Below the pieces are notes generated by a model that did not search any database, had not been told where the DNA came from, and was given only the letters and a program-made list of their open reading frames with translations. From the NCBI GenBank assembly GCA_023137185.1, contig JAGLPS010000006.1:683-64682 (forward strand): 64,000 bases of DNA, given 5' to 3'. Below are positions 1 through 64,000 of this stretch, one piece after another. The translations under genes and the position numbers were made by a program. Source of the DNA: Minisyncoccota bacterium (GTDB lineage Bacteria; Patescibacteriota; Minisyncoccia; Phycocordibacterales; JAGLPS01). Each line of letters starts with the position of its first letter. Positions within the stretch are counted from its first letter, which is position 1.

Positions 1-71
1 TTGCTAAAGCTGTTAAGTAATCGACTCATAAAGTGATGTTGTAAAATGTGTTTCAAGTTCATAACACTGTA

Positions 72-195
72 ACCTGCCTACCGGCAGGCAGGCCTGTCTG
101 CGGTAGGCAGGCTTCTAACGGGATTTATCCTATTTATATTATACCCCCACACTCAGAATTGGTATAGTATTTTGTTGCCTAAACAATGCTACTTA
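72..195 (-). promoter_or_regulatory. Putative minus-strand promoter (TATAAT at ~137-142 in minus orientation) followed by a GC-rich leader hairpin (72-110); copy 1 of a duplicated element (second copy 39157-39300)
   Basis: Minus-strand reading gives ...gtgtgggggTATAATataaat... then a perfect 11-bp stem cctgcctaccg/cggtaggcagg. The same arrangement with a conserved ~45-nt block (cagaattggtatagtattttgttg) recurs upstream of the glycosidase gene at 39.2 kb. Confidence 0.35.
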
Positions 196-240
196 CAAAT
201 TTCAATAACGGTTGTAATTTTAATTTAAAACAACTTAATT

Positions 241-330
241 CTAAAAATACTGTCTCCCTTCGGTCGTCCCTACGGGAGATGTTCCGTAGGGACACAACAA
301 TACCAATCTGAGTGATGGAGGGGTTATAAA
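241..330 (-). terminator. Intrinsic terminator-like hairpins 3' of the nrdJ-to-DUF167 minus-strand operon
   Basis: Minus-strand RNA forms ccctacgg...ccgtaggg and tctccc..gggaga stems followed by a U-rich run; lies immediately after the DUF167 stop. Confidence 0.45.
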
Positions 331-331
331 A

Positions 332-559
332 TTATATATCCTCAATGCGAAGACGCTTGTTGGGACTTTTGTGTCCTGTAATAATACGTACCTGAAAAAC
401 AGGAATACGATACATTTTCGCAAAAATTTCCTGAACACGCCTATTAGCTTCATTTCGTTCGGCCTTTTCTTTAATTGAAACCGCAAACTTTCCTTTCGAC
501 AGTTTCTTTACCGTCTCTTTTCGAGCGCCGCTCTTTACCTGTACTCGTATTTCTGTCAT
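332..559 (-). CDS. DUF167/YggU-family small protein
   Basis: 75 aa; KSGARKETV...KGKFAVSIKEKAERNEANRRVQEIFAK pattern typical of UPF0235/DUF167. Confidence 0.55.
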   Translation of the reverse strand: MTEIRVQVKSGARKETVKKLSKGKFAVSIKEKAERNEANRRVQEIFAKMYRIPVFQVRIITGHKSPNKRLRIEDI

Positions 560-564
560 AAAAT

Positions 565-1032
565 TTAGTTTCTTTTGTATAATCCTATAAGTTGAGCTTT
601 TTCAAGAATATGTTCCCCCATCGCTTTCTCCACCTCCTTTTTAGAAGCCCCGGGAAGAAGATCCAACTTTGAATCAAGTGCGTATAGTTTAAACAGATAA
701 CGATGGACGCCGCTTGGCGGGCATGGTCCATGGTAATTCGTATTACCTGCTGTACCAGTGCCGGAAATTCCTTCGGGTTCTTTCCCTTCTTCAATCACAT
801 TTATATCTGGAGAAATATTCCATTTTATCCAGTGATCCCACACGCCGATAGGAGCATCAGGGTCGTCCATAATCAATACGAGAGATCGTGTGTCCGCCGG
901 AACGTGCTCAATCCGAAGAGGTGGATTTATATTACTTCCGTCGCATGTATGCAGAAAAGGCATCAATTCGTCATCCGCAAAAGCCGGACTCGTAATAGAA
1001 AGAGCAGATGTAAAACTTTTTTCTGTATTCAT
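565..1032 (-). CDS. YbhB/YbcL (PEBP/Raf-kinase-inhibitor-like) family protein
   Basis: 155 aa; VWDHW...GPCPP...HRYLFKLYALD motif characteristic of bacterial PEBP family. Confidence 0.75.
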   Translation of the reverse strand: MNTEKSFTSALSITSPAFADDELMPFLHTCDGSNINPPLRIEHVPADTRSLVLIMDDPDAPIGVWDHWIKWNISPDINVIEEGKEPEGISGTGTAGNTNYHGPCPPSGVHRYLFKLYALDSKLDLLPGASKKEVEKAMGEHILEKAQLIGLYKRN

Positions 1033-1068
1033 ATACGTATCCTATCATACAGGTAATTACGAACGTAA

Positions 1069-1647
1069 TTACCTGTATTCACTAGTTTTGTATGTCGGCG
1101 GGTATTCTTTAACGCCTTTTTGAAAAGTTATTACCCTCGCGCAAGCATACAAAAGACTTGAGAGACGATTGAGATATTGCCGTGTGGTATCGGAAACCGC
1201 TTTAGGATGAGCCTTTGCATGAATTAAAACTTTTCGTTCAGCGTGGCGAGTAACGGCGCGGGCATAGTCAAACCACGCGCTTTCTTTGCTTTCTCCGGAC
1301 AATTTGAAGCTTTTTATCGGAGGCATTTCTTTTTCCATATCATCAATGAGCTTTTCCGCCTCATCAAGCACAGATTTTTTTACGCGCTTTGGCGCGCCCG
1401 CAAGTTCTGCCTGAATAACAAAAAGAGTATCCTGCGCAGCGCGAACAATCTCTGCCACAGATATTTTCTTTTTTCCGATTTTTATATACGTACTCTTGTT
1501 GTAAGCTCGACATAAGCCGAGCAGAGAATTAAGTTGGTCAATCTCGCCAAGTGCTTCGAATACCGTGTCCGTTTTGGAAATATGTTCACTCGGACTTGAA
1601 CAAAAAAGCCCTGATGTCCCTTTATCCCCTTTTTTTGTATAGAGCAT
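1069..1647 (-). CDS. PduO-type ATP:cob(I)alamin adenosyltransferase
   Basis: 192 aa; N-terminal MLYTKKGDKGTSGLF motif and length typical of PduO-type ATR; in an operon with the B12-dependent RNR. Confidence 0.7.
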   Translation of the reverse strand: MLYTKKGDKGTSGLFCSSPSEHISKTDTVFEALGEIDQLNSLLGLCRAYNKSTYIKIGKKKISVAEIVRAAQDTLFVIQAELAGAPKRVKKSVLDEAEKLIDDMEKEMPPIKSFKLSGESKESAWFDYARAVTRHAERKVLIHAKAHPKAVSDTTRQYLNRLSSLLYACARVITFQKGVKEYPPTYKTSEYR

Positions 1648-3923
1648 TATGTGATTTCACAAAGTCCCGCAACGCAGGCAAGTTCTTTTTTAATGTCAGT
1701 CTCATCTTCTTTTTCATACGTAACTATCTTTGAAAAATCAAGATGAGCCACCTTTTTTGCAAACTCCTCGCACACTTCTTTGGATACCGCCTCATACGGC
1801 GCGAGTTTATAAACGTGATTGCTGCGAGGCAGAAAAGAAAGCCCCCCCGCCAAACTCCAGTTCTCATATACCCAGTTAGCTACCTCTATCCATTCATTAT
1901 CCCCGACAGAAATCGTTATTGACGGATTGTGTTCAGTAAAATGTTCTTTTACCATTTTCCAATGTTTTAACTGCTCAATCGCGCTTATGTCATCTTTGAA
2001 AACTCCCCCGCGAGGCGCCTTGACTGGAAATTCAAGCACGTAGGTTATGGCTGAATCCGCAGATTGTCCAACCTCCGGATGGTACGGAATACCCTGGTCG
2101 CGAAGCATTTTAAACAACGCATCGGTCGCCGAAATACGGACTCTTCTGATGTAATGGCGTGAATGCCGCGGATGCATACCTGAGGCCGAATCAACGAGCT
2201 GAGAAACTGTTCCTGATGGTTTGACGCACGTAATCGAAGCTGAAGCGGGAATTTTAAATTTCTTCGCATATTCTTTATTTACTTTCAGAGCTTCTTCCTT
2301 TATCTCCTTAAGAGCCTCCTCGTCGCGAATAGCAGGACAATCCCACTGACCAGTAATTGAAACTCCGAGAAGACGTTCTTCTTCGCAGTTTTTTTTCCAT
2401 TCCAGCGACAGATACGGGAAATTGGTAAGAGTTGACTGGTAGGTTCCAAGAATTACCGCAAGACGTGTTTTCCGCAAAAGTGATTCTTTCGTGTCATACG
2501 CTCTGGCAACCACTTCAGTAAGGTTGCAGAACTGCTTTGGTTTTAGAATAATTTCCCCGCACGGATTTGTCCCCCATTGGATATCTTTGTCTTTGTTTTT
2601 TTCCCAGCGCCGTTTCGGCATTGTTGTTTTTAAACTGCCCCGATTGAAAATCCCCCGCTCCCCTGAACCGCTTTTCGCAAGCGCAATCCATTCGTCCATA
2701 AAAACATCCGCTTCGGGTTTTTCGTTATACACCGCGGAATTGTTTGCCATTGAACGCTGCGGGTCGGTAAGATAAAATTGCCCTTTCTTTGCATCGCGCA
2801 TTTCAATATCATCAATATCGGAAAGCGAAATCAACGCGCTTCTTCGAACGCCGCCGGAAACAACGCATTCGCCAATTTTACAGATTATGTCGTGAGCATT
2901 GATGTTTGAGAGGCGGCGTCCTTGTTTTTTCAAAATTTTCTCACGGGTAAAGTCCAAAAGTTGACGCAAAGGTTCCGGTCCAGAACTTTTTCCTCCCATT
3001 GTTTTAAGCCTCGCGCCGGCAGGACGCAGTTGTGAGAGGTCAAAATCAACGTCCTCTCCTTCATACCACGCCTTCATTCCGTACGAGAGCGCGTCTGCCC
3101 ATCCCTCGCGGCTGTCATCTACAATAAACGTTTTTCTCTTGTTTTCTGTCTGCTTCTTAATCTGTGGAAGCGCTTGAACATTTTGGCTTTCGATTGAAAA
3201 ACCTACTCCTGCCCCGCACATCAAAAGATATACGATTTCAGCAAAATCTTGAATCGCTTTGGGTGCTGTATACGAACAATTGTACACGCAGACATTCGTT
3301 TTGCGCGCCGCGTTTCCCGCAAATTGCATCAAACGCATTGAGGGCATAATATCTTGTTTCAAAATCGCCTGTCGCACTTCCTCGTATTCTTCTTCTGAAA
3401 GTTTCGCGCCCAAATTCTCCTTCATAAAATCAATATACCTGCCAACTGTCTCAATCCATGTCTCCCGCCGTCCCTCTTTCTCTATCCAACGAGCATAAGT
3501 GCGAAAGAAAATGAATTCTGAAAGCGGGTTTTTGAAATATTTTTTGCTCGCGCTGACAAGTTTACGCACTTTTTCTGGCACAGCGCCAAATTCACGGCGG
3601 ATTTCAGCCCTTTTTTCACGATACAAAATATAAGCCTTTGCTGTCTTCGCGTATTCTTGGAAAATAAGTTCTTCCTCAACCAAATCCTGAATCATCTCAA
3701 CATTAGGGGTAAATTCTTTAAGTTTGTTGACTTTTTTTATTTTTACAAGGTCACGAAAGATGTTTTCAGAAATTTTTTTTGCCTCCTTCTCTCCTCCTTC
3801 ATTTGTGGCAGAAAACGCTCGCACTACGGCATTGTAAATTTTAGAGACATCAAATTTCACGACTTCTCCGTCTCGCTTACGGATAACGGGAACCTTTTTA
3901 AAATCTTCAGGGGGAAGAGTCAT
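1647..3923 (-). CDS. nrdJ: Adenosylcobalamin-dependent (class II) ribonucleotide reductase with N-terminal ATP-cone
   Basis: 758 aa; ATP-cone (VIRKRDGEVVKFDVSKIYNAV), RNR catalytic-core motifs (CGEIIL, NPCGE region), monomeric class II length. Confidence 0.85.
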   Translation of the reverse strand: MTLPPEDFKKVPVIRKRDGEVVKFDVSKIYNAVVRAFSATNEGGEKEAKKISENIFRDLVKIKKVNKLKEFTPNVEMIQDLVEEELIFQEYAKTAKAYILYREKRAEIRREFGAVPEKVRKLVSASKKYFKNPLSEFIFFRTYARWIEKEGRRETWIETVGRYIDFMKENLGAKLSEEEYEEVRQAILKQDIMPSMRLMQFAGNAARKTNVCVYNCSYTAPKAIQDFAEIVYLLMCGAGVGFSIESQNVQALPQIKKQTENKRKTFIVDDSREGWADALSYGMKAWYEGEDVDFDLSQLRPAGARLKTMGGKSSGPEPLRQLLDFTREKILKKQGRRLSNINAHDIICKIGECVVSGGVRRSALISLSDIDDIEMRDAKKGQFYLTDPQRSMANNSAVYNEKPEADVFMDEWIALAKSGSGERGIFNRGSLKTTMPKRRWEKNKDKDIQWGTNPCGEIILKPKQFCNLTEVVARAYDTKESLLRKTRLAVILGTYQSTLTNFPYLSLEWKKNCEEERLLGVSITGQWDCPAIRDEEALKEIKEEALKVNKEYAKKFKIPASASITCVKPSGTVSQLVDSASGMHPRHSRHYIRRVRISATDALFKMLRDQGIPYHPEVGQSADSAITYVLEFPVKAPRGGVFKDDISAIEQLKHWKMVKEHFTEHNPSITISVGDNEWIEVANWVYENWSLAGGLSFLPRSNHVYKLAPYEAVSKEVCEEFAKKVAHLDFSKIVTYEKEDETDIKKELACVAGLCEIT

Positions 3924-4131
3924 AGTATGAATATATTATATACTGATAATTTTTCTTTAAGTTGTTTTGAAAATTGTCTGACAAATTGACTGAATCTCAA
4001 ACCTGAAATTTACGGCTACCCCACGGCAAAGCATCGGAAGTAAGTACGCCAAATACAAACGCCACCCAAGAAAAAATTTAAAAAAGTTTTCTCTTGAGGG
4101 GGCATTTTTAAGGAGGTCTTTCATAGAGAAG

Positions 4132-4312
4132 TAATAAAGTTTAACCTCGTCCTATCCCAGCAGCACTTCGGCAAGCTCTCAGTGCAAACCACCTCGGCAG
4201 GATATATAGGCGAGGCATCAGGTAAACTTTGTTGTATATGTGTCGGCTCCGCCGACACATATCACTTTTGCGGATTCATCCTCGAGGCTCTGCCTCGGGG
4301 ATGAATCCGCAA
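4132..4312. repeat. Structured element A: one copy of an inverted ~180-nt conserved element (partner 12800-13092)
   Basis: Reverse complement aligns with 12800-13092 with ~75-80% identity. The outer 27 nt (taataaagtttaRcctcgtcctatYcc) are near identical. Nested hairpins gcggattcatcc..ggatgaatccgc and gtgtcggc-tcc-gccgacac. Contains ACCTGAT, CCTAtATAtCCT and GGGATgaaTCCGC motifs reminiscent of M-box/TPP/cobalamin riboswitch 3' halves. Confidence 0.5.
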
Positions 4313-4496
4313 TCACAATAAATAATTTTACTCCTTGTTAGCAATAAGAACAATCATTTTTCTGTGGAAAACTCATAAAAAAATCAGTTGTGCGTCATTT
4401 TTTAAAGCGCGTCCAGAATGTGGAAAAAAATAGCTTGATATAGTTTGATATTCTGAAAAAAAATTTTGCGACACTTAGAGTTTTGAATAAAATACC

Positions 4497-4523
4497 CCGC
4501 TAGCAGCTAGCGGGGGCATTTTA
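4497..4523. other. Perfect 10-bp palindromic hairpin ccccgctagc-a-gctagcgggg
   Basis: seen directly; flanked by A/T runs, between element A and the promoter-like repeat. Confidence 0.4.
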
Positions 4524-4544
4524 GAGTTCACGTGGAAGTAACCA

Positions 4545-4576
4545 CTTGGAAGCTCGGCTTCCAAGTGTGGTGTAAT
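4545..4576 (+). repeat. P1 repeat family copy 1: palindrome cttggaagctcggcttccaag followed by gtggtgtaat (possible -10-like element), upstream of the 4678 gene
   Basis: 8 loci in the window share the 8+3+8 palindrome ttggaagc-tcg-gcttccaa and the adjacent gtggtgtaat motif. Confidence 0.6.
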
Positions 4577-4677
4577 GTGCATACTATCCGCATCATTTGG
4601 CTTTTTGTAATGTTGTGATAAGGTTTGACTTATACAAGCAGTTCTTTGAAGTTAACAAATCAAAAAGGAGGTGAGAG

Positions 4678-5442
4678 ATGGAGAAAAAAAGGTTAAAAAT
4701 TTTTATTTCCTGCGCTTTAGGAGCAGGAATAGGAACAATCGTAGCATTGGGAGTTGACCAATATTTTTGCTGGATAGGATTTTTCGTGGGAGGGCTTGTA
4801 GGTTATTTATCCTATGAGTTCAATACTGTTATTGAAGCAAGCCAAAAAACTTGGCGTAAAGTAACTGAATGGAAACCGGACAAAGAATTATGGAGATTAA
4901 AATTTGAGCTTGCGTGGTGGCAATTTTGCATGATAATAACATTCGCCACATTAACAATGCTAATCTCTTTTATCGTTTTTTGTTTGGTTACACCTTTGGA
5001 GATGATAAAACTTTTTCTACTCACTATGATTATTTGGGGAATGATAATTTTAATGTTTACTGTTTTTATTATCATTCCAAACCTATTTGTAGAAAGCAAA
5101 AAATCTTATACTATTGATGAAATTAATAACATTAAAAAGCTTAATCCTTTTAACGTCTATTGTTGCTGTTTGCCTAAAAGATTTTGGTGGTACTTGAAAA
5201 AAACACCGACTGCCGCAATATGGATATGGTATTGTCGTATCGCCGCGGCAAAATTCGTCAAAACGGTTTTTGTTTTGATCCATTCTGACATCCGTTTACT
5301 GTGCGGAACTGACGCGGCAATTGGAGCCGTAATAGGATATTTCACAGGCAATGTTATTATAGGAATACTTGCCGGCGGAATAATCGGAGTTGTAAATTAC
5401 GAACTCATCTCCAAGCGTTTTTTACGTCTCGAGCGTACATAA
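4678..5442 (+). CDS. Multi-pass integral membrane protein, function unknown
   Basis: 254 aa, ~7 hydrophobic segments; strong SD aaaggaggtgagag 6 nt before ATG. Confidence 0.6.
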   Translation: MEKKRLKIFISCALGAGIGTIVALGVDQYFCWIGFFVGGLVGYLSYEFNTVIEASQKTWRKVTEWKPDKELWRLKFELAWWQFCMIITFATLTMLISFIVFCLVTPLEMIKLFLLTMIIWGMIILMFTVFIIIPNLFVESKKSYTIDEINNIKKLNPFNVYCCCLPKRFWWYLKKTPTAAIWIWYCRIAAAKFVKTVFVLIHSDIRLLCGTDAAIGAVIGYFTGNVIIGILAGGIIGVVNYELISKRFLRLERT

Positions 5443-5452
5443 CAAAAAAAAC

Positions 5453-5504
5453 AAAAGCCAGCGATTTATTTAGATAAAAAAATCTAAAGCTCGCTGGCTT
5501 TTTC
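5453..5504 (+). terminator. Intrinsic terminator for the membrane-protein gene
   Basis: Long hairpin agccagcga...tcgctggct followed by ttttt, 10 nt after the stop. Confidence 0.55.
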
Positions 5505-5507
5505 TTT

Positions 5508-5568
5508 AACTTGGAAGCTCTAACTTGGAAGCTCGGCTTCCAAGTGGGAGCCTTAAAACGTGGTGTAA
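5508..5568 (+). repeat. P1 repeat family copy 2 (tandem half-unit plus full unit, ...ccttaaaacgtggtgtaat)
   Basis: aacttggaagctctaacttggaagctcggcttccaag...gtggtgtaat. Confidence 0.6.
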
Positions 5569-5605
5569 TTTGTAATTTATAAAATTACTATTTTTTAATT
5601 ATATA

Positions 5606-5637
5606 CAAAAAAAAGACCCGTATAAATAACGGGTCTT
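5606..5637 (-). terminator. Minus-strand intrinsic terminator (gacccgt-ataaata-acgggtc + U8), 3' of pyrE and of the GC-rich structured region
   Basis: Stem-loop followed by 8 T on the minus strand. Confidence 0.45.
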
Positions 5638-5639
5638 CA

Positions 5640-5960
5640 AGATAATTAAGGAGCTAGCCATCCTATTTTTTTCATAAAAGAGCTGATTTCACAAGACGAC
5701 ATAAAACAGGCCACTCCGTCCATCCCTCGCCCCGTGCCCAAATTATTAAGGGCAAAAGGGCGAGGTATTGGCGGAGCGGCACCATGGCTGTTTTTTTGGA
5801 AGAAGAAGCAGCCTCCGCCGCTCCAAATCCATTTGTCTCTCATCCCGGCAGCAGAGCTGCGGGGATGAGAGACACCCAATAAAAAGAGGTGCCAATCCAC
5901 AGCGCGCGCACAACTCGCGCACATCCTCTTTTTTTCTTTTACCTTCAATGAGCTCAAGGA
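5640..5960. ncRNA. Candidate structured RNA (GC-rich, multi-hairpin) between pyrE stop and the terminator; class not recognisable by eye
   Basis: Locally GC-rich in an AT-rich genome. Nested long stems (tctctcatccc..gggatgagaga, ggagcggc..gccgctcc, cctcgccc..gggcgagg). Only low-complexity Cys-rich ORFs overlap it. Confidence 0.25.
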
Positions 5961-6010
5961 AGTCGCCCGCTTTTACATAACCGAAACATCGGTTTATTTC
6001 TGTACCACAC

Positions 6011-6658
6011 TTATAGCATTTTCTCACTTTTTTCTCCTCTCTGAGCAAGGTACTCGCGGCCATGACCAACTTCCGTGTTTATTGGAATACCTTTTTTGCA
6101 CATCGGGCACTCAAATTCAAGCCATACTTCCAAATTCATATTCACAAGAGAGAAAAGTGTGGGTACGTCAGCTAGCTTTTTCGCGGTAACTCCTCCGCGG
6201 TTGCACAGTGCGCCAACTCCAATAACTTCGCCTCCGGCAAAACGAGTCGCCACGACAACTTTCCGTGCTGATTCTCCCGTGGTTAGCACATCCTCGAGCA
6301 CAAGCACTCTGCTTCCTTCAACAAACCTGTCATAGCCTCTTTTAATGACAAAAAAATTATTTTCTTTTTCTGCATACACCGCAGAAACTTTCTTACCTGT
6401 AAAAGTAGTCAGGTAATATGCAACCCACTGTGAGAGAATTACGCCGCCAATAGCTGGAGCAATAACTGTCTTTACTTTCTCGTCTTGAAATTTTCTTGCA
6501 AGAATTCGGCACAATGTGGATATTCTTATGGTATCCGCATACAACATATCCTTGTTTATATATGAAGCGCTGTGTTTACCTCCTTTGCAAACAATGTGAC
6601 TGTCCGTGATAATTGCTCCAACCTGCCTGAGTATCTCCAGTATCTGATCTGCGTTCAT
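6011..6658 (-). CDS. pyrE: Orotate phosphoribosyltransferase-like type I PRTase with C-terminal CxxC tail
   Basis: 215 aa; PRPP-binding motif VLVLEDVLTTGES; C-terminal ECPMCKKG. Confidence 0.65.
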   Translation of the reverse strand: MNADQILEILRQVGAIITDSHIVCKGGKHSASYINKDMLYADTIRISTLCRILARKFQDEKVKTVIAPAIGGVILSQWVAYYLTTFTGKKVSAVYAEKENNFFVIKRGYDRFVEGSRVLVLEDVLTTGESARKVVVATRFAGGEVIGVGALCNRGGVTAKKLADVPTLFSLVNMNLEVWLEFECPMCKKGIPINTEVGHGREYLAQRGEKSEKML

Positions 6659-6772
6659 TTCAAATCTCCTTTCTGTCTAAAATATGTGTAAGGATTCAAA
6701 TTTTGAAGAACTTATTTGGTGGACAGTTTACCTGAAAGAGTAAATTTTAGCAAGATTTTTTGCAGTAATTAA

Positions 6773-7777
6773 CTAATCAAAAATAGAAACTAGATACTCG
6801 TCTATTTCCCGTTGTTCCAAATCATAAAAATGCTTCCCTGTACTGTGAATGTCTGTCGCTAACTTCACACCGACAAATCTCCAATGCCACGGCTCAAATA
6901 TGTAGTAGCTGTTGTTGTCAGGGTACGAAAGAATAAATCCGTAACGGTGAGCATTTTGAAGAAGCCATTGATAGGCAGACGTCTCATCAAAGCCATCAAG
7001 TGTACCTCCAATACCCGTGGTAATAATATCCACTGCTGTCCCAAGTTGATGTTCCGAATACCCTTGGTCTGCGGAAAACTGGTTCGCAGTCCCCTCCCCA
7101 TAGGTAACGGCATACTGCTCCTTGAGCGCCTCTTGTTCATCAAAAGAGCGGTATGCTGAAAAGATATAAAGCTCAACGCCGCTTTGTTTTGCCTGATTGA
7201 GCATTGTTTGCAAATATGGCCACACTTGAGAATGAATTTTGGAGTGTTTATTTTCGTAGTACTCGTATTCGTCGGGAATCTCTGTAAGGCGCTCTGGCGC
7301 GTAGTGCTCATTGAGAAAAAACACTTTTGAATATTTTTGCAAAAACTCGGGGTCAGTCTTGCTTAATTTTTCCAAAGTCGTTACTGTTCCAGAAATCGCC
7401 CCGACTTCCTGCTCAAAACTTCCGAGCTGTTGCTGTAACGCTCCGACATTCTGTTTCTCTTTATTAAGTTCGCTAGAAAGGGAACTGTGCGTTTCCGCGA
7501 TATTTCCTTTAAGAAGTTCGGTAGTTGACGCAAGTTTTGTCTCAAGAAAAGCAATTTGTCCAGAAAGCGAAGAAATCTGCTCGGAAAAAGCAGTGATATA
7601 TTTATGTCCGTACCAAAAACCAAAACCGACTAGCAAAACAACTAGCGTAAAGGCTCCTGCCACTACCCAATAGTGAGGCGGAACATCTTTTATTGGATGC
7701 CTCTCTGGGGTATGGGTAGACGAAGTGGCCTGTTTTATTGATTTCTCCTCCTTTGTCATCATATGAGTTTTGTTCAC
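6773..7777 (-). CDS. Membrane-anchored D-alanyl-D-alanine carboxypeptidase (peptidase M15B, VanY-like) with coiled-coil region
   Basis: 334 aa; N-terminal TM, SAYRS..Q...SEHQLGTAVDI zinc-peptidase M15 motifs. Confidence 0.75.
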   Translation of the reverse strand: MNKTHMMTKEEKSIKQATSSTHTPERHPIKDVPPHYWVVAGAFTLVVLLVGFGFWYGHKYITAFSEQISSLSGQIAFLETKLASTTELLKGNIAETHSSLSSELNKEKQNVGALQQQLGSFEQEVGAISGTVTTLEKLSKTDPEFLQKYSKVFFLNEHYAPERLTEIPDEYEYYENKHSKIHSQVWPYLQTMLNQAKQSGVELYIFSAYRSFDEQEALKEQYAVTYGEGTANQFSADQGYSEHQLGTAVDIITTGIGGTLDGFDETSAYQWLLQNAHRYGFILSYPDNNSYYIFEPWHWRFVGVKLATDIHSTGKHFYDLEQREIDEYLVSIFD

Positions 7778-7902
7778 TATATAAGAGTATTATACCCCTA
7801 ACTAGAGTTAAGTGAAAAAAGTTAAATCTGACTTTGAGAAACACCAACAGATATTGGAATCGCCCTCACCTCTTAACTATGCTAATTTGATAGAATATAT
7901 AT

Positions 7903-8994
7903 ATGCGCGCCGTATTAATATCTTTTTTATCTCTTGTTCTAATGTGCCCTATTTCGGCGCAAGGATTTTACCAAGATACTCAGATAGTATGGCGGGCTGA
8001 AGTAGTAAAGGTCACCGATATAAAGACGATCATCGTACCGGGCACAAATGTCAAAAATCCCGTACAAACATTAACGGCAAAGCTGCTCAACGGGGAACAA
8101 GAGGGGGAAACTGTCATCTTTGAAAATGATTACATTCAACTTGAAAAAGGAGACAAATTTTATCTCAACTACTCAACTACTATCAATGGCCAAGAATTAT
8201 ATTCGGTTCGTGAAGTGGACAGGCGTGGCTCAATAGCGCTCATTGCGGCTATCTTTGTGGCAACAATTCTACTATTTGGAGGTATGCAAGGGTTTCGATC
8301 ATTGCTTTCGCTTGCGGGAAGTCTCTTGGTAATTGTGTATGTGCTAGTGCCAACGTTGGTTAAAGGATACGCCCCTATTCCGATAAGTATCGCTGTCGCG
8401 TCAGCTGTTCTGTTCTGCGCCATTTTTTTTACTCACGGTTTTAATCGCAGGTCAGCTGTTGCGTTTCTCGGAACAATTATCGCCGTTGGAATCACAGGAC
8501 TGCTGGCATACGTTTCAATAGACTCAACAGGGTTGACCGGCTTTGCAAGCGATGAGAGCGTGTATCTAAATTTGAATACTGGCGGGCAATTGGATTTCGT
8601 AGGACTCTTACTCGCGGGAATTATCATCGGCGCTCTTGGAGTTCTGGATGACATCGCAATTACACAAGTCGCAGTTGTGCGCGAACTTTTTGAAGCCGGC
8701 AAACACTTCACAAAATGGGACGTATATAAAAAAGCAATCCGTGTCGGAAGGGAGCACGTAGGAGCGCTTGTAAACACGCTCGTGCTTGCTTACACAGGAG
8801 CGGCGCTTCCCCTTCTTCTCTTATTCTCGCTTTCAGATAGTGGAACACTATCAATTATAAATAGAGAGATATTCGCAACTGAAATTGTCCGCTCACTTGT
8901 CGGAAGCATCGGCCTTGTGCTTGCGGTACCGATTACCACACTGCTTGCCGTATTCTTATTACACAACCATTCTCACAAAGAAATGGGTTCTTAG
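7903..8994 (+). CDS. YibE/F-family integral membrane protein
   Basis: 363 aa; signal/TM N-terminus, soluble domain then ~8 TM with GVLDDIAITQ motif typical of YibE/F. Confidence 0.6.
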   Translation: MRAVLISFLSLVLMCPISAQGFYQDTQIVWRAEVVKVTDIKTIIVPGTNVKNPVQTLTAKLLNGEQEGETVIFENDYIQLEKGDKFYLNYSTTINGQELYSVREVDRRGSIALIAAIFVATILLFGGMQGFRSLLSLAGSLLVIVYVLVPTLVKGYAPIPISIAVASAVLFCAIFFTHGFNRRSAVAFLGTIIAVGITGLLAYVSIDSTGLTGFASDESVYLNLNTGGQLDFVGLLLAGIIIGALGVLDDIAITQVAVVRELFEAGKHFTKWDVYKKAIRVGREHVGALVNTLVLAYTGAALPLLLLFSLSDSGTLSIINREIFATEIVRSLVGSIGLVLAVPITTLLAVFLLHNHSHKEMGS

Positions 8995-9099
8995 AAATGC
9001 CTTCATTCATACGCGCGCTGCTAACTTTCACTTTATAGCAAGTAATCGAAACGCGCAGACTATTGTAGTTAGATGTTAAATTAAGAGCAAGGCTTGCTC

Positions 9100-9543
9100 T
9101 TAAAGCCCTAAAATTTGAATCTGAATTTTTCTTTTTCTCAACTGGTCCAACTCAACAAGTAAAACTCTCTGCCATTGACCCAATTGAAGCATTCCCTCAA
9201 TCAAATTCAAAGTGGTGTTCACTAATAAACGAATTGCCTTGCAATGCGAATGGCCGTTAACACATTCCCCCTCGCAAACATTGACTGTCCGTTTGGTAAA
9301 ATCATCGTGCCGATAATTCGCGGTTTTAGAAGCAACCGCCTCCAAATTATCTTTAATATCCTCAATAAGCAGAGGTTCGTTTTCATTTACAATAAGAGCA
9401 GCCGAAGTGTGCAAAATCTGAATATTTATAAGTCCATTTTTAATTTGGCTTTCTTTAACAAAAGTTTTTATTTTGTCGGTTATATCAATAAAATCAAACA
9501 GACCTTTAGTTTGAAATTCGATTGTTTTGTTTAAAATTTTCAT
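9100..9543 (-). CDS. YjbQ/UPF0047 family (secondary thiamine-phosphate synthase-like) protein
   Basis: 147 aa; ...HTSAALIVNENEP...YRHD...NGHSHCKA...LGQWQRVLLVELD conserved YjbQ pattern. Confidence 0.75.
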   Translation of the reverse strand: MKILNKTIEFQTKGLFDFIDITDKIKTFVKESQIKNGLINIQILHTSAALIVNENEPLLIEDIKDNLEAVASKTANYRHDDFTKRTVNVCEGECVNGHSHCKAIRLLVNTTLNLIEGMLQLGQWQRVLLVELDQLRKRKIQIQILGL

Positions 9544-9658
9544 AATTCAAATTCAGATTAGTTGTATTTTTTAAATAATAACACAATTTTTATGAATAGC
9601 GTTATTCAAACAACAAAATACTACGCGAAAACAGGCGCGGAGACAGATGGCACTTGTA

Positions 9659-9693
9659 AAAAAGACCCTCCTAAGGCGGAGGGTCTTTGTTTG
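9659..9693 (-). terminator. Intrinsic terminator (gaccctcc-taaggc-ggagggtc + U-run)
   Basis: hairpin + T-run just 3' of the WG-repeat gene. Confidence 0.5.
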
Positions 9694-9701
9694 ATTATAC
9701 A

Positions 9702-10028
9702 TTAAACACGTGATCCATCGGGGCGGATGTTAAACCATTCATCGTTTTTCTCAACTACTGCCAAACCATTGGAGAAGCAGCCGACAATCCCATATCGCTC
9801 TACATAAGCCGGTCTGCCATCTGGATGAATGTGGAAGCATTCACCATTCTTTTCGACCCACGCCAAGCCTCTAGTGAAATGGCCGACATCGTTATATCGT
9901 TCTTCGTAAGCCTGTTTGCCATCTGGATGAACGTGGAACCATTTGCCATTTTTCCTAACCCGCGCGAGACCTTCAAAGAAATGGTCAACGTAGTCATACA
10001 TTTTCAGTAGTTCTTTTTTGATTTTCAT
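9702..10028 (-). CDS. WG-repeat protein
   Basis: 108 aa; three ~30-aa repeats (KNGKWFHVHPDGKQAYEERY / KNGECFHIHPDGRPAYVERY / KNDEWFNIRPDG). Confidence 0.6.
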   Translation of the reverse strand: MKIKKELLKMYDYVDHFFEGLARVRKNGKWFHVHPDGKQAYEERYNDVGHFTRGLAWVEKNGECFHIHPDGRPAYVERYGIVGCFSNGLAVVEKNDEWFNIRPDGSRV

Positions 10029-10125
10029 TTAAAATCTTTCCTTTCGTTAGTTCCTGCCTATTTATGTAAACGAACTGTGATTCCTTTTAGGTAGTAACAT
10101 AAAAATAACAAAAAGCCAAATGGGT

Positions 10126-10185
10126 TTGGAAGCCGTAAACTTGGAAGCTCGGCTTCCAAATGAAAGTTCCAAAATGTGGTGTAAT
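10126..10185 (+). repeat. P1 repeat family copy 3
   Basis: ggaagccgtaaacttggaagctcggcttccaa...aaaatgtggtgtaat. Confidence 0.6.
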
Positions 10186-10210
10186 TTTTTCTGTACACAA
10201 ACCCATACAC

Positions 10211-10245
10211 AAAACACCCCCGCCAACTGTTGGCGGGGGTGTTTC
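10211..10245 (-). terminator. Intrinsic terminator of csp
   Basis: acacccccgcc-aactgtt-ggcgggggtgt followed by U-run in minus orientation. Confidence 0.55.
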
Positions 10246-10256
10246 TGCATTGCGAT

Positions 10257-10457
10257 TTACGCTTTGCTGACCTTGACTGCGTTCGGTCCCTTTGGACTGT
10301 CTGCAACTTCGAAAGTCACTTTGTCACCTTCGCGAAGTTCGTTGAACGTAACGTCAACGAGCTCATTTGAGTGGAAAAAGAGATCTTTTTCCTGTCCTTC
10401 GCATTTGATGAACCCGAAACCCTTATCGGTGAGTCGAGCAATTGTTCCTTCTGACAT
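10257..10457 (-). CDS. csp: Cold-shock protein (CspA family)
   Basis: 66 aa; KGFGFI, FFHSNEL, GDKVTFEV motifs; long AT-rich 5' leader typical of csp. Confidence 0.9.
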   Translation of the reverse strand: MSEGTIARLTDKGFGFIKCEGQEKDLFFHSNELVDVTFNELREGDKVTFEVADSPKGPNAVKVSKA

Positions 10458-10626
10458 TGTTGATATGTATGAAGAGCGAATAAAAAATCAAACAGTATGC
10501 CGAAGGTCGAGACTCGATCTTTTCTCTACTGGATCAGCACTGAATTGACAAAAGAGATCATATCATATCTCAATTAATTGTCAACGTTTTTTGTACACTA
10601 TCATAGGGTTAGTGACATTTCAGCCC

Positions 10627-12027
10627 TCAAAAAAATTTAGCCCCTATTACCATCACAGCAAAGTATATGAAAAAAATTGAAATCAAAACCATAGCCAGAT
10701 TAGTAAACCAGCTAGGCCTCAAGGCTTTCGGCAACTTCGTATTGTTTATATAAATAAGAAATGGAGTATAAATTGCCATAGTCATACCTCCAAGCACAGC
10801 CGAGATAACAAGCCACGTCAAAGGCTGTTTAGCTGGCAATAAAATAGCGCCAATGGCCACAATCAATATTATAGCGGTATAGTAAATTTTGCTAAGAGAA
10901 ATACCTTTGAACCATTTAAGTTTAGAAGCAAGTGGTCCTACACGCGAATTGGTGTAGAGAATATCCGAAATCATACGGGTCAAAGCATCTATGACAGTCC
11001 ACATAACAGAAAAGAGCATAAGCGAGGCCATAACCAAAAATAATTTATAGCCAAACACGCCCCATTGCTGGCCAAAAATATTAGCCTGCGCCACCGCCAC
11101 ATCCCAACCCTCTGGCACAATACCCAAAGGGGTCAAAACAGCGTGAGCATTCACGCTTAGCAAAAACAAAGTTATAAAACCAAGCAACAGGAAAATAAGC
11201 CCTTGGTCAATCCGTATATATTTCATCCAACCGCGCCATCTTTTAAGATTTTCTTCCGTCATTTCAAAAGTAAATCCTGTGGCAGCGACAGATTCTTCAC
11301 GACCTGTGATGGGATTAACCACGCGGCCAATATATTCACCCATACCGACCTGCTTGTCGCGGTACCACAAAGAAGTGCATAGATTCAACATACCGCCAGC
11401 TCCGGCAAAAACCACAGCTCCCAACAAAACATTTATATCCACACCTTCTGGAATAAAACCGAAACTAAATACCCCTTTAACACCTTCGGCTAGCTGCGCC
11501 CAACTTAAATTGAAAAAGCTAATAACAACGAGTAACGCGAAAAAAGTCGGCACAATTACCTTAAGCGTTTTTTCCAGTATGTTGTAGGCTATCTTGCCGG
11601 AAAAAGTCAATAACAAAACCAGTCCCAATACTGTCCAAGACCAGCCGAGATGCGTCCCGAAACCAAATAATTCAGCTAAAGCGGCGCCTATCGCGCTAGC
11701 CCAACCCGGCCAGATATAAAGAAGTAAAGCGGCAAAAAACCAAAAAACAGGCGACCATTTTATTACCCGCGCGCTTGTGGTAAAAAACCCCTCTCCCGTA
11801 GCGGCGGAATGCCTGGCGACTTCTTGATTGATAAAATACTGGGCGCTAATACCAAGCAAAGCCAGCCAAAGAAGCCCTAATCCGTGTTTAGCAATAAGAT
11901 GCGGCCACAAAATAAGCTCGCCGGTTCCGATAGCTAAACCCATAACCACTACCCCCACTCCCAAAGCCTTAGACCAATGTGGCGGCTTAGGCAAATCTCG
12001 AGTTTCAAGAGGTGGAAATTTATCCAT
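10627..12027 (-). CDS. Nramp-like (MntH-related) divalent metal transporter, ~11 TM
   Basis: 466 aa; polytopic; N-terminal GLAIGTGELILWPH..GLLWLALLG..QYFINQEVARHSAATGEG resembles Nramp family TM1-3. Confidence 0.45.
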   Translation of the reverse strand: MDKFPPLETRDLPKPPHWSKALGVGVVVMGLAIGTGELILWPHLIAKHGLGLLWLALLGISAQYFINQEVARHSAATGEGFFTTSARVIKWSPVFWFFAALLLYIWPGWASAIGAALAELFGFGTHLGWSWTVLGLVLLLTFSGKIAYNILEKTLKVIVPTFFALLVVISFFNLSWAQLAEGVKGVFSFGFIPEGVDINVLLGAVVFAGAGGMLNLCTSLWYRDKQVGMGEYIGRVVNPITGREESVAATGFTFEMTEENLKRWRGWMKYIRIDQGLIFLLLGFITLFLLSVNAHAVLTPLGIVPEGWDVAVAQANIFGQQWGVFGYKLFLVMASLMLFSVMWTVIDALTRMISDILYTNSRVGPLASKLKWFKGISLSKIYYTAIILIVAIGAILLPAKQPLTWLVISAVLGGMTMAIYTPFLIYINNTKLPKALRPSWFTNLAMVLISIFFIYFAVMVIGAKFF

Positions 12028-12057
12028 AATTCAATACAGTTATTTATACCAAGAAAA

Positions 12058-12579
12058 TTACTCCGGAAAAACACCCAAAGCGTCATTAAAACGGTTAATG
12101 TAATTGAAAAGTCCAATGACCGCGGTAAGCTCAACAAGTTCTTCGTCGTTAAAATACTTCTTTACATTTTCAATAACTTTCGGGTCTATCTCATACGCTT
12201 TTTTAGTTACAGCCCTCGCAAATTCCAGTGCCGCGTGTTCTCGCTCATCTGCTTTCTCAACTATTTTTGAAACATCTTCATCAGTAAGCCCGAACTGGCG
12301 AAGTTGTATATGTGTAACATCAAGGCAGAATTCGCATTTATTGAGACGCGACACCTCATCAGCCACTTTCCACTTAAGAATCGCCGGAAGCGGCGCATCA
12401 TCCATTGTCGCTTTAAACAGTGTAAAGAAACCAACAAGAATATCCTCGCAATTTGCCATTACTTTCATCCATTTAGGCACCTTTTTACCCGCCGATGTAA
12501 ATTGTTCGTAAAACTCCCTTGTCTCATCTTTTACTTCTTCAGCAGTAACTAAATGAACAATAGGTTTTGAGTCTGCCAT
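12058..12579 (-). CDS. Carboxymuconolactone decarboxylase (AhpD-like) family protein
   Basis: 173 aa; CMD-domain-like C-terminus; 30-nt gap to the downstream transporter suggests an operon. Confidence 0.5.
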   Translation of the reverse strand: MADSKPIVHLVTAEEVKDETREFYEQFTSAGKKVPKWMKVMANCEDILVGFFTLFKATMDDAPLPAILKWKVADEVSRLNKCEFCLDVTHIQLRQFGLTDEDVSKIVEKADEREHAALEFARAVTKKAYEIDPKVIENVKKYFNDEELVELTAVIGLFNYINRFNDALGVFPE

Positions 12580-12670
12580 AATTTTAATACGAATTAATCG
12601 TTTAACTTATTACTTCGCGACACATCTCTATTCTAACAAAAAAAGTCTGAACAAATAACCTATCTGCCGA

Positions 12671-12700
12671 GCCCCTGCGGGGCTCGGCAGACGGTTTACA
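12671..12700. repeat. GC hairpin tctgccgagcccc-tgc-ggggctcggcaga (copy 1; identical copy at 14108-14137)
   Basis: 13-bp perfect stem, two identical copies flanking element B plus the two permease-half genes. Confidence 0.6.
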
Positions 12701-12799
12701 ACATATATTTTGGTATCGACTTATAGTTTCTATCGCGAGGGACTACATTTATTGTAATTGTGGAGAATGCCCCGTCGGCTTGCCCTTAATAATCCGGGC

Positions 12800-13092
12800 A
12801 GGCAGCGGGGATGAATCCGCAAGTATAAAGAAGCGTCGGCGGAGCCGACACCTCTACAACAAAGTTTGCCCCGATGCCTCGCCTAATACCTCGCCGAGGT
12901 ACTCCGAGGGAACAGCTTGCCCCCACACCTGTTTTCCCGTGGTATTTTGTCACCTAAGCCGATGTATTCATAGTATCGGAAAGCACCAGCCATACTTTTT
13001 ACAATTACATTATCCTTGAAAATACTGTGACAACGGGAAAACAGGTGTGGGGGTTTGTTGCGGGAATAGGACGAGGCTAAACTTTATTAAGG
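12800..13092. repeat. Structured element B: inverted partner of element A, carrying an extra ~125-nt insertion with a 20-bp stem
   Basis: Plus strand here is approximately the reverse complement of 4132-4312. Shared blocks ggggatgaatccgcaa, gtcggcggagccgac, caacaaagttt, gatgcctcgcct, cctcgccgagg, gggaataggacgagg. Insertion cccccacacctgttttcccg...cgggaaaacaggtgtggggg. The terminal 27 nt overlap the stop of the 13077 gene. Confidence 0.5.
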
Positions 13093-13583
13093 AATTTATC
13101 AACTATTACTCCATTAATAACCGAAAATACTATTATGTATAGAGTGAGAACAAGCGTAAAAGATAAACCAAAATAATAAATCATTAAAGGTAAAAGAGGG
13201 ACTTTAATGGCGCGGCTGTACAAAAATGCGACAATGAATGAGTTTTTCATTCCCTTCTCTCTTAGATTACTCAATAGCGGGTACCATATGTATATTGGTC
13301 CCGAAGACATAATACCTCCAATAATCGAGGCTGCCCATCCTTTTATTCCCACATCTTTACCAACATATTTTACGATTTTTTTGGTATCAAGAAAGATATT
13401 TGATAAAAAAATGAGAGTAAATCCAAGTAAAAGGATTGGCAAAACTTGCAGACATAAAGCAAGAGAGGCTTCAAGCGCCCGTTTGGCTATTGAAACATCT
13501 ATTATTGACGTAACCGCGTATAAAACAGCAACAATTATAAGAAAAAAGTATCTTCCATTAATATTTCGCGGTGTTATTTTCAT
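13077..13583 (-). CDS. Putative permease half (DUF318/COG0701-like), C-terminal half
   Basis: 168 aa, 5 hydrophobic segments, GGIMSSGPIYIWYPLL motif; abuts the upstream half. Confidence 0.4.
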   Translation of the reverse strand: MKITPRNINGRYFFLIIVAVLYAVTSIIDVSIAKRALEASLALCLQVLPILLLGFTLIFLSNIFLDTKKIVKYVGKDVGIKGWAASIIGGIMSSGPIYIWYPLLSNLREKGMKNSFIVAFLYSRAIKVPLLPLMIYYFGLSFTLVLTLYIIVFSVINGVIVDKFLNKV

Positions 13584-14023
13584 TATATGAACGCAAGCGT
13601 AAGAGTGATAAATATAGCGACCATTAAAGCGGACACGAAACTGACAATATTTCTTGCAATGGCGAATTTTTTCCCGAGTATCAGTAATTCAGCGGGAAGT
13701 TGGATAACACCTACTGTAACCCACGTGAGAATAAAAGCGGTTACCGCCGTAAGACTTACACCTTGTTGCAAAAGCTCTCCGCCAATAATATAGCTTGTTA
13801 TAGGACTCCCGCCAGAAATACTCCCGAAGAGCGCTCCCGCCAGTGAATCTAAAATAGTATTACCTGAAAAAACGCGATAAAAAATGTCCTTAGACAGTAC
13901 CGCTTGTAACCAACTAACAAGAAAAAGTGTCCCAATGAGAATAGGAATTACCTGAATAAACGAACCTAATGTTTTTAAAAACGCTTTTTTATAAGAATGA
14001 GAAAAAAGCATACATTTAATCAT
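13583..14023 (-). CDS. Putative permease half (DUF318/COG0701-like), N-terminal half
   Basis: 146 aa, 4 TM, GSISGGSPITSYIIGGELL motif; stop/start overlap with the next gene. Confidence 0.4.
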   Translation of the reverse strand: MIKCMLFSHSYKKAFLKTLGSFIQVIPILIGTLFLVSWLQAVLSKDIFYRVFSGNTILDSLAGALFGSISGGSPITSYIIGGELLQQGVSLTAVTAFILTWVTVGVIQLPAELLILGKKFAIARNIVSFVSALMVAIFITLTLAFI

Positions 14024-14107
14024 ATCAGGGATTTAAACATTAGTTCATAAATATCAATTTATTAGAAACTTTAAGCTATGTTGAAAAGTTATTTTCGTCC
14101 GTGAATT

Positions 14108-14137
14108 GTCTGCCGAGCCCCTGCGGGGCTCGGCAGA
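14108..14137. repeat. GC hairpin tctgccgagcccc-tgc-ggggctcggcaga (copy 2)
   Basis: identical to 12671-12700. Confidence 0.6.
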
Positions 14138-14175
14138 CAATTCACAACACACAAAGGCCTCGCCTTTGTATTCTT

Positions 14176-14556
14176 CTAACTCATACAAATGAGGTAAACG
14201 CCCAAAAGTCCCACGATAACCATAACTATTCTAAAGCGCGCGATTTTATCTTTTAAAATAGCGGCAGTTATCTTTTGCGTTGCCTCCGGAAAAGCAATCC
14301 TTGTAATTCCTTTAAAGGTACAGACCCAGCCAGCAATAGTAATAACGATTCTCCAATCAGCAACCCAAAGGTTGTGCGATATTATCGTTGCCAAACCCAG
14401 AAACAACAAAACCCAGCCAGAAAGAAAAACAAAATTCTTGTCCTTGTGTATCTTAAGCAATTCATCCAAAAACGAATTTCCTCCCAATAGATAAACAACC
14501 GCCGTTATCACCGAAAACCACCCCCAAAATCGCGCCAAAAATATAGTAATTTCCAT
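14176..14556 (-). CDS. Small integral membrane protein (4 TM), unknown function
   Basis: 126 aa, four hydrophobic helices. Confidence 0.5.
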   Translation of the reverse strand: MEITIFLARFWGWFSVITAVVYLLGGNSFLDELLKIHKDKNFVFLSGWVLLFLGLATIISHNLWVADWRIVITIAGWVCTFKGITRIAFPEATQKITAAILKDKIARFRIVMVIVGLLGVYLICMS

Positions 14557-14658
14557 AATTAAAAATTAAAGTATTCAATGCTTATAAACAGTTTTTAGAA
14601 CTTTCTTATACCAAATTATACATAAATTATGGTTCTTGCTAAAAGTTAAAAACCGCTT

Positions 14659-14844
14659 TTAAGCGGTTTTTGTTTTGGAAGTGTTATCGTAAAATACTTT
14701 TCTTTGGTCTTCGTTTGCGCGCCTTGCCGCCTCTGTAATTATTTTCTTTTTTTCCTTACTTGACGCTTCAAGGAAAAAACGCGAAAACTTGCTTGAGAGT
14801 TTCCCTTTAACTTCTCTCTTGAATATAAAATTAAATAGTTTCAT
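14659..14844 (-). CDS. Small basic hypothetical protein, overlaps the zeta-like gene end by 14 nt
   Basis: 61 aa, lysine-rich; weak. Confidence 0.25.
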   Translation of the reverse strand: MKLFNFIFKREVKGKLSSKFSRFFLEASSKEKKKIITEAARRANEDQRKVFYDNTSKTKTA

Positions 14845-15562
14845 GACTTTTCAGCAACTCTTCTAATTGATTTTTAGTGTATTTGAATTTTATACAGTTG
14901 TCAATTTTATTGATATTTGCCTTAAACTGAATTGTCTGGTGTTTAAAATCTTTTTCCACAAGATAAATTGTAATATTTTTACCAAAATGCTCTTTTAGTT
15001 TGTTTACGACATCCCTTGCTGCGATAAACTGCTCGATGAAAGTCTCTTTTAGTATCCTACGACCATCTTTTTCTTCACGGCGTATGGTAAATTCCCATGC
15101 AATAACCGGATCTTGATAAATATAAAAAATAAAAATAGTTCGGTTTTTATCTAGGGAACGTTGAATATTATCTTTTGCTTTTTCCAAATTTGAAAGAGTA
15201 CCATCAAGAATGAAGTTTTGTTCGTTCGTTAGTACACTATCGTGAATTTTTTCCACAGCAATTGAAACTGCTCCTTGAAATAAATAAGCGTTGCCACCGG
15301 TATAGCCGGGTAATTTGTTTCTAATTTCATCAGCGTCAATACGTGCTACATGACTTTTGTTATCATCCCAGAGATTTTTAAGCAATCCTTTTGAAAATTC
15401 CGTCTTCCCCGCTCCGGGAGAACCCGCCATAAAAACAGATACTGGCGTGGTATCCGGAAATATTTTCTCGGGGTCGGCAAATTCTTGAACGATTTTTTTA
15501 AAGTTTTCCCTCTTTTTTACAAACTTAATTGCTGCTCTTTTAATATCTTCTTCAGATAACAT
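14831..15562 (-). CDS. Zeta-toxin-like P-loop kinase (PF06414-like)
   Basis: 243 aa; Walker A GSPGAGKT, DADEIR, overall zeta/UNAG-kinase-like layout; leaderless start 7 nt after a TAGAAT -10. Confidence 0.55.
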   Translation of the reverse strand: MLSEEDIKRAAIKFVKKRENFKKIVQEFADPEKIFPDTTPVSVFMAGSPGAGKTEFSKGLLKNLWDDNKSHVARIDADEIRNKLPGYTGGNAYLFQGAVSIAVEKIHDSVLTNEQNFILDGTLSNLEKAKDNIQRSLDKNRTIFIFYIYQDPVIAWEFTIRREEKDGRRILKETFIEQFIAARDVVNKLKEHFGKNITIYLVEKDFKHQTIQFKANINKIDNCIKFKYTKNQLEELLKSHETI

Positions 15563-15570
15563 AAACTTAA

Positions 15571-15665
15571 TTCTACACCACTTCCCCGCCTACGCGCACA
15601 CAAGTCTAAATTTTAGGGAATTAAGACAAATTATCGAGAAATTATCGAGGTTCAACCTCGATAAA
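15571..15665 (-). promoter_or_regulatory. Duplicated ~95-nt upstream region (copy 1) with -10-like gtggtgTAGAAT directly before a leaderless ATG, plus palindrome ttatcgag-N4-ttatcgaggttcaacctcgataa
   Basis: Near-identical to 16939-17045, which precedes the NYN gene. Palindromic core atcgaggtt-c-aacctcgat is also present at 47.8 kb and 54.6 kb. Confidence 0.5.
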
Positions 15666-15724
15666 CAGACCGTGAGCTTGTCGAATGTTTCCCTCTAATA
15701 TATATAAAATGATACACTACAATT

Positions 15725-16099
15725 ATGAGTTCAACTGATAAAAAGATTGAAGATTTGGGGTTAAAAATTACTGAATTAACTGAAGCACTCAAAATGATTT
15801 CTGAACGACAAAATTCTCAGTACACTGATATTATGTTAGCTCTTAAAGATATCAAGGACATCCAAAAAGAAATGTCTGAAGAATCCATTCCTCTTTCAGA
15901 TGATAAATTATATGATGAAGCAAAAGAGCTTGTGATTAAATATCAAATAGCTTCAGTTTCATTTCTCCAGCGTATACTACGGATTGGATATTCTCGCGTA
16001 GCTTTTGTTATGGATAAACTAGAAGAGAATGGTGTCATAGGTCATGCAAACGGTTCAGAACCGCACGCGGTTTTGATAAAAAATGAGGACGAAGATTAG
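15725..16099 (+). CDS. Stand-alone FtsK-gamma (winged-helix, KOPS-binding-like) domain protein with coiled-coil N-terminus
   Basis: 124 aa; C-terminal ELVIKYQIASVSFLQRILRIGYSRVAFVMDKLEENGVI matches FtsK gamma domain consensus. Confidence 0.65.
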   Translation: MSSTDKKIEDLGLKITELTEALKMISERQNSQYTDIMLALKDIKDIQKEMSEESIPLSDDKLYDEAKELVIKYQIASVSFLQRILRIGYSRVAFVMDKLEENGVIGHANGSEPHAVLIKNEDED

Positions 16100-16298
16100 T
16101 AAGAATTCTTCAAGGTCGAACCTTGAAATTCTTAACTCCCCCGCTAAACGCTTTGTGGAGGATGGCGGTTCGGAGGGTTTGGAGGTGGGATTTTTAAGTT
16201 ATGCACAAATTTATTGACTTTATTGACTTTTAGTACTCACTCGCTATACTAAGAGCGTCTTTTAGTTTTATCCATAAACTGAAAGGGTTTTACATCCA

Positions 16299-16335
16299 AG
16301 GGCAGCCTTCCTCGCGGAGGGCTGCTTTTTATTTT
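16299..16335. terminator. Hairpin ggcagcc..ggctgc + T-run between the convergent FtsK-gamma and NYN genes
   Basis: stem-loop followed by tttttatttt on the plus strand. Confidence 0.45.
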
Positions 16336-16931
16336 AATTTCTTGCCTTCCGTTTTACTCTTTTCTACTCTGTGCTTCAATTCACGACCCCAAATATCCTC
16401 TGATACTTGTAATATATCAGTATATCCATCCCCTCCCGTTCTTAATTCTTCAGATATATTGTTCTTGGAAGAGTAGATATATACATTTTTTCCGTCTCTC
16501 CTCAAATAAGTTACTAACGCGAGAAAATCTGAATCTCCGGAGAACAAAATAGCTGTTGTGTATTTGTCTTTATGGTGAATAGCATCAATGGTCATTTCCA
16601 CATCCATATTCCCTTTTTCTTCAGTGATGTCTCCGTTATCCGAATGTACAGTGATCCGCTTCAATTCCTTTTTACGAACGTTAATACCAAGACCCTTGCG
16701 AAGATATGTAAAAAACTTGTGTTTCCCGTCCAATAAATAGTCGCGTGTTCCTTCAGCCGGATACGCTGTATAATAAAAAATCTCAATAGCTTGAGCATCA
16801 TTATTCTTTTTGAGAAATTTTTTCAATTTTTCAAAATCAAAAAAATGTCCTCTAACTTTCTGCGCGCTCCAGAGATTTGAAGCGTCAATGAAAACATAAA
16901 CAATCTTTTGTTTTTCTTTATTATTTTTCAT
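16329..16931 (-). CDS. NYN-domain (LabA/PIN-like) putative ribonuclease
   Basis: 200 aa; VYVFIDASNL, DVEMTIDAI, ILFSGDSDF motifs of NYN domain. Confidence 0.7.
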   Translation of the reverse strand: MKNNKEKQKIVYVFIDASNLWSAQKVRGHFFDFEKLKKFLKKNNDAQAIEIFYYTAYPAEGTRDYLLDGKHKFFTYLRKGLGINVRKKELKRITVHSDNGDITEEKGNMDVEMTIDAIHHKDKYTTAILFSGDSDFLALVTYLRRDGKNVYIYSSKNNISEELRTGGDGYTDILQVSEDIWGRELKHRVEKSKTEGKKLK

Positions 16932-16938
16932 AATGCTA

Positions 16939-17045
16939 TTCTACACCACTTCCCCGCCTACGCGCGCACAAGTCTAAATTTTAGGGAATTAAGGCAAATT
17001 ATCGAGAAATTATCGAGGTTCAACCTCGATAATTTCTCGATAAAC
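16939..17045 (-). promoter_or_regulatory. Duplicated upstream region (copy 2) containing a perfect 45-nt palindrome ttatcgagaaattatcgaggtt-c-aacctcgataatttctcgataa (16999-17043) and the leaderless promoter of the NYN gene
   Basis: direct sequence comparison with 15571-15665. Confidence 0.5.
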
Positions 17046-17050
17046 ACAAA

Positions 17051-17089
17051 CACCAAACACCTCAAATACACCATTTGAGGTGTTTGGTG
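17051..17089 (-). terminator. 17-bp perfect hairpin caccaaacacctcaaat-acacc-atttgaggtgtttggtg, terminator of the 17107 gene
   Basis: followed by U-rich tract in minus orientation. Confidence 0.55.
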
Positions 17090-17106
17090 CAAAAGTGGTA
17101 ATTCTG

Positions 17107-17682
17107 CTAGATTTTGGTGTAAAAAACCGATTTCCCGGTGTTCCCGACCTGTTTTATGCGATTTTCTGCTTCAAGAATATCTAAATATCTTACCGCTGTG
17201 GCGCTTGATATTCTAAGTAGTTTTTGAATATCTTTGTTTGTTATTTGAGGCTTTGTCTCAAAAAGAGCTACAACCTTATCTAATTTTTTCCGTCTTCGTT
17301 CTTGAATTTTTGCCCGCGCTTTCACAAGTAATCTTTGAACAATATTCGGATCGGTTTTGTAGATAATTTGTGTTTGAACTTGAGATTGCTGTGGTTGTGG
17401 CTCTGATATTGGCATAGGTTCTTCTGAAACAGAAGAATGTGTGGGAGCAGGTTCTGACACAGTTTGTTCAACCACTTCTTCATCCGCAAGGACTGCTGTT
17501 TCTTGTGGTTGTTCTATTGGTGCTGTGGTTTGAACTTCAGAAATGGTCTCTGGTTGAATTTTCTCAGTTGCTTCTTCAATAGGGTCTGCCGACGGCTCAA
17601 CAATAGGTTCAGTAGCCACAGGTTCTACTGGTACAGTAGTTTCTTCTACTATGTCTTGAGTTTTATTTTCTTCTGGTGGCAT
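17107..17682 (-). CDS. Protein with disordered acidic Pro/Glu-rich N-terminus and C-terminal winged HTH
   Basis: 191 aa; C-terminal KDIQKLLRISSATAVRYLDILEAENRIKQVG is HTH-like; 11 nt after the hsdS stop. Confidence 0.45.
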   Translation of the reverse strand: MPPEENKTQDIVEETTVPVEPVATEPIVEPSADPIEEATEKIQPETISEVQTTAPIEQPQETAVLADEEVVEQTVSEPAPTHSSVSEEPMPISEPQPQQSQVQTQIIYKTDPNIVQRLLVKARAKIQERRRKKLDKVVALFETKPQITNKDIQKLLRISSATAVRYLDILEAENRIKQVGNTGKSVFYTKI

Positions 17683-17693
17683 ATTGTCTTGAA

Positions 17694-19136
17694 CTACAAT
17701 TTTAATTGATTATTTGATGAATTACGATTGTTTTTTTCAATCTCCTCCTCAACTCTCCTTTTCGCTTCTTCTAAAAGCTCTTTGCTTTCTTTTCTCAATT
17801 TATGGCTTTCCTGTATTTTTTCTGCAATCTGTTTTTGAATTTTTGGGTTGATAAGAGGAATTTTAAATTTTTCAAAATCTGATGGTTTTAGATGGGCGAT
17901 TATTGCTCCGCCTGATAATTTTTCAACTTGCGTTTTAGAAATAATGGAATTGAAAATCAGAGACAGGCATTCTTTTTCAAAAGTTTGATATTTGTCTTTT
18001 AGGCTCAATCTTAAAAACGCTCCGCTCAAAATTAGATCAAATTCTTCTTTGACGACATAACTTAAACCGATTGTTCCATCTTTGGTAAATAAAATATCGT
18101 CCCGTTTAGGCTGATAATCATTTTTTAATTCCTGATAAAGCCCTTTTGAAATTTTCTTGCCTGTGTCTTTAACTCCGTTTATTGAAAAATCCGAAACTCT
18201 CCCAAATGACATTCCGTCCTGCTGATATGTTTCGCTCCCAACCTCAACGCCTTTTTTCCAATTCACTATATTTTTAACAAAATTCCAGCCGTTTTTATAA
18301 TTTTCAATCTTTTTAATTATCTCATCATATTTCGGCTGAAAATATTCCGCGTCAAATCTCCCCGCCTCGTCTGTTTCTTTTTTTGTAGTTTGAAATGATA
18401 AAATATGCTCTAGCTTGTAATCCCCTCCTTTGCCAAGGCTTCGGCGGGCAGGCAACAAATCAACCTCTTTCAAAAGCGTTTCTTCGGCTTGTTTGTAAAG
18501 TTGTTTTGATTGGGTTTGTTTTTCGTAAGCGAACTTTACGATTTTTTCTATTTGGAGTTGGAAAGATTGAGGAAGGATTGGGATTTTTAAATCAGTAAAA
18601 TTAAAAACGTTTAATTTGGGTTGTGCGTTACCGCTTATTCTTCTTAATATTTGATTTTGACCATACTTTGAATTTAAAAAAGTTAAAATAAAATATTTTA
18701 TTTCTTCATTGTAATTCTCTAGTTTTATACCGATATTATTTTCAGAGACATTTGCTCTTTTCATTTCATTATCTATTCTTGCAATCAAGCCAATTGTATT
18801 TCCAACTTTTGAGACAACTAAATCGCCTTGTTTTAATTCAGAATTTTTAATCTTATTATTACTATCCTCAGAAATACAAACCATATTTTCTTTTTCTAAA
18901 AAAAATCTTTGTCTTATGTCTTGAACTCTTACAAAATAAACACCTTCATTAAGATATTCTTCACTTTTTAAAGTTGACCCAAAGGGACCTGATACAACCT
19001 CATTTTTTGATAAATAAAAATGTTTTAAATTGTCCAATTTCTCTTCAATCTCCAAATATTCCAGTTTAAAAAACTCCGCGTCAAACCTGCGCGCTTCTTG
19101 AACATCTGATTTTTTGATAATTGAGATTTGTGGCAT
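17694..19136 (-). CDS. hsdS: Type I restriction-modification specificity subunit
   Basis: 480 aa; two target-recognition domains separated by conserved coiled-coil repeats; N-terminus MPQISIIKKSDVQEARRFDAEFF. Confidence 0.85.
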   Translation of the reverse strand: MPQISIIKKSDVQEARRFDAEFFKLEYLEIEEKLDNLKHFYLSKNEVVSGPFGSTLKSEEYLNEGVYFVRVQDIRQRFFLEKENMVCISEDSNNKIKNSELKQGDLVVSKVGNTIGLIARIDNEMKRANVSENNIGIKLENYNEEIKYFILTFLNSKYGQNQILRRISGNAQPKLNVFNFTDLKIPILPQSFQLQIEKIVKFAYEKQTQSKQLYKQAEETLLKEVDLLPARRSLGKGGDYKLEHILSFQTTKKETDEAGRFDAEYFQPKYDEIIKKIENYKNGWNFVKNIVNWKKGVEVGSETYQQDGMSFGRVSDFSINGVKDTGKKISKGLYQELKNDYQPKRDDILFTKDGTIGLSYVVKEEFDLILSGAFLRLSLKDKYQTFEKECLSLIFNSIISKTQVEKLSGGAIIAHLKPSDFEKFKIPLINPKIQKQIAEKIQESHKLRKESKELLEEAKRRVEEEIEKNNRNSSNNQLKL

Positions 19137-19142
19137 ATTATT

Positions 19143-20948
19143 TTAACTTTCCAATTTATCTTTTATGAAATTAAAAATTTCCTTAAAATTTTTCTTTGTT
19201 GTGTTTAACAAATTAAAACTTTCGCCCTTAATGAAAAGTTCTTGAATGGCTGTATTAAATTTACTTTTTTCATATTCCACGCTATCAGGAAAAGATAATT
19301 TTTGAATCCTCAATCTCTCCGCAGAAGTATGAAATAGTTTTTCAGTTTGAAAATTGCTAAAATTTTCTTTTATTTCTTTCAGGGTAAATATGTGCTTTTT
19401 TAATTCTTCACTTACATTATTTAAATAATTTTTTTTCGCTCTTTTTCCCGGAATGTCATCATCAAAAATTGCAATAAATTTTTTGTTATTTGCTAAATAT
19501 TCGCGAAAAATATTCTCGTGCTTATCAACTCCTGCCCCAGGATAAAAGTTAAAATCATAATCATCATTAAAAAATTGCTCTTTTACCCATTTAAACGTGT
19601 AGTAATCAAATTTACCTTCAGTGAAAACAATGTTTTTAGTCTGCTCAAAAGGATTTTTAATATATTCTAAACAATCTAAAATTGGCTGAAAGTGTGTTTC
19701 CTCGTTTTCATTGTTTGCAACAAAATTCCTATATAGTTCTGCGTCAATATTCTGGCTGTAGTTTTCCATATCAATCACTCCGCTACTGTCTTCTTTTCTG
19801 CCTTTGTCTTTCACAACAAATGAAGTAAGTAAAAATTTTGGATTTAATAAATAGTGGCTATGTGTTGAATAAATTATTTTTGATCTGTCAATTAACTTTT
19901 CAAAAAGTTTTAGCAATTTTTGCTGGGATCCTTGATGTAAATTACTTGCTGGTTCATCAAATAAAAATAAATATTCTCCTTTTTCAGTTTGTCTTGCCTT
20001 TCTAAATTCAGTAAAAAGCAAAAAGCCAAAATACCATCTAAAACCCAAACTCATTTCATTGATGTAAAAACTGCTTGCCCCCTCTTTAATTTTAAATTGC
20101 AAAAAATAACCATTGGTATCTTTATTATGTTCAATTTCAATATTCTTTCTTGTTGAATTAGAAAAAATTTGTTGCCAAGACTGCACTATGACAGAATTTA
20201 ATTTTTGACTCATTTCATTTAATATTTGTTTTGCGGATTCTTCATCATCCTCGCTTGTACTTTTTAATCTATCTAGAATATGTTTATTTAAATTATAAGA
20301 CTCATCAATGCTACTTAAAATGTCTTGTAAAATTTTTCTATATTCTTTTTGAGTGTCCGTTTTTGTTAATTCCGAATTTTCAATATTTTCAAGATAAATT
20401 TTGTCAGGAAAATCAAATAGAAAATTTTCAAAATACAAAATTTTTGGAATTAACTTTTCTTTAATTTCTGTTGTTAACGCATCCCAATGTTCGTTGTATC
20501 TATCGTACATATCAACAAAATTTTTTGCTTGTTTTGTCTTTACTTTTAAATCAATGTTCCACAAAACACTAAAACCTCTATCAATAAATTTAGAATCTTT
20601 GAATTTATATTTTTTAGTAATTGATATTTCATCTATTTCTTTTTCTAATTCTAATTTTTTCTTTAGTAAAAAAGATTCAATAAATTTTTTGTCATCATTA
20701 CCCAATTTTAAAGTTGCTTTAATTGTTACTACATCGTTAAAATTTGCTTTTTTATTCTTATGTATCATCTCGTGCTCGCTGCCCTCAATTTTATTTTGAA
20801 ATAAATCTATTGCTTCTAAAATTGTAGTTTTTCCGCTCTCGTTTAACCCAACTAATGGAAAAATTTCTCCATTCGGTTGTTTTGTTAAATCTAAAACAAG
20901 ACTATTTATCCCTTTAAAATTTTTTATTTTGAATTTAATGTATTTCAT
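19143..20948 (-). CDS. OLD-family nuclease: N-terminal ABC ATPase fused to C-terminal Toprim domain (Gabija GajA / class-1 OLD-like)
   Basis: 601 aa; Walker A GLNESGKTT, Walker B LFLFDEPASNLH, H-loop YSTHSH; Toprim glutamate (VFTEGKFD) and DxD (IFDDD); stop is 6 nt before the hsdS ATG. Confidence 0.75.
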   Translation of the reverse strand: MKYIKFKIKNFKGINSLVLDLTKQPNGEIFPLVGLNESGKTTILEAIDLFQNKIEGSEHEMIHKNKKANFNDVVTIKATLKLGNDDKKFIESFLLKKKLELEKEIDEISITKKYKFKDSKFIDRGFSVLWNIDLKVKTKQAKNFVDMYDRYNEHWDALTTEIKEKLIPKILYFENFLFDFPDKIYLENIENSELTKTDTQKEYRKILQDILSSIDESYNLNKHILDRLKSTSEDDEESAKQILNEMSQKLNSVIVQSWQQIFSNSTRKNIEIEHNKDTNGYFLQFKIKEGASSFYINEMSLGFRWYFGFLLFTEFRKARQTEKGEYLFLFDEPASNLHQGSQQKLLKLFEKLIDRSKIIYSTHSHYLLNPKFLLTSFVVKDKGRKEDSSGVIDMENYSQNIDAELYRNFVANNENEETHFQPILDCLEYIKNPFEQTKNIVFTEGKFDYYTFKWVKEQFFNDDYDFNFYPGAGVDKHENIFREYLANNKKFIAIFDDDIPGKRAKKNYLNNVSEELKKHIFTLKEIKENFSNFQTEKLFHTSAERLRIQKLSFPDSVEYEKSKFNTAIQELFIKGESFNLLNTTKKNFKEIFNFIKDKLES

Positions 20949-20970
20949 GAGTGATTAAATTAAAATTAAA

Positions 20971-21096
20971 TTATCTCCAAAACCCCAACCCATTCTCCCT
21001 CCCCCACTTCTCAAAAGCAAAAGCGATCTCGTCTAAGTCGTCAAACTTGCGCGCTTCTTGAACATCTGATTTTTTTATAATTGAAATTTGAGGCAT
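20971..21096 (-). other. Junction repeat 2 with chimeric 41-aa mini-ORF MPQISIIKKSDVQEARKFDDLDEIAFAFEKWGRENGLGFWR (hsdS N-terminus fused to hsdM C-terminus)
   Basis: Start 2 nt after the stop of the upstream cassette gene. Its stop lies 22 nt before the OLD ATG, reproducing the native hsdM-stop/hsdS-start spacing. Confidence 0.6.
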
Positions 21097-21098
21097 AG

Positions 21099-22025
21099 TT
21101 AATTTTTAATTTTAGAAACCTCTGATGGCTCAATTTCTTTCCCTTCTGGTTTAGGGTTAAATTCTATACTTTTATAATTTTTACATTGAAATAATTGATA
21201 TTTAATAAGTTCATCAAACTTCAAATTTCCTTTTTTTAGATCTGATGGATGAATTACAATAATTAATTTTTCGCAAATCGCTTTATATTTAGATGTATCT
21301 ATAAAAGTATCTATAATTTGCTTAATAATAATTTCTCTGGTTAGCTCAGGATTTCTTCCATGTTGTGCATTTATTAGAGGAATCACAATAGATTCATCTT
21401 TACTTGAATCAGAGGAAAGAAATTCCCATAATCCATTTAAGCTAAGCATAAAATCATCTATAGAGGATTTGACTCTATCATTTTTTTGTTTCTTTGAATT
21501 TACAAGTAAATAAAACCTTTTTATTTTATTTTTAAACAATTTCTTTTTTTGCTTTTCTATTTCAATAACCTTTCCTATCTCAAAAGGAGTATCCCTAATA
21601 TTTATTTTTTCCTTTATTTTATCGTCTAGTTGTTTTGAATCATTATTAAAATAATCTTTAATTAATTTATTCTGAATACTTTTTGCTTCTTTAACATTTC
21701 CATTCAGGGATGTATCAAAATAATTATTAAACGGAACTATTTGTGAACCTTTAACATTAAAAGCATCTCCAATTTTCAACTCAATGCAAGAGTCTCTATC
21801 TCTAATTTTTATAGAATGAGATGATTTCGGATAATTTTTAAAAATTGCATATAAAAAACTTGAACCTAAAATGCACCAAAATATTAAAGGAAGATTTAAT
21901 CTTTCACTTACAGAAGAGAAAAAATATGAAATAATTTCTGTGATTAGCCACAAAAAACCAAGACAAGAAAGAAAGTCTTTAATAGCAAAACGCCAATTTT
22001 GTATCCATCTTTTTATTAAGATCAT
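21099..22025 (-). CDS. Two-TM membrane protein with ~230-aa cytoplasmic C-terminal domain of unknown family (candidate effector/sensor of the TIR cassette)
   Basis: 308 aa; two N-terminal hydrophobic helices; start overlaps the TIR gene stop (ATGA). Confidence 0.45.
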   Translation of the reverse strand: MILIKRWIQNWRFAIKDFLSCLGFLWLITEIISYFFSSVSERLNLPLIFWCILGSSFLYAIFKNYPKSSHSIKIRDRDSCIELKIGDAFNVKGSQIVPFNNYFDTSLNGNVKEAKSIQNKLIKDYFNNDSKQLDDKIKEKINIRDTPFEIGKVIEIEKQKKKLFKNKIKRFYLLVNSKKQKNDRVKSSIDDFMLSLNGLWEFLSSDSSKDESIVIPLINAQHGRNPELTREIIIKQIIDTFIDTSKYKAICEKLIIVIHPSDLKKGNLKFDELIKYQLFQCKNYKSIEFNPKPEGKEIEPSEVSKIKN

Positions 22026-22528
22026 AATCCTAGTTGCTGGTAAACTGTATCTTTGTAATGATAAGCTCCTGTTTTATCATTATTTCTAAAAGAAGAATCT
22101 GAATCAAACCAATCATCAATAGCATGTTCAATTATCTTTTGTTTAAAATTCACATGAACAGCTAATTCGTCTTTTAGTATTGTTGGACATAAATCAGAAT
22201 CCATACTTGTTTTCCCATTTAAATTTACTACAATAATCGGAATATTTCTTTTTATTGCCTGCTCAATTTCCCAACGAACAAATTTATAAAGATGTTTCGT
22301 ATTATCTCCCACAAGAAGAATAAAAACTTTCGTGTTTCTTAATCGTTCAGCAAGTTTTGCCTTAATAGTTTCTTCTGTAGAATCTGACATAAGATTATTT
22401 AAATCATGAGCATCATAAAAATTAAATGAAGTATTATCACTTTTTTTCCAAGCTTGCATTAAACGATAATAATGAATGTCATTATCTGCATCAAAAGCAA
22501 CATATGTTTTGTTTGTATAAATTGTCAT
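22022..22528 (-). CDS. TIR-like domain protein (DUF1863/ThsB-like)
   Basis: 168 aa; YVAFDADNDIHYY N-terminal strand and KVFILLVGDNTKH..WEIEQAIKRNIPIIVV pattern of bacterial TIR-like (ThsB) domains. Confidence 0.6.
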   Translation of the reverse strand: MTIYTNKTYVAFDADNDIHYYRLMQAWKKSDNTSFNFYDAHDLNNLMSDSTEETIKAKLAERLRNTKVFILLVGDNTKHLYKFVRWEIEQAIKRNIPIIVVNLNGKTSMDSDLCPTILKDELAVHVNFKQKIIEHAIDDWFDSDSSFRNNDKTGAYHYKDTVYQQLGL

Positions 22529-22567
22529 AAAAATATTTTAGATTAATAAATTAATTTTTCCAAAAAT

Positions 22568-22879
22568 TCAACTCTTCCTTTTCACAAGAGTTTTTCCTGT
22601 TTTACCTCTTCGTAATTGGACTTTCGGCATATTCTTTTTTGCGTGATCCAAAGCCTCATCATTAAAACCTTTTGTTGAAACAATTACATCTGCATGGTTT
22701 TGTTGATACGCTTTTTGTAATTGAAATTTCGTAAGAGGCTTTTTGTAATCTTTCACTTCAACTTTATCTCCTCCCTTTTTAATATCTGGATTATTTGGTC
22801 CAGCTTTTCTTGTGCCATCAATTCCTTTGGCGACTTTTTTCTCTGCTCGTTTTCCTTTTTTTGCATTGTTATCTGTCAT
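22568..22879 (-). CDS. Small basic protein with possible minimal PD-(D/E)xK motif
   Basis: 103 aa; NNPDIKKGGDKVEVKDYKKP could be PD...ExK; weak. Confidence 0.3.
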   Translation of the reverse strand: MTDNNAKKGKRAEKKVAKGIDGTRKAGPNNPDIKKGGDKVEVKDYKKPLTKFQLQKAYQQNHADVIVSTKGFNDEALDHAKKNMPKVQLRRGKTGKTLVKRKS

Positions 22880-22907
22880 ATTATTTTAAATTAAAAAATT
22901 AATAAAT

Positions 22908-23039
22908 TTATTTCCAAAAACTCAACCCATTCTCCTTCCCCCACTTCTCAAAAGCAAAAGCGATCTCGTCTAAGTCGTCAAACTTGCGTGCTTCATTGAA
23001 TATCTGTTTTTTTATAATTGAAATTTGCGGCATAGCCAT
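22908..23039 (-). other. Junction repeat 1 with chimeric 43-aa mini-ORF MAMPQISIIKKQIFNEARKFDDLDEIAFAFEKWGKENGLSFWK
   Basis: Nucleotide-level copy of the hsdM 3' end joined to the hsdS 5' start; start 1 nt after the stop of the 379-aa gene. Confidence 0.6.
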
Positions 23040-23040
23040 T

Positions 23041-24180
23041 TTAATTTATATGATAATGCTTAATTGCATTATTTCGAATAACTAAAAGATAACTTTCTGT
23101 TTTCCAGCATTGTTGATTATCACATATCTCACTAACATATTCTTTTTCATTAAAAATAACGAAGTTTATCTCTTTTAAAAATGTATTTCCACAAACAAAA
23201 TTCTTAATAAAATCTTTATTTTTTATATTTCCAATTAAATATAAAGTTTCCAAATTTGATTTTGTAAATTCCTCTATATATCTTTTGTAAGGAGCACTAC
23301 CTTGCTCATAAATTTTGTCTGTTTTCCCGATTATAATCATTCCAAATTTACAATAATTACCTAAAAATCTATTATCGGTTTCTTCATTGATTTTTCGCCT
23401 TGAATAATTATTTAAAAATTTTATTAAATTTGTAACCTCTGTAATAATTAAATCGTCTTTTCTATTATTAAAAACTTTTTCTCCTAAAAAAATCATCTCT
23501 TGAATAAAGACAGGAAAAAATAATCCTTTTTTATCAATACTTTGATATTTAACAAATAAATCATCAACTATTTTTTCTTCTATTTTTGGATGTAAAAAAT
23601 CTTCAATAAATTCTTTTACGACATCTTCTTTCTCCTCTTCAAATATTTTCTTGCCAACAAATAAATCTATAGATTCTTTTTGTTTTTCACTTATATATCT
23701 TTTTGCTTTAATTAATAAATTTTCTGCTATAAAAATCATAGTTGCATTAACAAAGTTTTTATTTTCATTATCATTTTTCCTTATTCTAACAATCATTTTT
23801 CCATTCTCTAAAAAAGATTTTGGTATTTCACTATCACTTACCCATTCCACTTTTAGTTTTATTGGCATAAAACCTTTAATTTCTCTTTTTAAAAAACCGT
23901 TAACAAAAGAATTAGTTCTACTTTGAAAATCATGCTGGATATATTTTTTCCTGATTACGGGAACTGTTTTAAAAATTTTTGATAATGCTTTATAAAATAA
24001 TGCAATAAATTTTTCAAATCTATCGGGATAAAATACAGCACAAACAAAAACTATGAAAAATAAAAACCAACCGCCGTATGCGAACATACAGTCAAAAAAA
24101 ACTTTCGCGCTTTCCCCGTCATTAAAATTTATATTAATTGGCATATTTATTTTAAATATACTAATAGTTTTTTTATACAC
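23041..24180 (-). CDS. Hypothetical protein with one N-terminal TM helix (cassette 1)
   Basis: 379 aa, Lys/Glu/Phe-rich, no recognisable motif. Confidence 0.4.
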   Translation of the reverse strand: MYKKTISIFKINMPININFNDGESAKVFFDCMFAYGGWFLFFIVFVCAVFYPDRFEKFIALFYKALSKIFKTVPVIRKKYIQHDFQSRTNSFVNGFLKREIKGFMPIKLKVEWVSDSEIPKSFLENGKMIVRIRKNDNENKNFVNATMIFIAENLLIKAKRYISEKQKESIDLFVGKKIFEEEKEDVVKEFIEDFLHPKIEEKIVDDLFVKYQSIDKKGLFFPVFIQEMIFLGEKVFNNRKDDLIITEVTNLIKFLNNYSRRKINEETDNRFLGNYCKFGMIIIGKTDKIYEQGSAPYKRYIEEFTKSNLETLYLIGNIKNKDFIKNFVCGNTFLKEINFVIFNEKEYVSEICDNQQCWKTESYLLVIRNNAIKHYHIN

Positions 24181-24380
24181 TCAGGCGAATCGCACACAAA
24201 TTTTATATCTTCTGATTTTTTAAATAAAGAATGCAAGTTTTCAACATTAATTATATTTTTGCAAAATTCACATTTTTTTCTTCCTTGTACAAAATCATCT
24301 AAAATGCCAAGCCTTTTCAGCATTCCTTTTAAATCATCATCGTATACTAGATTGATTTTCTTTTTTTCTTTTTTGAACAT
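24147..24380 (-). CDS. Small protein with C-terminal CxxC...C..C zinc-ribbon-like motif
   Basis: 77 aa; CEFCKN...CDSPEC. Confidence 0.3.
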   Translation of the reverse strand: MFKKEKKKINLVYDDDLKGMLKRLGILDDFVQGRKKCEFCKNIINVENLHSLFKKSEDIKFVCDSPECIKKLLVYLK

Positions 24381-24404
24381 ATTAATTTATTTATTTTCAA
24401 AAAA

Positions 24405-25070
24405 TTATTTTTCATCTCTCTTTTCAATAGCTTCTTTGGAATTTTCTGGTAAATCGTTATAAAAACTGTCAATTTCTTTTTGTTCTGTAATCATTTTTTC
24501 TGCTATAAAATTTAGCAATTCAAAAAGTTTCAAGACTTTTTCTGTCTCTTCTTCAAGATTTATTTCTCCTGGGTGAACCGCACCATTTCCTGTTATTCTA
24601 AGTATATCCAAAGATTTTTGAATTTGAGGATTCAACCCTTTTTTAACTAACTCCTTTATGTCATCATTTATATTTTTTCCTTTTTCACCAAGCTGTTTGC
24701 AAAGTTTTTGTAACGCTAATCTTAAAAGTGCAGCAGATGCTCGCGGAGAATCACTAAAAATATTTGCCGCTTCTAAATAATCCTTTTTAATGTCACCAGA
24801 CAAATCATCGTTAGGCAGATCAACAATCATTTTTTTAGGATATATAATTTCATTTTCAAGCCAAATTATTTTTTCGCTACAATGTTTGCATCGTGACATT
24901 TTCCATTCACTTGATAAATTCTCGTTAAACTTGCTAACACCGTAAAAATCATCTCCATAAACATGATGACCTGTAATATGTCCCCATTGTTGCTCTGCAA
25001 ATACTCCACAGTGCGGACAATGGAATTCGCCGTAATTCAATATTGGTGGATAATGTTTTTCTTTTGTCAT
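24405..25070 (-). CDS. Zinc-finger + DUF4145 domain protein
   Basis: 221 aa; CPHCG...CKHCSEK N-terminal Zn finger; C-terminal LRLALQKL...ILRITGNGAVH pattern of DUF4145; starts 21 nt after the hsdM stop. Confidence 0.55.
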   Translation of the reverse strand: MTKEKHYPPILNYGEFHCPHCGVFAEQQWGHITGHHVYGDDFYGVSKFNENLSSEWKMSRCKHCSEKIIWLENEIIYPKKMIVDLPNDDLSGDIKKDYLEAANIFSDSPRASAALLRLALQKLCKQLGEKGKNINDDIKELVKKGLNPQIQKSLDILRITGNGAVHPGEINLEEETEKVLKLFELLNFIAEKMITEQKEIDSFYNDLPENSKEAIEKRDEK

Positions 25071-25091
25071 ATTTTTATTCTTAAATTTATA

Positions 25092-27119
25092 TTATCTCCA
25101 AAAATTCAACCCATTCTCCTTCCCCCATTTCTCAAAAGCAAAAGCAATATCGTCTAAATCGTGTTTTTGTTTTAGGTGGTTATGCTCATCAAGTTTTCTT
25201 TCTCCATTTTTATCAACTTCGTAAATCTCATCCCCCGAATTATCTTTGCCTGAATTTTCACTCACCGCCATAAATATTTTATAATCATCAACCTTTGGAT
25301 TGATTTTTTCATCCCATTTCTGCACAAACAAGACAGAAGTTTTTGTTCCCGTATGCGGTTTGAAAGTATTGCCGTCAAGCCCGACCACCGCTAAAAGGCG
25401 CGCCCGCTCCATTATAAAATCCCTGATCCTTTCATCGCTCGTATTATTAAACCTTCCCTGCGGCAAGACAATCGCCATTCTTCCGCCCGGTTTTAGAAAA
25501 TCCAGATTCCTTTCAATAAACAAAATGTCTCTTGAAATATTATCAATCTGCTTGTCTTTTTTATAAGCCACTTCATAGCAAGCCGTCATCCTTTTATCTT
25601 TAATATCTCCGGCAAAAGGCGGATTCGCCATTACCAAATCAAAATTAAATTCTTTTGGATTTTTTCTGTCTTTCGCCAAATCCAGCAATCTGTAAAAACC
25701 CTCTAAATAAGTTCTGCTCCATTCCCGGTCTTTCAGTTTTTCTTCCCACCTTGTGTAATCAAGCGAATTCAAATGCAAGACATTTGTCCTGCCGTCGCCC
25801 GCAATCATATTTAAAGTCCGCGCGACACGAACCGATTTTTCGTCAAAATCAATCCCGAAAACTTTTAAGACATATTCCTTTTGCTCTTTGGTCGGTTTCT
25901 GATTTGAAAAATTGCTGAATTGCGCCTTGCCGTTGCCTTTTAATTTTTCCCAAACATTAAAAAGCGTATGTACTGTAAATCCGCAAGACCCGCAAGCCGT
26001 ATCTATCATATACTCGCTTGGCTTTGGATTAAGCATATAAACGCACATATCAATTACATTTCTTGGCGTAAAATACTGTCCTTTTTCTCCTTTGGCGGAT
26101 TTGTTGACCAGATATTCAAACGCTTCGTCAATCACCTGCAGATTGGAATTGAAGAGTTTTACATTCTGCAAAAATCCGACGCAGATTTGCAGATGGTTTT
26201 CATCCGTAATGCGAAGCGGTTCGCCTTTTTCAAAAATTCCCGGCCATTTTTCTTTGGCTTTCTGAAAAAGATTATTGATGACTTCTTTCGTATGATGCGC
26301 ATCGCCGCGACTTCTGAATTCCAGTTGCGTTAATCCTTTTATTTTAACTTTAGCCAAAATTTCTTTATCAGATAAATCAGGATTTTCTTCTCTTAGTTCT
26401 TTAAATTTCCACTCTATTTTTTGCCTATCTTCCGAGCTTTCCATTTCATCATAAAGCTTGATAAAAATCAGTTTAAAAACTTCTTCAAAAACATCCACGC
26501 CGGCATTTGCCAGAACTTCGTCCTCCATTTCCTGAATTAAAGTTTTCAAAGATTTTCTTTCTTCCTGAAGCTTGTCTTTTTGCATCAGTTCCAAATAAGT
26601 AAAAATTTCGTTTTTTACATCGTCTATTGTTTCATTCGCTTTTGGAATATCAGAAAGCGGTTCAAAATAATTAGGATCCAATCGCTCGTAATAATTTATT
26701 TCTGTTCCGTTCGTCCAAACCGCCAAAGGTGCGCCTGTCGCGTTTGTGTAGCTTTTCAACTGGTCTTTCCCATCTTTCGCTTTGTGCTTTTTAATTTCCA
26801 AAACACAATAAACGCTCGTTTTATCTTTTTTATTTAAAATAATAATATCCGCTAGCTTCTTTTCCCTGCCAAAAGAAATAGAAAATTCAACCCTTATCAA
26901 ATCAACGGGATAATTATATTCATTAAGAAGTTTATCAAGCGTTAATTGCCTCACAATCTCCTCCGGCTTTGCTTGAATGTCTTTTTCTCTTTTCAAACAT
27001 TTAATAAAATGCTTTCCTTTTTTCTCAAAAATGCTTTTCTCAACTCTGTCTATGCTTTCCGCGGAAAAAGTCGTCAAATCATATTTCCCGCCTGATTTTA
27101 TAAGTTGCGATAGATTCAT
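25092..27119 (-). CDS. hsdM: Type I restriction-modification DNA methyltransferase subunit
   Basis: 675 aa; N6-adenine MTase motifs DTACGSCGF (motif I) and NPPF (motif IV); HsdM N-terminal domain. Confidence 0.9.
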   Translation of the reverse strand: MNLSQLIKSGGKYDLTTFSAESIDRVEKSIFEKKGKHFIKCLKREKDIQAKPEEIVRQLTLDKLLNEYNYPVDLIRVEFSISFGREKKLADIIILNKKDKTSVYCVLEIKKHKAKDGKDQLKSYTNATGAPLAVWTNGTEINYYERLDPNYFEPLSDIPKANETIDDVKNEIFTYLELMQKDKLQEERKSLKTLIQEMEDEVLANAGVDVFEEVFKLIFIKLYDEMESSEDRQKIEWKFKELREENPDLSDKEILAKVKIKGLTQLEFRSRGDAHHTKEVINNLFQKAKEKWPGIFEKGEPLRITDENHLQICVGFLQNVKLFNSNLQVIDEAFEYLVNKSAKGEKGQYFTPRNVIDMCVYMLNPKPSEYMIDTACGSCGFTVHTLFNVWEKLKGNGKAQFSNFSNQKPTKEQKEYVLKVFGIDFDEKSVRVARTLNMIAGDGRTNVLHLNSLDYTRWEEKLKDREWSRTYLEGFYRLLDLAKDRKNPKEFNFDLVMANPPFAGDIKDKRMTACYEVAYKKDKQIDNISRDILFIERNLDFLKPGGRMAIVLPQGRFNNTSDERIRDFIMERARLLAVVGLDGNTFKPHTGTKTSVLFVQKWDEKINPKVDDYKIFMAVSENSGKDNSGDEIYEVDKNGERKLDEHNHLKQKHDLDDIAFAFEKWGKENGLNFWR

Positions 27120-27200
27120 AATTTTTTGTTAAAAGTTTCGTAATAAATTTATTTTGATTGATACTTTTGTTTCTTTGAAATTTGCTATATTTTTATTTAA

Positions 27201-27710
27201 TTAAATCATCCCTCCAGAGGCGGGCAGGCAGGCGAAATACCGAGAGCGTCCGCGATTTTTTAACTGTGTCAATGGTGGGGTTTGGCGTTGCGCGTCGCCG
27301 ACCGCTTTCATAAACTCATCGTAGTTTTTGGCAATGCGTTTGCGATTTATTGTATACCCTTGAACAAGATATTCTTTTAATATCTTGTTCGCCCACTTCC
27401 TAAATTCAACAGCTTGAGCGGAATTTGTTCTATATCCTACGGATAAAATAACATCAAGAGAATAAAAAGAAACCGGCTTATCTGAATTTGCAATGTGCAT
27501 TTTTTGCACATTGCTTTTTTCACTTATTTCTCCAGATTTAATGATCGTTCTAATATGCTTTGTGATCACAGATCGTTCTACACTAAAAACTTCAGCAATC
27601 TGTGCCTGTGTCGCCCATATATTTTCATGCTCAAAATCGCCTCGAAGTTCAATCGCTCCGTTTTTTGCTTGATAAATAATTATATTGTTTGCTGTTTTTT
27701 TCTTTTTCAT
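27201..27710 (-). CDS. RhuM-family (virulence protein RhuM / DNA-binding) protein
   Basis: 169 aa; IYQAKNGAIELRGDFEHENIWATQAQIAEVFSVERSVITKHIR matches the RhuM family commonly found beside hsdM. Confidence 0.7.
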   Translation of the reverse strand: MKKKKTANNIIIYQAKNGAIELRGDFEHENIWATQAQIAEVFSVERSVITKHIRTIIKSGEISEKSNVQKMHIANSDKPVSFYSLDVILSVGYRTNSAQAVEFRKWANKILKEYLVQGYTINRKRIAKNYDEFMKAVGDAQRQTPPLTQLKNRGRSRYFACLPASGGMI

Positions 27711-27889
27711 AATTTATATTTCGCTTTAAACATCCCTCCAAAGGCGGGCAGGCAGGCGAAACGCCGAGCGCGTCCGCAATTTTTTAACTGTGTCAATAGT
27801 GGGGTTTGGCGTTGCGCGTCGCCGACTACTTCGGCGTCTTTGCGCATAATGTTTTGGATATTTTTGATGATGTTTTGTATTTCGGACAT
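27707..27889 (-). pseudogene. Duplicated 3' fragment of the RhuM gene (~100 nt) fused to unrelated N-terminal sequence
   Basis: 27722-27820 is ~90% identical to 27208-27305; encodes ...VGDAQRQTPLLTQLKNCGRARRFACLPAFGGM. Confidence 0.5.
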
Positions 27890-27890
27890 A

Positions 27891-28985
27891 TTATTTCCCT
27901 CTTTGAGCTTCTGTTATCGCGCGATCAACCATAAATCGCACGGCTTCATTCATATGAAGATTTTCAATCTTTATAGATGGATGTTTTTTCTGAAAAACCC
28001 GATATATTTCATCCGCAAATGCCTGACCAACCATAGGAACATTTTCATAATCCAACGCAACAACCTTGAACTTTTCAAGACCGGAAAGAACACGCCGCGC
28101 TTGCGAGCGCGATATATGCACTCCCCCCGCAATATATAGACGTACATACACTTCAGTCTTATCAAAACCGTACTCACCACCAACACCCGTGTCAGTATAT
28201 TTACGAAAAATATCATTGAGATGATGCCTGTCGTCTATGTTGATACGAAATGTAACTTTTGTCCCCTGTTTTTGACCTTTAACTTTTTTTACAAATATAT
28301 CGTCTATTTTATTGTTTGCAATAAATTGGTACCCGTAACTATCGAGAATAAATTCATCACCAACTTTTGACGTAAAGAAAATACCTTCACCGGAATGAAG
28401 TTTTGGCTCAGTTGTCATCTTGCCCTTGAGAAGGTCTTGTATTGCTTCCATTTCCGATTTAAGATGTCGTTTTTTCATAATATTACGATATACTCCTACA
28501 CCAAAATCATCGACGGCAAACGACAACTCATCGTCATTTAATGAAACCGAAACATTAATTTTCTTTGAACCGGAGTGTTCAATTGCATTGTTCAGCATCT
28601 CAGAAAAAGCGTATGTAAAAATACTTTTTATATTTTCCGAAAATCGACTAAATGGAAGAAATCTGTGTTCTATGTCATCAAGAACGATATGTTCTTCAAG
28701 ACCTTTGTTAACAAGTTGTCTGGTATATATATTTGGAGTAACATCCGGATGCTCTTGAATGTATTCCACCGTCGCATACCTCGCCGAACGCGTTGAACCA
28801 AGTTTTATAAGCTTTTTTTCTTCAACAAGATTAGATATGAGCTTGTTCGCATATTGCCGAGAAACTCCAAAAGAACCCGCGATATTACGGCTTTTAATTA
28901 TCCCTTTTTCCTGCGCTATTTTAAGAATGTGTTCCGTGTTTATCATATGTAAACTGATTGTAAACAATCGGTTTACAATTGTCAA
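27891..28985 (-). CDS. wHTH + GHKL-type ATPase (HATPase_c) + STAS-like (DUF4325) protein
   Basis: 364 aa; N-terminal HTH, N-box EMLNNAIEHSG, C-terminal STAS-like region. Confidence 0.5.
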   Translation of the reverse strand: MTIVNRLFTISLHMINTEHILKIAQEKGIIKSRNIAGSFGVSRQYANKLISNLVEEKKLIKLGSTRSARYATVEYIQEHPDVTPNIYTRQLVNKGLEEHIVLDDIEHRFLPFSRFSENIKSIFTYAFSEMLNNAIEHSGSKKINVSVSLNDDELSFAVDDFGVGVYRNIMKKRHLKSEMEAIQDLLKGKMTTEPKLHSGEGIFFTSKVGDEFILDSYGYQFIANNKIDDIFVKKVKGQKQGTKVTFRINIDDRHHLNDIFRKYTDTGVGGEYGFDKTEVYVRLYIAGGVHISRSQARRVLSGLEKFKVVALDYENVPMVGQAFADEIYRVFQKKHPSIKIENLHMNEAVRFMVDRAITEAQRGK

Positions 28986-29005
28986 CTAATTGTAAGCAAC
29001 TTCTG

Positions 29006-29194
29006 CTATGCAGTATACAACTGCCTCTCAATCTCCTCCGGCTTCGCCTGAATATCGCTCTTTCTTTTCAGGCATTTAACAAAAAACTTTTTGTTTTTCT
29101 CAAAAATCTTTTTTTCAACCCTGTCTATACTTTCCTCGGAAAAAGTCGTCAAATCATATTTCCCGCCTGATTTTATAAGTTGTGATAAATTCAT
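29006..29194 (-). pseudogene. Duplicated 5' fragment of hsdM (first 57 codons, ~235-nt repeat including the upstream region)
   Basis: MNLSQLIKSGGKYDLTTFSEESIDRVEKKIFEKNKKFFVKCLKRKSDIQAKPEEIERQL vs the hsdM N-terminus; 29000-29233 approx equals 26925-27158. Confidence 0.7.
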
Positions 29195-29238
29195 AATTTT
29201 TTGTTAAAAGTTTCGTAATAAATTTATATTGCCTATAA

Positions 29239-30678
29239 TCACATCAAAAGAAAATATTTTAATGGAATTTTCAACGCGTTTGCTTCTGCATTATATTCTA
29301 AAACATCAGTTCCTTCTGAAACAACAATGCCACAAGTCGCTTTTACTTTTTCTGCTGTCTGCGTTACCTGCTTATATTCCTTTTTATTCATTCCGACCTC
29401 AAGCACGATTTTGTTTTCTCCACTGCTTAATATAAAATCAGCCCCGCCTTTCGCGCTGTCATAAGTAAGAGAAAAAGACGGCTTTTTGTCGCACAAACGA
29501 TAAAGATACATTCCAATCAGATCTTCCAGAAGTTTTCCGCGCGCGTTTTGTTCCGTTATGACATTGCCAATTGTTTTGTAATACATCGCGCGAAATGCCG
29601 GCGAAGAAAAGAGATATTTTGACGGTTTTTGCGTTACCTGTTTAAAATGAGAGCCGTGCGGATATACGCGGTGTAAAATTTCCGTTTGTTCAAGGACGGA
29701 AAAAATTTCTGCTATTTTGGGACGAGAAATGCCGAATTTTTCTGCTAGTGTCGTAAAATTCAAAACATCCATATCCGCCACGGCATACAAAATCGCCGAA
29801 ATTCTTCCGATAATATCAGACGAAAGCCCTCGCATTTGCGGAATATCTTTATTGATTACTCGCTCAAGAGATTTATTTATTTGGTCATAAACCAAAGCTT
29901 CATTTTGAAGCGCAATCATAAACGGCAATGAACCGTAATGAAGATAATTTTCAAAATCTAACCGGCTGATGCCATGATAATACTCGTTTATTTTCTGTTC
30001 CGATTTTTTTAGCGCGTTAAATACTTCTCCGGCATTTCGTCCGCTAAGAATAATCTCTCTTAACTTTTGCGATAACCCCTTAATTTCGTATTTGTTTCTT
30101 TTGATTTTAATAAATTCCGTGAATGAAAGCGGATAAATTCTTTCATAAATGGCGCGTCTGGCAATGTCGGAATTGCTGTTTATAAGAGCGGCTGCCGATC
30201 CTGTTGAAAATATAAAGACATTATCCGCACGGTCGTAAATTGTTTTAAGAATCGCTCCCCATTTTTCGTCATACTGCACTTCGTCTAAAAACAAAAACAA
30301 AGGTTTATCCAAGTTTGTGATTGACCGACCGATTATTTCTTCGAAAATATTTATAACTTCATTAATATTACTTCCAAGAGTTTGCGTGATTTCATCAACA
30401 GAAAGAATTAAAAAGTACCCGTCAATATTTTTCTTGGCGTAATACAGCTGATACATAATTGTTGTCTTGCCGGCTCCGCGCAAACCGGTAAGTGCCACCC
30501 AGCGATAAGATTTATTGCCGCCGAGGAATTGGTCAAAATGAGACTGTATCCGTATAAAAATATTTCTGTTTGGCCTTTTTTTGTTTTGCGTGTCAAAAAC
30601 ATACGCCCGCCCGCGAAAATCGGCTTGAGCAATTTGGTCGTTTATAAATTCTTTGATTTTTTCTTTATTTACAGGCAT
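29239..30678 (-). CDS. AAA+ ATPase with C-terminal DUF4143
   Basis: 479 aa; Walker A GLRGAGKTT, Walker B FLFLDEVQ, typical COG1373 architecture. Confidence 0.75.
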   Translation of the reverse strand: MPVNKEKIKEFINDQIAQADFRGRAYVFDTQNKKRPNRNIFIRIQSHFDQFLGGNKSYRWVALTGLRGAGKTTIMYQLYYAKKNIDGYFLILSVDEITQTLGSNINEVINIFEEIIGRSITNLDKPLFLFLDEVQYDEKWGAILKTIYDRADNVFIFSTGSAAALINSNSDIARRAIYERIYPLSFTEFIKIKRNKYEIKGLSQKLREIILSGRNAGEVFNALKKSEQKINEYYHGISRLDFENYLHYGSLPFMIALQNEALVYDQINKSLERVINKDIPQMRGLSSDIIGRISAILYAVADMDVLNFTTLAEKFGISRPKIAEIFSVLEQTEILHRVYPHGSHFKQVTQKPSKYLFSSPAFRAMYYKTIGNVITEQNARGKLLEDLIGMYLYRLCDKKPSFSLTYDSAKGGADFILSSGENKIVLEVGMNKKEYKQVTQTAEKVKATCGIVVSEGTDVLEYNAEANALKIPLKYFLLM

Positions 30679-30885
30679 TTTATTTATTTTTCTGTCTTTT
30701 TTAGTGCTAAGTATAGCTTACACTAAACCCTATTTCAGTGTCAAGTCTATTTTACACTAATTTTTAATTCCATTTTTCCCCTTTGTTTAAGCCGTTTTTA
30801 TGGCAATTTTGTAGATTAAGATTCATTGATTTTAGTATTGCTTTACTACAATAATCAGTATCTAAAATTTCCGTTATCTAGTCAA

Positions 30886-30985
30886 ACACCCCCCAAGCCG
30901 CCCCCTAGGGGGCGGCTTTGGGTTTTTTGCAAGGCCATGAGCTTGTTGAATGGCTCCCCTCTTGGACAAGTTCAGAACTTCAGAA
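30886..30985. repeat. Repeat R-beta copy 1: terminator hairpin (aagccgcccc-ctag-ggggcggctt + T-run) followed by ttgcaaggccatgagcttgttgaatggctcccc...gttcagaact
   Basis: Similar to 32810-32922 and partially 35795-35842. Confidence 0.6.
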
Positions 30986-31112
30986 TTTTTCAAGGTTTCT
31001 TTTAAGGTCAAACCTTGAAGTTGTTGAAGATAGCTATTCCGCCTAATCAATGATATATCTAATATAGTTAGTACCTTGAAGTCCTTAATTGAAAAAACTA
31101 AAGGAGGTAAAA

Positions 31113-32651
31113 ATGAAACTAAAACTGTCAGACGGCAACACTTGGCCGCTTGCGCGTTTTATCGCGCCTGTCTATCCAGAAGTCAATATCTTTACTGGAA
31201 GCAGAATCACTCCACTTGGGTTAGTAAATATCGCCACAGCCGCAAGCAAAATTTGGGGCTGGAGAATAGAAATCATTGATGAAAACAATTATCGCGGACC
31301 ATGCGATAAAAAAGGCTTGCCAGACCACGAAAAACTACAAAAAGAAAACCCTGCATCAATAGTTAGTTTCTACTGTGGACTTACTTCCACAATGGATCGA
31401 GTTTTCGCACTATCCAAGTTTTATCGTAAACAAGGCGCGTTTAATATCGCCGGTGGATGGCACGTTCATTTTTGCCCAGATGAAGCTTTGAACAATGACT
31501 TTGATGTAGTTGTTCACGGCGAAGGGGAAATGGTTGTTCGCGACATTCTCAAAGTTTTAAAAAGCGGAAATAACCTCTCCAATATTCCTGGAATTTCTTT
31601 CTGGGATAATGGGATGCAAAAAACTAATCCTCCAACAAGGCTTGAACTGCAGAATCTAAGTGATTTACCTTATCCAGACTTCGGCATAATACGGTACGCA
31701 CGAAAGATTAAAGTTTATCCGATTGGCCGCGTTCGTGGCTGCGGAATGAACTGTGAGTTTTGCAGCGTTAAAGGGAAACCCCGCTGGGCGGACACTGCTT
31801 ATGTCTTCAATGTTGTGAAGTGGCTAGTTGATACGAGAAGGGCGCGACGCTTTTTTATTGTTGATGACCGACTTGAAGAAAATCGCGAGGGCATCCTTTC
31901 CTTTTTCAAAATGATTAGCGACAAATACAACAGTAGATTGGAATTCACAGTCCAAATCAGATTGGAAACAGCGAAAGATACCGAGCTTTTGGAATCAATG
32001 AGAAAGGCTGGTGTTAGAGTAGTATGCGTTGGCTATGAATCACCGATTGCCGAAGATCTAAAAGCTATGCATAAAGGGTTGTCAACCAAAAAAATGGTTG
32101 AGTGGACATTAATCCTACGCCGTTACTTCTGGGTGCACGGAATGTTCATTTTCGGATACCCAAACAAGGAGTCTTCAACGCTTAGTGTTCTTGAAATGGT
32201 AAAGCGCTATAAGACATTCATTCACACGGCAAAAATCAGCAGTATTCAAATCCTTCACCCAGTACCGCTTGTAGGAACAGAGCTTAGAGCAAGACTGAAA
32301 AAAACCGGCAGAATCTTCCCTCTAAATCTGGTGCCGTGGAGCAAGTACGACGGCAACTATGCCTGCTTTCCGCCAGACAATATGAGTCTGTCGGAACTCC
32401 AAGACACACCTATTAAGTTGATGAATTGGTTTTACAGTAAGTGGAGTTTTTGGAGAATTCCATACAGGACTCTGATTTTCCCGATCCATTATCTCATCAC
32501 TGGCTGGCATCACTGGTATGATAGTTGGTTAAGAGATATTGTGAAATACGGAGGTCGTCGCATCCTCACTAAATGGTTGAGAAAACACAAGAGAGATGAT
32601 TTTGTTCCAAAGTTGAAGGATTATGCTAAAAACCAGTTGAATATTCAATAG
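31113..32651 (+). CDS. B12-binding domain radical SAM protein (class B rSAM-like)
   Basis: 512 aa from the ATG with a perfect SD (aaaggaggt); N-terminal B12-binding Rossmann-like region; radical SAM CxxxCxxC (GCGMNCEFCS). Confidence 0.7.
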   Translation: MKLKLSDGNTWPLARFIAPVYPEVNIFTGSRITPLGLVNIATAASKIWGWRIEIIDENNYRGPCDKKGLPDHEKLQKENPASIVSFYCGLTSTMDRVFALSKFYRKQGAFNIAGGWHVHFCPDEALNNDFDVVVHGEGEMVVRDILKVLKSGNNLSNIPGISFWDNGMQKTNPPTRLELQNLSDLPYPDFGIIRYARKIKVYPIGRVRGCGMNCEFCSVKGKPRWADTAYVFNVVKWLVDTRRARRFFIVDDRLEENREGILSFFKMISDKYNSRLEFTVQIRLETAKDTELLESMRKAGVRVVCVGYESPIAEDLKAMHKGLSTKKMVEWTLILRRYFWVHGMFIFGYPNKESSTLSVLEMVKRYKTFIHTAKISSIQILHPVPLVGTELRARLKKTGRIFPLNLVPWSKYDGNYACFPPDNMSLSELQDTPIKLMNWFYSKWSFWRIPYRTLIFPIHYLITGWHHWYDSWLRDIVKYGGRRILTKWLRKHKRDDFVPKLKDYAKNQLNIQ

Positions 32652-32739
32652 GACTTTTTTAATTTGTGTTTAAAAGCCGTCCCGAGCTTTATCGAGGGAC
32701 GGCTTTTATTTTTTCTTTATATGAAAAAGCGCGTTATGC

Positions 32740-32922
32740 AACAAACGCCGAACATACAATTTGGCTCCGCAATCAAAACATCAACAAACTTTTGAAATTA
32801 TTTTGCCGAACCCCAAAGCCGCCCCTTAAGGGGCGGCTTTGGGGAATTTGTTTTTGCAAGGCCATGAGCTTGTCGAATGGCTCCCCCAACTGGATGCGTT
32901 CAGAACTCTGGATTGGGTAGAA
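32740..32922. repeat. Repeat R-alpha (caacaaacgccgaacatacaatttggctcc) plus R-beta copy 2 (terminator 32812-32856 then ggccatgagcttgtcgaatggctcccccaactggatgcgttcagaactctggattggg)
   Basis: R-alpha recurs at 35917-35947; R-beta at 30886-30985 and 35795-35842. Confidence 0.6.
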
Positions 32923-33286
32923 ATAAAGAACGATTTACAGTTTAGCAATATATTAGACCTATCCCCCAAACTAGCATTTCAACACTAATTTTTATTTTTC
33001 AACAACTCATCAATATCGTAACCTATGTATTTTCTTTTACTTACAGAGCTTAGTCCCAAAAGCTTTAGTGTTTCAACTTTCAGTTTATATCCACTCCACT
33101 CACCGAATTTTTTTATTATTTTATGATATTATAAAAAATAAATGAGTCGTACTCAACCAATTAATAACCACAAAAAACGATAAACAATTCAAAATTTACA
33201 CCCAAAACTATTATAGTAATTTTAATTATTGTGATTGCTGTTGTGTTTCTAGGTATTAAACTTTTTAAAACATCTGAGACCACTGA

Positions 33287-33688
33287 TTGGGAAACCTCTA
33301 CGCAAATGATAAATTTGAGCTTGGATACCCCCAAGACTTTACCATCACCATGGAAAGTAGCGCCGGATTCCGCGCCTGTTCTTCTGATAGTAATACTTGT
33401 GTAGAGATTAGTCCCATGGACTCCCAGTGGAATTCATTTGACGACATGGTAAAAGAATGGAAAGAAACAAACCCCGAAACAGCTGATGACACAAAAGTTT
33501 TTAGAGTTTCTAGAAAAGAAGCTTTTTCTATCAAACAAGCTGAAGGAAATGATGTTGTCATAAACACCATTATAAATTCTTCTCACCCAGACATGGTTTT
33601 TATCACAATAACTAAACAAGGTGATAGCGAAATAGATTTAGATAATTTTAACAAACAAGTACTTTCTACTTTCAAGGCTGTAAAATAG
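33287..33688 (+). CDS. Hypothetical secreted or membrane-anchored protein; the N-terminal TM segment appears to lie in a different frame (possible frameshift near 33285)
   Basis: Frame-2 ORF 133 aa; an upstream frame-0 segment encodes ...KTIIVILIIVIAVVFLGIKLFKTSETTDWE with no in-frame ATG. Confidence 0.3.
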   Translation: MGNLYANDKFELGYPQDFTITMESSAGFRACSSDSNTCVEISPMDSQWNSFDDMVKEWKETNPETADDTKVFRVSRKEAFSIKQAEGNDVVINTIINSSHPDMVFITITKQGDSEIDLDNFNKQVLSTFKAVK

Positions 33689-33825
33689 ATTACTTTTCGT
33701 AAACTAACGAAGGTGCTCACATTTATTGCCACAACCCTTTTGGCAAGACGTGTATTCTTCTTTTAATCCACAGCCACTGTCCCAAATAACTAACTAACTA
33801 TTAACACTAAGTGTTGATAGTTGAA

Positions 33826-33852
33826 AAAGCCCCCCTAGGGGGGCTTTTTTTA
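33826..33852. terminator. Bidirectional intrinsic terminator aaaagcccccc-tagg-ggggcttttttt
   Basis: perfect hairpin flanked by A/T runs between convergent genes. Confidence 0.65.
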
Positions 33853-35148
33853 TTACTTAATCCGGCCTATGAAGCTCTTAAGAATTGACATGTGCTGACC
33901 TGGAATCTCTCCACCAGTACAAGCTTCTGCTGGATTAGCATCATTCGTTGTCTCCACAATAAACTGATGTCCACCATAAAAAAATCTACTTCCAATAATT
34001 ACCTTCCCATAAGGACCCGATGAGCAATCCTCGCTACATTCAACTCGCTGCTTAAAGTAAAGAGTATTTTGACAAACCTTAATATCATTTATAGTTGAGC
34101 TATATCGTGTCTTTTTAATAACAGATCTACTTCCCACATAATAATCCACACATCCATCACTTTCATTCCAGTCATTTAATCCGAACGGTATCATCTCTAA
34201 AATTTTAATTTCGGTAGAAATTACTCTCTTACTGTCAGTTTCATATCCTGAAGCACCTTTGCATCTACCTTCAACAACCTCATTAACAGCATCCCATCCT
34301 GTTTCCAACTTCATAATTCCAGCACCAGTTCCACCACTATTTTTATAATCAGACAAAACTGCTTTTATCACTCCGCGATAACCTCCTTGGGATGCTACTG
34401 AAGGCTGTTTCGGAGTTTGCGTTTGTGTTTTCGCCTGTACTGGTGGTTCGTCAGGTTCTTCAAGTTCTTTCTGTACTTCTTGGTTTTTTAAAGCTTCCAA
34501 TCTATCAAGCCTTCTTTGTTCTGCCCTGGCTTTTAATTGCTCCCGATATGCATTAGCTTGTTCTTGTCTAGCAATCAAAGCGTCAATTTCACTACCAGCA
34601 TCTTTTAGTTCTCCTCTCATTCGAGCAATCTCATCAATCTCAGCTTTGTGTCTGGCAAGTTCAAATAAATCTACATTATCTCTAGACCCCTTCAGCATCT
34701 CCCAAAATTTCAAGTCTGATTCAGACATACCATCACCCGAAGCCGCGCCTACAACATTGTCTTTTACTCCAAGAATGTTCATGACATGCCCGATGCCTTC
34801 TCCAATCTTACCAGCAGTTCCAAGCACTGTTCCCAAAGAAAGACCCACTCCTTCTTTCAAAAGATCTGATGAATAGGACCGCAGACCTTCTCTTTCAATA
34901 TCTTTTGACACTTGAAGTAATCTTAATGACTCTTGCACAGCAAGATCTCCTGATTTGCCTAAATTTGGAGCTTGTTTTGTGAGATACTGAACTTGTTCTT
35001 GAATCCCGTCAACTATTCTATTTGTCTGAACTTTGTCATATATAACTTCTCCTCCTTTAGCAACAGAAAGTGCGAGTGCAAGCCAGCTAATTGCCAACAA
35101 AGTTCCCGCCACAACCGCTCCACTTTGATTAGATTTGTTTCTTTTCAT
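33853..35148 (-). CDS. Secreted/membrane-anchored protein with coiled-coil centre and Cys-rich C-terminal domain
   Basis: 431 aa; N-terminal hydrophobic helix, Q/E/R-rich coiled coil, about 9 Cys in the C-terminal 170 aa. Confidence 0.5.
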   Translation of the reverse strand: MKRNKSNQSGAVVAGTLLAISWLALALSVAKGGEVIYDKVQTNRIVDGIQEQVQYLTKQAPNLGKSGDLAVQESLRLLQVSKDIEREGLRSYSSDLLKEGVGLSLGTVLGTAGKIGEGIGHVMNILGVKDNVVGAASGDGMSESDLKFWEMLKGSRDNVDLFELARHKAEIDEIARMRGELKDAGSEIDALIARQEQANAYREQLKARAEQRRLDRLEALKNQEVQKELEEPDEPPVQAKTQTQTPKQPSVASQGGYRGVIKAVLSDYKNSGGTGAGIMKLETGWDAVNEVVEGRCKGASGYETDSKRVISTEIKILEMIPFGLNDWNESDGCVDYYVGSRSVIKKTRYSSTINDIKVCQNTLYFKQRVECSEDCSSGPYGKVIIGSRFFYGGHQFIVETTNDANPAEACTGGEIPGQHMSILKSFIGRIK

Positions 35149-35150
35149 AT

Positions 35151-35678
35151 TTATTGAACTTTTATTGGAAAGGTTTGTATATATATAACTTCATCGCCTT
35201 CTACGGCAACTTTTATTTGCTCGTTGAAATCATAGACTTTGGCATTTTCCATGAGAAGTTCCGGTACAGAAACAACTGTACTTGGATCCGCTCCAATTAC
35301 TTTTTTAACTTGTTCAAAAGTCATTCCTTCTTTAAATTTATCTGGAGAAATTGGAAAAGGATCGGCTTCGTCAATAAATGAGATGTCCTGATCATTGGAA
35401 AATTCACCATCTATAAAAGAGAAAGACCGTCCATGTCTCTCATAACTCAATGCCTCATATCTTGCTGTTTTGTATTCTTCATCAACAATCATCTCTCCGA
35501 AGACAATGGTGTAACTCGTAGGGTTACCAAAATCTTTAATCAACACATCTGTGTCGTTAGAAAAAAGAAAAGATAAGAAATAAGAAGACCAGTTAAATGT
35601 CATGTAGACAAGCAATGCCAGTAAAAAAAGCTTCCATTTTTTCGTTTCTTTTATTTTGTTTAAAATATACATAAGCAA
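35151..35678 (-). CDS. Membrane-anchored small protein (N-terminal TM, extracytoplasmic domain)
   Basis: 175 aa; stop 3 nt upstream of the next gene's start. Confidence 0.45.
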   Translation of the reverse strand: MLMYILNKIKETKKWKLFLLALLVYMTFNWSSYFLSFLFSNDTDVLIKDFGNPTSYTIVFGEMIVDEEYKTARYEALSYERHGRSFSFIDGEFSNDQDISFIDEADPFPISPDKFKEGMTFEQVKKVIGADPSTVVSVPELLMENAKVYDFNEQIKVAVEGDEVIYIQTFPIKVQ

Positions 35679-35794
35679 ATCAAAATTAACTTATTAAAAC
35701 TACTAATATTATACCAAAACTTAAGAGGTTCGAACACGAGGAAAAGTCCTGTTCGGGGTAAAACAAAATACCGCTAGTTATAGCGATATTTTAG

Positions 35795-35842
35795 GTTGGC
35801 TCCCCCAACTGGATGAGTTCAGAACTTTGGATTGGGGGAAGA
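35795..35842. repeat. Repeat R-beta copy 3 (ggttggctcccccaactggatgagttcagaactttggattggggg)
   Basis: matches 32868-32918. Confidence 0.55.
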
Positions 35843-35916
35843 TAAAATTGGAAATGAGGAGATTAGATTTTGTTTTATCAAACCTGTTTTGAGCAAACTC
35901 TTCTTGTAACAAACTC

Positions 35917-35960
35917 GCAACATACAATTTGGCTCCCCCGGTAGGATTCGGCTACAAGTT
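35917..35960 (-). repeat. R-alpha copy 2 fused to a 23-nt remnant of the tRNA-Asn 3' end including CCA (cgaatcctaccgggggagccaaa in minus orientation): att-like scar
   Basis: 18 nt identical to the T-arm/acceptor 3' strand of the tRNA at 36097-36168. Confidence 0.55.
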
Positions 35961-36096
35961 TTTGCTCGCCGTCGCTCGCAAAACTTTCAGCCCACCCCTC
36001 GCGGTTTTGTCTGCTGACAAAACATCGCTGCGGTCTTCAAATCTTCCCCGCGCGCAAAGTAGTTTGCGCGCTCGGACTCGCACTCGCAGACTCGTG

Positions 36097-36168
36097 CTCC
36101 CCCGGTAGGATTCGAACCTACGACCAATCGCTTAACAGGCGAGTGCTCTACCACTGAGCTACAGGGGA
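36097..36168 (-). tRNA. tRNA-Asn (anticodon GTT)
   Basis: 72 nt; acceptor tcccctg/cggggga (one GU), D-arm gctc-agtggta-gagc, anticodon loop ctGTTaa, T-arm gtagg-ttcgaat-cctac; CCA not encoded. Confidence 0.85.
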
Positions 36169-36343
36169 ATGTATTTTTTACAAACACATTTATCCAAAAA
36201 TGTCCTACCTACAAACAAGCAAGCAAACAGGCAAGTTGGATAATAACGATATATTAGCAAAAAATAGTTTATCCGCAATCTTTACTCCTAAACTCCCCTC
36301 TCCCAACAAAGCAAAATGTGTTAATAAAACAGATCACTCTGCC

Positions 36344-36373
36344 AATACCCCGCGGCGAAGCCGCGGGGTATTT
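36344..36373. terminator. Hairpin aataccccgcggc-gaa-gccgcggggtatt, 3' of the protease gene
   Basis: 13-bp stem; a closely related 20-bp version occurs at 47700-47745. Confidence 0.5.
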
Positions 36374-36412
36374 CGGCCACCCAATAATCTAGAAATTTGT
36401 CCAGAGGAACCT

Positions 36413-37624
36413 TTACTGTGTTGCCGCGTACGCGTTTACCAAGCCCCATCCAAAGAGATTGTCAAAACCGCTCGCGCCCAAATCAGTAGCGGTGTCTTGA
36501 AGTTTGTTTTTTACTTCCTCGGGATCCCACTTAGAGTTTCCATTTGTGTCATAAGCACCCGGGGCAGTCTCCAAAACAAGAGCGGCGGCGCCCGCAACAT
36601 GCGGAGCTGCCATAGATGTGCCACTTAACGTTTTGTACCCCTTTCTTTTATAGGTGGAGTAGATACTTACACCGGGCGCGGCAATATCAATTTCGGGTCC
36701 GCGGGAAGAAAATGAGGCAATGTTGTTGTTTGAGTCTGTTGCTGAAACAGCTATCGCTTCGGAATAAGCGGCAGGATAAAGAACTGCTCCTCCCGAATTT
36801 CCAGCCGCAGCCACAACGACAATTCCGGCATCATACGCGCGGATAACGGCATCGTGGAAAGACTGCACGTTTGACCCCGTGCCAAGACTCATATTTATTA
36901 CGTCAAGATTGCTGTTGATGGCAAAATCTATACCCTCAATGATGTCAGAGAGATATCCAGAACCGCGCGAGTTAAGCACTTTGATAGCGTAAAGGTCAAT
37001 ATCCGGACCTACACCAACAACACCGATATTATTTTGCAAAGCGGCAATGGTGCCCGCGACGTGAGATCCGTGCCCGTTGTCATCTTCAGCGCTTTTTCTC
37101 GTCCTGATGGCGTTGTATTGCCCCTTTATATTTTCTTTAAGGTCAGGATGATAAAGATTTATACCAGTATCAATAACACCCACTTTGATAGGATTTCCTG
37201 TATTGCCTTCTGGCCAGACAAGCTCGGCGTCAACACGGTCAATTCCCCACGGCAGTATTTGTGATTGAACAGGAGCAGATGGAAGGATAGGCCTTCTGCG
37301 GGTATATCGTTCTAATTGAGAAGGAAGGTCAAGCGCGTAGACAATAACATCATCGTCTATTCGTTTGACACGGATGTCTCTTTCAAGTGTCCGTAGTTCC
37401 GCGGATGTTAAATTCTCCACAACGTCTGCTTGAAAAACACCTCGCAACCGCTTTATCCTATTTGACCGCAAGGTCTCGCTTAATGCCTCGCGTTCCGCGA
37501 CAGACACGCTTTCAGTGTAAACAATGATTTTTCTTCCCGACTCATACGAAGCGGAAGAAATAATCGGTAAAAGCCCGACAGAAACAAGGGCGATAACAAA
37601 AAGTGAAAGATAATTTATTTTCAT
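36413..37624 (-). CDS. Secreted subtilisin-like serine protease (peptidase S8)
   Basis: 403 aa; signal peptide; catalytic D (VIDTGI), H (HGSHVAGTIAA) and S (GTSMAAPHVAGAAAL) motifs. Confidence 0.85.
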   Translation of the reverse strand: MKINYLSLFVIALVSVGLLPIISSASYESGRKIIVYTESVSVAEREALSETLRSNRIKRLRGVFQADVVENLTSAELRTLERDIRVKRIDDDVIVYALDLPSQLERYTRRRPILPSAPVQSQILPWGIDRVDAELVWPEGNTGNPIKVGVIDTGINLYHPDLKENIKGQYNAIRTRKSAEDDNGHGSHVAGTIAALQNNIGVVGVGPDIDLYAIKVLNSRGSGYLSDIIEGIDFAINSNLDVINMSLGTGSNVQSFHDAVIRAYDAGIVVVAAAGNSGGAVLYPAAYSEAIAVSATDSNNNIASFSSRGPEIDIAAPGVSIYSTYKRKGYKTLSGTSMAAPHVAGAAALVLETAPGAYDTNGNSKWDPEEVKNKLQDTATDLGASGFDNLFGWGLVNAYAATQ

Positions 37625-37730
37625 ATAATTTTATTTTTTAACTTTTTGGATAAGAGATATAGACCTAATTCTCTATAATAGCAGATTCTAAAAAATATAT
37701 CTCTCTCCCACAGCAGAAACCGCAGTCATT

Positions 37731-37779
37731 AACTTGGGAGCTCCAACTTGGAAGCCGAGCTTCCAAGTGTGGTGTAATT
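37731..37779 (+). repeat. P1 repeat family copy 4
   Basis: aacttgggagctccaacttggaagccgagcttccaagtgtggtgtaat. Confidence 0.6.
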
Positions 37780-37909
37780 TAGGTTTTTGGACAAATAGTG
37801 AAATTAAATTCTTGTGTAATCTATGGGCGAAGACCTTTAAATATAAAGTTTACCGTCCGCGAACACCCCGCCGTAAGCGGACGGGGTGTTCTGGTTGCTT
37901 GCAATAAAT

Positions 37910-39214
37910 TCAGTATAACCACTCCTTTTGGTTAGGGTCGCGGGCAAACATATCTACAATAAGCGCGCCCCACGTAAAATTCTGGGCGCCTTGGCCAGCT
38001 CCCGTCTCGGGATTGAAATGCTCGCGGAAACCAGATTCCATAAGCAATTTTGCAGTGTCTTCACGCACCTGTTCTGCTTCTTCGGCAAATTCGTAATCAC
38101 AAAGACCATGATATATAAACCAGTTTGTAGCAACCCACACTGGACCTCTCCAGAACCCGTCAGGATTGTAAACTTTTTCTTCCTTGGCAACCGTGGGCAC
38201 GCTGTATTTTGTTTTAAATTCAGAAGGGTCATTCAAGTGGCGTTCAACAAGTTCCTTCGCTTCCTCTCCTGAAAGGAGCTTCGCAAACAATGGAGAGAAA
38301 ATCGCCCACGTTTTAATGTATATCTTTTTATACTCTTCACCCATTACTGACCAGAACACGCCATCTTCATACATATGGTCCCGCATCGCATCAGCAACAC
38401 GAAGTTCTCGTCCTCGAAAATATAACGCTTCTTCCATTCTATTCAACTCTTCAGCTATCATTCCCATCAAACTTAGATTTTTGACAAAAATCGCGTTAAA
38501 CGGAACATCTTTGACCCAGAAAAACTCTTTCATACAAAATGGCGCGTCAAAATTGCAGGTTTTGTTTTTTTCCACAAGCTCTTTACGTTTCCCGAAATTT
38601 TCCTCCGAAGTCTGGTCTTCTGAAAGACCAAGCGGAATATCAAAACGAGGCGAATCATCCTCTCCTGATTCGTCGGGATTGATAATACCTACAAGGTGAT
38701 TATGACGAGGGTCTCGTTCATTAAGAAGGTAATTATAAAAATGATACAAGTAAGTATACATTTCCTCTAGAAATTTTTTATCTCCATCTTTTTTGTAAAT
38801 ATTCCAAACAGCATAGGCAAGCATTGGGGGTTGTGTAATGCTTGAAATTCCTTCTCTTCCCCACTTAATATCGATTACACCGGGAACCTTCTTCCAGTAG
38901 ATAATGTGAGGGATCAAGCCACTACTATCTTGTTTTGAAACAAGCGCCCTCATTTCCTTTTTGGCGTCTTCAGGAGAGAAATGGGATAGCGCGATAGCAT
39001 GAAAACAAGAATCCCAGAGCCATTGGTACGGATACGAATCCGGTGAAGGAACCGTATATTGATGTCCGTCGGTCGTACGACGATTTTCGGTAAGAATTTT
39101 TAAAGATTGGTCTTTGAGAGTCTTTATATCTTTTTCTGTCATAATATCTTTAGTATACCCCGTTAGTGAGTTTTGGCGAAGGGGTATTGTCCCGTTCCTT
39201 CGGAACATCGCCAA
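37910..39214 (-). CDS. Six-hairpin glycoside hydrolase (GH63/GH37/GH15-like)
   Basis: 434 aa; YPYQWLWDSCFHA motif and (alpha/alpha)6 glycosidase-like length. An alternative start at 39139 (MTEKDIK) is possible because 39157-39240 forms a stable leader hairpin. Confidence 0.5.
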   Translation of the reverse strand: MAMFRRNGTIPLRQNSLTGYTKDIMTEKDIKTLKDQSLKILTENRRTTDGHQYTVPSPDSYPYQWLWDSCFHAIALSHFSPEDAKKEMRALVSKQDSSGLIPHIIYWKKVPGVIDIKWGREGISSITQPPMLAYAVWNIYKKDGDKKFLEEMYTYLYHFYNYLLNERDPRHNHLVGIINPDESGEDDSPRFDIPLGLSEDQTSEENFGKRKELVEKNKTCNFDAPFCMKEFFWVKDVPFNAIFVKNLSLMGMIAEELNRMEEALYFRGRELRVADAMRDHMYEDGVFWSVMGEEYKKIYIKTWAIFSPLFAKLLSGEEAKELVERHLNDPSEFKTKYSVPTVAKEEKVYNPDGFWRGPVWVATNWFIYHGLCDYEFAEEAEQVREDTAKLLMESGFREHFNPETGAGQGAQNFTWGALIVDMFARDPNQKEWLY

Positions 39215-39300
39215 AATCTACTACGGGGTATACCCACCCACCCACACCCAGATTGGCATAGTATTTTGTTGACTAAATAACGCTATTCATAAAAAAAGCA
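39157..39300 (-). promoter_or_regulatory. Copy 2 of the promoter + leader-hairpin element (see 72-195), 5' of the glycosidase gene
   Basis: gtataccccgt...acggggtatac long-range stem; conserved block cagattggcatagtattttgttgactaaa. Confidence 0.35.
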
Positions 39301-39427
39301 AATACTGAATGATATGGGTAAACAGCCAAATACGCGGAGAAAAGCGCTCAAAATACGGCAAACCAAACTGCCCATCCACTCCATCTCAAAAGACATTGAA
39401 ATGACTGCCTGTTTTCTTTACCAACAA

Positions 39428-39463
39428 TAACCCTATTTTCAGCTTGCTATATACTCCACTTAG
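39428..39463 (+). promoter_or_regulatory. Sigma70-like promoter TTGCTA-16nt-TATAAT
   Basis: ttgctatatactccacttagggtataat, upstream of the small acidic ORF. Confidence 0.4.
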
Positions 39464-39519
39464 GGTATAATAGCTTCTGTCGGTTTGATTTATCAGTTAA
39501 GCAAAATTGACTTACATGG

Positions 39520-39633
39520 AAGAAGAAAACACAACACCTCAAAACGAGGGAGCAGAAAATCAGCCTGCGGAACAGCCTGCAGCACCTGCAGAACAGCCTG
39601 CAACAGAAGCAGAACAACCTGCAGCCTAGCCTA
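39520..39633 (+). CDS. Small acidic repeat peptide MEEENTTPQNEGAENQPAEQPAAPAEQPATEAEQPAA (37 aa)
   Basis: three gaacagcctgca repeats; promoter upstream and a terminator hairpin immediately downstream; speculative. Confidence 0.25.
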
Positions 39634-39642
39634 ATATATGAA

Positions 39643-39684
39643 AAACCCCGCATCCGCCAATTGGCGAATGCGGGGTTTTTCATA
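39643..39684. terminator. Bidirectional terminator aaaaaccccgcatccgccaattggcgaatgcggggttttt
   Basis: 15-bp stem with A/T runs on both sides; follows the yvcK stop on the minus strand. Confidence 0.65.
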
Positions 39685-39685
39685 T

Positions 39686-40774
39686 TCATAAACCGGCAAC
39701 AATCGCCCCGAGTTTGTCTGAATCATGACGGAGAATTGAAGCATCATCATACACATCTTTTGCTATGAGTTTTCGGCCATATTTTTTCAATTTCTCATCA
39801 ATTATGATGGGGTGTTTTTTTTCAACAAAATACGCGTCTACGAGCTGCGTAGGGAACGATTTTGTATTATAAATAATGTAATCAAAAGAAAGGACACCCA
39901 TATAAGAAAGCGCGGTACGAGAAAAGTCTGACGCCTTAAAACCGTGCGTTTCACCCCATTTCGTCATCAAATTTAACACGTATACGGTTATGCCTTTGTT
40001 TGCTTTTATTGCTTCCGGAACCCCTTCTACAAGAAGGTTTGGAATAATTGAAGTATAGAGATCGCCTGGAGCAATAACAATCATATCCGCTTCCCGTATT
40101 GCTTTCGCGGTCTCTTCAAATACAAACGCTCGTGGTCTAAGAAAGACTTTTTTAATTTTTAATTCTCCATTATGCGCGGGAATATCAATATTGGTCTCAC
40201 CCTCTATAATAGTTCCATCCTCAAGTTCAGCGCACAATTGAGCTTTATTAAGGCTTACTGGCAATACTTTCCCCTCTATATTCAATAGCTCGCCAGCTTC
40301 TTTTATTGCTTCCGCTTCATTAGTTTTGATATGTGTCAGAGCGGTAAGTAAAAGATTCCCAAAATTGTGGCCGTGAAGAGAGCTTTCTTTGTTATTAAAA
40401 CGAAAATTAAAAAGATTTCGAAGGGTTGCTTCTTTTTCTCCCTCGGAGAGCGCGACTAAACAGCGTCGGGCATCCCCCGGAGGTAAAACGCCAAATTCAT
40501 CTCGCAATACGCCGCTACTGCCACCAGAGTCAAACATCGTCACAACCGCGGTTATATCAAAAGGGTATTTTTTGAGTCCTCGGAGAACTACGAAACTCCC
40601 AGTCCCTCCGCCGATTACTACTATTTTCTTTTTTGTGTTTCTAGGCAAGTAAACTTTTTTTCTGAACAATTTTCGAAAGGTCTTCAAACCGCAATGGAAT
40701 AGTTTCGCCCAAGAAGTCATCTTGTTCTTTGCCTCGGTAGTCAGCCACTTCTTTCCAGAGAGCCCGCCCAACAA
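39686..40774 (-). CDS. yvcK: YvcK/CofD-family (gluconeogenesis factor / 2-phospho-L-lactate transferase-like) protein
   Basis: 362 aa; VVIGGGTGSFVVLRGLK...MFDSGGSSGVLR motifs. Confidence 0.7.
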   Translation of the reverse strand: MLGGLSGKKWLTTEAKNKMTSWAKLFHCGLKTFRKLFRKKVYLPRNTKKKIVVIGGGTGSFVVLRGLKKYPFDITAVVTMFDSGGSSGVLRDEFGVLPPGDARRCLVALSEGEKEATLRNLFNFRFNNKESSLHGHNFGNLLLTALTHIKTNEAEAIKEAGELLNIEGKVLPVSLNKAQLCAELEDGTIIEGETNIDIPAHNGELKIKKVFLRPRAFVFEETAKAIREADMIVIAPGDLYTSIIPNLLVEGVPEAIKANKGITVYVLNLMTKWGETHGFKASDFSRTALSYMGVLSFDYIIYNTKSFPTQLVDAYFVEKKHPIIIDEKLKKYGRKLIAKDVYDDASILRHDSDKLGAIVAGL

Positions 40775-41495
40775 GAAAACCTCGCGCGCCTCCTTCTACC
40801 GCTTTTTCAAGCTGATCTTCAAACACACCAAATGATACTCCCCGACTCAAGAGAATCCAGGGCGTACTTTTTACCAATTGTGTCATTTGAAAGCAGACCT
40901 GCTGGTCATCCTCAGGAAACTCAAGTTTCCACACATCAGGAACCACCCCTTCCTTTATAAATCTTTCAACAGAAGAAAGAATGAGCTCTGAACGTCTGGC
41001 GGTAAATCCCGGGACATTGTACGTTACAATTTCGATGAAAAGCGGCATTCCTTCCTTACGGGCATCCGCAAGAACTGTTCGGGCAACATCAATTTGATTA
41101 AGAGCCGCGGAAGAATAGGGGTTAAAGTATATAAGAAGTTTTACTCCGCTCGCTCCCTGTTTTTTAAGCTGAGCGGCAGTGTATACAATTTTATTAAGGC
41201 GCGCCGTTTCCTCCCCTTCATACCCACTCGCTTCAGCCCGCAAAACAAATGGCGGATGAGACTTCAGATGGCTCTCTGTTGCTTGTTTATAAGCAGGCAA
41301 GCCGTGTTCGGAATCAATTAAAACCCCGCTGGCTCTTGATAAAAGTGGAGCAATGATACGTTTTTTTAGATTGATGATATCCTCGGATAAAACCGCATCC
41401 GGACTATGTGGACTGATTATTTTTCGGAAACTTTCATCGTGGTCAAGAGCAAGCATTAAAAAACCGTCATTTTTTGAAAAGATATCGGTATTCAT
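40641..41495 (-). CDS. Class I aldolase (DeoC/LacD/DhnA-like TIM barrel)
   Basis: 284 aa; LALDHD near the N-terminus and GARGFLVGRALW near the C-terminus; 134-nt overlap with yvcK. Confidence 0.45.
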   Translation of the reverse strand: MNTDIFSKNDGFLMLALDHDESFRKIISPHSPDAVLSEDIINLKKRIIAPLLSRASGVLIDSEHGLPAYKQATESHLKSHPPFVLRAEASGYEGEETARLNKIVYTAAQLKKQGASGVKLLIYFNPYSSAALNQIDVARTVLADARKEGMPLFIEIVTYNVPGFTARRSELILSSVERFIKEGVVPDVWKLEFPEDDQQVCFQMTQLVKSTPWILLSRGVSFGVFEDQLEKAVEGGARGFLVGRALWKEVADYRGKEQDDFLGETIPLRFEDLSKIVQKKSLLA

Positions 41496-41528
41496 TGCAT
41501 ATTATTATACCAAAAACAAAAAGAGAGG

Positions 41529-41699
41529 TTATTTCCCCTCTTTGTACACGGTGTGTTTTCGAGCAATAGGATTATGTTTTTTTAAGGAAAGTTTTCCAGG
41601 ATGCCCTTTTTTATTCTTGAATGTGTAATACACGTGGCCTTTCCCCACCTTTTTCTCGTCTCCTTGCGATATTAGTTTTACAAGATTGTCTTGTGACAT
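41529..41699 (-). CDS. rpmG: 50S ribosomal protein L33
   Basis: MSQDNLVKLISQG..GHVYYTFKNKK..PGKLSLKKHNPIARKHTVYKE parallels the L33 consensus. Confidence 0.8.
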   Translation of the reverse strand: MSQDNLVKLISQGDEKKVGKGHVYYTFKNKKGHPGKLSLKKHNPIARKHTVYKEGK

Positions 41700-41773
41700 A
41701 GTGGAATAGTATACCAGAAAAGAGAAAAAGCGCAAAGCGCGCAAATACCCCATAACACTGCGGACACAATATC

Positions 41774-41922
41774 ACTTGGAAGCCGTAACTTGGAAGCTAA
41801 CTTGGAAGCTCGGCTTCCAAATAACGGCTTCCAAATAAGAGCCTTAAAATGTGGTGTAATATGTTTTTAACTTGGAAGCCGAGCTTCCAAGTCTGGTGTA
41901 GAGCTTCCAAGTGTGGTGTAAT
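41774..41922 (+). repeat. P1 repeat family copies 5a/5b (two tandem units, about 150 nt)
   Basis: cacttggaagccgtaacttggaagctaacttggaagctcggcttccaa...aaaatgtggtgtaat...cttggaagccgagcttccaag...agcttccaagtgtggtgtaat. Confidence 0.6.
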
Positions 41923-42056
41923 TTGTTACAAGGTCAAACCTTGTAACGTTGTGAGGATTCTCACCTCGTTTTTCCTCGTAAGGATATCTTAAATATGATT
42001 CCGCTAACAAAAAAAGGGCGTTCGCTGTTTGCGAAAGCCCTTTATCATACATACTT

Positions 42057-42617
42057 CTACACACCAATTGTTGCAAGCGGTTTGGAAAATTCTTTCTCCA
42101 AAAATTGAGACGCCTTTTTGTAGACCTCTTTGTTAGACAACGATGACGCCTGCAAAGAAAAAGAGGTAACAGAGTGTTTCAAGAAATCAATTGCCGGTTT
42201 TATATATCGCACATACTCATCCCATTGTCTGACAAATTTGTCTTTCTTGTCACCCTCTTCCTCCTGTAAATCAGCAGAACCGCCAAGAAACCGAGCCTCA
42301 GCGATTTTCCACTTTGTTTTTAGTGATATAAAGGCAATAGGATATTTACCCCATACATTTAGAAGGTGTCGAGCTTGAGAAATCGTACAGGGGAATCCAA
42401 CAAAGACACCCCGTACCACACGGTCATCGGACATTTGTTCAAGAATTCTTGAAACATTGTTATCAAAGATTTCAGACGCGGCTTCCCTCGTCGGCAGATA
42501 TCCTTTTCTCATATCAAAAACAGGACATTTGTATTTTTCCGCAATCTTTTCAGCAAGCGCGTTTTTTTCTGACGTTGGCGCGCCATTTACAACAATTAAG
42601 TTACCTCTTTGGCTCAT
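42057..42617 (-). CDS. Hypothetical protein, possibly nucleotide-kinase-like with degenerate P-loop
   Basis: 186 aa; LIVVNGAPTSEKNALAEKIAEKY; weak. Confidence 0.3.
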   Translation of the reverse strand: MSQRGNLIVVNGAPTSEKNALAEKIAEKYKCPVFDMRKGYLPTREAASEIFDNNVSRILEQMSDDRVVRGVFVGFPCTISQARHLLNVWGKYPIAFISLKTKWKIAEARFLGGSADLQEEEGDKKDKFVRQWDEYVRYIKPAIDFLKHSVTSFSLQASSLSNKEVYKKASQFLEKEFSKPLATIGV

Positions 42618-42713
42618 TCATAGCCTCCTTTTTTTGGTGTGTTATAGGTTTATTATAGAACTGCTAAATAGCAAAATAGCCTTAAAAATGTAATCTGTCA
42701 ATAGGGCGCAATC

Positions 42714-44027
<1,314 letters not shown>

Positions 44028-44078
44028 TCAATTTTTTTATATGTAAACCATCACACTTTTAAATGTATAGGGGTTTAC

Positions 44079-44107
44079 AAAAACCCGCCTCTTCGGCGGG
44101 TTTTTGA
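44079..44107 (-). terminator. Terminator aaacccgcc-tcttc-ggcgggttt + U-run
   Basis: 3' of the RRM gene. Confidence 0.6.
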
Positions 44108-44119
44108 ATCATCAACTTT

Positions 44120-44377
44120 TTATTGGTTTTCCCGAGGACGAGCTTCGTTTACCGTCAAGTGGCGTCCGCCGAGATCAGAACCGTCAAGCATTTCGACAGC
44201 CTTTGACCCATCAGCATCCTCCACCATAGTAACAAAACCAAAACCTCGTGATCGTCCCGTCATTTTGTCCGTTATGATATCGGCTGACTCAACTGCTCCA
44301 GCTTTTGAAAAAGCTTCTTTGAGTTCGTCAGTTGTTGTGGAATACGGGAGACCTCCAACGTATAAACGTTTTCCCAT
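44120..44377 (-). CDS. RRM-domain RNA-binding protein
   Basis: 85 aa; RNP2 LYVGGL and RNP1 RGFGFVTM. Confidence 0.85.
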   Translation of the reverse strand: MGKRLYVGGLPYSTTTDELKEAFSKAGAVESADIITDKMTGRSRGFGFVTMVEDADGSKAVEMLDGSDLGGRHLTVNEARPRENQ

Positions 44378-44562
44378 TGTAAGAAATCTCTATTCTGCTA
44401 ACACGTATCGTCAAGCGACCTTCTCACAATGGCGCCAAACTTGCTTCCACAGGAGAACCTTACGATAACAAGGCTGATTATATATCAAACTAACAAAAAT
44501 GCAACGCGGTTTGAAGAGATTTTCCTTGTTTCAGTAAGCTCTTTCGGATAGAATGGTTAAAT

Positions 44563-45795
44563 ATGGGAAAAAAGAGCCTTTCAACAGAAAGCTACAAAGG
44601 AGTTCGGGATTTTTATCCGGAAGATATGTTTATAGAAAAATACATCTTTGGAAAAATACGGGAAACCGTGGAGAATTTTGGCTATGTTGAATATGGCGCT
44701 TCCCCTCTTGAAGAAAGTGAGTTGTACCGCCAAAAATCCGGGGAAGAAATTGTTAATGAGCAGACATATTCCTTTAAGGACCGCGGGGACAGAGACGTAA
44801 CCTTGCGACCCGAAATGACCCCTACAACCGCCCGTATGGTCGCAAAAAAAAGACGAGAGCTTGCCTTCCCTTTGCGATGGTATTCAATCACGAATATGTT
44901 CCGCTACGAGAGGCCTCAACGGGGGCGGCTTCGTGAACATTTTCAGCTTAATGTTGACCTATTCGGCGTTGAAGGAATAGAGGCGGAAATAGAAACAATA
45001 ACGCTTGCCTCAAAAATTCTAAAAGATTTTGGTTTAAAAGAAGAAAATTTTGAGATTCAAATTAATTCAAGAAAGCTTCTTGAAAAAGCTTACGAACCTA
45101 TATTGAAGAACAAGGAGCTATTTCCTGTAATGCTTCGCCTTTTGGATAAAAAAGAAAAAATGGGAGTTGATAAATTTGAGTTGGAATGGAAAAAACTCTT
45201 TAAAGAGCCATTTGAAGAAACAAAAAACTATGAATGTCCAGAGCTAAAAAGAATTTTGGAAATTCTCGACAAGCGAGGCATTAAGACAAAACTTAATCCC
45301 TATTTAGTGCGAGGTTTTGACTACTATACTGATATTGTTTTTGAGGTGTTTGACACTAACCCAGAAAATCGCCGTTCTCTTTTCGGCGGAGGCCGTTATG
45401 ACGAGCTGCTTTCTCTTTTCGGTGAGGAAAATATCCCTGCGGTTGGGTTTGGAATGGGAGACGTTACCCTTAAAAACACGCTGGAAACATATGACCTCCT
45501 ACCGCAATATGCTTCTTCTGTTGATATATATCTCTGCATTGTAGAAAAAGAATACACAGAAGCCGCGGACACGCTTGCCTCATCTCTTCGTGAAAAAGGG
45601 CTTAACGTGGCCGTCAATTATACATATCGCAAAATCGGAGACCAGATAAAAAATGCGAACAAAGAGGGAGCTCCTTATGTTGTATGCGTCGGGAAAAAAG
45701 AAGCGGAAACTCTCCGTTTTGAACTAAAGGAACTCTCCACCGGAAAAATAGAGGAACTCTCCACGGAAAAAATTCCCGATGCGATACAAAAATGA
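44563..45795 (+). CDS. hisS: Histidine--tRNA ligase
   Basis: 410 aa; class II aaRS motifs, GVRDFYPED, RPEMTPTTARMV, anticodon-binding C-terminal domain. Confidence 0.9.
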   Translation: MGKKSLSTESYKGVRDFYPEDMFIEKYIFGKIRETVENFGYVEYGASPLEESELYRQKSGEEIVNEQTYSFKDRGDRDVTLRPEMTPTTARMVAKKRRELAFPLRWYSITNMFRYERPQRGRLREHFQLNVDLFGVEGIEAEIETITLASKILKDFGLKEENFEIQINSRKLLEKAYEPILKNKELFPVMLRLLDKKEKMGVDKFELEWKKLFKEPFEETKNYECPELKRILEILDKRGIKTKLNPYLVRGFDYYTDIVFEVFDTNPENRRSLFGGGRYDELLSLFGEENIPAVGFGMGDVTLKNTLETYDLLPQYASSVDIYLCIVEKEYTEAADTLASSLREKGLNVAVNYTYRKIGDQIKNANKEGAPYVVCVGKKEAETLRFELKELSTGKIEELSTEKIPDAIQK

Positions 45796-45822
45796 GTCCC
45801 GTAGTAGAATTTTAGCTCGATT

Positions 45823-46101
45823 ATGTTCTACATTTATGTGTTAAAGAGTATGGAAAGTAATGAACTCTATGTGGGTTACACTTCCAACTTAAAACAAAGA
45901 TTGGTAGAACATAATCAAGGATTAAATCTTTCAACCAAACGATATATGCCTTGGGAAATCATTTACTACGAGGCGTGTTTAAACAAAAAAGATGCGATCG
46001 GACGAGAAAATTATTTAAAAACAACACAAGGTGGCAGGATGTTGAAACGTAGGTTGAAAGAATTTTTTTATGAAGAAAAGTCGAAAGATTTAATAAGCTA
46101 A
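45823..46101 (+). CDS. GIY-YIG nuclease family protein
   Basis: 92 aa; YIYVLKS...LYVGYTSNLKQRLVEHN. Confidence 0.7.
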   Translation: MFYIYVLKSMESNELYVGYTSNLKQRLVEHNQGLNLSTKRYMPWEIIYYEACLNKKDAIGRENYLKTTQGGRMLKRRLKEFFYEEKSKDLIS

Positions 46102-46115
46102 AATTTCACTACAGG

Positions 46116-46691
46116 ATGAGAAAAATAGTCTTTGATATCGAAACCAGTAATATATTTCAGGATGTCGGAACAAATAACCCGGCGGATTTGTCTTTGTCTC
46201 TCCTTGCCATACACGATTCAGAGACAGACACTTACTCATCATTTGTTGAAGAAGAACTTTCAGAATTGTGGCCAATTTTAGAAAAAGCCGATGTGCTTAT
46301 CGGATACAATTCCGACCATTTTGATATCCCTCTTTTGAATAAATATTATTCAGGCGATCTAACAAAAATAAAAAGCCTCGACATTTTGGGAGAAATTAGA
46401 AAATCAATTGGAAAAAGAGTGCGGCTAGACCAAGTTGCTCAAGGAACATTAGGTACGCGAAAAAGCGGAAACGGATTGGAAGCGCTTGAATGGTGGAAAA
46501 AAGGAGAAATTGATAAAGTCCGCTCGTATTGTGTTAACGACGTAAAAATAACTAAGGAGTTACACGAATACGCCTTAAAAAACGGGAAGCTCCTGTACAA
46601 GGAAGGTCCCGCGCTTGTGGAAATCAAGCTTGACACATCCAATTGGGAAGAAAAAAAAGAGGGTTCTCTCCCCCAAAGTCTCCCGTTCTAG
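46116..46691 (+). CDS. DEDDh 3'-5' exonuclease (DnaQ/RNase T-like)
   Basis: 191 aa; Exo I VFDIETS, Exo II YNSDHFDIPLL, Exo III YCVNDV. Confidence 0.65.
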   Translation: MRKIVFDIETSNIFQDVGTNNPADLSLSLLAIHDSETDTYSSFVEEELSELWPILEKADVLIGYNSDHFDIPLLNKYYSGDLTKIKSLDILGEIRKSIGKRVRLDQVAQGTLGTRKSGNGLEALEWWKKGEIDKVRSYCVNDVKITKELHEYALKNGKLLYKEGPALVEIKLDTSNWEEKKEGSLPQSLPF

Positions 46692-46754
46692 AATACTAAC
46701 CTTACAACAAACACCCATACCTGTTTTGACATAGAGTATTTTATCGTTTATATA

Positions 46755-46862
46755 CTCGGAAGCTCTTGGAAGCGGAGCTTCCAAGAGCTTCCGAGTAACA
46801 AGTAAAAACATATTACACCACATTTTGAGGCTCCCATTTGGAAGCCGAGCTTCCAAGTTGGC
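46755..46862 (-). repeat. P1 repeat family copy 6, including a perfect 19+3+19 palindrome ctcggaagctcttggaagc-gga-gcttccaagagcttccgag
   Basis: attacaccacatttt...tttggaagccgagcttccaag. Confidence 0.6.
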
Positions 46863-46974
46863 GAAGATTGTTAAACTCGCGTAAAAAAATTTGACAAAAA
46901 AGAATACCTATGCCAATCTTGTGGAAGATAAAAGATAATCTGGCTCTTTAAAACCATTAAAAAGGAGAGTTGCG

Positions 46975-47421
46975 ATGGATACTGTAATTGATAATTTGGA
47001 TACTTTAAATCTGGATTTAAAAGATGAGAAAACGGTAAAATACCTGATTGGACGCTGTAAGTCAGTGGAAGATTTCAAGAAGCTGAATGATCAAACTTTA
47101 CCTGGTTCAGAGGCCAAGAAAAAGGTCAGGAAGGCGTGGGGTGAGTTCATTCTGCCTGAAATTGAAAAACGAATCTCAAATTGCAAGTCAGTGGAGAGCC
47201 TTGAGAGGCTAGAAAGCCAAACTCCATCTGGTTCAGAAGCCCAGAAAAAAATCAGGGAGGCGCGGGAAAAGTTCATTACCATGCAAATCTCAAATTGCAA
47301 GTTGGTGGAGAATTTTAAGAGGCTGATTGATCAAACTTCACCTGGTTCAGAAGCCTGGAGAAAAGTCAGGGAGGCGTGGCAAACATTCGTAAAATCTGAA
47401 ATTCAGGAAACTATCGTTTAG
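46975..47421 (+). CDS. Repeat protein paralog A (three ~37-aa repeats ISNCKSVEDFKKL-DQT-PGSEA-KKVR-AW-EFI-PEIEKR)
   Basis: 148 aa; conserved ~90-nt upstream region with TTGACA and aaaaggagag SD; conserved terminator 47441-47477. Confidence 0.5.
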   Translation: MDTVIDNLDTLNLDLKDEKTVKYLIGRCKSVEDFKKLNDQTLPGSEAKKKVRKAWGEFILPEIEKRISNCKSVESLERLESQTPSGSEAQKKIREAREKFITMQISNCKLVENFKRLIDQTSPGSEAWRKVREAWQTFVKSEIQETIV

Positions 47422-47523
47422 ACTCTTAATTAAAACTTGAAAGCGGGCAAGGATGTAATTCTGCCCGCTTTTTTTGACGAAAAGATTTGATGAAAAGACC
47501 TCTCCCCACCTAAATCTTTCCCA

Positions 47524-47571
47524 TCCTTTCTTTCTCTAACCTAATCTCTAATTCGCGCGAATTAGAGATTA
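47524..47571. repeat. Near-perfect 48-nt palindrome ctaatctctaattcgcgcgaattagagattag with flanks, tail of the paralog cassette (copy also at 54468-54505)
   Basis: seen directly. Confidence 0.6.
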
Positions 47572-47699
47572 GATTAGAGAGTTGCTATCAATGTTTTTTG
47601 TTATTGGAAGCGGCCAGAATACCCCGTCCGCTTGCGGCGGGGATGAATGGTCGCGCAGTAATCTGGGCGAGCGAAGCTCGCTCCTATCTAACAAAGTTT

Positions 47700-47745
47700 C
47701 CCCGATACCGTCCACGAATACCCCGCGGCAAGCCGCGGGGTATTC
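47700..47745. repeat. 20-bp-stem hairpin cgtccacgaataccccgcggc-aa-gccgcggggtattcgtggacg
   Basis: related to 36344-36373. Confidence 0.55.
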
Positions 47746-47760
47746 GTGGACGGCAAACTT

Positions 47761-47798
47761 TTATATCGAGGTTTATATCGAGGTTGAACCTCGATAAT
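47761..47798. repeat. P2 palindrome family copy c (tatatcgaggtt x2 - g - aacctcgata)
   Basis: core atcgaggtt-N-aacctcgat shared with 15630-15664, 16999-17043 and 54553-54599. Confidence 0.55.
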
Positions 47799-47868
47799 AG
47801 GACAGCTCCCTCTTCCGCATAGGTCTATATTTTGACAAATAGGATATATCCGCGAATTGGTTTGCTTG

Positions 47869-48696
47869 TCAAAATAATGTAACAATAATCACTAGCGCCG
47901 CGAGCATAATTCGGTAAACGATAAAAGGTATCAGAGAGTGCGTTTTTAGAAAACGAATTAGAAAACGAATCGCGCACAAACCGCTCACAAGCGCGACAAA
48001 AAATCCGACAAGACTGGGAACAAACGCTGAAGTGGCAAATAATACGTCCGAAAATTTAATTACTTTGTACAAACCGGCAGCGGTAATTATCGGAAAAGAA
48101 AGAAGGAAGCTAAAACGAACCGCTTCTTCTCGTGAGAGTCCCGTAATGAGCCCACCAGAAATCGTTGAACCTGAACGAGAAACACCGGGAATAAGAGCAA
48201 GCGCCTGATAGAAACCGATGACAAACCCTTTTTTGTTTGAGAGAGATTCTTTTTCGGTACTTTTTTTCTCGGCATACCCAAAAAGCACACTTCCTAAAAT
48301 CAAAGCAGTGGCAACCAAAAGCGGGTTGCGAAAAGAAGTTTCAATAACCGAATTAAACGCAAACCCAAGCACTGCCGCCGGAATAGTACCGATAGCTATG
48401 GCGGTTATAAGAGTCTTTTCTTGAGGTACAACTGACTCTGGACGTGTAATAAGGCGAAAAGCTGAAGCTGCCATACGAATAATATCTTTTCTGAAATATA
48501 AAAATACAGCAAGAACGGTCGCGAGATGTAAAAAAATGTCGTATGTAAGGCCATTTGGAATATTCATACCTAACACATCGCGCACAAGTATAAGATGCCC
48601 TGTTGAAGAGACAGGGAGAAATTCCGTAAATCCTTGAATAACGCCAAGAAAAGCCGCTTGTAGTATCTCCATACAAATTTTAGCATACCATATCAA
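47869..48696 (-). CDS. uppP: Undecaprenyl-diphosphate phosphatase
   Basis: 275 aa; QGFTEFLPVSSTGHLIL and PGVSRSGSTI motifs. Confidence 0.9.
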   Translation of the reverse strand: MIWYAKICMEILQAAFLGVIQGFTEFLPVSSTGHLILVRDVLGMNIPNGLTYDIFLHLATVLAVFLYFRKDIIRMAASAFRLITRPESVVPQEKTLITAIAIGTIPAAVLGFAFNSVIETSFRNPLLVATALILGSVLFGYAEKKSTEKESLSNKKGFVIGFYQALALIPGVSRSGSTISGGLITGLSREEAVRFSFLLSFPIITAAGLYKVIKFSDVLFATSAFVPSLVGFFVALVSGLCAIRFLIRFLKTHSLIPFIVYRIMLAALVIIVTLF

Positions 48697-48781
48697 AGGC
48701 TAGCGAGGGTCTTTTGGCTATGCTAAAATGGGAAACCTGACGTATTGTTCAAAATTATTATTAACATAAATTTCTAACAGA

Positions 48782-49558
48782 ATGGATAATAAATTCACTA
48801 TACCTGGCGCAATAGTAATCGCGGGAGTATTGATTGCCGGAGCTATTTTACTCACTACCAATAAGGGCACTGAAAGTTCTTCAATTACTACGACAAAAGA
48901 AACAGACGAGACTGCCATTGCTGTTCGCGAGGTAAATTCACAGGACCACATATTGGGAAACCCCTCCGCAGACGCGATAGTTATTGAATTTTCTGATACG
49001 GAATGTCCATTCTGTGTGCAATTCCACACTACAATGCATACCGTAATGGATAATCTCGGAAAAGATGGAAAAGTTGCATGGGTATACCGTCATTTTCCTA
49101 TTCCACAATTGCATCCAAACGCGCCGAAAGAAGCAGAAGCGCTTGAGTGCGCCGCAGAACTTGGAGGAAATGAAAAATTCTGGGAATATACCGACACAAT
49201 TTATCGCATTACTCCGTCAAACAACGGACTCGACCTCGCGGAACTTCCCAAAATTGCCAAGACGATTGGTTTAGATACCACTCAATTTCAAGACTGCCTT
49301 GAAAGCGGAAAACACGCCGAAAGAGTACAGAGGGATTATCAGGATGCTATGACTGCGGGCGGAACAGGAAGTCCATTTTCAGTAATCATCTTGAAACAAA
49401 AACTCTCCCCCGCGTCCAAAAACACACTTGACTCAGTCGCCTCACAGCTTCCGAACAAGCTTCTTATCATCTCCTCCGACCAAAAGAGAATCTCAATAAG
49501 CGGCGCGCTTCCATACGAAATTTTTAGTGAGATTCTTAATGTAGCGCTCACTCGTTAG
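48782..49558 (+). CDS. Membrane-anchored DsbA-like thiol-disulfide oxidoreductase
   Basis: 258 aa; N-terminal TM; thioredoxin CPFC active site in DTECPFCVQFH. Confidence 0.7.
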   Translation: MDNKFTIPGAIVIAGVLIAGAILLTTNKGTESSSITTTKETDETAIAVREVNSQDHILGNPSADAIVIEFSDTECPFCVQFHTTMHTVMDNLGKDGKVAWVYRHFPIPQLHPNAPKEAEALECAAELGGNEKFWEYTDTIYRITPSNNGLDLAELPKIAKTIGLDTTQFQDCLESGKHAERVQRDYQDAMTAGGTGSPFSVIILKQKLSPASKNTLDSVASQLPNKLLIISSDQKRISISGALPYEIFSEILNVALTR

Positions 49559-52500
49559 TATTCTTTAAGAATATCCTCTTCAAAATCAATTATTCCTTGC
49601 AGGTTCTTTTTGTAGTGGCTTATGTCAGGAAATTCAAGACACATAATTTTTTTGTATACCGCGCTGATAAGCGCTTTTGTCCTTTGGAACAATTCATCAT
49701 CTATTTCAAGAGAAAGTTCTTGAAACGTATTGCGTGACGGTTCCAAAAATTCAATAACTCCATTCCGCACTGAATAGTTGTGAAAATCCCGCGATTTCTC
49801 AACAAGAATTTTATAGAACGCAAGCTGGCGAGCGTATCCTCGTAGACGCAATTTTTCATAAACCGTTGTTCCTTTCCAATCGGAGTAGACCCGCCCTGTT
49901 TTAAAGTCGTGCACAATTATTTCTTTATTGGAAACAATCATTTTGTCTATTTTTCCGGAAAGCGGCACGTCATTTTCAACTACTCCTTGCCGTCTGAAAT
50001 TCACTTCTATAAGATGGTCGGAGTGAAATTTTTCTTTTTTGCGCGCGTAAAAAAGTGTAAGCGCTTTTTCGCCTCGTTGCTGTTCAATTCTAAAATCACG
50101 CGCGGAGAGACGTTCAGCAGAAAGAGCTTTCGTAAAAAAAGTGATGAATTTTTTAAGAGTGGGAATTTTTCCGTTTTTCCTTAAACTCCGATACAGTATT
50201 TCAACAGCTTTATGCATCGCCGTACCAAAAGCATTAGATGGAGTTTTCGCCTGCGGGAAACGCAACAGGTTTTGTTCAAGGAAAAATTGAGGGCCGCCAT
50301 GAAAGATATTAAGATAGTTATTCAAATGAGTGACACTCATCGTGTAATTTTCCAAAAGCGGCTTCAAAAGAGCTTTCTCGTCTTTGACAAAGACAGGCTG
50401 ATAAAATCTTTCTGGAGGACTAATTTGCCCTCCTTGTATCGCGCGTATGGAGGAGACGGAAAATGAAGAAGAAAGGAAACCAAGCGGAAACGTTTCTCTT
50501 CCGCGACTGTCGAAAGTGTGAGAGCAGAGATAGAGCATTCTTTTCGCGCGCGTCATCGCGACATAAAACAGGCGGATATAATCGTCATCGCTATCGGGAG
50601 ACGGAACTATTGAGAGATTTTTAGGAAAAGAAATCTTAAGTGCTCTTTCTTTTCCCGCCCATACCGACTCAAGGCAGTGAAGAACAAATACCGCTTCAAA
50701 CTCAAGCCCCTTTGCCTTGTGAGCAGTAAGAAGGGTAACCGCGTCTTTTCCCGTTACAAAAGGACTCTTGTCAGTAAGAATAATTCCGTTTTTCTGATGA
50801 AGGTCAACAAAAGAAATCAGGTCGTCAATTTTCAAAGGCAGTCCTTTTTTGTGTTCTCGCAGGGCGTCAATAAATACTCGGAGGCTTGAAAGGAAGACAA
50901 GATATTCAGCCCGATGTTCGGAAAACTTTTGAGAAGAAAAATAGTATTCTCTGAAAGGACTTGTAAATTTTTTTGTTTTTTTAGCCCGTAGGGGTTTTTC
51001 ATCGGCAGATTTTGGCAAAAGGGAGATATGAGAGCCAATTAGATCGTCGAGAATATATTCGAGCGGTTCTGAAAGAGAACGAACTGCGATATTAAGAAGA
51101 AACCGCGCGACTTCCTGAACTTTCGCGTTACGCGAGGCACGCATCACTTCAAGCCAGCGTTTCTCCTCTTTGTAAGCAGTAAGTGAAATTTCCCATATAG
51201 TTTCCCTTTGAATCCCCCAGAATGGGAAACTTAAAATTTCCGGAAGCAAATTATCCGCTTCTTGTATATTATTGCGTCCCACTGATGAAAGAAAGCGGGC
51301 AATGGTTATGAGCTCTTTAATATGGCGTTCCTTCAAGACATCTTGTTGGCGTTCATAGCTAACAGGAATTTTTCGGGCATATAGATACGGAGCAAGACGT
51401 TCAAGAAAAACGTGCTTCCGCCCGATAACAGCTATATTTTTAAAGGGCGTTCCTTTTGCGGAAAGACGCTGTATTTCTTCGGCAACAAATGTATACTCCT
51501 CCGCGCTTCCTTCAAATGCGGAGTACGCGATTTTTCCTTTTGCGGACGTAGAAGAAATAAGTGCTTTACTAATTGACGGAATTATATTTTCGAGCCGTTC
51601 TTCCCCTTTCTTGATAACAGAAAGGGACGCGTCAAGAATATCCGGAGTTGAACGATAATTGAGCATTAACGTAATAATACGGGGGTCGCGGACACTCCCA
51701 ATAAAACGAACAAAATTTCCCATTTCCGCTCCTTGAAATTTAAAAATTGCCTGGTCATCATCTCCTACCACCATCACATTAGGTCTTCCTTCGTTAACCG
51801 GCGCGTCAATCAAAAGAGAAAGAAGCCTCATTTGGGCATCGTTCGTATCTTGAAATTCATCTACAAGAATATACTGATATGTTTCCTGCAATTCAGAAAG
51901 AAGCGACTGATTTTTTGTAAACGCCGAGATCGTCTGGAGAAGCATATCATCAAAGTCATAGTAACCATTACAGTACATCTTTTCATTGTAATCGCGATAT
52001 ACCTCCTGCAAAGCGTAGAGTATGGGTAATGAGAGAAAGTTTTTTAGCACTCGTTTTTCCTCTTTATCCTTGCTTGTCCATGAACTTTTCCACGCGGATA
52101 GCGCTTGCGTACCGCTATGTTCCGCTTCGGCTAACGCTTTTGCAAGTGAGTGAAAAAACACATATTCATACAGAGGAACTTTTCCAAGCCCGAAATCGCG
52201 TGTCTTTTTAAAAGGAGGGATGTGTTTTTTAAGATAACTGATGTCTTTCTTAGTAATACGAGCAGAAAGATGTTTTGTTAAAAAATTATTGATTTTTTTA
52301 AAAGACTTCTCATTTTCCGAAAGTAAAACTTTAAAATCTTCCGGGGTCAAGCCTGCTTTTTTTAAATAACCAATGGCCGAATGTACCGCTGGAAGATAAA
52401 TATAACCCTGTTCGGGGTGTTCTTTTTTAATGGGGTTGTCGCGAGAAAGATTATCAAAAAGAGTTTGAAGAACTTCGCGCTGAACAATTACATCTGCCGG

Positions 52501-52980
52501 AGAAAGGTTCGCGCCATCATAAAAATATTCAGGGAAACGCTCAATTATATCCACACTAAAATTATGGAACGTATGAATCGGCACGCGATACGCGCTGTCT
52601 CCGATAAGCCCATATAAACGCTTGCGCATCGCAACAGCTCCAGAATCAGTAAAGGTAAGACAAAGCACATTTTGCGGTCGCGCGTCAGTGGAGCAAATAA
52701 TATTCGCAACCCGTAGACTTAAAAGCTCCGTCTTTCCGCTTCCAGGTCCCGCAATCACAACGACAGGTCCTTCTATTGCGTTGACTGCCTCTTTTTGAGC
52801 TTTGTTGAGAGCTAAAAATCGCTTTTTAAATTTGGTCTCAAAGGAAGAGGGCATTTGAGAGTGATTATACCTTTCGTAGACAGATTGGCATACCCCCACA
52901 CCTGTCTTGACACAGTATCTTGTCGTTTCTGTACTTGGAATCGCCAACTTGGAAGCTCGGCTTCCAAGTTGGCGATTCAA
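49555..52980 (-). CDS. UvrD/PcrA-family helicase with C-terminal PD-(D/E)xK (RecB/AddA-like) nuclease domain; true start probably about 52860 (MPSSFETKF...)
   Basis: 1141 aa; helicase motif I AGPGSGKTE, motif II VDEFQDT, and a C-terminal ...VHDFKTG...Y..QLAFYKIL nuclease-like region. Confidence 0.75.
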   Translation of the reverse strand: MNRQLGSRASKLAIPSTETTRYCVKTGVGVCQSVYERYNHSQMPSSFETKFKKRFLALNKAQKEAVNAIEGPVVVIAGPGSGKTELLSLRVANIICSTDARPQNVLCLTFTDSGAVAMRKRLYGLIGDSAYRVPIHTFHNFSVDIIERFPEYFYDGANLSPADVIVQREVLQTLFDNLSRDNPIKKEHPEQGYIYLPAVHSAIGYLKKAGLTPEDFKVLLSENEKSFKKINNFLTKHLSARITKKDISYLKKHIPPFKKTRDFGLGKVPLYEYVFFHSLAKALAEAEHSGTQALSAWKSSWTSKDKEEKRVLKNFLSLPILYALQEVYRDYNEKMYCNGYYDFDDMLLQTISAFTKNQSLLSELQETYQYILVDEFQDTNDAQMRLLSLLIDAPVNEGRPNVMVVGDDDQAIFKFQGAEMGNFVRFIGSVRDPRIITLMLNYRSTPDILDASLSVIKKGEERLENIIPSISKALISSTSAKGKIAYSAFEGSAEEYTFVAEEIQRLSAKGTPFKNIAVIGRKHVFLERLAPYLYARKIPVSYERQQDVLKERHIKELITIARFLSSVGRNNIQEADNLLPEILSFPFWGIQRETIWEISLTAYKEEKRWLEVMRASRNAKVQEVARFLLNIAVRSLSEPLEYILDDLIGSHISLLPKSADEKPLRAKKTKKFTSPFREYYFSSQKFSEHRAEYLVFLSSLRVFIDALREHKKGLPLKIDDLISFVDLHQKNGIILTDKSPFVTGKDAVTLLTAHKAKGLEFEAVFVLHCLESVWAGKERALKISFPKNLSIVPSPDSDDDYIRLFYVAMTRAKRMLYLCSHTFDSRGRETFPLGFLSSSFSVSSIRAIQGGQISPPERFYQPVFVKDEKALLKPLLENYTMSVTHLNNYLNIFHGGPQFFLEQNLLRFPQAKTPSNAFGTAMHKAVEILYRSLRKNGKIPTLKKFITFFTKALSAERLSARDFRIEQQRGEKALTLFYARKKEKFHSDHLIEVNFRRQGVVENDVPLSGKIDKMIVSNKEIIVHDFKTGRVYSDWKGTTVYEKLRLRGYARQLAFYKILVEKSRDFHNYSVRNGVIEFLEPSRNTFQELSLEIDDELFQRTKALISAVYKKIMCLEFPDISHYKKNLQGIIDFEEDILKEY
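52933..52978. repeat. P1 repeat family copy 7 (extended perfect palindrome gaatcgccaacttggaagctcggcttccaagttggcgattc)
   Basis: seen directly. Confidence 0.6.
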
Positions 52981-53055
52981 GTTAAAAATTTGACAAAAAG
53001 GATATCTATGCTATTTTTGTGGAAGATAAATAATAATCAAGTCCTTTAAAAACCA

Positions 53056-53540
53056 TTGAAAAGGAGAGTCGCGATGGATACTGTAATTGGTAATTTGGAT
53101 ACTTTGAATCTGGATTTAGAAGATGAGAAAACGATAAAATACCTGATTGGACGTTGTAAGTCAGAGGAGGATTTTAGGAGACTGGATGGGCAAACTCCGT
53201 CTGGTTCAGAAGCCGAGAAAAAAGTCAGGGAGGCGTGGGATGAGTTCATTCTGCCTGAAATTGAGGAGCGAATCTCAAATTGTAAGTCAGTAGAGGATTT
53301 CAAGGAGCTAGATAGACAAACTCCATCTGGTTTAGAAGCTGAGAGAAAAGTAAGGGAGGCAAGGGAAAAGTTCTTTCTGCTTGAAATTGAAAACTGCTTG
53401 AACTTGAAAAGAAAATCTCAAATTGCAAGTCAGTGGAGGACTTTGAGAGGCTAGAAAGCCAAACTCCGCTTAATCCAGAAGCCAGGAAAAAGGTCAGGGA
53501 GGCGTGGCAAGCATTCGTAAAATCTGAAATTCAGAAAACC
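53056..53540 (+). pseudogene. Repeat protein paralog B, disrupted by a 17-nt insertion/duplication (ctgcttgaacttgaaaa) near 53394 causing a frameshift
   Basis: ORF 53056-53454 terminates early; the downstream frame encodes the conserved C-terminus ...KISNCKSVEDFERLESQTPLNPEARKKVREAWQAFVKSEIQKTIV. Confidence 0.5.
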
Positions 53541-53670
53541 ATCGTTTAGACTCTTAATTAAAACTCAAAAGCGGGCAAGGATATAATCCTGCCCGCTTTT
53601 TATAATCAGAAAACTTTGCAGGTCAAGACAAGAAAGCACTTCGTTTTGGACACTGAGTGTCCAAAAACCC

Positions 53671-53720
53671 AAATTACACCACACTTGGAAGTTGAGCTTC
53701 CAAGTTGGTCGCTTCCAAGA
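53671..53720 (-). repeat. P1 repeat family copy 8
   Basis: attacaccacacttggaagttgagcttccaagttgg. Confidence 0.55.
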
Positions 53721-53832
53721 GCGTAATTGATTTCATAAGAAATGCTTAATTGAAACACAATTTAACTAAATATAAATTGAAATTGAACTCACGGAAAAAA
53801 GGTTTGACAAAAAGGATATCTATGCTATTTTT

Positions 53833-54351
53833 GTGGAAGATAAAGAACACTCAAGCTCTTTAAAACTACTAAAAAGGAGAGTCGCGATGGATATTGTAGT
53901 TGGGAATTTGGATACTTTGAATCTGGATTTAAAAGATGAGAAAACGATAAAATACCTGATTGGGCGTTGCAAGTCAGTAGAAGATTTCAAGAGGCTGGAT
54001 AGTCAAATTCCGCTTTGGTCAGAAGCCAGAAAAAAAGTCAGGGAGGCGCGGGATGAGTTTGTTAGCAAATTGCCTGAAATTGAAGAACGAATCTCAAATT
54101 GCAAGTCAGTGGAGGACTTTGAGAGACTAGAAAGCCAAACTCAATTTGGTTCAGAAGCTGAGAAAAAGGTCAGGGAGGCGTGGAATAAGTTCATTCTGCC
54201 TGAAATTGAAAAGAAAATCTTAAATTGCAAGTCAGTGGAAGATTTCAGGAGGCTGGATAGCCAAACTCCACTTTGGTTAGAAGCTTGGAGAAAAGTCAGG
54301 GAGGCGTGGCGAACATTCGTAAAATCTGAAATTCAGAAAACCATCGTTTAG
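53833..54351 (+). CDS. Repeat protein paralog C (four repeats)
   Basis: 172 aa; the same promoter/RBS, terminator (54371-54407) and palindromic tail as paralog A. Confidence 0.5.
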   Translation: MEDKEHSSSLKLLKRRVAMDIVVGNLDTLNLDLKDEKTIKYLIGRCKSVEDFKRLDSQIPLWSEARKKVREARDEFVSKLPEIEERISNCKSVEDFERLESQTQFGSEAEKKVREAWNKFILPEIEKKILNCKSVEDFRRLDSQTPLWLEAWRKVREAWRTFVKSEIQKTIV

Positions 54352-54552
54352 ACTCTTAACTAAAACTTGAAAGCGGGCAAGGATGTAATCCTGCCCGCTT
54401 TTTTTTGACGAAAAGATTTGATGAAAAGACCTCTCCGTCCAAATCTTTTCTACCCTTTCTTTCTCTAATCTCTAATTCGCGCGAATAGGAGAATAGATTA
54501 GAGAGTTGCTATCAATGTTTTTTTGTTGTTAGTTAAGTGTTATAAGTTTTTT

Positions 54553-54599
54553 TATTATCGAGTATTATCGAGGTTCAACCTCGATAATACTCGATAATA
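54553..54599. repeat. P2 palindrome family copy d (47-nt near-perfect palindrome tattatcgagtattatcgaggtt-c-aacctcgataatactcgataata)
   Basis: seen directly, between convergent genes. Confidence 0.55.
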
Positions 54600-54652
54600 C
54601 AATAATTAGTTAGATGGATAAGGTTTTTGCATTCCTAATTTCTTTCTAATTT

Positions 54653-55876
54653 CTAATAATAATTTCGCAAACGGTTGATTTTTTTGTGCTGGCGGATTTT
54701 TTCGTGTGCTTTTGCTTCGATTTGTCTAATACGCTCTCTAGTAACGCCAAACTCCTTTCCAACTTCTTCTAGTGTGTGCGTTACGCCATCTGAAAGTCCG
54801 TGCCGCATTTCAAGAATTCTGCGTTCTTTTTGCGGAAGTTGGTCTAAAATTTCTTGTACCTGATCGGCAACAATGCGACGGGAAGTTTCTTCTTCCGGAG
54901 AAAGGAGGTGGTCATCAGCCACAAAGTCTCCGAGAACGGATTTCCCTTCGTCCCCTTCGTCCCCTACCGGACTTTCAAGAGAAACAGTATTCTGGTCAAT
55001 TTTTTCAATATTATAAATTTTTTCAACGTCAAGGTTCATTTCAGTCGCAATTTCTTCCGGAAGCGGGTCGCGTCCCAACTCCTGTGAGAGTCTCCGTACC
55101 ACCTGTTTATACTTGGCGATAGTCTCAACCATATGAACCGGTACGCGAATTGTCCGCGATTGGTCGGCAAGCGCTCGTGTAATCGCCTGTCGAATCCACC
55201 ATGTCGCGTAAGTGCTAAATTTATATCCTTTTGTCCAGTCAAACTTGTCTACCGCTTTAAAAAGGCCGAGGTTTCCTTCCTGAATCAAATCAAGGAGTGT
55301 CAGGTCAGGACTGCGTCCGACATATTTTTTCGCGATTGAAACGACAAGACGAAGATTTGAACGCGCGAGCAAATTTTTCGCTTCTTCATCTCCTGCCTCA
55401 ATACGTTTCGCAAGTTCCTTCTCCTCGGAACCGGAAATGAGCGGATATTGCCCGATTTCTTTTAGATACATTTGAATAGAGTCAAAATTTCCACTGTCTT
55501 GTCCCGCCCCGTACTTTTTTGATTCAGTCTCCTTTTCAGAATCAAGAAGATTTCCCCCTTCAAGCACGTCAATACCAGTTGTATTGAGCTTGTCGTACAA
55601 TTCGTCGAGAAGACTAACATTATTCTCAACAGTCGGAAATTCTTTGAGAATTTCATCGTATGTTACAAAACCTCGCGCTCGCCCTTTAGCAATAATTAAA
55701 TTTACCTTCTCATCAAGAGAAAGTTTTTTTTCAAGAGTTTTAGCAGAAATTCGCACTACTTTTTTGCGTTTAATCACAGGACGAGTTTTTGTCCTCGACT
55801 GTTTTGATACGACGCTCTTTTTCACCTTTGAAGACTTACGCGCGATTTTTTTCTTTTTTTTCTTCTGTGTTGACAT
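54653..55876 (-). CDS. rpoD: RNA polymerase sigma factor (sigma-70 family, primary)
   Basis: 407 aa; regions 2.x ([22 protein letters not shown]), 3 and 4.2 HTH; basic N-terminus. Confidence 0.9.
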
Positions 55877-55921
55877 AATAAAAATTTATTTATACATAAT
55901 TAAATACTGCCTGCAAGCGAG

Positions 55922-57637
55922 TTACAATTCTCGTCCGAGAGCATCAATTGTCTTTCGGGTTTCAAAACATTTTTTAAGAATTTCTTGAAATACTTCCTCA
56001 TCATCCCCTTTTTCAGCTTCCTTGAGAAGACGTCCCAGATTTTCGTACTCGTTTTTTAAGAAATCATACAAAACGCGTGTCACGAGACAGTCAGCATCAC
56101 TCTTTTTTATTTTCCCTCCATCATATAACTCTGCGGTCTTGATAAGAAGTATCTCTTTCTTCTTGAGAGCTGTATCGTAAAGTTCTTCCCATTTTTTCTC
56201 TCCAAGGCTAGCAACAATTTTATCACGAATCTCTTCTGAAAGTTTTTTTGATGTTTCTTCTTCAAGAAGAAAATATGCGCCCATCAAAAAATCAGATGGG
56301 GAAAGGCGCAATTCTTTTACTGAAGGTTTTGTTTTCATTGAAAGCTCGTGGACTTTTGCTTTCTTTAAATCCTCCCACAACGCACTTTCTTTAATTCCAG
56401 TCTTATCGGAAATCTTTTGTATGAAATGTGACTGTTCAATCGCGCTGTGCAAAAGGCGAATGTACGGAAGCAGCTTGTTTTTAATGTCATTTCCGAGCGA
56501 GCGGGGTGAAGAAGAAGCCGCGACAATTTTCTCTAGATAAAAATCAATTAGGTGCTGCGAGTTTTTAAGCGCTTCAATCCATTCTTGAGAATTCTTTCGG
56601 ATAAGGTCAGCGGGATCGTTTCCGCTTGGAAGAGAAGCCACTTTTATTTCCATCCCGAGAGAGAGCGCAAGGTCAGCACCGCGAAGTGAAGCAGACACGC
56701 CAGCATTATCAGGGTCAAATGCCATAATAATCCGATTCGAAACCTTCTGAAGAATTTTGAGGTGATTGGTAGTAAGCGCTGTCCCCGATGTCGCGACCGT
56801 GTTTGTTACCCCTACCTGATGTGATAAACAAAGATCCATTTGCCCTTCTACAAGAACAGCGAAATTCATTTTCCGAATAGCTGTTTTGGCAATGTTAAGA
56901 CCATAAAGAGTTTCTGATTTGTTGAAAAACAAACTGTCTGGACTGTTAAGATACTTGGGTCCCTTATTATCTGTATGTAACACCCTTCCAGAAAAGGCAA
57001 TTATTCTTCCGGCGGTATCTTTAATCGGAAAGATTATTCTATCGCGAAATGTATCATAGAAGTTTTCTTCCCCACTTCGCTGAACTGAGACAGACTCCCC
57101 TTTTTTTATGAGCCCCACTCGCGCGATTTCCGCAGTCGTATATTTCTTTGCAAGAAGAAATTCATAGAGATTTCGCCACGCATCTGGCGCATATCCAATA
57201 CGAAAAAGACGAACTGTTCCCATCTGTACTCCTCTGTTTTCAATATACTTCTGCGCTTCCGTGGATGAGTTAAAGTTTTTTTCAAAAAATCGCACCGCTT
57301 CTTCAAGCACAACATATAAACGGTCGCGCTCAGAGCGTTTCTCCTGTGATTCATACACAAGCGGCACACCAGCGCGCTCCGCGAGAATCTTCAACGCTCC
57401 TTCAAAATCCACACCGTCCATTTCCTGCACAAAAGTAAAAATGTCACCACCCCTTCCTGATGAGAAACAGTAGAAAAGACCTTTTTCGGGAGAAACAAAA
57501 AACGACGGAGTTTTTTCACTCGTAAAAGGCGAGATCCCTTTGTAGTGCCGTCCCGCTTTTTGCAGTTTGACGTAGGAGCCAATAACCTCCACGATATCAA
57601 GCCGCTCTTTTATTTTGTCTACTGTGGAAGAGGGCAT
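55922..57637 (-). CDS. dnaG: DNA primase
   Basis: 571 aa; zinc-binding-domain remnant (SPFTSEKTPSF...FYCFSSGRGGD), Toprim (EGQMD, DPDNAG); dnaG-rpoD gene order. Confidence 0.85.
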   Translation of the reverse strand: MPSSTVDKIKERLDIVEVIGSYVKLQKAGRHYKGISPFTSEKTPSFFVSPEKGLFYCFSSGRGGDIFTFVQEMDGVDFEGALKILAERAGVPLVYESQEKRSERDRLYVVLEEAVRFFEKNFNSSTEAQKYIENRGVQMGTVRLFRIGYAPDAWRNLYEFLLAKKYTTAEIARVGLIKKGESVSVQRSGEENFYDTFRDRIIFPIKDTAGRIIAFSGRVLHTDNKGPKYLNSPDSLFFNKSETLYGLNIAKTAIRKMNFAVLVEGQMDLCLSHQVGVTNTVATSGTALTTNHLKILQKVSNRIIMAFDPDNAGVSASLRGADLALSLGMEIKVASLPSGNDPADLIRKNSQEWIEALKNSQHLIDFYLEKIVAASSSPRSLGNDIKNKLLPYIRLLHSAIEQSHFIQKISDKTGIKESALWEDLKKAKVHELSMKTKPSVKELRLSPSDFLMGAYFLLEEETSKKLSEEIRDKIVASLGEKKWEELYDTALKKKEILLIKTAELYDGGKIKKSDADCLVTRVLYDFLKNEYENLGRLLKEAEKGDDEEVFQEILKKCFETRKTIDALGREL

Positions 57638-57796
57638 TTTATCCGCTTACCCGCCAAAATTTTTAAGAAAGGATTTAAACGGGCAAGAATTTTTAGGATT
57701 CAGGAAACTATATAGCGTCCTTTGTGATTAATTTCGACTCTATCTTGTTTTTAGCCGTTGCTCTTAAGCAAACAGACTGGTTCTCTTCTTGGAAAA

Positions 57797-60700
57797 TTAT
57801 TTCTCTTCGGCAAAGGGTTTTGCGTTAAAATTACTCTGCAATTGATGAATCTTTTCAGCCTTCGGACTTCCTTCTATACCAGTTCCGGCTGGAATAAGCC
57901 GCCCAATAATGACATTTTCCATAAGACCCACAAGTTCATCCTCTTTCCCTCGTATTGCCGAATCAATAAGCACCCGTGTTGTATGCTGAAATGAAGCCGC
58001 CGCGAGAAAACTTTTCTTTGAAAGCGAAACTTCAGTAATTCCCATTACCACAGGTACAGTTTTTGCCTCTGGTTCTCCCACCTCTTTGGCTTTTTCGTTT
58101 TCTCGAAAAAGCACAAATGTATCTACAATGTCCCCCGCTGAAAGCGCAGTGCCCCCCGCGTTCTTTACTTTGCGCCGCGAAAACATTTGACGAATAATCA
58201 CTTCGATATGCTTTCGGGACACGCTTTCTCCCTGTAATTCATACGGTTTGTTGATTTCGCGAATAATATAGCGTTCCGCTGCTTCCCTTCCGCCATAACG
58301 GAACAACTCCTCTATCATAGCTGAACCGTCGGTGAGCAATTCTCCTTTTTTCACAACTTGCCCTGATTTTACTAAAATCATTCGGTGACGGTTAACTAAA
58401 TATTCGACTTCGCTTTCTTTCTTCCCCTTGCTTCCACCTTCAGGCAATATGACAATTATTCTGTCTTTACCAGTTTCTTTGATTTCAGACACAACTCCGT
58501 CAAGACGGCATATAACAGCAGGATTTTTCGGTTTGCGTTTTTCAAATACCTCTTCAACACGCGGGAGACCAGCGGTAATATCTCCGCCAACTGACGCGGT
58601 ACCCCCCGCATGGAATGTTCTCATAGTAAGCTGTGTTCCTGGTTCACCAATAGCTTGAGCTGCAATTGTCCCAATCGCTTCACCAATTGCAATCGGTTTG
58701 TTATTCCCAAGGTCAGCTCCATAACATTTAACGCAGACGCCCTGAAGACTCTTGCAAGTCAGAGGCGAGCGAACACGCACAGATGTAATTCCGGCAGTTT
58801 CAATCGTCTGGGCTTCGTTTTTTGTTAAGTAGTGATCGCATTTGAAAAGTATTTCTCCTTTTTCACTTTTCACGTCTTCGGCAAGAAAACGCCCTTTAAT
58901 ACTTCCAACAATTGAAAGATCCATTCCCGATGCCGTTTCTTTTTCAACCAAAACTCCTTCTTTGGTACCACAATTTTCCTCCGTTACAATAACGTCTTGG
59001 GCAACAACAAAGAGTTTACGTGTTAAATATCCAGCTTTTGCGGTGTTGAGCGCGGTATCGGTCAAACCTTTTCGTGAACCGTGCGTCGTAATGAAATATT
59101 CAATTGAAGTAAGACCTTCCAAAATTGAAGAGACAATCGGGAAATCAATCGTTTCCCCCGCGGTATTCTGAATAAGACCTTTCATACCCGCCATTTGGGT
59201 AAAGTTTCCAAGTGAACCACGAGCGCCAGATTTCCACATATCGTAAACCGAGCTTCCTTTTTCAAGTGTTTCGGGAATAAGATTCTCAATTTCATTTTTT
59301 GTTCCGTGCCAAATTTCAATGTCTTTGCGAAAACGCTCGTCTTTTGAAATAAGACCCATTTTGTACTGCCCAAGTATTTCTTCTGTTTTTATTTTGGCTT
59401 TAGCGACAATTTCTTTTTTTTGTTCTGGGACACGGATATCATCAATTCCCCATGTAAAACCGGCATAGGTCGCATACTTAAATCCAAAAGATTTAATCTT
59501 GTCCATTATGGATGGAATGTTTTCAATACCACAATGTTCAATAAGGCTATCTACAAGCGCAGCCATTTTCTTTCTTTCGATCTCCTCGTTGATATATTGA
59601 TAATCAGATGGCAATACGGTATTAAAGAGAAGCCGTCCAACAGTAGTTTCGAATATCTTTCCCTCAAAAGCTTTGTACTTAGCTTTTTCAGTCGGAAGCA
59701 CTTTTATCGGGGTACGGAAACCTATTTCACCAAAGTTATAAGCTGTAATAGCGCTATTTGGACTTGAGAAATATTTGCCTTCTCCTTTTTCGCCAGAAAT
59801 TTTTGTTGTCATCCAATAACAGCCGAGTACAATATCAAGCATTTTTGCCGAAACAATCGGATTTCCGCTTCCAGGTTTCAGAATGTTTTTGTTGGACGCC
59901 ATAATTTCACGCGCCTCCATTTGGGCTTCTTCCGAGAGGGGCACATGAACCGCCATCTGGTCTCCATCGAAGTCGGCGTTGAAGGCGGTACAAACAAGCG
60001 GGTGAACCTGAATAGCGTTACCTTCAATCAAAACCGGTCTAAACGCCTGAATTGAAAGGCGATGAAGAGTCGGCGCGCGGTTCAAAAGCACATGTCTGTC
60101 TTTTATAACATCTTCAAGAATTGCCCACACTTCCGGAATTCCTTCTTCAATAAGACGATTTGCCCCACGAATGTTATATGCGAGTTCCTGGTCAAGAAGC
60201 TTTGAGATTACAAATGGCTTGAACAATTCAAGCGCCATATGCTTGGGTAAACCGCACTCATCCATTTTAAGTTCTGGTCCGACAACAATTACTGAACGCC
60301 CAGAGTAATCCACGCGCTTACCTAAAAGATTTTGTCGAAACAAACCACGTTTACTTTTGAGATTGTCGGCAAGCGATTTGAGAGGGCGGCGTTGTGCTTG
60401 ATTAACCGCGGAAGATGTAGAGCCATGACGAATCGAGTTATCTAAAAGCGCGTCAACTGCTTCCTGTAGAATTCTTTTTTCGTTTCGAAGGATAACGTCC
60501 GGCGCGTTAATGTCCTTGAGTTTTTTCAGGCGATTGTTCCGGTTAATGACACGTCGATAGAGATCGTTCACGTCAGAGGTCGCGTATCGTCCCCCATCCA
60601 ATGGAACCATTGGACGAAGTGCTGGAGGAATAACAGGAATCGTCGTCAAAAACATCCATTCCGGACGCACACAAGCTTTTATCATCGAATGAATGAGAGA

Positions 60701-61465
60701 GAGACGTCTGTTGAGGCGGTCTATCTCTCCTGGCCCTGTTTTTGCGAGAACTTGTTCAAGTTTCTCAGCAAGTATTTCAAGATTAAGATTTTTAAAAATA
60801 TTATAAATTGCCTCGGCTCCGATTCCCGCCTCAAACAATGTTCCATAACGAAGCGAGTACGCGTGATAGGCGACTTCATCCAAAACCTTTCCTTCCTTAA
60901 TCCCCTCTATCTCTTTCTTCGCATTCACAAGACGTTCTTTAAGCTGCTCTTTTGCCTTTGCGTCGGGAAGCGTCTTTATTTTTGCCTTGTATTCCGAATC
61001 GAGGTCCCTAAGAATTCGCTCTTTCTCATCAGGAAACATCTTCGTCACAATATAACCAGCAAAGTAAACCACTTTTTCAATATCAGGAGCTGAAATACCA
61101 AGCAAGAGAGAAATGCGCGAAGGTATGCCTTTGAGAAACCAAACGTGGGAAACAGGACTTGCAAGCTCAATATGTCCCATTCGCTCACGACGAACAATTG
61201 AGCGCGTAATTTCAACACCACATTTCTCGCACACTATTCCTTTGTAGCGAATACCTCGATATTTTCCACAGTAACACTCATAATCTTTATCTGGACCAAA
61301 AATACGCTCATCAAAGAGACCGTTCTTTTCACTCCGCTGTGTACGGTAGTTGATAGTCTCCGGTTTTGTGATTTCTCCGTGAGACCATTCGCGAATTTTG
61401 TCGGGTGAGGCAAGGGCTAGTGTGATAGTGTCAAAATTATTCAAGTTTATTGATGATTTTTTCAT
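57797..61465 (-). CDS. rpoC: DNA-directed RNA polymerase subunit beta'
   Basis: 1222 aa; zinc finger CGKYRG..C..CGVE, NADFDGD catalytic motif. Confidence 0.95.
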   Translation of the reverse strand: MKKSSINLNNFDTITLALASPDKIREWSHGEITKPETINYRTQRSEKNGLFDERIFGPDKDYECYCGKYRGIRYKGIVCEKCGVEITRSIVRRERMGHIELASPVSHVWFLKGIPSRISLLLGISAPDIEKVVYFAGYIVTKMFPDEKERILRDLDSEYKAKIKTLPDAKAKEQLKERLVNAKKEIEGIKEGKVLDEVAYHAYSLRYGTLFEAGIGAEAIYNIFKNLNLEILAEKLEQVLAKTGPGEIDRLNRRLSLIHSMIKACVRPEWMFLTTIPVIPPALRPMVPLDGGRYATSDVNDLYRRVINRNNRLKKLKDINAPDVILRNEKRILQEAVDALLDNSIRHGSTSSAVNQAQRRPLKSLADNLKSKRGLFRQNLLGKRVDYSGRSVIVVGPELKMDECGLPKHMALELFKPFVISKLLDQELAYNIRGANRLIEEGIPEVWAILEDVIKDRHVLLNRAPTLHRLSIQAFRPVLIEGNAIQVHPLVCTAFNADFDGDQMAVHVPLSEEAQMEAREIMASNKNILKPGSGNPIVSAKMLDIVLGCYWMTTKISGEKGEGKYFSSPNSAITAYNFGEIGFRTPIKVLPTEKAKYKAFEGKIFETTVGRLLFNTVLPSDYQYINEEIERKKMAALVDSLIEHCGIENIPSIMDKIKSFGFKYATYAGFTWGIDDIRVPEQKKEIVAKAKIKTEEILGQYKMGLISKDERFRKDIEIWHGTKNEIENLIPETLEKGSSVYDMWKSGARGSLGNFTQMAGMKGLIQNTAGETIDFPIVSSILEGLTSIEYFITTHGSRKGLTDTALNTAKAGYLTRKLFVVAQDVIVTEENCGTKEGVLVEKETASGMDLSIVGSIKGRFLAEDVKSEKGEILFKCDHYLTKNEAQTIETAGITSVRVRSPLTCKSLQGVCVKCYGADLGNNKPIAIGEAIGTIAAQAIGEPGTQLTMRTFHAGGTASVGGDITAGLPRVEEVFEKRKPKNPAVICRLDGVVSEIKETGKDRIIVILPEGGSKGKKESEVEYLVNRHRMILVKSGQVVKKGELLTDGSAMIEELFRYGGREAAERYIIREINKPYELQGESVSRKHIEVIIRQMFSRRKVKNAGGTALSAGDIVDTFVLFRENEKAKEVGEPEAKTVPVVMGITEVSLSKKSFLAAASFQHTTRVLIDSAIRGKEDELVGLMENVIIGRLIPAGTGIEGSPKAEKIHQLQSNFNAKPFAEEK

Positions 61466-61487
61466 AGTAGTGTGGTAGTGATGTTAT

Positions 61488-64000
61488 TTATTTGCTTTCT
61501 CCTTCTTCTTCTCTCTCGACCTTTTTCTGCTCAAGACGAACATCAAGCGCAAGACCTCGTAAATTATGGAGAAGCACATTAAATGATGCTGGTGTATTTA
61601 AGGACGTAATTCGCTCCCCCTTCACAATTGCGTCAAACGCTGCGGCTCTACCCACAATATCGTCAGACTTGATGGTGAGCATTTCCCGCAGAGTATATGA
61701 GGCGCCATAACCAAGAAGCGCCCAAACCTCCATTTCTCCAAAACGCTGCCCTCCTCCTTGCGCTTTTCCACCCAAAGGCTGTTGAGTAATAAGAGAATAT
61801 GGTCCAATCGAGCGCATATGAATTTTGTCTTCTACCATATGGTGGAGTTTCAGTATATACATATACCCGATGGCAATTTTCTGCTCAAACGGCATTCCAG
61901 TCTGTCCGTCAAAGAGTGTTGTTTTTCCGTTTTCTTGATACCCCGCTTTCTGTAACTCTTCTTTAATCTCGTCTACCGATGCGCCAGCAAAAGGAGGAAC
62001 AATTGCCTGATAGTTAAGTGTGTTTGCGGCAAGTCCGAGGTGCATTTCAAGAATCTGACCCAAGTTCATACGCGACGGCACTCCAAGAGGAGTCAAAATC
62101 ACATCAATCGGCGTTCCATCCGGCATATACGGCATATCTTCTTCTGGAAGAATTTTTGAAATAACACCTTTGTTTCCGTGTCGTCCAGCAAGTTTGTCTC
62201 CTACTGACACATTACGCAACTGAGCAACCTCAATATGAATTCTTTTTATGATTCCTGACTCCAACTTATCGCCATTTTCTCGGGAAAATACCTGCACACG
62301 AATAACACGTCCTTGTTTTCCCCCTTCCATTCTCATTGAGGTGTCTTTAACATCGCGAGCTTTTTCTCCAAAGAGTGATCGAAGAAGCCTTTCTTCAGGT
62401 GTAAGCTGTGTTTCACCTTTCGGCGTAATTTTTCCAACAAGGATGTCTCCCGGCCTGACTTCAGCTCCAACACGAATAACTCCATCTTCCGACAGATTTT
62501 TAAGTTTTCCTTCACCAACATTTGGAATATCACAAGTCGTAACCTCTGGTCCAAGTTTAGTGTCGCGAACATTCACCACAAACTCCTCAAGATGGACACT
62601 TGCGAATTTGTTGTTTCGTACAAGCCGTTCTGAAATAATTACGGCGTCTTCGTAGTTTGCTCCAGACCATGACATAAAGGCAACCAGAACATTCTGTCCC
62701 AACGCAAGCTGTCCGCGGTCTGACGTAGAGGTGTCCGCAATCACATCTCCTTTCTTCACCTTCTGTCTTAGAGCAACACTCGGGCGTTGGTGGAACGCAG
62801 TAAAGCCGTTTGTTCGGGAGAAATGAACCAATTTGTGTTCTTTTTCTTTTCCTTTTGCATTTTTGACAACTATCCTGCACCCGTCAACATATTCGACTGT
62901 ACCATCTTCTTCCGCTGTAATAATTCGTCCAGTATCAATTACTGCCCGCTCTTCCACTCCAGTAGCAACAAGCGGCGCTTCAGGGATGATGCAGGGCGTT
63001 GCCTGCTTCTGCATATTTGAACCCATAAGCGCCCGGTTCGCGTCATCATGTTCCAAGAATGGAATACAAGATGTTGCGACAGAAAAAGCTTGGTTAGTGG
63101 CAACATCAACAAAGGCAACCTTGTCGCGAGGCGAAATGTCGGGACGTCCTTTATATCGTACCTCTACATTCTCTTCAATCAGTCTGTCGTTTTCATCAAA
63201 CTTGGCAGCAGCGTGAACAATCGGATATTGCTCTTCTTCTAATGCATTCAAATAAACTATTTCTCCAGTAATTCTTCCTTTTTCCACTTTTACGTATGGT
63301 GTTTCAATCATTCCAAATTGGTCAATCCGCGCATACATAGAAAGACGTAAGATAAGGCCAATGTTTGGACCTTCTGGCGTGTGAATCGGACAAAGTCTCC
63401 CGTAGTGAGAAGGGTGTACGTCACGAACTTCAAAACCAGCGCGAGCTCGAGAGAGCCCCCCAGGTCCCAAGGCAGAGAGTGTTCGTAAGTGTTCAATTTC
63501 AGTCAGTGCGTTTTCCTGTTGCATAAACTGCGAGAGCTGGTTTGTAGTGAAAAATTCTTTAATTCTCGCCTGCAAAGGTTTCGGGCTGATAAACTGCACT
63601 GGAAGTGTTACGTCCGTTTCAATCGTGGACATTCTGTTCTGGATATTTCGCTTTATCTGCGACATACCTACACGAATCTTCTGCTGCATCAACTCCCCAA
63701 CATATCGCACACGACGACTTCCAAGGTGGTCAATATCGTCAGACTGGCTCCCTGGAGTTTGATTTAATGTTGCAATGTGATTGATGATAGTCACGAGGTC
63801 ATTTGAAGAAATCGTTTTATTATTCATTGCCTTTTCGTCAACAGACCTATCGAATCTTTTGTTGAATCTAAATCTTCCGACACGGGAAAGGTCATATCGC
63901 TCCGCGGAAAAAATTCCATTAATGAATTCCCTTGCGTTATCGGCAGTCGCCAAGTCCCCGTCACGAAGACGTTTATGCATATCAATATATGCTTCCTGCA
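61488..64000 (-). CDS. rpoB: DNA-directed RNA polymerase subunit beta (5'-truncated by the window edge)
   Basis: 830+ aa C-terminal portion with conserved rpoB blocks; the ORF continues past position 64000. Confidence 0.95.
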   Translation of the reverse strand, partial: QEAYIDMHKRLRDGDLATADNAREFINGIFSAERYDLSRVGRFRFNKRFDRSVDEKAMNNKTISSNDLVTIINHIATLNQTPGSQSDDIDHLGSRRVRYVGELMQQKIRVGMSQIKRNIQNRMSTIETDVTLPVQFISPKPLQARIKEFFTTNQLSQFMQQENALTEIEHLRTLSALGPGGLSRARAGFEVRDVHPSHYGRLCPIHTPEGPNIGLILRLSMYARIDQFGMIETPYVKVEKGRITGEIVYLNALEEEQYPIVHAAAKFDENDRLIEENVEVRYKGRPDISPRDKVAFVDVATNQAFSVATSCIPFLEHDDANRALMGSNMQKQATPCIIPEAPLVATGVEERAVIDTGRIITAEEDGTVEYVDGCRIVVKNAKGKEKEHKLVHFSRTNGFTAFHQRPSVALRQKVKKGDVIADTSTSDRGQLALGQNVLVAFMSWSGANYEDAVIISERLVRNNKFASVHLEEFVVNVRDTKLGPEVTTCDIPNVGEGKLKNLSEDGVIRVGAEVRPGDILVGKITPKGETQLTPEERLLRSLFGEKARDVKDTSMRMEGGKQGRVIRVQVFSRENGDKLESGIIKRIHIEVAQLRNVSVGDKLAGRHGNKGVISKILPEEDMPYMPDGTPIDVILTPLGVPSRMNLGQILEMHLGLAANTLNYQAIVPPFAGASVDEIKEELQKAGYQENGKTTLFDGQTGMPFEQKIAIGYMYILKLHHMVEDKIHMRSIGPYSLITQQPLGGKAQGGGQRFGEMEVWALLGYGASYTLREMLTIKSDDIVGRAAAFDAIVKGERITSLNTPASFNVLLHNLRGLALDVRLEQKKVEREEEGESK

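Follow-up and report, generated by a model that had tools for sequence, protein, structure and literature searches.

The window, i.e. the entire 64-kb stretch of DNA that was analysed, contains at least five copies of a short structured repeat, designated A, B, C, D and mini-copy E. Only A and B, which are mutually inverted and 8.4 kb apart, were recognized in the original prediction; C, D and E were located using the covariance model R1. Copy A is full length and lies at 4134–4321 on the minus strand (R1 150.8 bits, model positions 1–181; 188 nt including the 5' TTAT at 4318–4321, with the element proper running from 4317 to 4134), and its fold has an MFE z-score of −8.25. Copy B, also full length, occupies 339 nt at 12749–13087 on the plus strand, with TTAT at 12749–12752; R1 aligned only the 5' part of B because of a 134-nt insert, and the 3' end was located by pattern. 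Both predicted elements are real, but their bounds had to be revised: A reaches 4321, and B starts at 12749 rather than 12800, so that the entire first stem-loop had been missed. B was described as the reverse complement of A at ~75–80% identity, which agrees with the 74.9% identity obtained over 179 aligned bases when A(−) is aligned with B(+). The outer ends are nearly identical, as proposed, with 88% complementarity over the outer 34 nt (4132–4165 versus 13056–13089) and exactly two occurrences of the 20-nt pattern ATAGGACGAGGNTAAACTTT against 0.01 expected by chance. Copies C (5701–5882, minus strand; R1 48.7 bits, E 4.5e-12) and D (47601–47764, plus strand; R1 98.6 bits over 47601–47763) are divergent and full length. 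Mini-copy E (37843–37907, minus strand; repeat search, with a weak R1 match of 14.2 bits at about 37823–37907) consists of the 5' end and first hairpin joined to the 3' end and has lost the guide strand described below.

Every copy is complete in itself and bounded by its own pair of ends, 5'-TG(Y)AAYTG…CTTTAT-3'. It is located directly 3' of TTAT and encodes no protein, and its core of ~165–190 nt may be extended by optional hairpin insertions. The conservation limits are sharp in every copy, beginning at TTAT|TG and ending at CTTTAT|. The host site is TTAT^T, often within a terminator T-tract or an AATAA stop-codon context, and because the right end of the element bears the same TTAT as the target, a target duplication is indistinguishable from insertion without duplication. 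The two ends of a unit are not mutual inverted repeats. The unit contains two homologous subterminal hairpins, AAUACCCCG-N-CCGC…GCGG-CGGGGAU, stem-loop I near the left end and P5 near the right end, with stem-loop II between them; stem-loop I and P5 share their sequence and a single bulged base, and the identical nested hairpin insertion is found in either. Most of the variable hairpins are capped by G-CUUG-C loops, and the complementary CAAG is rare.

In copy A, all on the minus strand, stem-loop I (4270–4310; GCGGAUUCAUCCCCGAGGC-AGA-GCCUCGAGGAUGAAUCCGC) has Watson–Crick pairs in place of the usual GA/GAA internal loop, a variant shared by the copies at L016 and L051. The stem-loop II core (4242–4256; GUCGGC-GGA-GCCGAC), previously noted only in B, is present in both A and B and undergoes compensated replacement in C and D, reading GCGAGC-GAA-GCUCGC in D. 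The internal guide, or 'splint', strand UACAACAAAGUUUA (4223–4236) comprises the P0 3' strand and the P3 5' strand; it is followed by the P4/P5 arm (4144–4216; GCCUCGCCUA…UAGGACGAGGU), the distal part of which is variable and which in D forms a perfect 21-bp hairpin, and by the 3' end UAAACUUUAU (4134–4143), comprising the P3 3' strand and the terminal AU. Copy B has additional hairpins in the loops of stem-loop I and P5, and its guide strand UACAACAAAGUUUG (12855–12868, plus strand) was identified with the help of the inverted-repeat pair AACAAAGTTT / AAACTTTATT. The inserted, stem-closed arm that had been predicted in B was recovered in the distal P5 loop (12920–13053, plus strand) as a 24-bp stem whose 24-nt arms are 96% complementary and enclose 86 nt; it has no second occurrence elsewhere in the window. 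The 3' end of B (13077–13087, plus strand) coincides with the end of a convergent permease ORF on the opposite strand (13077–13583), the last three codons and TAG stop of which come from the B end; the element thus restores a stop to this ORF.

Beyond the window, about 45 further copies were recovered, from Patescibacteria genomes as well as from contigs of metagenomes. Patescibacteria genome assemblies yielded eight stretches, five of them in a single Taylorbacteria assembly, and 40 of the 41 metagenome stretches carry a copy; the viral contigs searched contained no true copy. Copies at 13 loci are interrupted by the sequence end; in the 11 cases checked, this coincides, or appears to coincide, with the end of the contig. 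Within one genome, three unlinked copies are 96.7–98.4% identical, and the elements at L008 and L017 share 85% DNA identity whereas their flanking orthologous proteins share only 40–68%. There is no synteny between genomes and no recurrent neighbouring gene family among the carrier loci, the largest cluster comprising three loci. Orientation relative to neighbouring genes is random in 32 copies (14 versus 12 upstream, 10 versus 17 downstream), and for several copies the end falls within a convergent gene or on its stop codon. Rearranged and decayed forms occur as well: a mini-copy in tandem with a full copy at L012, a truncated copy (L049) and chimeras (L029, L031 and L044). In both the L012 mini-copy and mini-copy E, the entire region separating the two homologous hairpins is deleted. 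The repeat has no match among the Rfam families, nor was it found described in the literature searched.

This distribution bears on the two functions originally proposed for A and B. The first was a riboswitch-like cis-regulator, serving as the leader of the nrdJ-pduO operon or, on the other strand, of transporter genes, with blocks resembling M-box, TPP and cobalamin riboswitches. Copy A indeed shares its strand with nrdJ, from which it is 208 nt upstream, and its RNA is well structured. The likeness to known riboswitches was not borne out: cmscan against Rfam 15 gave no relevant match at the gathering score across the whole window and nothing relevant at E ≤ 10 around A and B, only chance matches to hairpin families. 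Moreover, B, C and D lead no gene on the folded strand, the 32 copies have no preferred orientation, no neighbouring gene family recurs among the carrier loci, several copies end inside or at the stop of convergent genes, and the copy number is far above that of a riboswitch. The cis-regulator reading is thus already contradicted, and we regard it as very improbable. B was also considered as a leader and rejected, since on the folded strand it is convergent with the permease gene. For its part, nrdJ has its own promoter-like site (TTGTCA…TATAAT) between A and the ATG. The copies in the window would be intergenic passengers and do not regulate nrdJ or the transporter genes. The second proposal treated A and B as imperfect terminal inverted repeats bounding a composite transposon of 9 kb, which would account for their inverted arrangement 8.4 kb apart. 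However, C lies within that segment and D and E are 25–35 kb away, the ten ORFs scanned inside it (4678–12579) include no transposase, and the unit, complete in each copy and lacking inverted ends, occurs singly at dozens of unrelated loci. This reading is likewise contradicted and has a negligible probability.

The same dispersal of single units favours a different form of mobility, which the original prediction had allowed for in general terms. Our best explanation, held with roughly even confidence, is that A and B belong to a new family of mobile elements dispersed in Patescibacteria, which are short, non-autonomous and protein-less and act as a folded single strand. Besides copy number and distribution, its support comes from the near-identity of unlinked copies, the random orientation and varied neighbours, the rearranged forms, the sharp ends, the stop codon restored by B, and the fold and splint described below. 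No empty sites were found, and movement is therefore something that we infer.

The fold itself was evaluated by a covariation test on alignment A4 (35 copies, 45 pairs). Across the 45 pairs, 97.8% of cells are paired, and 21 of the 45 pairs have changes on both sides, a number reached by 0 of 500 shuffles; sliding the partners by 1–3 columns reduced pairing to only 33–48%. Compensatory changes are present in all six helices, and RNAalifold recovered the same helices from an independent MAFFT alignment. Together with the lack of an Rfam match, this supports the predicted conserved structured element outside the known riboswitches. G·U pairs outnumber A·C pairs 41 to 9, identifying the folded strand as that of A(−)/B(+). 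The divergent copies C and D retain near-perfect pairing, with compensatory changes preserving every helix in C.

These features could also reflect a multicopy family of structured small RNA genes, in which the copies are transcribed and the RNA is the functional product. This is a serious rival to the mobile element, although we consider it a rather unlikely one. The RNA might conceivably belong to a ribonucleoprotein or regulate in trans, and domain 2, with its A-tract, long GC-rich arm and CUUUAUU, could possibly serve as the terminator; the 3' arm together with the UUUAUU behind it looks like an intrinsic one. The covariation of all six helices, the strand-specific G·U bias, the near-perfect helices of C and D, the G-CUUG-C caps with few complementary CAAG, and a conservation of element DNA far above that of flanking proteins are all in line with a functional RNA. 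On the other hand, conservation stops exactly at TTAT, leaving no conserved promoter, and about a third of the copies have a terminator hairpin immediately at their 5' end, where a promoter could not fit; for A and B, no promoter-like site was called ahead of the element on the appropriate strand. The absence of synteny and the mini-copies, truncated copies and chimeras also argue against such a gene family, and a linear RNA gives no obvious role to a guide complementary to the joined ends. For the mobile element, the pairing of C and D, which would be expected if each copy were selected as a functional RNA, would require separate, recently active subfamilies. Six helices, including a stem-loop II that covaries in C and D, are also far beyond the needs of IS200/IS605 ends.

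The guide is an internal 14-nt strand, URCAAC-AAAGUUUN, complementary to both termini. When the element ends are joined, about 30 of the 35 copies have 13 of 14 positions paired with the guide. Covariation is seen at three positions, and the mismatch always involves the A of TTTAT (A·A in copy C). Through this splint-like pairing, the last and first bases of the element come to lie next to each other on one continuous helix, in which one conserved A, two bases away from the cut, stays unpaired. In the L005/L007 subfamily, which has itself multiplied, a pair of insertions complementary to each other creates a 25-bp helix with the guide strand in its apical loop.

For the mobile element, these properties suggest a mechanism in which the folded strand of A(−)/B(+) would be the acting form and an enzyme encoded elsewhere in the genome would recognize the two hairpins, cutting and rejoining at TTAT| sites aligned by the guide. 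The excised circle would have the junction AAACTTTAT|TGYAAYTG, a perfect partner of the guide, and would be reinserted after another TTAT. The closest precedent for the enzyme would be a single-strand HUH/Y1-type transposase as in the IS200/IS605 'peel and paste' pathway, the alternative being a recombinase. Such an enzyme is purely hypothetical, because tblastn with an approximate IS200 TnpA sequence as query gave no match across 390 kb of carrier DNA and the window ORFs scanned included no transposase, recombinase or reverse transcriptase.

Alternatively, the guide could operate at the RNA level, with the element acting through splint-directed self-circularization or cutting and ligation, or as a guide RNA, which we consider improbable. 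The transcript might be circularized or cut and ligated, in a ribozyme-like or ligase-dependent manner, and copied back into DNA; or it might direct a recombinase, encoded at another locus, to the ends of the element itself, similar to bridge or seek RNAs. Either variant would make use of the complementarity to the joined ends, the unpaired A beside the junction and the display of the guide in the multiplied L005/L007 variant. Against both, no Rfam ribozyme, intron or known guide RNA family matches, no reverse transcriptase or IS110-type gene adjoins any copy, and a promoter was not found. Bridge RNA bipartite guides pair with opposite strands, whereas the guide of the repeat pairs intramolecularly, and its partners to the left and right of the junction belong to a single strand; the two large internal loops that carry such bipartite guides are also missing. 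RNA complementary to element ends serves recognition in bridge and seek RNAs (PMC11208160). A further precedent is ssr9 of ISPpu9 (IS110 family), a structured small RNA gene with stand-alone copies that spreads as a selfish module by means of a transposase supplied in trans and circular intermediates (PMC12288879). The repeat is similar to these systems in being structured, present as stand-alone copies and complementary to its own ends, and differs in that its copies have no IS110-type gene nearby.

By analogy, the mobile element most resembles palindrome-associated transposable elements (PATEs), protein-less IS200/IS605 derivatives that transpose in single-stranded DNA form by 'peel and paste'. 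Both are short, multicopy, and free of ORFs and terminal inverted repeats; both have two similar imperfect hairpins on the same strand, one close to the left end and one close to the right, and an extrahelical base in each hairpin; and both lie immediately 3' of a specific tetranucleotide, which for the repeat is TTAT. Recognition of the cut site by pairing with an internal sequence is also shared, as proposed for the repeat. IS200/IS605-type elements use two 4-nt guides at the hairpin feet, whereas in the repeat one 14-nt strand pairs with the two ends simultaneously. It also has four additional covarying helices, a right end repeating the target TTAT and no Y1 transposase found, and its copies in both orientations sit within one stretch of uniformly negative GC skew, a misfit with the strict insertion strand bias of IS200/IS605. 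For IS608, pairing between guide and cleavage site and a critical linker length have been described (PMC3597680). The left linker, which separates the cut from the foot of the hairpin, measures 17 nt in the repeat; its counterpart in IS608 has 19 nt.

Two further groups are less similar. Correia/NEMIS, ERIC, BOX, RUP and REPIN sequences are likewise dispersed, intergenic, foldable, about 100–200 nt long, often located at gene ends or terminators, and able to break assemblies. They are essentially long imperfect palindromes or terminal inverted repeat pairs, in contrast to the multi-branched fold, non-palindromic ends and six covarying helices described here. Integron attC and CTX-phage attP sites share with the repeat the folding of one specific strand into a recombination substrate (as proposed here), extrahelical or mismatched bases at defined places and a tolerance of variable terminal structures. 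Compared with attC, the repeat has no cassette ORFs or integron integrase context and uses many insertion sites, and the polarity of its paired boxes is opposite, with GTTTG on the 5' side and CAAAC on the 3' side.

A (positions 4134-4321, minus strand) aligns over its full length with B (plus strand) at 74.9% identity across 179 shared positions, and the window contains precisely two occurrences of the 20-nt block ATAGGACGAGGNTAAACTTT, compared with 0.01 expected by chance. The original prediction that A and B are related, inverted copies of one structured element therefore stands, while the start of B lies at 12749, 51 nt ahead of the predicted one. Within B, an additional hairpin with 24-nt arms that are 96% complementary occupies 12920-13053, and a smaller extension is found in the first stem-loop. 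A covariance model built on 22 copies of the element, R1, also matches D (47601-47763; 98.6 bits), C (5701-5882; 48.7 bits, E = 4.5e-12) and, weakly, the mini-copy E (~37823-37907; 14.2 bits); the 7.7 kb by which the contig extends past the window start yielded no additional copy. Because C lies between A and B, and D and E lie 25-35 kb away, A and B do not constitute a pair. The suggestion that they form the ends of a 9-kb composite transposon is contradicted by the five window copies, C being located inside the segment, and by the ten ORFs scanned between 4678 and 12579, in which no transposase domain was detected.

A and B had also been proposed to act as a riboswitch or cis-regulatory leader. 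The strands of the downstream ORFs are mixed, no neighbour family recurs, and B, read on its folded strand, runs towards the 3' end of a gene that converges on it, all of which speaks against such a role; C and D, moreover, sit downstream of genes. The nrdJ gene has its own promoter-like sequence, TTGTCA...TATAAT, between A and the start codon, and no promoter-like site was called upstream of A or B on the folded strand. The perceived likeness to M-box, TPP and cobalamin riboswitches received no support from cmscan against Rfam 15, which gave no relevant match: at the gathering score, tRNA was the sole match in the whole window, and at E ≤ 10 the regions around A and B returned only chance matches to hairpin-shaped families. 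We regard the element as a new, structured, non-autonomous repeat; it has no Rfam 15 match, and our literature search found no description of it.

Either strand of A yields a fold much more stable than those of shuffled sequences (z-scores of −8.3 and −8.9), so that stability alone cannot choose the strand. RNAalifold on a plain MAFFT alignment predicted six helices. P0, in which the 5' UUGYA pairs with URCAA, encloses stem-loops I and II; stem-loop I is composed of GCGGA/UCCGC, a small GA/GAA internal loop, AU-CCCCG/CGGGG-AU, one bulged base and a variable tip, and stem-loop II is GUCGGC-GGA-GCCGAC. In P3, AAAGUUUN pairs with NAAACUUU, in P4 GCCUCGCCUA pairs with UAGGACGAGGC, and P5 has the form AUACCCCG.../...CGGGGAU with a variable distal part. 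Covariation among homologous copies, proposed as a check in the original prediction, is present: in an alignment of 35 copies, whose fitting to the model favours pairing, standard pairs fill 97.8% of the cells and 21 of 45 pairs have changed on both sides, compared with 5.4 in shuffles (0 of 500 shuffles reach 21). When the partners were slid by 1-3 columns as a control, pairing fell to 33-48%. The same helices and compensatory changes are seen in unfitted alignments, where P3 varies between G-C, A-U and U-A and P0 between U-A and C-G; divergent copies have G-C at the same P0 position in the fitted alignment. Compensation is most striking in C and D, where every helix is rewritten yet kept.

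Among the non-Watson-Crick cells, 41 are G.U and 9 are A.C, three of the latter coming from the mis-aligned 3' part of B, indicating that the folded strand is the minus strand of A and the plus strand of B. Most variable hairpins are capped by G-CUUG-C and not by the complementary CAAG, which is again strand-specific. As read from the sequences, this strand bias argues for a single-stranded nucleic acid, and by itself would suit RNA and single-stranded DNA equally.

Conservation sets in at TTAT|TG and ends at CTTTAT|; the base that comes next is usually T, and in a few copies A or G. Every copy, the divergent C, D and E among them, has TTAT directly before TG. Alignments of the two ends, TGYAAYTGCGG... 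and ...GGCCAAACTTTAT, show that they are not reverse complements, and the element consequently has no terminal inverted repeats of the MITE type. TTAT(T) is found on both sides, and since the right-hand one belongs to the conserved, base-paired end, a target duplication and a mimic carried by the element look alike.

An internal 14-nt strand, URCAAC-AAAGUUUN, which combines the 3' strand of P0 with the 5' strand of P3 and is here called the guide, is complementary to the last ten and first four bases of the element when these are joined (NAAACUUUAU|UGYA). In ~30 of 35 copies, 13 of the 14 positions are paired. Covariation is seen at three positions, and the sole mismatch always involves the A of UUUAU, which faces C in the main family and A in copy C. 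The folded strand thereby brings the terminal nucleotides of the element, the last and the first, next to each other on a single helix, with the guide serving as a splint. The left-flank TTAT is a competitor for these guide bases. In a subfamily represented by two loci outside the window, L005 and L007, two mutually complementary insertions form a 25-bp helix that shows the guide in its apical loop; its presence at two loci means that this variant has multiplied.

Stem-loop I and P5 share AAUACCCCG-N-CCGC...GCGG-CGGGGAU, the bulged base included. AAUA, the position-by-position complement of UUAU, lies 5' of both hairpins, the left one being UCAU in A, C and two outside copies (L016 and L051). 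A deletion between these two homologous hairpins produced mini-copy E as well as a mini-copy at locus L012, which is in tandem with a full copy and has one TTTATT in common with it. A nested GC-rich hairpin of ~30 nt, GCCTGTCTGCGTG...CGCACAGGCAGGC, occupies the loop of either stem-loop I or P5 at loci L015, L022, L025, L036 and L038, with a variant at L031; its occurrence in either loop suggests an exchange between the two homologous hairpins or an even smaller insertion unit. Rearrangement is also seen among the contigs L029, L031 and L044, whose flanking genes are 100% identical: L029 and L031 have a common left flank, L029 and L044 have the element and the right flank in common, and L031 holds a chimeric, deleted copy. 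At the level of sequence, this pattern indicates either recombination between copies or a chimeric assembly at the repeat.

Beyond the window, the full unit is (T)TTAT|TGYAAYTGCGGAGAATACCCCG-loop-CGGGGATGAATCCGCAA-(12-16 variable nt)-GTCGGCGGAGCCGAC-(5 nt)-YRCAACAAAGTTTNCCCYGATGCCTCGCCTAATACCCCG-variable-CGGGGATAGGACGAGGNNAAACTTTAT|T. When one genome per species was searched with the 3' block, eight stretches emerged, all from Patescibacteria, namely five in Candidatus Taylorbacteria (on three contigs), two in Nomurabacteria and one in an unclassified member. Metagenome contigs scanned with two 5' blocks gave 41 stretches, 40 of which are true copies. Three pattern scans of viral contigs, one of them without a hit, gave 117 matches in all and no true copy; we regard these matches as chance because the covariance model finds no copy among them. 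The element is common to several lineages and occurs about once per 13 kb in the genome from which the window is taken. In the protein comparison made, the window is identical to contig DAOWAV010000003.1 of assembly GCA_030634405.1.

Three unlinked copies in a Taylorbacteria assembly are 96.7-98.4% identical. Between the syntenic loci L008 and L017, the DNA of the element is 85% identical and the orthologous flanking proteins are 40-68% identical, so the element is far better conserved than the proteins beside it; this pair of loci and a second one, L005/L031, are too divergent for an empty-site comparison. Copies cut at contig ends are the usual mark of multicopy repeats in assemblies. Here, 13 loci have a copy cut at the end of the DNA stretch, which is a contig end, real or apparent, in the 11 checked, and the element evidently breaks metagenome assemblies; locus L049 holds a truncated copy.

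The genomic surroundings show little regularity. Of the nearest upstream ORFs, 14 share the strand of the element and 12 are on the opposite one; for the nearest downstream ORFs the counts are 10 and 17. When 594 ORFs from the carrier loci were compared all against all by BLAST, no recurrent neighbour protein emerged, the largest cluster comprising three loci. This cluster, the only neighbour seen more than twice (L005 3407-4090, L033 1021-1767 and L049 114-734), encodes a protein of ~200 aa with a membrane-like N-terminal segment and a C-terminal ...KRWDGKWR..IFD...R.....L...GF..LQ.SVW.YP.. region; judged by eye, the protein recalls a Cas2-like fold and not a transposase. About one-third of the copies are immediately preceded by a strong hairpin with a T-tract leading into TTTATTG, and several terminate within or right at a convergent gene's stop codon; in B, the permease ORF at 13077-13583 takes its final three codons and its stop from the end of the element, indicating that the element can rewrite gene 3' ends. 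Linkage to tRNA genes was considered and dismissed, as merely 3 of ~36 copies adjoin one. These three (L020 1366-1439, L025 1047-1128 and L052 290-363) lie 5-40 nt from the tRNA gene, and two of them are directly downstream on the same strand, so that some could be transcribed by read-through.

The mechanism that we put first is mobilisation of the element in trans as a folded single strand, which we infer to be the most likely by analogy with IS200/IS605 'peel and paste' transposition and its protein-less derivatives, the nearest precedent. In IS200/IS605 elements, similar hairpins at the ends bind the transposase, the cut sites are read by pairing with internal sequence, and the length of the linker is critical (PMC3597680); the left linker of the element is 17 nt. 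With PATE, which is derived from IS200/IS605, the element shares similar imperfect subterminal hairpins at left and right on one strand, the lack of terminal inverted repeats and a position 3' of a fixed tetranucleotide (TTAT). In PATE the guides lie at the 5' feet of the hairpins, whereas four copies have not retained the AAUA of the element and the pairing that can be demonstrated is that of the 14-nt guide. Excision would create a circle junction in which ...AAACTTTAT is joined to TGYAAYTG. We also dismissed the idea that the right end holds a TnpB-type guide RNA (omega-RNA), because this end contains the target's own TTAT and a homing nuclease would be blind to the difference between filled and empty sites.

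Several observations weigh against mobility. A Pfam scan of 40 window ORFs detected no transposase, recombinase or reverse transcriptase, and tblastn of 390 kb of carrier DNA with an approximate IS200 TnpA query, a weak test, gave no match. The fold is much richer than ends of the IS200/IS605 type require, and C and D look selected and not decaying. Orientations are mixed inside one GC-skew domain, with A, C and E on the minus strand and B on the plus strand of a uniformly negative stretch; on one Taylorbacteria contig, all three copies have the same strand. Together, the lack of a transposase match, the rich fold, the mixed orientations and the selected appearance of C and D make a multicopy small RNA, that is, an independent structured RNA gene, a serious rival. 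Its 3' arm followed by UUUAUU could end transcription, but such a gene would have neither a conserved nor a predicted promoter (none was called inside the element or across the hypothetical circle junction, and none fits the sigma-70 consensus by eye), and there is no synteny among the carrier loci.

Mobilisation as a folded strand could, alternatively, give way to a process at the RNA level, in which the transcript would cut and join itself on its own splint or would guide a recombinase acting in trans. The latter possibility recalls the ssr9 module of ISPpu9 (PMC12288879) and bridge RNAs (PMC11208160), and stand-alone ssr9-type modules are known (PMC12288879). In contrast to the bridge or seek RNAs of IS110/IS1111, the element has no recurrent neighbour gene, only small internal loops and one continuous guide strand. 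A self-splicing intron of group I or II does not fit, given that no Rfam intron matches and that the element, only ~170 nt in length, has UG as its first and AU as its last bases. Likewise, the hypervariable purine-rich segment between stem-loops I and II was rejected as a guide to the flanks because the near-identical copies L008, L011 and L012 have unrelated flanks.

In its most far-reaching form, which we consider improbable, the element would be a mobile unit free of protein genes whose folded strand recognises its own ends; the 14-nt guide would splint the termini or the circular junction and also read TTAT, and the transcript would be cut, ligated or circularised, or would guide a recombinase encoded elsewhere to the DNA ends of the element. 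If true, this would be a so far undescribed class of guide-templated mobile element, specific to reduced Patescibacteria genomes. We give a minority chance to the guide-splinted ends being the mark of a new form of mobility. The pairing of the guide with both termini is an unusually explicit, sequence-readable way to align ends, and a new kind of nucleic-acid-guided mobility could follow if a partner enzyme or a self-catalysed reaction were found. Patescibacteria have very small genomes and are thought to be poor in repetitive and selfish DNA. The element is open to misreading as a riboswitch, and a covariance model of it would help to annotate these genomes.

The window contains further repeats. 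A second, unrelated family is built from a hairpin, ACTTGGAAGCTCGGCTTCCAAGT, often doubled and then followed by a conserved tail, ...GTGGTGTAAT. At least nine copies are present, intergenic and in both orientations, including 4527-4576, 5506-5584, 10126-10200, 37729-37800, 41774-41922, 46803-46868, 52920-52996 and 53651-53718, and several lie 50-200 nt from A, C and E. Two GC-rich hairpins, TCTGCCGAGCCCCTGCGGGGCTCGGCAGA, 93% identical (12663-12703 and 14109-14149), flank an ArsP-type permease that is split into two overlapping reading frames, 13077-13583 and 13583-14023. A 95-nt direct repeat, 98% identical, follows a zeta-toxin gene (15570-15664) and a gene with an NYN domain (16938-17032), and its terminal palindrome, ATTATCGAGGTTCAACCTCGATAAT, recurs directly after copy D (47774-47798) and at 54564-54588. 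The region from 17000 to 31000 is a low-GC island (GC 0.26-0.38) with internal repeats of 60-210 nt and is rich in defence-type genes, among them type I restriction specificity and methylase subunits, an AAA_15/AbiEii-like ATPase, a ThsA Macro-domain protein, DUF4145 and AAA_14/DUF4143. Finally, three paralogous small ORFs of 132-172 aa (46947-47490, 53046-53618 and 53859-54420), one of them just upstream of D, are made of internal repeats of 126-143 nt that are mutually 60-85% identical.

Follow-up and report, generated by a model that had tools for sequence, protein, structure and literature searches.

The intergenic DNA of the 64,000-nt stretch analysed here (the window), which comes from a Patescibacteria (CPR) MAG, carries a family of short palindromes, P1, and raises the question of whether these are mobile promoters, protein-binding sites or elements of the REP or MITE kind. 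According to a preliminary description, at least eight intergenic copies of a palindrome with an adjacent gtggtgtaat motif started at 4545, 5508, 10126, 37731, 41774, 46755, 52933 and 53671, and these starts agree with those of the elements mapped here (Table 1). The P1 core, for a genome-wide count of which ACTTGGAAGCnnnGCTTCCAAGT would serve as the pattern, is a 19-nt palindrome, TTGGAAGC-nnn-GCTTCCAA, lengthened to 21–23 nt by AC..GT; its ten occurrences at eight loci compare with 0.02 expected (100 shuffles), and the contig's other 13 kb, searched at both contig ends, held none. Eight of the ten cores match TTGGAAGCYSRGCTTCCAA exactly and two with one mismatch. The adjacent motif, GTGGTGTAAT, is present in eight exact copies, with 2.2 matches expected in the window at up to one mismatch. 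All of the exact copies stand beside a palindrome, 3 nt off in copies 1, 4, 5b and 8 and 17–31 nt away in copies 2, 3, 5a and 6.

Table 1. P1 copies of the window. Exact matches to TTGGAAGCYSRGCTTCCAA start at the first nucleotide of each core, except in the two cores marked with a mismatch (starts 46766 and 53685); exact GTGGTGTAAT starts at 4567 in copy 1 and elsewhere at the position of the box or of ATTACACCAC, on the strand given. dG and z are for folding as ssDNA.
Feature	Position	Strand	Elements	Setting	Fold
Copy 1	4542..4576	+	core 4546-4564, loop TCG, then directly arm GTGTGGTGTAAT 4565-4576	divergent region between class II RNR gene (1647-3923, -) and 254-aa gene (4678-5442, +)	dG -11.5, z -6.9
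Copy 2	5508..5569	+	direct half-site 5511-5518, core 5525-5543, degenerate outer arm GGGAGCCTTAAAA, GTGGTGTAAT 5560-5569	convergent gap, past terminator of 254-aa gene	
Copy 3	10126..10185	+	half-site 10126, core 10141-10159, degenerate arm, box 10176-10185	between two minus-strand genes; box aimed into terminator of upstream gene (10627-12027)	
Copy 4	37731..37800	+	TTGGGAGCTCC variant half-site, core 37748-37766 (loop CGA), box 37769-37778; 22-nt extension common to copies 4 and 8 (88% over 58 nt)	between subtilase and GH63-like genes, both minus strand	
Copy 5	41774..41922	+	tandem, nested array	between DeoC-like and ADK-like genes, both minus strand	dG -37.8, z -10.1
Copy 5a	41774-41860		three direct half-sites, core 41802-41820, two inverted half-sites, box 41851		
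Copy 5b	41869-41922		core 41872-41890, GTCTGGTGTAG variant arm, one more half-site, box 41913		
Copy 6	46754..46864	-	left unit: perfect 20-nt-arm nested palindrome 46754-46796, core 46766-46784 (1 mismatch)	between two plus-strand genes; ~30 nt upstream of TTGACA promoter block of paralogue at 46975	46754-46796: dG -24.4, z -9.2
Copy 6, right unit			ATTACACCAC 46812-46821, GGCTCCC module, core 46838-46856		
Copy 7	52933..52982	none	symmetric nested palindrome (19 perfect pairs, bulge, then 4 more), core 52949-52967, without GTGGTGTAAT arm	divergent region between AddA-like helicase gene (49555-52854, -) and paralogue at 53074 (+)	dG -24.9, z -9.9
Copy 8	53651..53723	-	extension shared with copy 4, ATTACACCAC 53673-53682, core 53685-53703 (1 mismatch, loop TGA), inverted half-site at 53711	between paralogues 53074-53454 and 53887-54351, both plus strand	

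The elements were found to be built of half-sites of 8–10 nt, stacked as direct and inverted repeats in a nested or tandem, BIME/REPIN-like manner, and 26 of the 29 TTGGAAGC half-sites of the window lie inside the eight loci, leaving 3 outside against about 2 expected. The hairpins are very stable as ssDNA (z-scores of -2.8 to -10 across the copies), and the long perfect palindromes that had been reported are real, as the arms of copies 6 and 7 show. No Rfam covariance model matched at P1, either at the gathering threshold or at E<=1. Both an ORF analysis and the gene calls of the collection place all eight loci between genes, as claimed earlier, which is far from chance because about 86% of the window is coding. 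The sole exception is a doubtful call of a 142-aa ORF (10120-10548) that starts inside copy 3, overlaps the neighbour gene's terminator and has no Pfam match. A low-GC defence island at 14–30 kb is without any copy. The genes adjoining the copies have no function in common; copies 6, 7 and 8 lie upstream of three paralogous genes with a common promoter block, and are therefore partly segmental duplicates, not all independent insertions. Inspection of the flanks, with no empty sites for comparison, revealed no target duplication, and the units are nested palindromes rather than TIR-bounded.

The proposal of mobile promoter modules drew on a likeness that is real: the arm resembles an extended -10, GTGGTGTAGAAT is indeed present at the zeta-toxin and NYN genes, and the P1 box TGGTGTAAT (TGTAAT) is one base off the host's TGGTATAAT boxes and off the promoter box GTGGTATAAT that a transposase-like gene described below has in L071. 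On this proposal, GTGGTGTAAT would fire outward as an extended -10, giving mRNA from copy 1, whose distance to the gene downstream, one with a Shine-Dalgarno sequence, is 102 nt, or short antisense RNAs ending at the neighbour's bidirectional terminator. Strong hairpins do follow most boxes at 10–110 nt, some of them with same-strand T-runs (41951-41969, 53600-53567), and a same-strand terminator follows the box in a relative (L119). However, the box has G at the critical -11, where the host's own -10 boxes read TGGTATAAT or TAGAAT, and the spacing from TTGGAA to the box is 19–21 nt, with 19 nt where box and palindrome adjoin and more in copies that carry an insert. A sigma-70 promoter would have hexamers 16–18 nt apart, A at -11 and T at -7, and no P1 copy passed a sigma-70 consensus scan. 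The antisense pointing of most copies, noticed earlier, holds for all five copies that lie between co-directional genes and are thus informative; moreover, the sequence downstream of the boxes is unconserved except in copies 4 and 8, copy 7 has no box, and at the at least 114 loci found elsewhere (see below) the hairpin is hardly ever followed by a suitably spaced -10 box except at that transposase-like gene. Present promoter activity is thus distinctly unlikely. The relative, which at 1.2 kb was the single match of a metagenome scan with a P1-specific 20-mer, bears on the same point: there the bases of GTGTGGTGTAA are the outer arm of a perfect 19-nt-arm palindrome.

The pattern TTGGAAGCnnnGCTTCCAA was scanned over 185,579 species genomes, and at least 114 loci were obtained. 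A CPR-wide hairpin emerged, consisting of ACTTGGAAGC, a 3-nt loop and GCTTCCAAGT, which is strongly enriched in CPR genomes: among the 80 titled matches listed, of at least 114 loci, at least 48 belong to CPR, often with several per 8 kb, and the CPR matches carry a conserved AC...GT extension. By chance the scan would yield about 139 scattered singletons, and the non-CPR matches look like those. Viral contigs gave 0 matches for both patterns. In-frame copies of the hairpin were found in other CPR genomes within ArgRS, TopA, GyrB, the CCA-adding enzyme and others, where the hairpin adds a short peptide (LGSxASK or LEAxLPS); in ArgRS, it is reciprocally present and absent at two orthologous sites. 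Dispersal is not universal, since in two genomes (L124, L125) hairpins occur only at the transposase-like gene within about 14 kb. P0123, which has a GH63-like protein with 66% identity and a 644-kb contig, is the nearest relative with a long contig; it showed no synteny, and a locus of 21 kb was free of hairpins.

In at least 12 divergent CPR genomes, the hairpin or a co-varying variant was found at four fixed places of a gene for a HUH/Y1 protein of about 210 aa: as the -35 box and spacer of a leaderless promoter, twice in frame within the ORF, and just past the stop codon. The hairpin positions relative to the ATG are about -35, +181, +440 to +460 and +655. The Y1_Tnp protein (Pfam PF01797) was identified at the hairpins of L071, L102, L002, L061, L034, L025, L040, L056 and L055; the alignment shows L102 and L061 to be without the first internal hairpin. 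In L071, the 5' hairpin and promoter read GCTTCCAAGTGGTATAAT. The stem varies between genomes: ACTTAGCGG-TGAAA-CCGCTAAGT stands at the upstream, first in-frame and post-stop positions in L031, ACTTGGGAGYTSAACTCCCAAGT occurs four times at the gene in L124, L125 and L002 have the variant ACTTGGGTGC...GCACCCAAGT, and L056 has the compensated pair TTGGACGC/GCGTCCAA. The HUH (NPNHYHF) and Tyr (SxYVNLN) motifs are invariant in the alignment, and the fold is IS200-like. The AlphaFold model (pLDDT 80.7) had its best PDB fold match in 4ER8_A (E 9e-6), the E. coli RAYT (TnpA-REP) bound to a REP hairpin; the match came from the fold search, a PDB sequence-profile search with the Y1 alignment having given noise alone. 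The best NCBIfam model is REP_Tyr_transpos, and the scores of 25–33 bits lie below the cutoff of 80 of the RAYT equivalog NF047646. Judged by its sequence, the CPR Y1 protein is a distant RAYT relative and no equivalog. At least 7,984 clusters belong to the family, among them some that JGI names RayT, and none of the best 120 of these clusters bears the name of this MAG. Of a REP-associated tyrosine transposase, a search for which the preliminary description recommended, no homologue was detected on the 77-kb contig (tblastn, and a --max profile search of six frames of the window and both contig ends), so that for this genome the link to the RAYT-like gene, found at the hairpins of other CPR genomes, is one of analogy.

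Because the same hairpin flanks and enters the gene of a REP-type transposase relative in CPR, P1 is best read as REP-like and not as mobile promoters. Specifically, P1 is rather likely to be a lineage-specific form of the CPR-wide hairpin and the cognate DNA of the RAYT-like HUH/Y1 ssDNA enzyme, and we read its copies as clusters of non-autonomous hairpins, similar to REP/BIME, that belong to a RAYT-like system of CPR. The earlier proposal of a REP/MITE-like element is supported by this gene and by the fold match, and the proposed protein-binding site is compatible with it, with the HUH protein as the binder. The hairpin would extrude on single-stranded DNA, for example the lagging-strand template, where the Y1 enzyme would bind, cut and rejoin it; copies would thus spread or homogenise as non-autonomous elements and, by piling into each other, form nested arrays. 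The copies in the window would depend, as passengers, on a RAYT gene at another site of the genome. The polar arm ATTACACCAC (GTGGTGTAAT on the opposite strand) may represent the outer stem and -10 box that come after the RAYT 5' hairpin, as a remnant or in variant form, and would be a weak outward promoter at most; its extended -10 likeness probably reflects this descent, not present promoter function. Effects on neighbour genes, such as insulation or 3'-end stabilisation, would be secondary. If this explanation is true, a P1-bearing genome is expected to have a Y1 gene preceded by GCTTCCAAGTG(TG)GTRTAAT, 6–9 nt before the ATG.

A broader proposal, which we put forward tentatively, is that the hairpin and the RAYT-like enzyme form an ancient, largely vertical pair in Patescibacteria, in which the enzyme gene is built round four copies of its target and the hairpin, of about 23 bp, colonises intergenic DNA and, in frame, essential genes (ArgRS, GyrB, TopA). 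The position of one hairpin as -35 box and spacer of the leaderless promoter would suggest autoregulation. The two internal hairpins of the gene would be translated in frame as surface loops, and the P1 polar arm would have arisen by copying one half of the RAYT promoter, with the result that the family would scatter promoter-like boxes through the genome. In the literature searched, no REP system with a superphylum-wide sequence and RPE-like entry into proteins was found described, and searches for RAYT or REPIN with CPR, and for the hairpin motif itself, returned nothing relevant.

Comparison with known systems shows where P1 and its CPR relatives agree and differ. The REP/BIME elements with RAYT of Enterobacteria and Pseudomonas (4ER8), and the REPINs, are like P1 short, stable palindromes in direct or inverted arrays, the classical elements being imperfect palindromes of 20–40 bp in many copies and P1 having ten cores in 64 kb; P1 is extragenic in the window. 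As in the RAYT case, the HUH/Y1 gene of other CPR genomes has the hairpin on either side, and the fold of its protein is closest to the E. coli RAYT. Classical REPs have a GTAG, GTGG or CGTC tetranucleotide 0–2 nt 5' of the hairpin foot (PMC6006769, PMC3733652). P1, in contrast, is flanked 5' by (C)CAC or AAC, with GTGG 3' of the hairpin, and thus lacks the classical 5' tag; its foot is a symmetric ACTT...AAGT without 5' GTAG/GTGG, and the P1 lineage has the polar ATTACACCAC arm. Further differences are that the CPR stem is common to very distant lineages, whereas classical REPs are species-specific, that the hairpin enters ORFs in other CPR genomes, that the Y1 gene has two in-frame internal hairpins and a 5' hairpin serving as -35 box and spacer, and that its protein is longer. 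TnpA of IS200/IS605 (IS608, ISDra2) likewise has the HUH/Y1 fold and hairpins at both gene ends, and ssDNA recognition and strand polarity would be expected in both; however, the CPR hairpins also occur scattered away from the gene, those to its left and right are identical in sequence, and there is no TnpB partner. Rickettsia palindromic elements (RPE), for which we know of no transposase, also lie in frame within housekeeping genes, as the CPR hairpin does in other genomes, but they measure 100–150 bp, whereas the CPR unit of about 23 bp has a candidate enzyme and the window copies are all intergenic. Finally, Neisseria Correia elements and promoter-carrying MITEs share with P1 the intergenic position and a -10-like box at one end that could read outward, although P1 has no TIR or TA duplication and its box is crippled, mostly antisense and unmatched in the promoter scan.

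The perfect dyad symmetry and the conservation of the core over distant lineages, reminiscent of parS/ParB, would also suit operators of a dimeric dsDNA-binding regulator or nucleoid protein kept in CPR, with the Y1 gene as one member of the regulon. At the Y1 promoter, the palindrome shares bases with the -35 box and spacer, a classic position for a repressor, and several window copies (6–8) lie 20–100 nt upstream of promoters. Operators, however, would not be expected in frame in ArgRS, TopA, GyrB and similar genes, past stop codons, or in nested and tandem stacks of half-sites, and the genes beside the window copies share no function. Moreover, all hairpins of one Y1 gene change in concert, which points to the gene's own product, and we consider the operator explanation unlikely.

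We give little weight to a role at the RNA level, as 3'-end stabiliser, terminator or insulator. Such roles are known for E. coli REPs and are compatible with a REP origin; the stems are very stable, and in the five copies between co-directional genes P1 follows the upstream terminator and precedes the next promoter. Yet the hairpins have no U-tract and their flanks no T-runs, none passes an intrinsic terminator scan, and the toleration of the same hairpin in ORFs of essential genes in other CPR argues against efficient termination. That the TTGGAAGC half-site is a DNA uptake sequence of the CPR competence machinery, paired like the Neisseria DUS terminators, is highly improbable. CPR bacteria have competence genes and rely on the import of nucleotides, and the motif is common to CPR lineages; DUS/USS, however, usually occur as single motifs scattered over genes at a density of about 1 per kb, single half-sites here are at chance level, and from genome to genome the hairpin variant changes together with the Y1 gene. 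The confinement of 26 of the 29 half-sites to the P1 loci and the chance level of the single ones led to the rejection of DUS/USS.

CPR genomes are about 1 Mb in size, streamlined and thought to be repeat-poor, and REP-like repeats served by an HUH enzyme of their own would open a new way into their genome dynamics. As gene, promoter and target form one physical unit, and the target sequence has been kept across very large evolutionary distances, the pair would be a natural test of RAYT domestication. In-frame hairpins in essential genes would explain some lineage-specific insertions of CPR proteins, with consequences for gene calling and, since contigs break at repeats, for MAG assembly. For the window alone the practical upshot is small: an annotation should mark P1 copies neither as promoters nor as terminators. 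Insertion polymorphism was sought in contigs of the same population (L116-L118, L121, L122), and none was seen, P1 copies 1–3 being identical; the one length difference among these contigs, away from the three copies, is a scaffold gap of Ns. Within the window, the GGCTCCC and TTGGGAGCTCC modules resemble the GGGAGC variant of the hairpin.

The P1 repeat family of the window, in which a palindromic core is joined by a polar decamer arm, was found to be a real feature. The core palindrome TTGGAAGCYSRGCTTCCAA was observed 10 times at 8 loci (copies 1–8) vs 0.02 expected from shuffles of the window, which confirmed the previously claimed family of at least eight copies, and the start coordinates proposed for it agreed with independently mapped element boundaries. 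The half-site TTGGAAGC fell within these loci in 26 of its 29 window occurrences. All loci were intergenic, as described, in a window that is ~86% coding, and no copy was present in the low-GC defence island (14–30 kb). When the units were folded as ssDNA, z-scores of -2.8 to -10 were obtained, and two units formed near-perfect hairpins of 20–23 pairs, corroborating the reported long-arm palindromes. The arm GTGGTGTAAT occurred exactly eight times, always to one side of a palindrome at 3 nt or 17–31 nt; copy 7 has no such arm. No population polymorphism at P1 was seen among contigs of the window's own population.

Positions of the P1 copies, related hairpins and other features (window coordinates unless a locus in another genome is named)
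Feature	Position	Remark
P1 core, exact	4546, 5525, 10141, 37748, 41802, 41872, 46838, 52949 (copy 7)	TTGGAAGCYSRGCTTCCAA pattern
P1 core, one mismatch	46766, 53685	TTGGAAGCYSRGCTTCCAA pattern
Y1-gene hairpin 1	starts ~35 nt 5' of ATG	
Y1-gene hairpin 2	~+181	in frame, encodes (Q)LGSxASK
Y1-gene hairpin 3	+440 to +460	in frame, encodes (Q)LGSxASK
Y1-gene hairpin 4	directly 3' of stop codon	
L031 variant hairpin	upstream, first internal, post-stop positions	ACTTAGCGG-TGAAA-CCGCTAAGT
L124 variant hairpin		ACTTGGGAGYTSAACTCCCAAGT, x4
L125 and L002 variant hairpin		ACTTGGGTGC...GCACCCAAGT
L056 variant hairpin		compensated pair GGACGC/GCGTCC
In-frame hairpins, other genomes	L016 3406, L072 7242, L046 1280, L003 1505, L082 697, L067 568, L039 552, L015 1861, L024 1030/1058	
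Genes with TATAAT or TAGAAT box near start	e.g. 3923, 7777, 7903, 15562, 16931, 44563	
Paralogous small genes	46975-47421, 53074-53454, 53887-54351	
Paralogue blocks	46947-47490, 53046-53618, 53859-54420	
Downstream palindromes	47533-47573, 54464-54504	common to paralogues
Defence island	14000-30700	
Zeta toxin	14831-15562	defence island
NYN	16329-16931	defence island
95-nt block	15570-15664, 16938-17032	
ATTATCGAGGTTCAACCTCGATAAT palindromes	15641-15665, 17009-17033, 47774-47798, 54564-54588	
Inverted repeats	4132-4256 and 5725-5769 vs 12766-13089	
59–94-nt blocks	19079-19137, 21039-21097, 22976-23034; 20964-21057, 22901-22994, 25085-25178	
TCTGCCGAGCCCCTGCGGGGCTCGGCAGA palindromes	12663-12703, 14109-14149	

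In the ATTACACCAC-first orientation, the P1 unit runs from ATTACACCAC through AC or an insert (e.g. ATTTTRAGGCTCCCAY) to TTGGAAGC, a 3-nt loop, GCTTCCAA, and GTT with more inverted half-sites (GCTTCCAAGTTAAA and the like). The nested palindromes arise from direct half-sites stacked 5' of the core and inverted ones 3' of it, and the loops (CGA or TCG) flip without regard to the flanks. At copies 3, 4, 5, 6 and 8, which lie between co-directional genes, this orientation paralleled transcription in 5/5, with the order upstream gene, its terminator, ATTACACCAC, hairpin and next promoter. GTGGTGTAAT is therefore antisense in these copies, in line with the preliminary description, where most boxes pointed into gene ends or antisense; the bias is only suggestive, because copies 6 and 8 were possibly duplicated. 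Since copies 6–8 sit 5' of three paralogous genes with a common promoter block, some of them were duplicated along with the genes, and the paralogue region is a segmental duplication that took P1 copies along. The three small genes have no Pfam domain and contain internal 126-nt (42-aa) repeats; the block reads TTGACA-16-TATTTT with TG.

The pattern TTGGAAGCnnnGCTTCCAA was scanned in one genome per species (596 Gb); at least 114 loci were listed, and ~139 scattered singletons were expected by chance. At least 48 of the 80 matches listed with titles were from CPR (Saccharibacteria, Paceibacterota, Moran-, Giovannoni- and Kaiserbacteria, and others), and the CPR matches listed often occurred several per 8 kb, with a conserved AC...GT extension and variable further pairing. 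The pattern had no match in 2.9 million viral contigs. The P1-specific arm occurred once more outside the window, on a Hainich groundwater contig (L119), where TTACACCACAC-TTGGAAGC-GAA-GCTTCCAA-GTGTGGTGTAA is a perfect palindrome with 19-nt arms; in a relative, therefore, the "promoter-like" decamer forms the outer arm of a hairpin. The 19-nt palindrome was also seen in DPANN archaeal MAGs (Micrarchaeota, Aenigmatarchaeota, Woesearchaeota; L008, L011, L019, L057, L064), in numbers within chance expectation. It may be shared across domains, by CPR and DPANN, since RAYT (K07491) genes were reported in Pacearchaeales by a preprint (10.64898/2026.05.13.725050).

At L071, L102, L002, L061, L034, L025, L040, L056 and L055, the hairpins enclosed a protein of ~210 aa carrying the IS200-like Pfam domain Y1_Tnp, with a constant layout of four positions; for some genomes, this gene was the only place at which hairpins were observed. 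Its promoter used TTGGAA of hairpin 1 as -35 box, followed by a 17-nt spacer, TGnTATAAT and 6–9 nt to the start codon, and the message is leaderless. The hairpin-encoded peptide was found at one or both internal positions in 42 of the best 120 family members, and in other members a different hairpin occupied the same places. This concerted, structure-preserving change indicates that the hairpins are tied to the product of the Y1 gene. The protein retained its HUH motif (NPNHYHF) together with a conserved Tyr. Its AlphaFold model (pLDDT 80.7; first hairpin-encoded loop disordered) best matched 4ER8_A (E 9e-6), the E. coli REP-associated tyrosine transposase (RAYT) in complex with a REP hairpin; IS608 and ISDra2 TnpA ranked next. 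The top NCBIfam model was REP_Tyr_transpos, with a score far under the cutoff. At a 90% identity level, the family comprises at least 7,984 clusters, whose annotation is "transposase [Patescibacteria]" or, from JGI, RayT; no publication that connects RAYT or REPIN to CPR emerged from a literature search.

Mobility is hinted at by orthologous RAYT genes, some of which carry and others lack a hairpin-encoded segment at a given loop, and by ArgRS, where two sites show a reciprocal pattern of presence and absence between genomes. In-frame hairpins, encoding LGSxASK or LEAxLPS, were found within housekeeping genes: those for ArgRS (in three genomes), TopA, GyrB, a NeuB fusion, an AddA-like helicase, a CCA-adding enzyme and a radical-SAM enzyme. 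In this they resemble Rickettsia palindromic elements.

We consider it fairly probable that P1 represents REP/BIME-like hairpin clusters of a CPR-wide RAYT-like system, although canonical REPs are defined by a 5' GTAG/GTGG tag (PMC6006769), which P1 lacks. No Y1 gene or remnant was found on the 77-kb contig carrying the window, the part of its CPR MAG examined, so the RAYT link in this genome would be one of analogy. That the palindromes are operators for a regulator is rather unlikely. An RNA-level role for the hairpins, which would be compatible with a REP origin, has a low probability, and a DNA uptake sequence is highly improbable.

The mobile promoter module proposed earlier is likewise unlikely and was not upheld: the P1 box TGGTGTAAT has G at -11 and, where it abuts the palindrome, lies 19 nt from TTGGAA, and no copy passed the promoter or the terminator scan of the window. 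The -10 boxes of this organism have the form TGGTATAAT or TAGAAT, and leaderless genes are common. When 273 flanks of hairpins in other genomes were compared, a -10 box at 17-nt spacing was found almost exclusively at the Y1 gene. P1 GCTTCCAAGTGTGGTGTAAT is separated from the L071 RAYT promoter GCTTCCAAGTGGTATAAT by an inserted TG and an A-to-G substitution, and therefore looks like a degenerate derivative of the 5' hairpin and promoter of RAYT. The box may nevertheless act as a weak outward promoter, given that hairpins, some with T-runs, come after most boxes. At many window genes, a TATAAT or TAGAAT box ended 6–9 nt 5' of the start codon, indicating leaderless mRNAs, and others carried a clear Shine-Dalgarno site (GGAGG); this genome thus mixes modes of translation initiation.

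Other repeats were also observed. The defence island (26–37% GC) encodes, besides zeta toxin and NYN, a type I RM S subunit, an AAA_15/AbiEii-like ATPase, a ThsA-macro protein, an HSDR_N/N6_Mtase/Eco57I fusion and a DUF4143 ATPase. Zeta toxin and NYN are each preceded by a 95-nt block, with 98% identity between the two, that includes the palindrome ATTATCGAGGTTCAACCTCGATAAT and ends in GTGGTGTAGAAT, 6–7 nt 5' of ATG (leaderless promoter). This second palindrome family (n=4) may represent either an operator or a further repeat family; CTGTCAAGGTTCAACCTTGACAG, which resembles it, adjoins a P1-type hairpin in another CPR MAG (L052). Repeated 59–94-nt blocks at the 5' ends and upstream regions of consecutive minus-strand island genes point to common N-termini or leader cassettes, which may be shufflable modules. 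Three inverted-repeat matches (34–45 nt, 73–92% complementary), without a match in Rfam, join the RNR-gene upstream region and the gap after copy 2 to the 12.7–13.1 kb intergenic region. The GC-rich palindrome TCTGCCGAGCCCCTGCGGGGCTCGGCAGA (n=2, with 93% identity across 41 nt) is probably a terminator common to both sites.

Follow-up and report, generated by a model that had tools for sequence, protein, structure and literature searches.

The 95-nt segment that stands ahead of the genes for both a zeta-like kinase and an NYN nuclease in the window (the whole 64,000-nucleotide stretch of Patescibacteria DNA that was analysed) is probably a recently duplicated promoter joined to a REP array with a RAYT-like partner, rather than a gene-specific operator. 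This reading is drawn from the repeat itself, the distribution of its palindrome, the association of that palindrome with a RAYT-like gene and the conservation pattern of the genes concerned, all of which were observed here.

The duplicated module and its promoter segment

Two direct repeats of 95 nt, 98% identical and 1368 nt apart, lie on the minus strand directly 5' of the zeta-like gene (copy 1, 15570-15664) and of the NYN gene (copy 2, 16938-17032), with a gamma-only FtsK gene positioned between the two genes. The copies differ by two A/G substitutions (15598/16966 and 15626/16994), and the near-identical upstream regions and common module described in the original prediction are thus present. 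As the same arrangement was found in four metagenome assemblies beyond the MAG from which the window derives, it is real and not an assembly artefact. Copy 1 comprises a 61-nt putative promoter segment (15570-15630) followed by a REP array (15631-15664) of three half-sites, TTATCGAG(G), three of the four half-sites of copy 2 (15631, 15642 and 15664-); its inner 23-nt palindrome (15642-15664) gives an RNA hairpin of -13.4 kcal/mol. In copy 2, the array extends to four half-sites that form, as had been claimed, a perfect 45-nt palindrome (16999-17043) with 22-nt arms that are 100% complementary and separated by 1 nt (hairpin -30.4 kcal/mol, z -9.2). In the proposed mechanism, the proximal ~60 nt of the repeat would act as the promoter, with TAGAAT as the -10 element 6-7 nt from the ATG, and the distal 34-45 nt would be a REP-type half-site array whose cognate RAYT-like enzyme is encoded elsewhere in the genome. 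Identical promoters would then probably drive leaderless mRNAs of both the zeta-like operon and NYN.

Several features bear on this promoter assignment. The -10-like TAGAAT lies at 15570-15575 (minus strand) for the zeta-like gene and at 16938-16943 (minus strand) for the NYN gene, both leaderless candidates; the predicted distance of 7 nt to the ATG is correct for the former, but is 6 nt for the latter. No Shine-Dalgarno sequence was found ahead of either gene, nor a -35 element at 16-18 nt from TAGAAT. A TANNNT hexamer ends 6 nt ahead of the start codon in 10 of the 52 genes of the window, an enrichment that is modest given the local AT-richness (mean of 3.2 per offset near starts, with further peaks at spacings of 1 and 11). 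TAGAAT also occurs ahead of hisS and of the gene at 7903, and the zeta orthologue in the relative L065 carries TAAAAT 6 nt before its ATG though its upstream sequence is unrelated. In addition, the proximal 60 nt of the repeat is devoid of RNA structure (z +1.1). Leaderless transcription from the modules, as originally suggested, is plausible on these grounds.

The module also contains an alternative promoter-like pair, TCGATA and TAAAAT separated by 16 nt (16978-17005, minus strand; copy 1 counterpart, 15610-15637), of which the -35 element falls within the outer REP half-site and whose use would yield a leader of ~40 nt. The half-site spacing of 10-11 bp together with this overlap of a -35-like hexamer would also fit a DNA-binding repressor. 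Metagenomes scanned for the promoter half, GCGGGGAAGTGGTGTAGAAT, yielded a single match, in an unrelated high-GC contig, and the 60-nt part is therefore private to the source lineage. The sequence GTGGTGTA(G)AAT, considered as a general promoter box, was discarded: its 10 sites in the source genome (0.4 expected) are for the most part members of a second palindrome family, many of them facing no gene, and no enrichment was seen at other Patescibacteria loci.

The palindrome and its RAYT-like partner

The palindrome is not confined to the two modules. Within the window, its core, ATCGAGGTTCAACCTCGAT, was found four times (at 15644, 17012, 47777 and 54567) versus never in 100 shuffled sequences, and the half-site TTATCGAG occurs 13 times versus 2.0 expected. 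The two distant sites, which the original prediction had placed near 47761 and 54553 between convergent genes, correspond to an array of three half-sites at 47763-47797, between the genes at 46975-47421 (plus strand) and uppP (47869-48696, minus strand), and an array of four half-sites at 54555-54597, 3' of rpoD in the convergent pair 53833-54351 (plus strand) and rpoD (54653-55876, minus strand). The latter is a perfect palindrome in which the spacer TA replaces AAA (-32.1 kcal/mol). For a REP family, four arrays in 64 kb are few.

Beyond the window, the exact 23-mer TTATCGAGGTT-N-AACCTCGATAA was found at 47 loci in 27 assemblies, mostly Patescibacteria. Among 61 palindrome sites, 43 are intergenic (22 between tandem, 7 between divergent and 7 between convergent genes), with no bias towards gene starts or gene ends; further copies stand after a tRNA or within an ORF, and tandem additional half-sites are common. 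The adjoining genes are functionally unrelated (ClpP, IleRS, alr, RNase Y, pilins, TatD and others), and a shared regulon of the HrcA, LexA or NrdR type was not apparent among 30 annotated genes adjoining the palindrome in other genomes. None of the four candidate partner proteins of the window recurs beside the palindrome, the sole match being the C-terminus of a full-length FtsK. In the 61 oriented sites the flanks are symmetric and merely A/T-biased, aA[palindrome]Ttt, and the GTAG/CGTC tetranucleotide of classical REPs is absent from the foot of the hairpin. A scan of viral contigs found no copies, and a literature search by palindrome sequence gave only chance primer or genome matches.

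At four loci (L038, L006, L018 and L004), copies of the palindrome stand on both sides of a Y1_Tnp gene and also inside it. The source MAG itself shows the same arrangement, with five palindrome sites (632, 689, 1255, 1529 and 1594 of locus L058) around such a gene (767-1471). Flanking on both sides was seen at these four loci and at L058/L059, L060 and L061. In L062 the second gene is likewise flanked, and no palindrome of 8 bp or more borders the first. Homologues elsewhere are flanked by other palindromes, of which there are at least four different ones. The internal palindrome equals the flanking one in two dialects, TATCGAGG and TATGGGAG (L060 being the checked case), and the two do not match at L061 and L062. 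The internal copy encodes a heptapeptide, Y-x-x-S-T-x-I, whose amino-acid pairs are compatible with reverse-complementary codons in 103 of 113 and 105 of 113 homologues, compared with 13% expected by chance. The repeat sequence thus appears to co-vary with the lineage of the RAYT-like enzyme.

The enzyme, which has more than 7800 homologues, matches Pfam Y1_Tnp (1.1e-8), and residues H88, H90 and Y148-x-H150-x-N152-P153, corresponding to the HUH motif and the catalytic Tyr, are invariant in 35 homologues. Its top 28 Foldseek matches were the TnpA proteins of IS608, ISDra2, IS200 and S. tokodaii (probability 1.0, for a query model with a pLDDT of only 62). The sole NCBIfam match was NF047646 (REP_Tyr_transpos) at 36-38 bits, below the cut-off of 80, and phmmer gave no match to solved Y1 transposases. 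Judged by its sequence context, the palindrome is a repeat of the REP type that has a RAYT-like enzyme as its partner, because its neighbours are unrelated, it is mostly intergenic and it both flanks and sits inside the RAYT-like gene; the source genome would hold at least two such families. Our search of the literature combining RAYT/REPIN with Patescibacteria found no description of such a system, which apparently has not been described so far.

Neighbouring genes, route of duplication and other explanations

The zeta-like gene (14831-15562, minus strand; 243 aa) encodes a P-loop kinase with a Zeta_toxin domain (PF06414, 1.3e-35, residues 34-200) that belongs to a core family of Patescibacteria. 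Its 3895 homologues are uniform in length, share 50-60% identity across candidate phyla, neighbour mreBC-PBP2-greA, lysS-mraZ-rsmH or a NUDIX gene, and do not show a patchy, mobile-element-like distribution; at the sequence level, there was no match to solved zeta toxins. A conserved 61-aa partner ORF (14659-14844, minus strand; motif FSRFFL.AS..EKKKI..EAARRAN.DQRK) overlaps the zeta-like stop by 14 nt, and across homologues an overlapping partner of 58-65 aa lies downstream of the kinase gene. Directly upstream there is no antitoxin gene, that place being taken by the promoter/REP module and a divergent gene. The original description of toxin-like genes with no obvious antitoxins does not suit a core gene with housekeeping neighbours and an overlapping partner, and housekeeping homologues, which that prediction had itself named as counting against it, are in part what the zeta-like gene turned out to have. 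Compared with epsilon/zeta (PezAT) systems, the likeness extends to the Zeta_toxin P-loop kinase, the Walker A motif, the ID.D..R segment and a small partner encoded within one operon; however, the partner here is downstream, overlaps the kinase gene and is unrelated to epsilon/PezA, and the family belongs to the Patescibacteria core, with vertical conservation and housekeeping neighbourhoods. The kinase and its partner would seem to form a core Patescibacteria operon that borders a defence island.

The genes on the other side are of a different kind. The NYN/LabA-like nuclease (16329-16931, minus strand; 200 aa) is a stand-alone protein encoded by an accessory gene (PF01936, 2.5e-25; PADLOC NYN, 5.8e-11, and HEC-09, 7.6e-7), and its segments FIDASN, NMDVEMTIDA and SGDSDF align with VPA0982 (PDB 2qip), including acidic active-site residues. 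The stand-alone FtsK gamma (winged-helix) protein (15725-16099, plus strand; 124 aa; TACACT 6 nt before the ATG) has an FtsK_gamma match (5.4e-22) restricted to residues 59-118, with no motor domain, and matches P. aeruginosa FtsK gamma at 1.6e-7. It is as unusual as had been supposed, its homologues forming only 13 clusters (111-207 aa), which occur directly upstream of restriction/defence genes or near primase/Replic_Relax genes and defence cargo. Its gamma-domain winged helix is clear, as in the FtsK gamma that reads KOPS and activates XerD; it differs from the FtsK/SpoIIIE translocase in having no alpha/beta motor, and from FtsK gamma and XafT in that its homologues lie in defence islands and plasmid-like contexts. 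Of the KOPS-reading residues (N, R and E), two are replaced (S and F) and the third is conservatively changed (D).

Right behind the gamma-only stop codon is a small palindrome, TTCAAGGTCGAACCTTGAA (16108-16128), followed by a candidate small RNA (16223-16335, plus strand; MFE -32.2 kcal/mol, z -6.0) convergent with the NYN 3' end. The latter has a promoter-like TTGACT and TATACT separated by 16 nt (16223-16250), a strong terminator (16298-16329 plus a T-run) and a SNP, 16308 T>C, that turns a G.U pair into G-C. Rfam searches at gathering and at permissive thresholds gave no known RNA family for the module, for the candidate small RNA or for the leader shared in L065. A 19-bp hairpin with a T-rich tail (17050-17090, minus strand; -30.3 kcal/mol) is assigned to the upstream wHTH gene (17107-17682) as its terminator. 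The cassette as a whole sits at the edge of an hsdM...hsdS locus that includes OLD/AriA-like and Thoeris genes, and the adjoining island has two more duplicated junctions, of ~135 nt, around cargo blocks. Type I restriction-modification loci are known to enclose defence genes, such as prrC between hsd genes; the position at the hsd rim and the duplicated junctions that flank cargo agree with these, although the duplicated segment here is a promoter and REP array, not an hsd junction.

The NYN and gamma-only genes are accessory and were probably inserted as cargo beside the zeta-like operon, in which case the promoter/REP module would have been duplicated through recombination when the cargo was inserted, and gene conversion would keep both copies near-identical. 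The REP array itself would most likely serve as a passive barrier to transcription and as a recombination-prone repeat. Duplication by recombination with uniformity by gene conversion is the most likely route judging from the sequences, and in run SRR13892604 the base of the other copy is present at one of the two differing positions. The relative L065 carries tandem NYN units of 917 nt with 100% identity, and its NYN and zeta genes have a common upstream module, which is without the REP palindrome. A module common to NYN and zeta genes in two lineages hints at real co-regulation.

The original prediction took the nested palindrome for a common operator of co-regulated toxin-like genes, recognised by a dimeric regulator. 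In a fuller form of this view, a dimeric or tetrameric regulator (the gamma-only winged-helix protein, the wHTH protein of 17107-17682 or a domesticated RAYT-like protein) would co-repress the zeta-like and NYN genes. The spacing of 10-11 bp between half-sites with one-sided surplus copies that a hairpin does not need, the -35-like TCGATA supplied by the outer half-site, the two adjoining candidate DNA-binding genes, the common module of L065 and the gamma-only homologues directly upstream of restriction and defence genes are all in line with such an operator. We nevertheless regard it as unlikely, since the palindrome also stands 3' of rpoD and uppP, after a tRNA, in an ORF and beside ~30 unrelated genes, at starts as often as at ends, none of the candidate regulators of the window recurs beside it, and the L065 module does without it. 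In addition, it varies with the RAYT-like gene, and this pairing is kept through change. It is very unlikely that the palindromes are plain intrinsic bidirectional terminators that owe their identity to recent local copying. Their hairpins are strong (-30 kcal/mol), with A-rich 5' and T-rich 3' flanks, many sites follow a stop codon or tRNA by a few nucleotides, and a consensus scan called copy 2 a terminator; however, terminators do not share an identical 23-mer across classes of one phylum, seven sites including copy 1 lie between divergent genes, one copy is within a RAYT-like ORF, and the upstream gene has a better, separate terminator at 17050-17090.

It is also unlikely that the 1368-bp unit, which spans one repeat copy, the gamma-only gene, the candidate small RNA and NYN, forms a mobile cassette, leaving as a circle and returning at the repeat through homologous recombination or through a host Xer-type recombinase that the FtsK gamma of the cassette would activate. 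The unit is bounded by direct repeats, and the Logan contig L056 has 1398 nt (1368 + 30) with identical first and last 30 nt and a hybrid repeat (G at 16966, A at 16994), as for a circle or tandem junction. FtsK gamma alone suffices to activate XerD (PMC3130261), and mobile elements may bring their own Xer activator, such as the phage-encoded XafT (PMC6744903). The gamma-only homologues beside primase/Replic_Relax genes and defence cargo would suit such an element. The repeat end, GTGGTGTAGAA / 6 nt / TTATGTTATCT, presumably resembles an 11-6-11 Xer (dif) site; by eye, the zeta side fits 11-6-11 arms, and the NYN side requires a 5-nt centre. Against this, no recombinase gene is in or near the unit, the putative central regions differ (TTAAGT versus TAGCA/T, one merely 5 nt), all longer assemblies have the integrated form, and no empty-site allele was found among contigs with zeta-like or gamma-only proteins. 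A k=31 graph, with A at 16994 in copy 2 and the 45-nt palindrome clipped as a tip, accounts for L056 equally well, and the contig was discarded as proof of a circle, because de Bruijn graph behaviour and a gene-conversion variant also explain it. That the gamma protein acts in trans, switching on a host Xer-type recombinase at a dif-like sequence overlapping the leaderless promoter, is highly improbable; if true, defence cargo could move in and out next to a core gene with no need to encode its own recombinase.

Relation to known systems and significance

The preferred reading, a duplicated promoter with a REP array, invites comparison with the REP/RAYT systems (REPtrons, REPINs) known in Proteobacteria, such as E. 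coli TnpA-REP and Pseudomonas REPIN-RAYT (PMC3116915, PMC3479197, PMC5581495). As in those systems, a short, mainly extragenic palindrome is present in many copies, brackets the gene of a Y1/HUH transposase homologue and varies among enzyme lineages, and the enzyme is strongly conserved, as for a domesticated gene. In contrast, the Patescibacteria hairpin has no GTAG/CGTC tag, the palindrome, built around a fixed GTTSAAC centre, is perfect and carries a tandem half-site extension, an in-frame copy lies within the ORF of the enzyme, one 23-mer is common to many species, the host is a Patescibacteria genome of ~1 Mb, and the protein falls under the NCBIfam RAYT cut-off (38 versus 80 bits). The IS200/IS605 TnpA proteins (IS608, ISDra2) are the best Foldseek matches, share the HUH motif and catalytic Tyr, and are of a kind that recognises hairpins. 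However, the gene here is outside any bounded insertion sequence and lacks tnpB, its product has ~230 aa versus ~130-150 aa, and the hairpins are scattered unaccompanied by the gene. Leaderless promoters are abundant in Actinobacteria, Deinococcus and archaea; the modules resemble them in the TANNNT 6-7 nt from the start codon with neither a Shine-Dalgarno sequence nor an obvious -35, but differ in enclosing a leadered alternative.

To our knowledge, almost nothing is known of the promoters, terminators and mobile DNA of Patescibacteria, whose genomes are tiny and streamlined. The sequence evidence for leaderless promoters may bear on gene calling and on expression tools in this group, and blocks bracketed by duplicated junctions of 95-135 nt may indicate how defence-island cargo builds up. 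A perfect palindrome ahead of 'toxin' genes is not necessarily an operator, and a Zeta_toxin domain does not necessarily denote a toxin. Our analyses point to a phylum-wide REP-type family with a RAYT-like partner, in which a hairpin lies in the reading frame of the enzyme and the amino-acid pairs encoded by its arms change together; such an in-ORF hairpin, unusual among REP systems, would be a built-in and testable record of the co-evolution of enzyme and repeat.

Layout of the duplicated module and its probable promoter part

The window, a chromosomal stretch with rpoC, dnaG, rpoD, hisS and uppP, carries two copies of a 95-nt direct repeat on the minus strand (copy 1, 15570-15664; copy 2, 16938-17032), which are 98% identical and 1368 nt apart. 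On this strand, the final bases of each copy are TAGAAT, positioned 7 nt before the ATG of the zeta-like kinase gene (14831-15562) in copy 1 and 6 nt before that of the NYN gene (16329-16931) in copy 2; a distance of 7 nt for both had been given in the original prediction, and this is the sole correction to its observations. The distal end of both copies is an array of TTATCGAG(G) half-sites, with three in copy 1 and four in copy 2, the latter forming a perfect 45-nt palindrome at 16999-17043. The duplicated module is real, and four independent metagenome assemblies show the same zeta-like/NYN repeat arrangement. The reported recurrence of the palindrome core between convergent genes was confirmed at 47777 and 54567, with none expected by chance, and the Pfam assignments were upheld: Zeta_toxin (1.3e-35), NYN (2.5e-25) and FtsK_gamma (5.4e-22), the last in a 124-aa protein encoded by a stand-alone (gamma-only) gene at 15725-16099. 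In our reading, the duplication comprises a promoter and, attached to it, an array of the REP (repetitive extragenic palindrome) type.

The remaining 60 nt of the repeat matched no other palindrome locus, yielded a single match in a metagenome scan and show no RNA structure (z +1.1). This match, the exact 20-mer GCGGGGAAGTGGTGTAGAAT in an unrelated high-GC metagenome contig (L048, 3259-3284), lies 6 nt before the ATG of a Ser/Thr kinase-like ORF, the same geometry as in the repeat, and is probably due to chance. No Shine-Dalgarno sequence precedes the zeta-like and NYN start codons, where TAGAAT stands at 6-7 nt. A TANNNT ends exactly 6 nt before the start codon in 10 of the 52 window genes, against a background mean per offset of 1.6 far upstream and 3.2 within 20 nt, a modest statistic; TAGAAT is likewise found 8 nt ahead of hisS and 6 nt ahead of the gene at 7903, and TACACT 6 nt ahead of the gamma-only gene. 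In L065, the closest relative found, TAAAAT lies 6 nt before the ATG of the zeta orthologue (79% identity), and DNA similarity to the window begins just 21 nt upstream of this codon. No -35 element was found at 16-18 nt from TAGAAT, and a consensus scan returned a second promoter-like pair within the repeat, TCGATA-16-TAAAAT, with the outer half-site as its -35, which would give a leader of ~40 nt if used. Judged from these sequence patterns, the 60-nt part is probably a leaderless promoter, and we lean moderately towards leaderless transcription of both genes. Upstream of the gene at 7903, TAGAATATATATATG (7888-7905) resembles the core of dif (CCTAGAATATATATTATG) in B. subtilis.

A palindrome dispersed among Patescibacteria and its enzyme

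The palindrome had been proposed as a common operator for the zeta-like and NYN genes. A scan with TTATCGAGGTTNAACCTCGATAA, using one genome per species, recovered 47 loci in 27 assemblies, nearly all of them from Patescibacteria (Parcubacteria, Wolfebacteria, Azambacteria, Paceibacterota, Minisyncoccia and MAGs labelled Saccharibacteria), and several genomes harbor more than one copy. The flanks differ between loci and show no relation. Intergenic sites account for 43 of 61, including 22 between tandem, 7 between divergent and 7 between convergent gene pairs, without preference for gene starts or ends; one site (L026) is 12 nt after a tRNA gene. No shared function was found among the 30 genes starting beside the sites, and the neighbors include ClpP, IleRS, Lys/Asp-RS, alanine racemase, RNase Y, pilins, TatD, Fpg, PspC and DivIC, while none of the window's own candidate regulators was found again beside the palindrome at other loci. 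With sites oriented by their central base, the flanks are symmetric (A-rich 5', T-rich 3') and contain no tag sequence, and additional half-sites, on one side or on both, are frequent (L002, L009, L038, L042 and L043). No regulon and no known RNA family accounts for the palindrome. We regard it as a phylum-wide repeat with unrelated neighbors and not as an operator dedicated to these two genes.

Four of the 47 loci contain a Y1_Tnp (IS200-like) gene of ~230 aa with palindromes around it: one just upstream, at least one just downstream and one in frame at a constant codon position, which encodes HYRGSTSI. The window's own genome encodes such a RAYT-like protein, a Y1/HUH transposase homologue paired with the REP palindrome, on another contig (L058, 767-1471), with palindromes upstream (632 and 689), inside (1255) and downstream (1529 and 1594). 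The internal copy extends to a perfect 37-nt palindrome (1248-1284), and further in-frame copies lie at 3468-3496 in L060 and 937-959 in L038. Homologues in other lineages have different flanking palindromes: CTATGGGAGTTGAACTCCCATAG is found upstream, inside and downstream of the gene in L060, TATCGATTTCGTATATCGATATACGAAATCGATA flanks that in L061, and TTTACGAC-TTGCGAT-GTCGTAAA flanks one of the genes in L062.

The family comprises 7864 proteins (E<=1e-10), with 61-90% identity among the matches listed, and the HUH histidines and the tyrosine of Y-x-H-x-N-P are invariant among homologues. As modelled with moderate quality (pLDDT 62), the fold corresponds to those of IS608, ISDra2 and IS200 transposases (Foldseek probability 1.0; TM 0.5-0.64 on target), and the sole NCBIfam match, 'REP-associated tyrosine transposase', reached 38 bits, where the cut-off is 80. 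The internal heptapeptide of 113 close homologues reads Y-x-x-S-T-x-I, and the residue pairs 2/6 and 3/5 fit reverse-complementary codons in 103 and 105 of them, respectively (G-S, R-S, G-P, K-L), compared with 13% of random pairs, indicating that the hairpin within the gene was kept through compensatory changes, which were confirmed in the DNA for two dialects only.

As in the REP/RAYT systems of Proteobacteria, palindromes surround the gene for a Y1_Tnp enzyme, known here from sequence and predicted fold. Unlike those systems, the present one has no GTAG/CGTC tag, its palindrome is perfect, with a fixed GTTSAAC centre and tandem half-site extension, a copy lies within the enzyme gene, and a single dialect is common to many species. 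In function, the palindrome and the enzyme probably correspond to a REP/RAYT arrangement, part of a Patescibacteria-wide REP/RAYT-like system of which no description was found in literature searches for the palindrome and for a RAYT-like system in this group.

Other repeats were observed in the window. A second palindrome family, TTGGAAGC-NNN-GCTTCCAA, occupies 10 sites against 0 expected (4546, 5525, 10141, 37748, 41802, 41872, 46766, 46838, 52949 and 53685), often with tandem half-sites and usually with GTGGTGTAAT after them, a box that also closes the 95-nt repeat, in the form GTGGTGTAGAAT; in L029, a related palindrome adjoins the first family. A third palindromic repeat, CTAATCTCTAATTCGCGCGAATTAGAGATTAG followed by GAGAGTTGCTATCAATGTTTTTT (47541-47599 and 54465-54523), precedes the REP arrays at 47763 and 54555 by 60-200 nt. 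The motif CC(G/A)TGAGCTTGT(C/T)GAATG..TCCC is present upstream of the gamma-only gene (15669-15694) and in two other intergenic regions (30931-30959 and 32858-32886), where it extends into a longer shared segment also found at 35797-35846. Three paralogous small ORFs of 148, 132 and 172 aa (46886-47490, 52984-53618 and 53798-54420), without Pfam match, have internal 126-143-nt periodic repeats and a common TTGACA-type promoter region.

Genes of the locus and the origin of the duplication

The 'toxin' label fits the NYN gene loosely and the zeta-like gene poorly. Homologues of the zeta-like kinase number 3895; they are uniformly ~238 aa long and share 50-60% identity across groups such as Kaiserbacteria and Wolfebacteria. 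In one distant genome its gene is flanked by mreB-mreC-PBP2-greA and lysS-mraZ-rsmH, and in another it follows a NUDIX gene. Each of the four genomes examined has an ORF of 58-65 aa that overlaps the stop codon of the kinase gene (window 14659-14844; conserved motif FSRFFL.AS..EKKKI..EAARRAN.DQRK). The original prediction overlooked this partner, which may neutralise, regulate or assist the kinase. Given these homologues and housekeeping neighborhoods, the kinase is not a sporadic toxin. The NYN family is sparse (21 cluster representatives at E<=1e-30), keeps its acidic motifs and matches the PADLOC models NYN and HEC-09; the corresponding slot in L065 holds three copies of a different NYN (28% identity). 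Sequence comparison identifies the gamma-only protein as a true FtsK gamma domain (1.6e-7 against that of P. aeruginosa FtsK), with S, F and D in place of the KOPS-reading residues N, R and E. Homologues are few (13 clusters) and occur upstream of restriction/defence genes or next to genes for a primase and Replic_Relax. A candidate small RNA of ~78 nt (16223-16335, plus strand), without Rfam match, lies between the gamma-only gene and the NYN 3' end. Its promoter sequence is close to consensus (TTGACT-16-TATACT), and it has two hairpins (-32.2 kcal/mol, z -6.0) together with a strong terminator; another assembly carries a T>C SNP at 16308, by which a G.U pair becomes G-C.

The core operon of the zeta-like gene and its partner borders a variable island, of which the NYN and gamma-only genes are the outermost cargo. 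Downstream of 17.7 kb, this defence island encodes a MAD2-like type I pair, hsdS (17694-19136) and hsdM (25092-27119), an OLD/AriA-like ATPase, Thoeris ThsA/ThsB, DUF4145, RhuM and AAA_14. Between hsdS and hsdM lie three cargo blocks (DUF4145 with a 379-aa gene; a 103-aa gene with ThsB/ThsA; the OLD/AriA-like gene), with hsd-related segments at 19079-19137, 20964-21097, 22901-23034 and 25085-25178. Two ~135-nt chimeric junctions (the first ~70 nt of hsdS joined to the last ~75 nt of hsdM), each coding for a 41-aa hybrid ORF, separate the blocks, an arrangement that resembles a stack of 'hsdM-cargo-hsdS' units, or of cassettes carrying hsd homology arms.

Direct repeats around the 1273 nt of cargo are the expected outcome of one crossover that joins a cargo-bearing molecule to the chromosome, and also of unequal exchange. 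Ongoing recombination is supported by three observations: in run SRR13892604, position 16994, one of two that distinguish the copies, has the other copy's base; in L065, the NYN gene and its upstream region form 917-nt tandem units of 100% identity around the zeta-like gene, whose ~270 nt upstream are nearly identical to the NYN upstream regions; and the island contains the two chimeric junctions. After a nearby tRNA gene in L065, its 3' end is repeated three times at intervals of ~157 nt, a pattern like that of an integration hot spot; these tandem and tRNA features of L065 span 1898-5653 and 6248-6782. In assembly L053, eight SNPs are packed into less than 100 nt (window 17256-17353) of a wHTH gene (17107-17682), with five differing positions elsewhere over 11 kb, which suggests a recombination tract. 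A Logan contig (L056, 1368 + 30 nt) has identical 30-nt ends, as for a circular contig at the Logan k of 31; the same output is expected from an A at 16994 in copy 2 combined with clipping of the 45-nt palindrome as a tip of the graph, so its reading as a circular molecule is ambiguous.

The upstream wHTH gene has a strong terminator of its own (17050-17090, -30.3 kcal/mol). Copy 2 comes after it and itself folds into a hairpin of -30.4 kcal/mol; its array could plausibly serve as a barrier or insulator. Copy 1 lies between divergent genes, where this role is not needed, and its array was probably carried along by the duplication.

Alternative readings of the array

The original prediction was right about a real feature and a shared upstream module, but its reading of the palindrome as a local operator is not supported. 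A half-site spacing of 10-11 bp, one-sided extra half-sites, overlap with a -35-like hexamer and the upstream module repeatedly shared by NYN and zeta would suit a dedicated operator, which the distribution of the palindrome nevertheless makes unlikely; the operator and REP views would converge if the RAYT-like protein were a domesticated hairpin- or duplex-binding factor. We give slightly less credence to the repeat-bounded unit being a mobile cassette, possibly one that the gamma protein assists through a Xer-type recombinase: FtsK gamma is sufficient to activate XerD (PMC3130261), and XafT is an activator that phages bring with them (PMC6744903), but no recombinase gene in or near the unit and no empty site were found, and the central regions do not match. 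That the palindromes are plain terminators is very improbable, as this would leave both the phylum-wide sequence identity and the copy within an ORF unaccounted for.

The palindrome is best regarded as part of the REP/RAYT-like system, and the main interest of the locus lies in the co-varying hairpin embedded in the enzyme gene, together with the evidence for leaderless promoters in this phylum.
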